Of a stretch of DNA of 20,000 bases, positions 1-20,000 are shown in pieces. The stretch is from an uncultured virus (IMG/VR IMGVR_UViG_3300009502_000040). Taxonomy: Duplodnaviria > Heunggongvirae > Uroviricota > Caudoviricetes. The stretch lies in the IMG/VR virus record IMGVR_UViG_3300009502_000040; one strand, 5' to 3'. Every line of letters begins with the position of its first letter. Position 1 is the first letter of the stretch. Position numbers and translations under genes: made by a program. Under the pieces are notes generated by a model, which saw only the letters and a program-made list of their open reading frames with translations, was not told the origin of the DNA and searched no databases.

Positions 1-2
1 CA

Positions 3-275
3 CTATATAAAATGGAAAAGGTAGCTGGATTCAATGCTGGTGACCCACCTTCAAATTTACTGAAATTGAGGGATGATGATAAAAATCAATACACCATTTA
101 TTACAATAAAGAAATATCACCTGATACAAAAATTGGTGATAAAATAGTGATAAAGGCAAAAATTAAAAGCCATTATGAAACTCTTGGGCTTAAATATACC
201 AGACTCTATTATCCAAAAAATTTTGTAAATAAATCGCTTAATAAAAGAAATGCAATAAATAGATTCGATTTGTAG
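3..275 (+). CDS. Hypothetical protein with OB-fold-like beta-rich domain and C-terminal RFDL tag; possibly 5'-truncated
   Basis: Frame is open from position 3 (CTA TAT AAA ATG at 12). The pattern LKLRDDDKNQYTIY...IGDKIVIKAKIKSH...GLKYTRL resembles an OB-type barrel. Ends ...NAINRFDL-TAG. Confidence 0.7.
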   Translation, partial: LYKMEKVAGFNAGDPPSNLLKLRDDDKNQYTIYYNKEISPDTKIGDKIVIKAKIKSHYETLGLKYTRLYYPKNFVNKSLNKRNAINRFDL

Positions 276-301
276 TATAATTTAAATGAAATAGTATAAT
301 T

Positions 302-457
302 ATGGGTAGACCAAAAATTTCAAGTAAGAAAGTTGCAATTTCTTTAACTATCAACACCGAATTGGATCAGTTGCTGGATAAGATTGTTGAGGAAAAGAAG
401 CTATCAAAATCACAATATATTGAGGCTTTGATAAAAAAAGATATTCATAAACATTAG
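302..457 (+). CDS. Ribbon-helix-helix (CopG/Arc/MetJ-like) DNA-binding protein, 51 aa
   Basis: Not in the ORF track. Translated by hand: MGRPKISSKKVAISLTINTELDQLLDKIVEEKKLSKSQYIEALIKKDIHKH. It has an alternating beta strand (VAISLTI), a helix, then an S-K-S turn and a second helix (QYIEALI), as in RHH proteins. Confidence 0.75.
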   Translation: MGRPKISSKKVAISLTINTELDQLLDKIVEEKKLSKSQYIEALIKKDIHKH

Positions 458-469
458 TAAAATAAGTTA

Positions 470-1195
470 TTACTGGATTAGGTTACTATAATAATGAACG
501 CCCTTGATCTTAAAATCGAAAATAAATTCATCTGGTAAAGATGAGGACATTATTCTTACTTCATTGTTTTTAATTATACATTTCATTTTCACATTTATTT
601 CATTCCCCCAAAAATCAAAATTAAATGCTGCATCTTGTACAAATTCATTTTCCCAAATAATTGATGACTCTTCTTTTCTTGCCAGTAATGTTAAATAGCG
701 TGTTCCATATTGAAACAATTTCTTTTTTCTGTGAATTTCAAATGTATCACCGACATTCAAAGATTTTATATCAGCTATTCGATCTTCGGTGATCATATAC
801 CCTTGATATTCTAAATGCTTATATGATAATATATTCCTCTTGGGGTGATCTGTATGTATAATCTTGTAACAAAGATAATCTTTATTCTTCGCCCAGTGCT
901 GCTCTTGATTTATCGTACTAATAAATCGCACCACTTCTGATAGCGTATCTTTATTATTAATATATATTTTTTCAATATTAACGGAATTGCTTTGATGTTC
1001 TATAATAGTCCACAACCTGATAATTTTAGAATGGTTATAGGTAATGAAATATTTGTCACAGAACAAGATATTATATTTCACATCCAAGATAAATTCTGGA
1101 AACATCTTTCTCAATTCGCTCAATTTAACTTTATTATAATACTCCCAGACTTGACCCGTACTTAATTTATCAGGATTTATGACGAAAAGGTTCAT
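470..1195 (-). CDS. Hypothetical protein (~241 aa)
   Basis: Long ORF. The ATG at 1195 (MNLFVINP...) is preferred over the track's TTG at 1237. No recognisable motif. Confidence 0.7.
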   Translation of the reverse strand: MNLFVINPDKLSTGQVWEYYNKVKLSELRKMFPEFILDVKYNILFCDKYFITYNHSKIIRLWTIIEHQSNSVNIEKIYINNKDTLSEVVRFISTINQEQHWAKNKDYLCYKIIHTDHPKRNILSYKHLEYQGYMITEDRIADIKSLNVGDTFEIHRKKKLFQYGTRYLTLLARKEESSIIWENEFVQDAAFNFDFWGNEINVKMKCIIKNNEVRIMSSSLPDEFIFDFKIKGVHYYSNLIQ

Positions 1196-1265
1196 TATAA
1201 TAATGGAATTCTTAAAGAAAAAGATAAAATTAGGCAACAGGAGATTACCAATTTTTTAAAATGTA

Positions 1266-1273
1266 TATTTATA
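1266..1273 (-). promoter_or_regulatory. Possible T4-late-type promoter box TATAAATA
   Basis: Exact TATAAATA on the minus strand between uvsW and the 470-1195 gene. The AT-rich background makes a chance match possible. Confidence 0.3.
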
Positions 1274-1285
1274 AGAATAAAAGAC

Positions 1286-2842
1286 TCATAAGGCAATTTT
1301 TCTTTCATCAAAATCGAATTTCTGTTTCTTATAGATTTCATCTCTTCGGGATTCATAATGAGATATTAATATTGTCTTTATGCCTGGATAAAAAACATCG
1401 ACTAAATCAAATACAACGAGCTTGGCTTTTTCGGAATGTATACGCATTCCACGTCCCACCGACTGCATCACAACACGGAAACTTTTATAACTATCGCAGA
1501 ATACAATATTTGTGATAGCACGAATAGATACACCAGTACTCAATGTTCCATATGAGGCAACAAGTATTTTTGGGTTTCCACTTGTATCTTCCATCATTTT
1601 TTTTATATACTCTCTTTTCTCATTCTTAATGCTCCCATCAATAAAATAAATATCTTTACCAACGCAATTATCTCTCAAAAAATCATATAGGTCGGTGCCA
1701 TATTCAATTGTATGAAATAATAAGAGAGAATTTTGCGTGAATTTATCTACTAACACTTTAATAAACTTTTTTCTTTTTGCAGAATTGTGGATATATTCAC
1801 GTTCCAAATGGAACGCTTTGGCCCCGTCAAATTTTCTTATTTTTGCAACTCCATTAGCAAATTCTCTATTGTTATGTTGCAACATTATTGCTTTTATTTT
1901 GATGTTAGTTATTAGTCCTTTATCCATCAAACTACGGGCACTAATATTGACTAAAATTGGGCCCATCAAAGATTCTATGGTGAGAATTTCAGACGTAGTT
2001 GTGTCAGGAAAAGTTCCGCTCATCCCAAATCGCATTTTTGCTGTCCCAAACGTGCGGCTTAAAATTGATATTAAAGATTGTGCTTTTGCAAGATGGCTTT
2101 CGTCACAACAAACAACATCAAACTTAGAAAAAAAATCACGCTGTTTTTTTTCCAAACTTTGATAAGTTCCAATGAAAATATTTGCTTCTTGTTCACCATG
2201 GTATTTTCGTGGATTATCCGACATTATTTCTTCAATTTTTATTTCCATAGGATTTTTATTTTCATTTTTAAATCCATAATTATAATCCATTATATCATTA
2301 TAAAATTGAGTTACAAGATTTATATTTGGAACAATCAATAGAAATTTTGCCTGAGGATTAATAAATTTCAAATAATAAAAAAGCAATGAACCATATATTA
2401 ATGACTTACCCCCTGCCGTAGCAACTTGCAAAAGACCGTAATGATATTTTAAAATTTGATAAATACCATCAATCTGATGATCGTGCGGGGTAAATGGACT
2501 TAAACCGTCTTGTGTTTTATGATCTTTGAAAAAATCTTTAACAAAAGCATCAATTGTTTCTCTTGTTATACTTAGATCAATAGGAAACTGCTCTTGGTTT
2601 TGAATAATAAATGGATATCCATATTGCCTACAACACTTGTAGACTTCGTTCCATAAGCCAAAATCCATAAAACCATCTTTGAAATAGTCTATATCACCAT
2701 TCCATAGACCTAATTTAAATCTTGGACTAAAACGGTAATTTTTTACTTTTCTTGTTAAGAACAATTTAAGCTGGTTTAGTTCAGCCTTTGTGCTTTCAAC
2801 TAATATTATTTTAGAATTATCTGCATTAAGTTTTAATTTCAT
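1286..2842 (-). CDS. uvsW: UvsW-like superfamily 2 DNA helicase
   Basis: N-terminal YRFSPRFKLGLWNGDI segment typical of UvsW; Q-motif PHDHQ; Walker A ATAGGKS; LIVP; Walker B DESH; motif III MSGT; STGVSI; motif VI QSVGRGMR. The 518 aa length fits the T4 UvsW family. Confidence 0.9.
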   Translation of the reverse strand: MKLKLNADNSKIILVESTKAELNQLKLFLTRKVKNYRFSPRFKLGLWNGDIDYFKDGFMDFGLWNEVYKCCRQYGYPFIIQNQEQFPIDLSITRETIDAFVKDFFKDHKTQDGLSPFTPHDHQIDGIYQILKYHYGLLQVATAGGKSLIYGSLLFYYLKFINPQAKFLLIVPNINLVTQFYNDIMDYNYGFKNENKNPMEIKIEEIMSDNPRKYHGEQEANIFIGTYQSLEKKQRDFFSKFDVVCCDESHLAKAQSLISILSRTFGTAKMRFGMSGTFPDTTTSEILTIESLMGPILVNISARSLMDKGLITNIKIKAIMLQHNNREFANGVAKIRKFDGAKAFHLEREYIHNSAKRKKFIKVLVDKFTQNSLLLFHTIEYGTDLYDFLRDNCVGKDIYFIDGSIKNEKREYIKKMMEDTSGNPKILVASYGTLSTGVSIRAITNIVFCDSYKSFRVVMQSVGRGMRIHSEKAKLVVFDLVDVFYPGIKTILISHYESRRDEIYKKQKFDFDERKIAL

Positions 2843-3146
2843 TAATTTGCCTTAATTTTCTTTTTCGTTGATTGCCTAATCTATTTTTATAATAAATATA
2901 TTCAAAGCCGAATCTCTTATATAGTCCTAAAATTCCATTTTGTTCTTCACCACATTTACTACAATATTTATGCTTGATAAGCCCGTCCCAGTCATCATTA
3001 AACGTTAATAATAGAATATGCTTATGTGAAAATGGCGAAGATGGGAATCCATTTATTTCATCTAACATCCAATTCAATGTGATTTGCTCAATAAACCGCC
3101 ATCTATGATATACACATTTATGCCACATCTTATTTATATCCACCAA
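2826..3146 (-). CDS. Hypothetical protein with CxxC (possible Zn-binding)
   Basis: 106-aa ORF overlapping both neighbours; contains HKCVYHRW and YCSKCG. An alternative start is the ATG at 3125. Confidence 0.6.
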   Translation of the reverse strand: MVDINKMWHKCVYHRWRFIEQITLNWMLDEINGFPSSPFSHKHILLLTFNDDWDGLIKHKYCSKCGEEQNGILGLYKRFGFEYIYYKNRLGNQRKRKLRQINEIKT

Positions 3147-3612
3147 TTATGTTATACAGATCACCCTTGGTTTTAACACCGTAATAGATAGCGTCCAGAT
3201 TTTTTGAAGTTTCTCTTAAAAATTGCACATGAGTATCAAATAGATCAATTAAAAATTGATGATCAGCAAGATCAGCTTCAATTAATTTCATTTTTTCGCC
3301 ACCATTTGTCTTTGGAGTATATTCTGTAGCATAAAATTCCCACTGCAATTTCCAATTTTTTTTCATTGGTTGGCTATACTTGTATATTCGAACTGCATAT
3401 TCGTGGATTTCATCTGTAATATTTTGACGCTGACTTATAGATTCTGCTTGGACATCAAGTATATTTTTAACATCTTGATCTTTTAACTGTGTTGCTAAAT
3501 GCTGAACTATTCCATTCCACTGAGTTTGTGAAGTTTTGATATCTGTTATTATTTTTAAAAATTTTGCTTCCCGCTGTTTTATCTGCTCAGGGGTTAGTTT
3601 TATTTCTGCCAT
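3130..3612 (-). CDS. UvsY-like recombination mediator protein
   Basis: 160 aa, all-helical in character. FYATEY..K..GGEK..LIEADL...FL..TSKNLDAIYYGVK resembles UvsY, and the gene lies next to uvsW as in T4-like phages. Confidence 0.55.
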   Translation of the reverse strand: MAEIKLTPEQIKQREAKFLKIITDIKTSQTQWNGIVQHLATQLKDQDVKNILDVQAESISQRQNITDEIHEYAVRIYKYSQPMKKNWKLQWEFYATEYTPKTNGGEKMKLIEADLADHQFLIDLFDTHVQFLRETSKNLDAIYYGVKTKGDLYNIIGGYK

Positions 3613-3634
3613 TTTATTAAATTATTTTTTATTT

Positions 3635-3661
3635 TTATATGCTTTAAATGCCATTAAGTTT
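3635..3661 (-). promoter_or_regulatory. Putative class A promoter (AAAC-N18-TATAA)
   Basis: Minus strand AAAC TTAATGGCATTTAAAGCA TATAA, ~22 nt upstream of the UvsY-like start. The same spacing recurs at 14274, 16014 and 17947. Confidence 0.5.
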
Positions 3662-4392
3662 TAAACTTTAGAAAATACTATATCAAAGTAATAATCAAAT
3701 GCGTACAATGACGATGATTTACTTTGGTTATACTGAACCGTTAAAGTTTGAAAATTATAAATGTCTAAATTTACTAAACTAAAATCTGTAACCAGATATT
3801 CATCACTATATACATCAACATCAAATTCTGGATTATATTGAAGAATAATGTTCTTTTTTATTGACTGATCAATTTTTATATCTTTATACTTAACATAAAA
3901 TTTCATACTATCAAATTTATATCTGCCGATAATATTATTTTTTATATATTCATATGTGGCGTTATTGATATTTCCGCTATATACATCAGTATAATTTATA
4001 GATTTAAATAACCTACTTTCTTTGAATTTAAAAAATAGATAATCTTGAAGAATACTCTTAGCATTAATTTTAATTTGCCAACGTGTATTATTTTGCAAAT
4101 TATTAGTTGTTTGATTCAACAGTGATATGCTTTGATTATTAGCCTTTAAATCTGTTAAATTTTCAGAATATTCAAGCTCCCATTCGTCAGGTATTGTATC
4201 TTTATCAAAATATTGGTATCCGATATTACTACCACTTGAAACACAACTAAAATTGATGGTATCCGCATTAATAGTAATAACATTTTCAACATATGCTGCT
4301 TTTCCACCAAAAAAAGTTCTCAGCTCTTTCATATTCATAGTTCCAGAGATAGGTGTTATGATAAACTTTTTTAGCATTAACGTACTTTTCAT
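3661..4392 (-). CDS. Probable virion (tail/baseplate region) protein, 243 aa
   Basis: Last gene of the 11113-to-3661 co-directional block; N/Y/I-rich beta-type composition; no enzyme motifs. Confidence 0.55.
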   Translation of the reverse strand: MKSTLMLKKFIITPISGTMNMKELRTFFGGKAAYVENVITINADTINFSCVSSGSNIGYQYFDKDTIPDEWELEYSENLTDLKANNQSISLLNQTTNNLQNNTRWQIKINAKSILQDYLFFKFKESRLFKSINYTDVYSGNINNATYEYIKNNIIGRYKFDSMKFYVKYKDIKIDQSIKKNIILQYNPEFDVDVYSDEYLVTDFSLVNLDIYNFQTLTVQYNQSKSSSLYAFDYYFDIVFSKV

Positions 4393-4406
4393 ATTTGATT
4401 AGTTTT

Positions 4407-7400
4407 TTATGCTGAAGCATTCCCAAATGGAATACTTGGTTGTGTAACAACTACAAAGTTTGTTGCAAAACTTTTCGTGTTTACTATCTGATCTGGATTA
4501 GTCAAAACGTAAAATTCTCTATCCCAAGAAGAATTAAATATAAATCTTGAAGAATATTGATATCCATATTCGTCAACCCTTGGATATATTGACATATCCT
4601 GATCAGTATTTTTCAATTTCAAAGGAACAATCTTCGGGTTAACCTTCGAAAATATCATTTCTTCAATAACCCCAAATCCTTGAAGTGAAGTATCAAATTT
4701 ATAATTACTACCCCAGCCATTAATAGTGGTTTGCGTCTTACCACTGTTCACGCTATTAAATATATATGAGCACCCAAATAAAGGAATATCCTTAAAAATT
4801 GGCTCGTATGAACCATTATATCTGAACACTACATTATTAGAAGTTATCTTATTGGAAGCATAAATAGTATTAATATTTGAAACCTTTTGATTTGGATATA
4901 TCGCCCTTGCTAATGGTTCTGTAATATTAGATTTTTTCTTAGTTTGGTCATCGTAATATGTCTTATATTTATCATAAATATTTGTTACTGGACCCTTAAT
5001 TGGTACAGTAATATAAGATGATCGTTTAGTTTCAAGTGAAATAGGGTCTACTATAGAAAGCATGTAAGGTGGAATATTCTTTGTCCACCCACTCAATGTT
5101 GACATTGAATTATTTGGATTGTAGACATTAATATTTCCAGTCGATCCAGAATTTCCATCGGCATCAATATAATAAAACGTAATACCAGAATCAAATTCAG
5201 TAATATTATTTAAATCCCCAAAAGCTGTAGTAAAATTAGCTGCGGTAAATTTACTTGGGTCAAACTGCGGTGATGTTGCACTTAATGACTCACCATATAC
5301 AGTTTTAGCGGTGTATAATCCAGTTTTTTCATTAAATATTGGCACATTGTTTAAATTAACAAATCCACTTTTAATCGGAATTGTCGCATTAACAATGATT
5401 AATAAATTTTTAAATTTTTCATTTAAAAAAACATGAATTGCATCAACGGTATTATCAATTACAGTATTACCAGATAGCCCATTTTCAACAATTCCTCCAC
5501 CATCAATTAAATATACATCATTTAATATTATAGCGAATTTGTAACCGTTAAATGTTTTACTATTATCATAAATATAGTCAGTAATAGCACCAGTATCATT
5601 CCTTACTATATCAGATAAATAACCAGCGTTAAAATTTAATCCTTTGAAGATTGTTGTAGATTGAGAATATTGATCACCACAATTAAAAACGGAATATTTT
5701 GATGTGGGCTTTAAATAATCAACATAATCTAATCTGTAATACATTTTATTCTTAAAGAAGTATTCAAAATAGTCTACATTTGAATTTAAATATAATCCCA
5801 AATTAAACTTACTGCTTAATTTGTTCATTAAATCAGTTTCTATATTTGTTGATTGATTAAAATACCTAACTGTAACCCCAGTTGAGCCTATTGTTGTGTT
5901 ACCAGAAAAGAAATTTCCTATTCTATAGAAGTAATCCAAATTCTTTTCAGCTTCATCTGGAAGATTTAAAATAGTGTTAGCTGTTCTATTGAAAATATCA
6001 CCAACTTTAATTGAGTTGTTCATTTTATATGGGTAGTCACATTGGCACAATGACCCAACCGCACCCCATTTAACATATGACTGATTTTTACGCCATATAT
6101 CAGACAATTCACTATTATTATTTAAAACTTCAAATAGCTCATCATCCCCAATATATTCAGAGGCGGCATTCATAATTTGATATTGCCCGTCTTCCCCTCT
6201 TGCATGAATCATAAATTCTCTACCAATCGATTCATTCATATAATCAGTTGCATATATTTTGTGTTCATTTGTAAGATGATATGTATCTTTTTCATAGTCA
6301 AAATCAGCAAAATGGGTATTAACAATATCCATATCAAAATCTTTAACATCTGTTAATTTTAATCTATACACTGGGTATGTAATTGGGGTTTGCTTGTAAG
6401 TTGAAACATTTTTAACAATCCTTGTTCCACTATCTTTTCCACCTTTCCAATACTCTAAATATGTTGGAAATGAATTTATACCATAATCACTTTGAATAAA
6501 ATAATCGGTACCTCTTTTCTTTAATATGTGATATATACCATCAATATTAATTAAATATAAATCAGCATACATTGAATGTGTAACAGCATCGTTAGGATTT
6601 GAACTATAATAATCATCTATAACATCATACGGATCAATTTGAAATTTTGATGTCATACCAGATACAAAATTTGTATATCCAGACGGATTGTTTATGGCAC
6701 GGCAACGATAATTGAATCCGTGCTCATAGTTAATGATACAGCTATTATCATAAATTTTACTAAAATCAATATCTTTCATATCACGATCACTTATTATCTT
6801 ATAAAGATATTTATCGTCTTGCTGTACTTTTACGACCTCATAAAATTTACCTTCATACTGAATCCAATATGTTATATTATCTTTGAACCCATCTACAAAT
6901 GGAGATTCGATCATTTCTGTTGTTCCAGAACAAAAAATATTATTTATCAATCCTATATCTGGCTTAAGTGATGGGGTCATATAAGACGTTAAATTAGTAA
7001 CAAATTCTAACTTGTCAATGTAAAATCCATAATATCTATTCATCGAATAGTTCCTAACAAGCTCTGGTGTTGATGGAACATCATTAAATAAAAATTTCAT
7101 ATTTAATATGTTTGGATAAATCATATTATTTTCTTTATATCCGTCAACGATCATTTTTTCAAGTCTAAAATGCGGCTGTTCATAAAATAGTGCGTCCTGT
7201 AAATATTTTTCCTTAACAACATAAGAACCGCTGGTATAATCAATCCCAGACCATCTTGAAAAATTAAATCTTTTAAAATCCAATTCGAATGAATGAAGTG
7301 GGAATCTGGTATTATTAGTGAAATTTTTAGATAGAAAATATCCAAGATCGGATTGATATCTCATATCAAAAAAATTAACGCATTTCCACTTATCAACAAT

Positions 7401-7880
7401 TTGATCATTAAAATTATCTTTATTGAGCTCCGATATTACAAATTCATTGTTAATCATTTCATATGGAGTTGGCTCATCCACTCGTAGAACAATAAACCCC
7501 TCAGGAAGAGTATCCTTCCTAATAAACAACGGTGCAAAATATTCATAATCTTCGTTAAACCACTTATCTTCAACAGCTTTTGCACCACTCCAATACATAT
7601 CATCAAACTGTTTATCATATGAACTTTGAACGATTTTATTGTCATTATCATATTTTACATCAAATGCTAAATCTGATGGTAATCCTTTATAGAATCTAAC
7701 CAATTGATCTTCATATAAAGAATTTTTGCTTATTTGAAAATGCTTATACTTTTCATCACTAAGCTGCTTATTGGTGTCAAATGTTTCTAAGTATAATTTA
7801 TAATCAGAACTAACAACTAATTTCAAATTAGTAGTTAATCTTGGGTTTGTTTTGAGTAGCTGAAAACTTCTATTTATCAT
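4407..7880 (-). CDS. Large probable virion structural protein, 1157 aa
   Basis: Uninterrupted ORF coupled by an ATGA overlap to the upstream 1078-aa gene. N/D/Y/T-rich with no catalytic motifs; 9 S-G-x-T motifs. The ORF is certain, the function is inferred. Confidence 0.65.
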   Translation of the reverse strand: MINRSFQLLKTNPRLTTNLKLVVSSDYKLYLETFDTNKQLSDEKYKHFQISKNSLYEDQLVRFYKGLPSDLAFDVKYDNDNKIVQSSYDKQFDDMYWSGAKAVEDKWFNEDYEYFAPLFIRKDTLPEGFIVLRVDEPTPYEMINNEFVISELNKDNFNDQIVDKWKCVNFFDMRYQSDLGYFLSKNFTNNTRFPLHSFELDFKRFNFSRWSGIDYTSGSYVVKEKYLQDALFYEQPHFRLEKMIVDGYKENNMIYPNILNMKFLFNDVPSTPELVRNYSMNRYYGFYIDKLEFVTNLTSYMTPSLKPDIGLINNIFCSGTTEMIESPFVDGFKDNITYWIQYEGKFYEVVKVQQDDKYLYKIISDRDMKDIDFSKIYDNSCIINYEHGFNYRCRAINNPSGYTNFVSGMTSKFQIDPYDVIDDYYSSNPNDAVTHSMYADLYLINIDGIYHILKKRGTDYFIQSDYGINSFPTYLEYWKGGKDSGTRIVKNVSTYKQTPITYPVYRLKLTDVKDFDMDIVNTHFADFDYEKDTYHLTNEHKIYATDYMNESIGREFMIHARGEDGQYQIMNAASEYIGDDELFEVLNNNSELSDIWRKNQSYVKWGAVGSLCQCDYPYKMNNSIKVGDIFNRTANTILNLPDEAEKNLDYFYRIGNFFSGNTTIGSTGVTVRYFNQSTNIETDLMNKLSSKFNLGLYLNSNVDYFEYFFKNKMYYRLDYVDYLKPTSKYSVFNCGDQYSQSTTIFKGLNFNAGYLSDIVRNDTGAITDYIYDNSKTFNGYKFAIILNDVYLIDGGGIVENGLSGNTVIDNTVDAIHVFLNEKFKNLLIIVNATIPIKSGFVNLNNVPIFNEKTGLYTAKTVYGESLSATSPQFDPSKFTAANFTTAFGDLNNITEFDSGITFYYIDADGNSGSTGNINVYNPNNSMSTLSGWTKNIPPYMLSIVDPISLETKRSSYITVPIKGPVTNIYDKYKTYYDDQTKKKSNITEPLARAIYPNQKVSNINTIYASNKITSNNVVFRYNGSYEPIFKDIPLFGCSYIFNSVNSGKTQTTINGWGSNYKFDTSLQGFGVIEEMIFSKVNPKIVPLKLKNTDQDMSIYPRVDEYGYQYSSRFIFNSSWDREFYVLTNPDQIVNTKSFATNFVVVTQPSIPFGNASA

Positions 7881-10800
7881 GCACCTAACGCCCCTCCTTG
7901 AGCAATTGTTCCACCACCAGTACGAACTATGTATGTGTAATTTCTATAAATTTTAAATACTAATTCGAATTCAAACGGACGTGATGAGTTTTCAATTTCC
8001 GCAAAAATTTTCAATCGCCTTGTAACAAATGATGAGGTGGTTGTATTTTGTGGAATATAAACGGCTGGATACGCTGATGTGCTTCCAGTTGACATTTTAA
8101 AATATATGATAATTGGTAGAGTTATTATACCATTCGCATCAATATATTTAACACCCCCCTTATCAGAATACACAAAATTGCTTATATCTACAATCTTTGG
8201 GTGAACAGAAGTCAAGAATGCTGTTGGGCCTCCAATCCCCCAGTTTTCTGTTGTGGATGATATTCCAGTCCACGGTAACGACATAATGCTTATTGGGTCT
8301 GCATAACTTAGATTGGCATCAGGTGAAGTTCTTCCAGAAATACCAACATTATAATTATTTGATGATAATACTGAATTTTGCTCATTAATATAATTAGCCT
8401 GATTTGATGTAAACCCAGACCAGTATATTTGCTGTGTGCCAGTAGAATCATCAATCCAAATGAATTGATTGTCTGTCTGAGCATATAGAATATCATTTTC
8501 ATCAACATATGTGGCTAATGATCCTTTTGCTACAACAGGATTATAAAACCTATTATCTGTTGTGCTCGTTGGAACAAATTTTCTATAAGAAAGTAGACCC
8601 AACTGGCTGCTTTTTGCAACATTTTGAAATTGAATATAATAATCCTCAATTCCTTGTACACTATTAATGTAATTACGTGTACCGCCACTTGATTGTGCAC
8701 TTTCTTCACACCTGACTGTTATTGTTACTGATGCTCCATTGGCAATAGTAGTAGGAACAGTGTCTTTAAATAATGTGACTGTAAGTTCACCTTTTGAACG
8801 AAGAATTTGCTCTTCTAATGAGGCAATTCTTGTATTTAAATTTATCAAATATTGATATAATGTAAGCATATTTCCCGTATCATCCTTAAACGATGTCCCA
8901 AGATTTATATCCATATGGGCAATATATTGATCATTATTGTAAAATGACTGTTGCAAGTGATTTGATAAACCTTTAGCATTCAATTTGTTTTCAAGTGCAT
9001 TTGCAATTGTATCATCTTGAGCTTCTTGTAATATTATAGAATTTTCATCACCAATTTGTGATAAATCCGTTGGAAATCCAATTGTTAACACATTACTCCA
9101 GTCAGATTCAATCGGAGCATCGGGCCAACCAACTTCAGATATTGATTTAATTCTAATTTCAACAGTTTCACCATTCTGAATAGCAATATCCAATTGATTA
9201 ATATTAGGGGTATCTGCGTTAGACACATCTTCAATTACCCACGTCCAAACATCCAAAACACTATTATATAATCGTTTTCTGGCATCGGATAAAAATTGAT
9301 TCCAGTTTGAAAAATATCCAGTTGTATTTACAATTTGGGTTGTAACACTTGGATTTGTAAATGCTCTTGTCTGATCAGAAATATCACCAGTTGTTGTGGT
9401 TGTGTTATACGTGGTTTGATTCATTGTTAAATTAAACCCTTCGGTAGGTGGCTCTGACCCACCAGTCTTACTATAGCGATACTGCACTTTAAATTGTACA
9501 ACTTCTTGCTTTGTTTGATATCCTTCATACCCAGTCAAAACTGGCTCTGGAAAACTCCAAAACCCACGAATATGATATTTTGGGGCTATGGTAGGGGTTG
9601 ATCCTTCATTATTAATTCTCGACACTAATGATGATAATAATTTTGTTTGACTATCCTGTTCTGAAATTAGTGTGTTTAATTGGGTTTTAGCCGCAGATTT
9701 TTCAGAATTTGACTTAAACTGAGCCATGTTAACATTTCTGGTTTGCTGCGTTACAGCATCACCAAGTTGTTCAATTCTTGATTTAACTGCTGACTTTTGA
9801 GCATGTAATTCTCTGAGCTGTTGAGAATTTTTTGTGTCAGTTAAATGCGTATTAATCTGAACAACTTTAAAGTTCGTTTGATTTAAAACTGGGGCATTTG
9901 GAATTTTTCCAAATTTACTTGGAATATTCTTAACAATCATATCCTTTAAAATTGCGCCATAATCAAAAACAGTCTCAGTATAGTACTTTGTCATTGATAT
10001 TTTATTATTCGTATCCAAAACCAAATCGTTTGTATAATAGCAAGTTCCAAAAGAGAATGTAGATGAAACAATATTGCTATCTGTATTTATAGGTTTAACA
10101 AAAATAATATTATATTCATCAAACCCAATAGATACCTTTATTGTTTTATCAGTAATTGGTGGACTATATATTTTTAACCCCTGTGCCATAATCGGGACTG
10201 GTTCTAAACCTTCTGTTCTTTCTAAAATAATACGGAAATTGCTTTTAGCAGTACTGACTTCTTTTATTTTCCATTTGGTTGACGAGTTCTTTTTATTAAT
10301 AATAAGCTCATCACCTATTGATAATGTTCTTGTGTTTCCAGAATAGTCATAATAAGTAAGAGTTCCAAGAGTATACCACATTTTGTTGTTGATAGTATCA
10401 TTATCCACCCCAATAACATCGAATACGCCATAATACTGAAGCTCACTATAATCCAATGAAAACACTTGTTCATCATATGGCTCATTGGCTCTAAGAATAC
10501 CATAATTATTTGGGTTATTATACCAAGTTGTGAAGTCATCGATAAATATACTATTCTTTGTCAGAAATTTATCTTCAAAATCTTTTTTAGATGCTTGTGC
10601 ATCACTTGTATATACTCCATTATCATCTTTTTGAAATTTGATAATATATCTTCGGGATAATATTTTTGTTACCTTATCTTCAATTTTTCCTGTCAAATCT
10701 ATATTAACAGCCAATAATGGATTGGATAATGATTCAAAAAATGAATTATTGATAGATGTAAATGATTTTACGGTATTTAATGCGTCTATTGGCTCAGGTT

Positions 10801-11113
10801 CACGATTTAAATCATCAACGTAAACTTTTCTCATAGTTGTACCATCACTAACATAAACATTATTATTATTTAAGCCAGCCAACTTTTGGATATTTCGATT
10901 TGCTTGGTCTAATTCACTTTTCAATTGACCAACACTTGGGAAATTGAAAGTTGTAGTGGTACCATCGGGATTCAGCATGTTGACATTTATAACCGATTTG
11001 TCACTTGAGCATACATCATTTAATCGGGATATTATTTCTACCGAATTTTTATTCATTTGAGCCATTTGTTCGGCTACTGCTACAAACGTGTTCTTTTGGT
11101 TTATATTTGCCAT
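7877..11113 (-). CDS. Large probable virion structural protein with coiled coils and an FN3-like domain, 1078 aa
   Basis: Heptad-like segments (LRELHAQKSAVKSRIEQL..., LINLNTRIASLEEQI) and an FN3-like pattern (QFKVQYRY...VEIRIKSISEVGWP...ESDWS). Thr-rich insert QTTYNTTTTTG. Preceded by a TTTTTATATATA motif. Confidence 0.65.
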   Translation of the reverse strand: MANINQKNTFVAVAEQMAQMNKNSVEIISRLNDVCSSDKSVINVNMLNPDGTTTTFNFPSVGQLKSELDQANRNIQKLAGLNNNNVYVSDGTTMRKVYVDDLNREPEPIDALNTVKSFTSINNSFFESLSNPLLAVNIDLTGKIEDKVTKILSRRYIIKFQKDDNGVYTSDAQASKKDFEDKFLTKNSIFIDDFTTWYNNPNNYGILRANEPYDEQVFSLDYSELQYYGVFDVIGVDNDTINNKMWYTLGTLTYYDYSGNTRTLSIGDELIINKKNSSTKWKIKEVSTAKSNFRIILERTEGLEPVPIMAQGLKIYSPPITDKTIKVSIGFDEYNIIFVKPINTDSNIVSSTFSFGTCYYTNDLVLDTNNKISMTKYYTETVFDYGAILKDMIVKNIPSKFGKIPNAPVLNQTNFKVVQINTHLTDTKNSQQLRELHAQKSAVKSRIEQLGDAVTQQTRNVNMAQFKSNSEKSAAKTQLNTLISEQDSQTKLLSSLVSRINNEGSTPTIAPKYHIRGFWSFPEPVLTGYEGYQTKQEVVQFKVQYRYSKTGGSEPPTEGFNLTMNQTTYNTTTTTGDISDQTRAFTNPSVTTQIVNTTGYFSNWNQFLSDARKRLYNSVLDVWTWVIEDVSNADTPNINQLDIAIQNGETVEIRIKSISEVGWPDAPIESDWSNVLTIGFPTDLSQIGDENSIILQEAQDDTIANALENKLNAKGLSNHLQQSFYNNDQYIAHMDINLGTSFKDDTGNMLTLYQYLINLNTRIASLEEQILRSKGELTVTLFKDTVPTTIANGASVTITVRCEESAQSSGGTRNYINSVQGIEDYYIQFQNVAKSSQLGLLSYRKFVPTSTTDNRFYNPVVAKGSLATYVDENDILYAQTDNQFIWIDDSTGTQQIYWSGFTSNQANYINEQNSVLSSNNYNVGISGRTSPDANLSYADPISIMSLPWTGISSTTENWGIGGPTAFLTSVHPKIVDISNFVYSDKGGVKYIDANGIITLPIIIYFKMSTGSTSAYPAVYIPQNTTTSSFVTRRLKIFAEIENSSRPFEFELVFKIYRNYTYIVRTGGGTIAQGGALGA

Positions 11114-11135
11114 ATGAAGTATTCTATTTTTTTAG

Positions 11136-11151
11136 TTATATATAAAAAAAA
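11136..11151 (-). promoter_or_regulatory. Putative class B (late-like) promoter TTTTTTTTATATATAA
   Basis: ~22 nt upstream of the 11113 start; similar motifs at 14252-14265 and 17931-17943. Confidence 0.45.
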
Positions 11152-11181
11152 GTTCCCCAAAAGCAACAAAAAAATTAGGAT

Positions 11182-11569
11182 TTATAAATCGAATTGACGT
11201 GTTCTTGTAAATAAGTTAGATTCCTTGTCAGTTGCAAGTCTCATCACTCTGGATGGTGGTATCCAATCTTCATTTCTGGGTCCAGCGGGAAAGTTTGACC
11301 TTATCACATAATGATAGTTTAAAAAATTTATTATTTTACCAACCTTCTTATCAGTTATCCATTCTTTATCATAGCAACTAAATATCCTTATAAACTACAA
11401 TATCACCAGCCTTATATTTAAGATTGTCTGGTGGGGCAATAATCATAGATTGGCTTAGATTTAATGCCCCCCATGGTAAATTAAGATTACTATTATTTGC
11501 ACTCATAGCATGCAATGATCGTAATGGCTTGACTTTATATTTTTCTTCGAATAGCTTTAAATATTTCAT
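11182..11569 (-). pseudogene. Frameshifted small SH3/KOW-like protein (~128 aa if joined), MKYLKLFEE...RQFDL
   Basis: The 63-aa ORF stops at GAT ATT TAG (TAG at 11380-11378). The +1 frame continues SCYDKEWITDKKVGKIINFLNYHYVIRSNFPAGPRNEDWIPPSRVMRLATDKESNLFTRTRQFDL-TAA (stop 11184-11182). Removing one T joins the two. Confidence 0.75.
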
Positions 11570-12261
11570 TTGACTATTATTACAAATTGAAGTTGTTCTG
11601 ACTCATCATTAACACTACATTCGACTTTAGGCCCCCACTTTTGCTTTTGACTCCAGTCGTGAAGTGCCATAAATGGTCTATTGCTTTGGATATCTTGATC
11701 ACTGTAAATACTTTTATCAAATGTTTTAATGACACGATTATCAACAATTTCTGTCTTTATTGGTTTGTGCTCAGGTATAAAATCTTTAATATCTTCTTTG
11801 ATCTGCCTTAAAATATCGATGTTTCTTAAATTTATTGAATTAATCATTCCACCAATTGAACTAACAGCTTTATATTTAATAATTGATCTGAAATATCTTG
11901 GAGATGCAACAAATTCACCTGTGACATAACTCTTTTGCGAATTACTATCCAAAAATCCATATCTAAACGTTGATTTGTCCTTAACACCAAAAAAGAAAGC
12001 CAATTTATCATCTTTGCGATCCAGCAGTGTTTTATATGTACTTGCTAATGAATGTTTATATTTGAAAACCTCAAGAAGCTCTCTAACATCAGATATTGTT
12101 TCGGTTGAGAAATAATACTGATATTTATAAAGTTTTGTGTAATGGTCATTCAACATGAAATTATACCCATGATTACCTATTACCTGAAGAAGACTAAAAA
12201 ATGAAAATTTTCCAGATAATTCATTAGAACTTTCATTTACAAATCCAACGTATTTTTTCAT
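11566..12261 (-). CDS. Hypothetical protein with CTS-like N-terminus (MKKYVGFVNES), 231 aa
   Basis: ATGA overlaps on both sides; no recognisable domain. Confidence 0.8.
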   Translation of the reverse strand: MKKYVGFVNESSNELSGKFSFFSLLQVIGNHGYNFMLNDHYTKLYKYQYYFSTETISDVRELLEVFKYKHSLASTYKTLLDRKDDKLAFFFGVKDKSTFRYGFLDSNSQKSYVTGEFVASPRYFRSIIKYKAVSSIGGMINSINLRNIDILRQIKEDIKDFIPEHKPIKTEIVDNRVIKTFDKSIYSDQDIQSNRPFMALHDWSQKQKWGPKVECSVNDESEQLQFVIIVK

Positions 12262-12629
12262 TGAAATTTCTCATATGTTTTTAAGTATCTGAATACTTTT
12301 TCTTGCTGTAATTGATTAGGTACATCATTAATAGCGTCTTTATTAAACGCATTAGTTTTAACCCTTGTAGCATCAGTATCCAAAATTGATTTGGCTACAG
12401 TTTCTATATCATCACCTCTTTCACAAGCTTTTTTTATATCAGCAGCAAAATCAGACATTCTTTGATCATCTTTTTCTGGAGAATCCCCCTGTGTAACCAT
12501 TAAATCGTTAAACAATTGTGGGTCAATTCCTTTATATTTAGGGTCTTGCCCGATCAATTCTTTGATTTTATCCTGTACCATATCGAAATATTTTTTAACT
12601 TTTGTATCTACTGTTAATTCCATTACCAT
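12258..12629 (-). CDS. Hypothetical acidic/helical protein, 123 aa, with a CTS-like motif at the C-terminus (YLKTYEKFQ)
   Basis: ORF in a tight operon with an A-rich translation start region. Confidence 0.75.
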   Translation of the reverse strand: MVMELTVDTKVKKYFDMVQDKIKELIGQDPKYKGIDPQLFNDLMVTQGDSPEKDDQRMSDFAADIKKACERGDDIETVAKSILDTDATRVKTNAFNKDAINDVPNQLQQEKVFRYLKTYEKFQ

Positions 12630-12646
12630 TTTTTTATAATTATTTT

Positions 12647-13087
12647 TTACATATCAAATCTATTTCCTATACTATTCGATTCATATTCCTTTTTAATTTT
12701 ATCCATACTTTTAGTAAACTCATCAATATTAGCACTAAAATTTAATTCTCTAAAAAAATCTCCATGATCACCAGTATTTATTGTACCTATTGTAAATATA
12801 CATATACCATTCAATCCTTTTTCAGACTGTGGGTTAAGATATATATTAAACAACTTAATCCCATAATTATTCTCAAATTCAATTTTAAATCCTATGGTTT
12901 TATTTGGGGCTCTATAAAAATTACAAAAACCTCTTGCTGAATTAAATGGAAAATAGTTCATTTGAATTATTTTTAATTTTTTGATAAAATCTTCAATATA
13001 TTCCATTGTCACATCATTGAATTTAATTTCACATACCAAGGATGTTCTTGTATTTTTCCAGCCTTCATTAAATCTTTCTATTTTCAT
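12647..13087 (-). CDS. Hypothetical protein, 146 aa (MKIERFNE...RFDM)
   Basis: ATGA overlap with the upstream gene; carries both terminal motifs. Confidence 0.8.
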   Translation of the reverse strand: MKIERFNEGWKNTRTSLVCEIKFNDVTMEYIEDFIKKLKIIQMNYFPFNSARGFCNFYRAPNKTIGFKIEFENNYGIKLFNIYLNPQSEKGLNGICIFTIGTINTGDHGDFFRELNFSANIDEFTKSMDKIKKEYESNSIGNRFDM

Positions 13088-13899
13088 AAATCAAATCTTT
13101 TCATTGCCATTTCTTTATTAAACAGTTCAATACTATCAGGTTTCATCAAATCTGAAAATTCATTAAGAACTTTCAATAATTGATAGTGACTTAGCCCACA
13201 ATTTTCCCGTTTCCTACTGAGGTCATTTATTTTGATATTTCTCCATTCAATGTATCCCTTTGGTGTAAGCCCGTCACTTATTGAAAATGAAAATTGCGTA
13301 TCATAATCATGCTCATACATATCAAAATTTATATTGTATGAAATTCGTTTTTCTGTACTTGGCTTACCAAGTATCATCTCTAATGTAATAGTATCTTCTT
13401 CACTAATACTAAATTCTTTATCTTTTTTATTTGATGTACAGAGAACTAATTTTTCGATATCCATCCAATAATTATGGTCATAATCCCGTTTAAATTTTTC
13501 AATATTTCTAATCAAATTTCCAATTTTGTTGGTATATTCCCAACCTCTCAAAAAACTTTTTAATCTTGGATTCCGCTTAAATTGATCAGCTATTTTTTTT
13601 AATGAATATTCATAAATTAAATCTCGTATATCATTTATTGCATCTTTATATTTTATTCTAAGCTCTTCCTCATAATTTCCTTTTGTCTTCCGTTTATCAT
13701 CCAATCTTTTAAGCCTTGTTCGTTCTTTTATTACGGCTGGATCAAAATCTTTATATTTATCTTTAGCATATTCTAACCCCTTATTTTTCATAAGTGATCT
13801 GAACCTATCTGTCATATCTGGATTTTCGGTCTTTACTTTATCCATAAATTCAGTTTCTGATGAATTACCAACTATATGATATTCAAATATTGTATTCAT
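13084..13899 (-). CDS. Hypothetical protein, 271 aa (MNTIFE...RFDL)
   Basis: ATGA overlaps on both sides; charged helical N-terminal half; C-terminal RFDL. Confidence 0.8.
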   Translation of the reverse strand: MNTIFEYHIVGNSSETEFMDKVKTENPDMTDRFRSLMKNKGLEYAKDKYKDFDPAVIKERTRLKRLDDKRKTKGNYEEELRIKYKDAINDIRDLIYEYSLKKIADQFKRNPRLKSFLRGWEYTNKIGNLIRNIEKFKRDYDHNYWMDIEKLVLCTSNKKDKEFSISEEDTITLEMILGKPSTEKRISYNINFDMYEHDYDTQFSFSISDGLTPKGYIEWRNIKINDLSRKRENCGLSHYQLLKVLNEFSDLMKPDSIELFNKEMAMKRFDL

Positions 13900-14243
13900 A
13901 AATCGAACCTCCCGATTGCTTTTTTTCTTTCATACTCTTTAACTTCATCGTCACTTGGGGATTTAAATCTATTAACCCAACCAATACTAACCCAACCATT
14001 ATATAAACTACCCTCATATTTACCAGAAATTATTACACCATCAACAAATATTGATGAATCTCCGTCCTCATCAGTTATTTTACCTATCAAAGTAGAACTA
14101 ATTTCAGTTGGCTCATCATACACCGACCATATCTCCTCTTTATCAGTTATTGTTGCCTTAGTCATAAATATGTGCAACTTGATATAATTACCAATATCAA
14201 AACTTTCATTACATTTTAAATACAATTCAAATAGTGTTATCAT
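13896..14243 (-). CDS. Hypothetical SH3/KOW-like protein, 115 aa (MITLFE...RFDL)
   Basis: FDIGNYIKL...IGKIT...W...SDDE pattern; first gene of the cluster, just downstream of TTTTTAATATATAA. Confidence 0.75.
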   Translation of the reverse strand: MITLFELYLKCNESFDIGNYIKLHIFMTKATITDKEEIWSVYDEPTEISSTLIGKITDEDGDSSIFVDGVIISGKYEGSLYNGWVSIGWVNRFKSPSDDEVKEYERKKAIGRFDL

Positions 14244-14251
14244 ATATTGTA

Positions 14252-14265
14252 TTATATATTAAAAA
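14252..14265 (-). promoter_or_regulatory. Putative class B (late-like) promoter TTTTTAATATATAA
   Basis: 8 nt upstream of the 14243 ATG, in a divergent intergenic region. The 13-mer TTTTTAATATATA is identical at 17931-17943. Confidence 0.5.
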
Positions 14266-14273
14266 TAAAATCG

Positions 14274-14300
14274 AAACAATACCACCATATTTAACTATAA
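14274..14300 (+). promoter_or_regulatory. Putative class A promoter (AAAC-N18-TATAA)
   Basis: AAAC AATACCACCATATTTAAC TATAA upstream of the DinG-like gene. Confidence 0.5.
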
Positions 14301-14347
14301 AAAGAAAAATAAATGAATCGATGCATTTAAGAAAATAATTAATAATA

Positions 14348-15985
14348 ATGATTCAAATAAATGATAAAACTGTATATTTTCCAATTAAATACATACCCAA
14401 AAAATATCAATTAGATGCTCTTGAATTTACCAAAAAATCAATTTTAAATGGTAAAAAGAACATTTTATTAAATTTGCCCACTGGAAGTGGAAAATCATTC
14501 TTTGCAGTCGCCATGCTTGCTAACTGGTATAAGAATTTTATCAATAACGATGCTAAATTTGATATCATCACAAATTCTAAGGTCCTTCAAGATCAGTATT
14601 TAAAAGACTTTCCATTCATCCGAAATCTAAAAGGGATGTCAAATTACTTTTGTGATCCGTATGACACAGACTGCTCTAATGGCAAAGAAATATGTAGGGT
14701 ATTAAAAAATCATGAATGTGGAGAATGCCCATACGATTCAGCCAAATTTAGGTGGATTCACAGTGAAATAGGGCTAACGAATTTTCACATGTTTGACACA
14801 TTATCATTATTTCAAAAAAGCATCATCAACCAAAGAAATTCGAATGTCTTAATTGTTGATGAATCTCAGGAATTTGAATTGATATTTAGTTCTTATCTTG
14901 GCACAGCTTTAAGTGCCAGAACTTTAAAAAAATGCGGATTCAATCAAAGTGATATTGAAAAGATGGATGAAAAAATTAAAAAAATAAAGACTTTAGATAA
15001 ATATGTTGACTATATCGAAAATCATTTAATTGATAGCTTAGAAACAAAAAAAGAAGAATTTGAATTAACACTTGATAAGATCGGGGATTTAAAAAAGAAA
15101 AAAGAAGTTGGGTCTTATATTCAAAGTCTTCAAAGCAAAATACGTTCATATAAGTCATTATTCGTTGCGTATAGAAACGATCCAGATAATATTGTTCTGG
15201 AAATCGATATAAACAAGAAAGAAAAACATTATTCTGGGGTTGAATTGACATCGCAGTTTGTATGGGCCTACAATCAAATACATGAGCAAGTTTGGAAAAA
15301 CTATGATCATATAATTTTCATGTCAGGAACAATTTTAAATAAGGAGATGTTTTGTTATTTAAATGGACTTGATGAAGAAGTTACAACATATTATGAAATA
15401 AATAGCCCATTTTCTTTGAAGAATAGACCGATTTATTATATAAAAGTTGGTAAAATGAGTTATAATAGCAAAGAAGAGACATTCAAAAAACAAGTAGATT
15501 TTGTTGAAAAGATACTTAAGAAATACCAAAGTAAAGGGATTATTCATACTGTTAATTATGAATTGACAAAATTCATACAAGATAATATTTTAAATGAAAG
15601 ATTTATTTTTCATGAAACTGAAAATAGAGATCAGATGCTTGAGAAGCATTTAAAAAGCCCAGAAAATACTGTTCTCGTTAGTCCATCTATGATGAGTGGT
15701 ATAGACTTGAAAGATCATCTGGCAAGATTTCAGATTTTAATGAAAATCCCATTTCCAAGCCTTGCTTCGAAGAAAATAGTTGCCAGAAAGAAATCAAACC
15801 CAGATTTTTATGTATATAAAACTGTGTGTGATTTAATACAAGCTATTGGCAGGGGCGTTAGATCAGAAACCGATTACTGTGATACATTTATATTAGATGC
15901 TAATTTATCCGATCTGCTAAGATATAACTCACGAATGATACCAAAATATATTCGTGACGCTATCAAAGAATTAAAAATTACCTAA
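14348..15985 (+). CDS. DinG/XPD (Rad3)-family SF2 helicase with putative 4Fe-4S cluster
   Basis: Q-motif KYQ; Walker A LPTGSGKS; LQDQY; KGMSNYFC...C...C...CGECPY Cys cluster; Walker B VDESQ; MSGT; GIDL; KIPFP; motif VI QAIGRGVR..D. Confidence 0.88.
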   Translation: MIQINDKTVYFPIKYIPKKYQLDALEFTKKSILNGKKNILLNLPTGSGKSFFAVAMLANWYKNFINNDAKFDIITNSKVLQDQYLKDFPFIRNLKGMSNYFCDPYDTDCSNGKEICRVLKNHECGECPYDSAKFRWIHSEIGLTNFHMFDTLSLFQKSIINQRNSNVLIVDESQEFELIFSSYLGTALSARTLKKCGFNQSDIEKMDEKIKKIKTLDKYVDYIENHLIDSLETKKEEFELTLDKIGDLKKKKEVGSYIQSLQSKIRSYKSLFVAYRNDPDNIVLEIDINKKEKHYSGVELTSQFVWAYNQIHEQVWKNYDHIIFMSGTILNKEMFCYLNGLDEEVTTYYEINSPFSLKNRPIYYIKVGKMSYNSKEETFKKQVDFVEKILKKYQSKGIIHTVNYELTKFIQDNILNERFIFHETENRDQMLEKHLKSPENTVLVSPSMMSGIDLKDHLARFQILMKIPFPSLASKKIVARKKSNPDFYVYKTVCDLIQAIGRGVRSETDYCDTFILDANLSDLLRYNSRMIPKYIRDAIKELKIT

Positions 15986-16013
15986 ATTTTTACTTTTCAA
16001 TTTTTTTTATACG

Positions 16014-16040
16014 AAACTATTTACTACTTTTGTACCGTAA
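16014..16040 (+). promoter_or_regulatory. Putative class A promoter (AAAC-N18-CGTAA)
   Basis: AAAC TATTTACTACTTTTGTAC CGTAA, preceded by CG as at 14272-14277; upstream of the 16099 gene. Confidence 0.4.
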
Positions 16041-16098
16041 AACCAAAATGGCATTATGAAAGAAATAAATAAAATGTTTCATATAAAATCCAATTGTT

Positions 16099-16812
16099 AT
16101 GGAAAACGTAAAGAAGATTATCGAAAAACTAAATGAACTGATCGGCAATGCCAACATCAACTTGGTTCTTTTAAATGATATACACAAAAAGCTGTATCGA
16201 GTCAACAAGGTTGGAGAACGGCCCAACAACAATGATCCAGTCGAGGTTTGTGAAAGTATCAAAGCCCAATTGAGTGAACTGAATAAACCAGATGTTGAAA
16301 TTCTGCCGCCCGTAGAAAAAAAGATCGTTCAGATCAACAAGCGGGTAAGTAACACCATTAAACGTGCTGAGTTGGCTAATCTTACGCCAGAAGAAAAAAC
16401 GAGACGAAAAAAGAAAATTGCTGAAGAATGGCTAAAAAACAACCCGACATATTTTAAAAAATGGCGGGAAGGTAACCCAGAATATACAGCAGAGTGGTTG
16501 AAAAATAATCCAAATTATCACAGGGAGTGGTTGAACAAAGGTGAAAATAACAATGATTATAAAACTCTTAGAAAGGTGTATGATAAAGACTACAACACTA
16601 AGAAAAAACTTGGTATCACTAAAGCACCACGAATTTTTCGAGCAGATACAATTTTGGATGCCATCACGAATGGTTCCAATACCCAACGAGCAATCAGCGG
16701 TAAATTGGGTATTAATTTGCCAGCCGTCAATGTTTATATTAAAAAGTTGATATCAAAAGGCAAAATAACCGCCAATTCGAATGGTGCTGTCATTATATAT
16801 TCATTGGTTTAA
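16099..16812 (+). CDS. Putative DNA-binding protein: W-x3-N-P-x-Y repeats plus C-terminal winged HTH (MarR-like)
   Basis: Repeats EWLKNNPTY / KWREGNPEY / EWLKNNPNY / EWLNKGEN. The C-terminal ILDAITNGSNTQRAISGKLGINLPAVNVYIKKLISKGKI fits a wHTH pattern. Confidence 0.75.
   Translation: MENVKKIIEKLNELIGNANINLVLLNDIHKKLYRVNKVGERPNNNDPVEVCESIKAQLSELNKPDVEILPPVEKKIVQINKRVSNTIKRAELANLTPEEKTRRKKKIAEEWLKNNPTYFKKWREGNPEYTAEWLKNNPNYHREWLNKGENNNDYKTLRKVYDKDYNTKKKLGITKAPRIFRADTILDAITNGSNTQRAISGKLGINLPAVNVYIKKLISKGKITANSNGAVIIYSLV
16426..16545 (+). repeat. Intragenic ~11-aa (33-nt) tandem repeat, about 3.5 copies
   Basis: gaatggctaaaaaacaacccgacatat / aaatggcgggaaggtaacccagaatat / gagtggttgaaaaataatccaaattat / gagtggttgaac. 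Confidence 0.8.
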
Positions 16813-16823
16813 ATTCAATCGAT

Positions 16824-17345
16824 ATGGTCGAAATTCCCCAAGTAAACCCAAATACCATAAGAATGGCAAACCTTAAAAAGATTGCCATTTTTATGGGATA
16901 TCGGTATGATCCACACAACGAGTGGTCAGGAACTTGGTTTCGTAATACTGGAAGTTCTTGGGTTGTTAAAGGCTCCATAGAGCATGAATCTAAAACCACA
17001 TTGAATTATAATGCGGATTGGGGTATTCTGATGGAAGTTTGGGAAAGGATCGCAGCAATGAGGAAGGCATCAACTCAAAAATCTGATTATTCAGAGCACA
17101 ATCTTGTTCCTGAAATGTGTCCAACAATTGATGAAATGACAATTGGACCTGTCGGATGCCTTATCAGGGCACGAATTGGTAAGGAAAAATTTACGGCATT
17201 TAATGTTATTGGTGATAAATTAAGGGCACGTGATGGTATTTTTACCCTTATTCAAGCAACTTATACCACTATATTAGAATTTGTCGATTGGTATAATGAC
17301 GTTTTTCTTCCGATTAAAAACACTGAAAAAAGATTTGATCTATGA
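16824..17345 (+). CDS. Hypothetical protein, 173 aa, with C-terminal RFDL
   Basis: IAIFMG...LNYNADWGILMEVWERI...ATYTTILEFVDWYN looks like a phage hypothetical family; ends KNTEKRFDL-TGA. Confidence 0.8.
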   Translation: MVEIPQVNPNTIRMANLKKIAIFMGYRYDPHNEWSGTWFRNTGSSWVVKGSIEHESKTTLNYNADWGILMEVWERIAAMRKASTQKSDYSEHNLVPEMCPTIDEMTIGPVGCLIRARIGKEKFTAFNVIGDKLRARDGIFTLIQATYTTILEFVDWYNDVFLPIKNTEKRFDL

Positions 17346-17521
17346 ATAGCCGATGGGATTGGACAGCTAACGCCAGAACTGACAAGGAACTAAAGGAACT
17401 TGCTAAAGATTTGTATGATATGAAAATATTCACATCTTTTCAATGTGATTCCCATGATATGCTTATGGTATTTATGCCATTGTTATTCATTAATGCTCCA
17501 CCAAGCAAACGAATAAATTAA
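17342..17521 (+). CDS. Hypothetical 59-aa ORF; possibly the N-terminal half of a split gene
   Basis: Not in the track. ATGA overlap with the upstream gene; MNSRWDWTANARTDKELKELAKDLYDMKIFTSFQCDSHDMLMVFMPLLFINAPPSKRIN-TAA. Confidence 0.65.
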   Translation: MNSRWDWTANARTDKELKELAKDLYDMKIFTSFQCDSHDMLMVFMPLLFINAPPSKRIN

Positions 17522-17526
17522 ATTAT

Positions 17527-17751
17527 ATGTCCGATAAGCAACAATACGAATCTGAAACTCCTGAGCGTGAAGCATATATTGCTGGGATTGGAATGATTTA
17601 TGAATATTACGACAAGGCAGGACCCAGAGGAATAAACGGTAAGCCAATTTTCAGTAGCTGCCAACTAATGTCAAAAGGCGATGCCGATAAATTTGTTGAA
17701 ATTTACAAAGAATATTGTAAAGCCAGAGAAGAATTCGAAAAGAACTTTTAA
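17527..17751 (+). CDS. Hypothetical 74-aa ORF; possibly the C-terminal half of a split gene
   Basis: Contains IGMIYEYYDKAGPRGINGKPIFSSC. The frame is open upstream to 17494 and overlaps the end of the 17342-17521 ORF. Confidence 0.65.
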   Translation: MSDKQQYESETPEREAYIAGIGMIYEYYDKAGPRGINGKPIFSSCQLMSKGDADKFVEIYKEYCKAREEFEKNF

Positions 17752-17904
17752 TTATTTCTCTTTTTTTATTAGCCCCGCCCATTTTTTTTCCACTTCCGAT
17801 TCTCTTAATTCATATATTTCGTCATATTCACAAAGGCAAATATAAATCATTATCCCATCCTTGATATATTTTCCCAATATCTCTGGGTATTTCCTCTTTT
17901 CCAT
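17752..17904 (-). CDS. Small hypothetical protein, ~50 aa
   Basis: MEKRKYPEILGKYIKDGIMIYICLCEYDEIYELRESEVEKKWAGLIKKEK from the ATG at 17904. Its stop abuts the convergent gene's stop, and a class B motif lies upstream. Confidence 0.55.
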   Translation of the reverse strand: MEKRKYPEILGKYIKDGIMIYICLCEYDEIYELRESEVEKKWAGLIKKEK

Positions 17905-17930
17905 ACATAGCCTCAGTGTTTTTGCTGGTC

Positions 17931-17943
17931 TATATATTAAAAA
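17931..17943 (-). promoter_or_regulatory. Putative class B promoter TTTTTAATATATA
   Basis: Identical to the motif upstream of 14243; ~26 nt upstream of the 17904 ATG. Confidence 0.45.
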
Positions 17944-17946
17944 CTT

Positions 17947-17975
17947 AAACAAAAAAATCTTTTTGATATATATAA
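17947..17975 (+). promoter_or_regulatory. Putative class A promoter (AAAC-N18-TATATAA)
   Basis: AAAC AAAAAAATCTTTTTGATA TATATAA, 25 nt upstream of the topoisomerase ATG. It also resembles class B. Confidence 0.4.
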
Positions 17976-18000
17976 CCCACACGAAAAACAAATATATCGT

Positions 18001-20000
18001 ATGGTACCAAGCAAAACAATAGAAGAAAGATTTAAAAAATTAACCCCCAAAGAACATATCCTGAAAAAACCAGGTATGTATATTGGAAACATTTACACTG
18101 AACCAACTAAATTGTTTGTTTTTGAAGATATTAATGACCTTAAAAGTAACAAATTTGCTTATAAAGTAGTTGATTATAATGCTGGATTTTGCAAATTATA
18201 CGATGAAGTTCTGACCAATGCATCTGACCATTATATTCGTACAGGTAAAGTAAAATATATTAAAATAGATGTTGAACGGGATCATATTGTTATTGAAAAC
18301 GATGGACCAGGAATTCCAATCGAAATGCATAAAGAACACAATATATACGTTCCAGAATTGATTTTCGGAAATTTGCTTTCTGGTGAGAATTTTGACGAAA
18401 ATGAGAAAAGAATGGTCGGTGGAACCCATGGATTGGGTGTAAAGCTCTCTAATATTTTTTCTACCAAATTCATTATTGAAACTGCGGATGGAAAAAACAA
18501 ATACAAGCAGACGTTCATAAACAATATGGATAAGAAGACCAAACCAGAAATTTCCAAATCCAATAGAAATTATACGAGAATTACATTTTATCCAGATTTT
18601 AAGAAATTTGATATGGTTGAAATATCAGACGATGTTCAATCAATATTACTCAAACGAGCAATTGATATTGCAGCCTACAACCCAGACGTTAAAGTCTATT
18701 ATAATAAAACACTCATTCCAATCAAAACGTTTAAAGATTATGTTAAAATGTTTTTAACTGATGATGAAGAATTGTTTTACGAAAGATTGAATGATAACTG
18801 GGAAGTTTGTGTCGCCAAATCCCAAAATGATATGTTCCAACAAGTATCAATGGTAAATGGGGTATCTACAATAGTTGGTGGAACTCACGTGAATTTCATT
18901 TCAAATCAAATTGTTAGACTACTTGGCGAAAAAATAGAAAAAACAAACAAAGGCGTTAATGTTAAACAAAACATGATCAAAAGTCATTTGTTTTTATTTT
19001 TAAACTGCCGCATAACAAACCCAGAATTTGAAACTCAAAGTAAAGAAAATCTAACTTCCAAGCTTGGAAACGATATTATAAACAACCTTGAGTTATCTGA
19101 AGCCTTCATAAAAAAATTAGCAACATCAGAAATAAAAAACGATATTGTAAACTTTGCTACAATAAAGGAGTTTCAGGAAGCCAAAAAACAGACTTCCCAG
19201 AACGGTCAGAAGGCTAAGGTCAAAATAAACAAGCTGGATGACGCTAATAAGGCTGGTAAATCACCAGATAGTATGAGGTGCCAACTTTTCTTAACAGAAG
19301 GTGATTCAGCGGCATCGACCGCTAAAAGAGGTCGATCCATTATTGGGAATGACTACTTTGGAATATTCCCATTAAAGGGTAAGCCAATGAATGTTCGAAA
19401 CATATCACTTCAGAAAATGAGGGATGATGTTGAAATTGATAGTATCATCAAAGCCCTTGGACTTGAATTTGGTAAAAAATATAACACAACCAGAACTTTA
19501 AGATATGGTAAAGTTGTAATTATGAGTGATATGGATACTGATGGTAGCCATATAAAGGGGTTAATTGTGAACTTATTTGACACATACTGGCCCGAACTTC
19601 TGGAACTTGATTTTGTATATGAATTCATTACCCCATTAATAAAAATTAAGAAGGGGTTTGGTGCCAGTGCCCGTATAAAGTATTTCTATCGAATGAAAGA
19701 TTACAAAAAATGGAAAGATGATAATAAAGAAGGTGGCTGGTTCATAAAATATTATAAAGGTTTAGGTACAATCGAACCGCATGAAGCTAAGCTATTCTTT
19801 AAGGATTTAGCAAAACATCTCATCCGTTTTAATCCATCAGCAAAATTTGCCGATGATAGAAATATGGTCGATTTAGCTTTTAATAGTAAACGTATTGAAG
19901 ACCGTAAAAAATGGCTACTTGGATATAAACCTACTCAAGAACTGGACAAATTTACAACCAAACAAACATATGAATCATTTTTCAATAATGAATTTATTGA
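18001..20000 (+). CDS. top2: Type IIA DNA topoisomerase, eukaryote/NCLDV-like single chain (3'-truncated by the window)
   Basis: Not in the track because there is no stop in the window. Motifs: EHILKKPGMYIG, DEVLTNASD, NDGPGIP, PELIFGNLLSGENFD, GGTHGLGVKL, GGTHV, LDDANKAG, LTEGDSA, PLKGKPMN, IMSDMDTDGSHIKGL, KYYKGLGT, LAF...DRKKWL, then continuing in frame to TYESFFNNEFI. Confidence 0.95.
   Translation, partial: MVPSKTIEERFKKLTPKEHILKKPGMYIGNIYTEPTKLFVFEDINDLKSNKFAYKVVDYNAGFCKLYDEVLTNASDHYIRTGKVKYIKIDVERDHIVIENDGPGIPIEMHKEHNIYVPELIFGNLLSGENFDENEKRMVGGTHGLGVKLSNIFSTKFIIETADGKNKYKQTFINNMDKKTKPEISKSNRNYTRITFYPDFKKFDMVEISDDVQSILLKRAIDIAAYNPDVKVYYNKTLIPIKTFKDYVKMFLTDDEELFYERLNDNWEVCVAKSQNDMFQQVSMVNGVSTIVGGTHVNFISNQIVRLLGEKIEKTNKGVNVKQNMIKSHLFLFLNCRITNPEFETQSKENLTSKLGNDIINNLELSEAFIKKLATSEIKNDIVNFATIKEFQEAKKQTSQNGQKAKVKINKLDDANKAGKSPDSMRCQLFLTEGDSAASTAKRGRSIIGNDYFGIFPLKGKPMNVRNISLQKMRDDVEIDSIIKALGLEFGKKYNTTRTLRYGKVVIMSDMDTDGSHIKGLIVNLFDTYWPELLELDFVYEFITPLIKIKKGFGASARIKYFYRMKDYKKWKDDNKEGGWFIKYYKGLGTIEPHEAKLFFKDLAKHLIRFNPSAKFADDRNMVDLAFNSKRIEDRKKWLLGYKPTQELDKFTTKQTYESFFNNEFI

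Follow-up and report, generated by a model that had tools for sequence, protein, structure and literature searches.

A two-ended terminal signature sets a very large class of small megaphage proteins

Tagged genes and their neighbours in the window

Six open reading frames (ORFs) of the window, the whole 20,000-nt stretch of uncultured virus DNA that was analysed, ended in the tetrapeptide [R/Q]-F-D-[L/M] immediately before the stop codon. These ends had been listed in the first-pass annotation, and all six could be verified in the sequence. The source of the tagged ORFs was a freshwater giant phage. On the forward strand, the ORF at 12..275 ended in NAINRFDL-TAG (261–275). Its frame was open to the window start, so its N-terminus probably lies upstream of the window; its tag stood as described, but the 87 aa given earlier as its full length is a minimum only. 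It resembled a tagged protein of 273 aa encoded in the relative G001 (phmmer, E = 5.9e-8). A forward-strand ORF of 173 aa (16824..17345) ended in NTEKRFDL-TGA (17331–17345) and carried no N-terminal motif. Its core resembled widespread phage proteins of 104–134 aa without a Pfam family (Atlas feature score 0.93; structural TM 0.54 by query length and 0.80 by the length of the 111-aa match).

The other tagged ORFs lay on the reverse strand. The first gene of the array (13896..14243, 115 aa) began MITLFELY and ended KAIGRFDL-TGA (13896–13910). It was followed by an ORF of 271 aa (13084..13899), which ran from MNTIFEYH to MAMKRFDL-TGA (13084–13098), had no Pfam or PHROG family match and overlapped with its stop the start of the next gene (ATGA). 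That 146-aa ORF (12647..13087), beginning MKIERFNE and ending SIGNRFDM-TAA (12647–12661), had a single homologue, 98% identical, among 5.8 billion proteins. A frameshifted gene (11182..11569) consisted of an N-terminal part (11378–11569) beginning MKYLKLFEE and a C-terminal part (11182–11307) ending RTRQFDL-TAA (11182–11196). The frameshift noted earlier recurred in the same broken form in contigs of three of four other runs, with an exact match where covered. In the fourth run, an 8-nt insertion behind 11378 brought both parts into one frame and a 1-nt deletion at 11467 broke the frame further upstream.

The pattern [RKQ]FD[LMI] occurred ten times in the six reading frames of the window; six of these stood directly before a stop, and all six were ends of long ORFs. 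Internal in-frame copies in real genes numbered only two, in a helicase (14555–14566) and a topoisomerase (18604–18615). Composition predicted 0.0024 tagged ends among the 21 visible C-termini (P for at least six = 1.3e-19). After removal of the last eight residues, the seven tagged pieces had no significant pairwise similarity (best BLASTP E = 0.24). As had been claimed, no core enzyme or large virion protein bore the tag.

Two conserved untagged genes of 231 and 123 aa were situated among the tagged genes (11566..12629, reverse strand). In phmmer searches of the regions examined, they had matches in L002, L011 and G001 only, all three of which carry the tag, and none in L016 or L001; the 231-aa protein had no relative in the PDB. 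Directly downstream of the tagged array, on the same strand, two large genes of 1078 and 1157 aa (4407..11113, reverse strand) matched phrog_29329 (E = 5e-82). Homologues were present in the Al-Shayeb huge phages, in Lak phages, as gp264 of PAU and in PTm1, where the homologue adjoins head-completion and neck genes, and the two genes probably encode virion-module proteins.

A promoter-like motif, TTTTTAATATATA (14253..14265, reverse strand), was located 9 nt upstream of the first tagged gene, and another, TTTTTTATATATA (11137..11149, reverse strand), upstream of the 1078-aa gene. With at most one mismatch, the window contained 10 matches to this motif against 1.8 expected. In relatives, the same motif class preceded tagged arrays, a tail-fibre-like gene and portal genes, the latter in L109 and L097. 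The pattern T{5,}A{1,2}TATATA gave 32 matches against 5 for the reversed control, 26 of them intergenic against 1.7 in shuffles. The 25 matches preceding a gene start included ten before tagged genes, one before a homologue of the 1078-aa gene and one before a collagen-like tail-fibre gene; no Pfam-named replication gene was among the genes behind these 25. Because the motif is common to portal, tail-fibre-like and virion-module genes, the tagged arrays are, as judged from these upstream sequences, probably late genes. T4-type head machinery was identified in L092 (portal, E = 9.5e-59; head maturation protease, 7.6e-31; major head protein, 5.5e-24; late sigma, 2.5e-5). The number of tagged genes inside head modules was about what their 18% genome-wide frequency predicts by chance.

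The signature across related phages

The six window ORFs are part of a very large and hitherto undescribed class of small megaphage proteins that is set by a terminal signature and not by fold. On the sequence comparison, the RFDL tetrapeptide is one lineage's spelling of a larger, two-ended signature. Its N-terminal part comprised 8–9 residues with a near-invariant Glu last, in the form M-K-[YH]-[IL]-K-x-[FY]-E (type A) or M-I-T-x-F-K-x-[FY]-E (type B). Its C-terminal part consisted of a short amphipathic helix rich in Glu and, behind it, [TAS]-[NK]-[KR]-[FY]-[ND]-[LIM]-COOH. The last four residues were spelled R-F-D-L in the window lineage and K-F-N-L/I or K-Y-N-L in relatives. Among the window N-termini, three to four of the five that could be assessed carried the N-motif.

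Equivalent terminal motifs were found in related phages. G001, a 330-kb contig that represents only 46% of its genome, carried 102 tagged genes, K-[FY]-N-[LI] ending 102 of its 574 ORFs (~18%, about one in five), while the same motif occurred internally 89 times in 99,020 aa. Both this distribution and the composition test in the window bore out the earlier claim that the tag is enriched at C-termini and not internally. Against a reversed control, the tag pattern counted 119 versus 18 in G001, 74 versus 12 in G002 and 76 versus 15 in G007. The syntenic small genes of relatives ended in KYNL (four in L011) or in KFN[IL]/QFNL (seven in L002).

The two ends were closely coupled. At least 89 of the 102 tagged G001 ORFs started M-K-Y-[IL]-K-x-F-E or M-I-T-x-F-K-x-F-E, and even a looser pattern found the N-motif in just 7 of 472 untagged ORFs. 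Glu occupied position 8 in 59 of 70 type-A starts and position 9 in 8 of 13 type-B starts; toward the C-terminus, Glu dominated positions −14, −13 and −11, and Phe/Tyr was fixed at −3. Among the best 150 metagenome profile matches, 145 had the tag at the very end. The F-D spelling was confined to all six window tags and one on the related head-module contig L097, with none among the 150 global matches. In public metagenomes, one subfamily alone accounted for 2,672 cluster representatives (50% identity). It had no Pfam, PHROG or GenBank-phage match, and tblastn of one of its proteins against 50,697 GenBank phage records gave no match and no cultured member.

The first-pass annotation had attributed the conservation to selection on the peptide rather than to a DNA repeat, and the codons agreed, synonymous positions being free and amino acids fixed. 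In the window, the first tag residue was encoded by AGA (four times), AGG or CAA, Phe by TTC and TTT (three each) and the last residue by TTA (three times), TTG, CTA or ATG; the Asp codon was GAT in all six, and TAG, TAA and TGA all served as stops. The tags of G001 used AAC 51 and AAT 51 times for Asn, TTT 72, TTC 20, TAT 5 and TAC 5 times for Phe/Tyr, and AAA 99 and AAG 3 times for Lys.

These codon data bear on a different explanation, namely that the gene junction itself (tail codons, overlapping stop and start, and the opening codons of the following gene) is an element for translational coupling or recombination, with the peptides as its by-products. Such an element would fit the 50 of 102 G001 junctions formed as an ATGA overlap into another gene of the family. 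It would also fit a 37-nt junction in the window (13064..13100, reverse strand), in which a tag end, the stop/start overlap and the N-motif of the following gene adjoin (KRFDL-stop / MKIERFNE). This exact junction also occurred, flanked by different neighbours, in further contigs from the same metagenomes, with joints or loose ends at 13063–13101 in four of four runs, and syntenic slots were filled by different cassettes in different phages. However, the variable positions were exactly those that are synonymous in the frame of the upstream gene, and changes between lineages were conservative in the protein (K/R, F/Y, N/D, L/I/M). All 102 G001 junction windows were distinct, the longest shared run being 33 nt. 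Moreover, two tagged genes in the window and at least 23 in G001 had no family gene behind them; because the latter had no gene start within 60 nt downstream, the tag is independent of the following gene. As the main cause, a junction element is therefore largely refuted and very improbable, but junction homology may help cassette shuffling.

Folds and the flexible ends

The Pfam scan of 98 tagged G001 proteins revealed ankyrin repeats above cut-off in 11, LRR in 2 and ExoX_C in 1, and the largest tagged subfamily was an SH3/Tudor-like barrel. The tagged proteins of the window did not match the barrel or ankyrin profiles. When both ends were trimmed, the 102 tagged G001 proteins fell into 59 BLASTP components. 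With at least three folds, many orphan proteins, 59 components and mutually dissimilar window members, the bearers do not form one full-length paralogue family. Of the interpretation offered earlier, peptide selection, terminal enrichment and non-paralogy were thus sustained; the coupled N-motif, the Glu-rich helix and the clade-wide extent had been missed.

Many bearers nevertheless grouped in paralogous subfamilies, with components of 23 and 13 members, a further point missed earlier. As many of them are true paralogues, common descent accounts for part of the sharing. A jumbo-phage expansion is described for Bacillus phage G, with roughly 35 zinc-ribbon copies, in the available portion of PMC7824862. 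As in such expansions, small paralogues that have diverged stand in tandem in a giant genome, but in the present genes only the chain ends are shared, between unrelated folds, and 102 genes occur in 330 kb. Expansion of a single-fold paralogue family was ruled out by the ankyrin, LRR and SH3-like bodies together with the 59 components.

AlphaFold models were obtained for a barrel protein (mean pLDDT 87.6) and an ankyrin protein (mean pLDDT 88.7). In both models, the ends scored low and the cores above 90: residues 1–10 averaged 48 in the barrel and 43 in the ankyrin model, the last three residues of the barrel averaged 54, and residues 190–192 of the ankyrin model were below 50. The C-terminus of the ankyrin model was a single terminal helix. 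Conserved flexible ends, as modelled, would fit a docking motif, although low pLDDT at invariant ends can be a limit of modelling, because invariant columns give no covariation.

It is also conceivable that the ends are inherited structural elements of one old, fast-diverging superfamily, serving as a shared cap or as a handle for self-association (dimers or head-to-tail chains), and that insertions between them gave rise to the ankyrin and LRR forms. The large paralogous subfamilies (23 and 13) in tandem, translationally coupled arrays are consistent with such a descent, as are the 50 of 102 tagged genes that run with an ATGA overlap into another tagged gene, the near-constant occurrence of both termini together and the pre-tail helix, which was confidently modelled and packs on the core. 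In both models, however, the two motifs were of low confidence and unplaced relative to each other or to the core, and an ankyrin solenoid has its two termini far apart, one at either end of the molecule. A purely intramolecular role would predict neither the strict terminal position nor the joint respelling within a lineage, and we consider the structural explanation unlikely.

Candidate roles of the signature

The two ends may form a bipartite docking or sorting signal for one common partner; given the sequence patterns and the models, the chances of this are about even. A single partner reading both ends would account for the uniform, lineage-specific spelling of all copies in a genome.

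The most likely purpose, which we nevertheless advance tentatively and by analogy, is loading into the prohead, as by the T4 capsid targeting sequence (CTS). The two-ended signature would direct its bearers into the prohead, the T4-type head protease would remove the N-motif after its Glu, and a large repertoire of binder proteins would be packed in the giant capsid and delivered with the DNA. According to the available portions of PMC8442874 and PMC3012670, the internal proteins of T4 differ widely and have in common only the 10-residue CTS MKTYQEFIAE, which the prohead protease cleaves a single time. Excerpts of PMC5694885 state that T4-related prohead proteases all cleave after Glu and that the proteins detected in virions of SPN3US number 86 (~33% of the proteome). 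As in the T4 set (IPI-III and Alt), diverse, fast-evolving proteins here have a short N-terminal peptide in common; the N-motif, 8–9 residues long, opens with M-K, places an aromatic residue at position 7 and closes with Glu, and in this lineage the portal, the head protease, the major head protein and the late sigma are all of the T4 type.

Several points differ from the T4 system or weigh against head loading. Hundreds of genes per genome are involved here versus a handful in T4, and the tagged proteins are mostly acidic (median pI 5.3 versus 7.0 for untagged proteins of similar size; 26% basic), whereas IPI-III of T4 are highly basic. The residue three before the Glu is Leu or Ile under the T4 rule; in G001 it was mostly K or T and mostly not Leu/Ile. 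Close likeness to the T4 CTS was found in only 3 of 102 G001 N-termini, and one window protein (16824–17345) had the tail without the N-motif. We know of no T4 counterpart of the second, C-terminal signal, and packaging and cleavage are here candidate events.

A fuller version of head loading appears doubtful. By analogy, a two-part code made of a CTS-like N-propeptide and a C-terminal [KR]-[FY]-[ND]-[LIM] would load well over 100 different small binders into the capsid for co-injection with the DNA; these binders, of ankyrin, LRR, SH3-like and orphan folds, make up about a fifth of the genes. The tail would co-evolve with one capsid or portal receptor per lineage, and the whole would be a phage counterpart of type IV effector arsenals. 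The available part of PMC3096851 describes for Legionella Icm/Dot an E Block, a Glu-rich helical stretch that begins 11–18 residues before the C-terminus, and hydrophobic residues close to the end. The likeness lies in the layout alone, with Glu at −14 to −11 and Phe/Tyr at −3 in G001, and the Icm/Dot signal is loose, unlike an invariant terminal tetrapeptide. Icm/Dot effectors are diverse and number in the hundreds, and many have ankyrin or LRR domains.

Alternatively, the tail or both ends might dock on an AAA+ protease or chaperone, either as the proteins' own degron or by making them adaptors that hand bound host proteins over for degradation, in the manner of poxvirus ankyrin/PRANC proteins or the SspB tail. 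A scaffold for binding (ankyrin, LRR or SH3-like) that carries a short flexible peptide at its end would suit this role, relatives encode an Hsp70, and the N- and C-terminal recognition classes of ClpX have a similar basic-hydrophobic make-up. Yet the Hsp70 was present in the tag-free relative LR756501 too, and no Clp, Lon, PDZ or S41 was found in the 147 larger G001 proteins scanned (46% of the genome). The motif common to virion genes points to late expression, a poor fit with early host takeover, and docking on a protease or chaperone is improbable. In poxviruses and giant viruses, a C-terminal PRANC/F-box-like docking element plugs many ankyrin binders into one machine, and the present class likewise has repeat-protein binders with a common, here candidate, C-terminal docking element. 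PRANC, however, is a folded domain of roughly 40–50 residues with a Pfam model, whereas the element here is a 15–20-residue helix with a strictly terminal tetrapeptide and no Pfam match, accompanied by an N-motif. The Pfam scan of the 98 tagged proteins gave no PRANC or F-box match and, to our knowledge, bacterial hosts have no SCF ligase.

The parallel with the T4 sliding clamp drawn in the first-pass annotation proved weak. The tail would then be the clade's clamp-binding epitope, as in T4 gp43, gp33 and gp55, tethering many small proteins to the clamp on DNA. In the available text of PMC2988020, T4 proteins bind gp45 through short hydrophobic/acidic C-termini, which sit on flexible linkers and can be exchanged from one protein to another, and the tag is similarly a short C-terminal peptide on a flexible linker, common to unrelated proteins. 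A partial similarity to [FY]-N-[LI]-COOH was seen in the clade's gp55-like late sigma, which ends ...GLHNI, or ...GFFNI in a distant relative. The C-terminal piece of a relative's DNA polymerase, however, ended ...NSIFQF, another hydrophobic tail and not the tag, and the sigma still ended ...GLHNI in the F-D lineage, so the sigma tail and the tag do not change together. We know of no precedent for more than 100 clamp clients per half genome, and clamp binding by the tail is highly improbable.

The signature resembles an address label of a kind not described before. Read most soberly, the tagged genes are among the largest gene-family expansions seen in phage. Most megaphage genes have no explained role, and about a fifth of those here come under one label. 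If this label serves for loading or docking, it would account for a large block of 'dark' genes as a single functional class whose members are predictable from sequence alone. It would also point to a single receptor obtainable by means of the peptide, and it could provide a portable tag for bringing foreign proteins to the receptor site, as the T4 CTS does for capsids. The KFNL, KYNL and RFDL spellings would then offer a natural experiment on the co-evolution of tag and receptor.

The window and its six tagged ends

The window is AT-rich (28-35% GC) and lies within a 102,870-bp metagenome contig. Two helicases were identified, one of the UvsW type (1286-2842, minus strand) and one DinG-like (14348-15985), alongside a wHTH protein (16099-16812), a ribbon-helix-helix protein (302-457), a fused type II topoisomerase (from 18001), and two large proteins of 1078 and 1157 amino acids (aa). 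A megablast search of the window against GenBank phages returned no match, the window had no exact match in IMG/VR, and neither the two large proteins nor a 231-aa neighbour had a significant sequence match in the PDB. The 1078-aa protein was assigned to phrog_29329 and matched 31 GenBank phage records, the best, at 37-41% identity, being LR756501 and related 'huge phages' of 630-735 kb, followed by Lak megaphages, Sphingomonas phage PAU gp264, and Tenacibaculum phage PTm1, in which the homologue adjoins head-completion and neck genes. DNA near-identical to the window was present in freshwater and lake runs of several studies, with no RNA run among the public runs carrying it. Based on these runs and on the homologues of the 1078-aa protein, the phage is a freshwater megaphage of the T4-like 'group 2.2' sort of Iyer et al., as outlined in passages of PMC7824862.

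The first-pass annotation had described a C-terminal [R/Q]-F-D-[L/M] tag on six small proteins; all six C-termini were exactly as claimed, with the codon and stop variation that it had listed. The pattern [RKQ]FD[LMI] occurred 10 times across the six frames of the window, and six of these lay directly before a stop, each ending a long ORF, against a composition-based expectation of 0.0024 tagged ends among 21 visible C-termini (P ~1e-19). A Bacteroidetes-type -7 box (TAnnTTTG) over the tail codons was rejected, as by eye it fitted only one or two of the six cases. Pfam and PHROGs returned nothing for the tagged proteins of the window, and a homologue search with the 146-aa member gave one near-identical match only. 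In the atlas look-up, the 173-aa member resembled widespread, unnamed phage protein clusters of 104-134 aa, with extra sequence, while nothing usable was obtained for the 271-aa member. A further 10 kb of the contig revealed no more tags; the genome-wide count was made on relatives, not on the window's own phage.

The QFDL case (11182-11569, minus strand) is a frameshifted gene, of which the N-terminal part starts MKYLKLFEE and the C-terminal part carries the tail. Contigs from three other runs were identical to the window wherever they covered this gene; the frameshift is therefore not an assembly slip in the window. In a fourth run, an 8-nt palindromic insertion behind 11378 puts both parts in one frame, and a 1-nt deletion is found further upstream in the gene, at 11467, both indels resting on one contig at a depth of about 8. 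Provided that both differences are real, decay of this gene seems to be under way independently, and by different routes, in two populations.

Extent of the signature among relatives

The 1078-aa protein was encoded at 17 IMG/VR loci with 40-68% identity, and F-[DE]-x tails were seen at none of them. When related phages were searched for equivalent terminal motifs, these could be found: the small genes at the corresponding positions end in KYNL at one locus (L011, four genes) and KFN[IL] or QFNL at another (L002, seven genes). The same genes start MKY[IL]KxFE or MITxFKxFE, which defines a second conserved end, the N-motif (types A and B, respectively). A census was conducted on G001, the whole 330,208-bp contig behind a third locus (CheckV completeness estimate 46%), using non-overlapping ORFs of at least 50 aa and the tail pattern [KRQ][FY][ND][LIMVF]. 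A total of 102 of 574 ORFs were tagged (KFNL 48, KFNI 43, KYNI 6, KYNL 4), and the pattern occurred internally 89 times in 99,020 aa, which is no excess over a hand-estimated composition expectation; the enrichment is thus specific to C-termini. At least 89 of the 102 tagged ORFs bore the N-motif (70 type A, 13 type B, and 6 behind a miscalled start), compared with only 7 of 472 untagged ORFs matching a looser N-terminal pattern. The conserved C-terminal part exceeded four residues, with [TAS] at -6 and [NK] at -5, preceded by a helix-like pattern in which Glu occupies -14, -13, and -11 and hydrophobic residues occupy -12 and -10. The tagged genes formed 30 runs of up to 10 genes each, and in 50 of the 102 an ATGA overlap led into the next tagged gene.

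Comparison of the pattern with a reversed control gave 119 against 18 in G001, and 74 against 12 and 76 against 15 in the contigs of two other relatives (G002 and G007). The enrichment was absent in the contig behind L016, where the 1078-aa protein has 40% identity (6 against 6), and in the complete 735-kb LR756501 (32 against 25); inspection of 43 kb of the latter showed no other recurring tail. Only a sub-clade therefore has the signature.

Further gene content of G001 (loci L019-L035) included Hsp70, IF3, a histidyl-tRNA synthetase fragment, NAPRTase, NAD synthase, Tad3-, Tad4-, and Acb3-like anti-defence proteins, a Cas6-like protein, and several DUF7487 and DUF723/DUF4379 copies, labelled by PHROGs as homing or HNH endonucleases. 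Several of its core genes are split or invaded (regions 23642-25003 and 111471-112952; 63800-65371; 85656-88144): the two pieces of DNA polymerase B lie about 87 kb from each other, IMPDH has an intein-splicing match, and a LAGLIDADG gene interrupts RtcB. The topoisomerase occupies two ORFs in G001 and a single, fused one of 1101 aa in the window's contig (L036). The Arc/CopG-like ribbon-helix-helix protein of the window has five paralogues in G001, another, smaller expansion.

A profile of the largest tagged subfamily of G001, which models as a small barrel, matched, among 1.84 billion representatives of clusters at 50% identity, 2,672 at E <= 1e-3 and 1,516 at E <= 1e-10. The tag ends 145 of the best 150 matches (KYNL 90, KFNI 20, KFNL 19, KYNI 15, KYNV 1), and the other five consist of three one-residue tail variants and two short extensions past the tail. 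Ten of these clusters were looked up and contained only metagenome proteins, all unnamed; the subfamily had no PHROG family, and tblastn with one of its proteins gave no match in 50,697 GenBank phage records. A search of the literature on megaphages or huge phages with ankyrin proteins, paralogues, or lineage-specific expansions yielded no description of this family, and a term search of the jumbo-phage review PMC7824862 found no passage on it. The F-D spelling was found in none of the best 150 matches; it occurred in the six tags of the window and in one ...NRFDM end on a related head-module contig (L097). We infer that one whole lineage respelled the tail on unrelated proteins, as a single co-evolving reader or recombination spread of the tail would yield. 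The signature is real and considerably larger than is visible from the window alone.

Protein bodies and selection on the peptide

The tagged proteins had been regarded as mostly unrelated. In the window, the six proteins without their last eight residues showed no pairwise similarity. After trimming 12 residues per end, BLASTP (E <= 1e-3) divided the 102 tagged proteins of G001 into 59 components, of which 49 were singletons and seven were pairs, with three larger ones of 23, 13, and 3 members. The description thus holds in the main, with part of the sharing being ordinary paralogy. When 98 of the 102 were scanned with Pfam, 11 had ankyrin repeats exceeding the curated cut-off, two had LRR, and one had ExoX_C. 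The model of the 23-member subfamily (pLDDT 87.6) shows a small beta-barrel followed by a C-terminal helix, and its structural neighbours were weak SH3/Tudor/chromo/PsaE-like folds only (E >= 0.12). Based on the 59 components and the ankyrin, LRR, and barrel bodies, the signature is carried by at least three unrelated binder-type scaffolds and many orphans. The window's own tagged members fit neither the barrel nor the ankyrin profile, which gave only marginal matches (E >= 0.016) due to the N-motif.

A shared structural cap or self-association handle could be considered for such conserved ends. In AlphaFold models of a barrel and an ankyrin member, the cores scored above 90 and the most conserved residues lower: in the barrel model the mean pLDDT was 48 for residues 1-10 and 54 for the last three, and in the ankyrin model it was 43 for residues 1-10 and below 50 for 190-192. 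Conserved ends that stay unmodelled beyond variable linkers are typical of short linear motifs. The invariant columns offer no covariation, hence a real end contact could escape the models; complex prediction of the ankyrin member with the barrel member for tag-to-tag contact scored 0.00 and gave no verdict.

The alternative of a nucleic-acid junction element was weighed against the codons and the junctions. In the tails of G001, Asn was encoded by AAC in 51 and AAT in 51, Phe by TTT in 72 and TTC in 20, the last residue by ATA in 47, TTA in 44, and CTA in 5, and Lys by AAA in 99 of 102; the variable positions within the four tail codons were the synonymous ones. For at least 23 tagged genes, the 60 nt downstream contained no gene start, no two of the 102 junction windows were identical, and the lineages differ by conservative amino acid exchanges (K/R, F/Y, N/D, L/I/M). 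Together these observations bear out the earlier proposal that selection acts on the peptide rather than on a DNA repeat. On the side of the junctions, a 37-nt stretch of the window (13064-13100), consisting of a tail, the stop/start overlap, and the next N-motif, recurred exactly on contigs with other flanks in all four runs, which suggests more such junctions elsewhere in the window's phage. Unrelated cassettes occupy syntenic slots in different phages, with conserved untagged 231-aa and 123-aa neighbours, and junction homology may have a role in cassette exchange. The genes of these two neighbours lie inside the tagged array (11566-12629, minus strand) and, in the regions examined, were present in no relatives other than those bearing the tag. 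The 231-aa protein starts in an N-motif-like way and has a conserved end of its own, ...F-[IV]-[IL]-I-V-K, and the end of the 123-aa protein resembles the N-motif.

Probable late expression and candidate roles of the two ends

A recurring motif, a T run followed by (A)ATATATA, could be observed 5-30 nt upstream of the start codon before tagged arrays. It occurred 32 times in G001 against 5 in the reversed control, with 26 intergenic copies against 1.7 in shuffles. Ten of the 25 genes whose start follows a copy were tagged; the others include the homologue of the 1078-aa gene, a 1498-aa collagen-like tail-fibre protein, and homing endonucleases, and no Pfam-named replication gene was among the 25. 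In the window, copies were located before the first tagged gene (14253-14265, minus strand), before the 1078-aa gene (11137-11149, minus strand), and at 17931-17943 (minus strand) and 17960-17972 (plus strand, one mismatch). The one-mismatch copy lies 28 nt ahead of the topoisomerase gene. Head modules of the clade, located via the LR756501 capsid protein, encode a portal, head maturation protease, major head protein, head-closure protein, and gp55-like late sigma; tag-bearing fragments gave no match to the head-protease family S77 or to the Gp23 major-capsid family. The motif was upstream of the portal gene in two of seven loci checked, and tagged genes occurred inside head modules at eight of nine loci inspected, about what the 18% background frequency predicts. 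The motif of the tagged arrays, virion-module genes, and relatives' portal genes resembles the T4 late box, and the tagged arrays are probably late genes read from a T4-late-like promoter.

The late sigma (L092:795-1169, L097:2624-2998, and L063:1458-1838) ends ...GLHNI, and ...GFFNI in a distant relative. By analogy with T4, the sigma is expected to bind the clamp through this end, which is partly like the family tail, as a clamp-binding role of the tag would have it; this reading is weakened by a relative's polymerase piece, which has a different tail. The tag could also dock adaptors to a protease or chaperone. Hsp70 as its reader occurs in both tagged and untagged relatives and does not discriminate between them, and a scan of the 147 larger G001 proteins revealed no Clp, Lon, PDZ, or S41 protein.

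The closest working precedent for the tag is the T4 capsid targeting sequence, MKTYQEFIAE, a 10-residue stretch that is cut once in the prohead, according to a passage of PMC8442874. Passages of PMC5694885 state that T4-related prohead proteases all cleave after Glu and that giant-phage virions can contain 86 different proteins, about one-third of the proteome. The N-motif is 8-9 residues long, with an M-K start, an aromatic residue at 7, and a near-invariant Glu last, and three G001 members start MKT[YF]xQ[FY]NE. Head loading is opposed by the acidic nature of the tagged proteins and by the residue three before the N-motif Glu, which does not follow the T4 rule. A shared docking or sorting tag, as the first-pass annotation proposed, is the candidate reading with the best support. 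From the likeness of the N-motif to the T4 sequence, a head-loading reading is favoured, in which the N-motif would be a loading signal for the head and the C-terminal tail would make a further contact that serves retention, ejection, or docking at a site on the capsid or portal.
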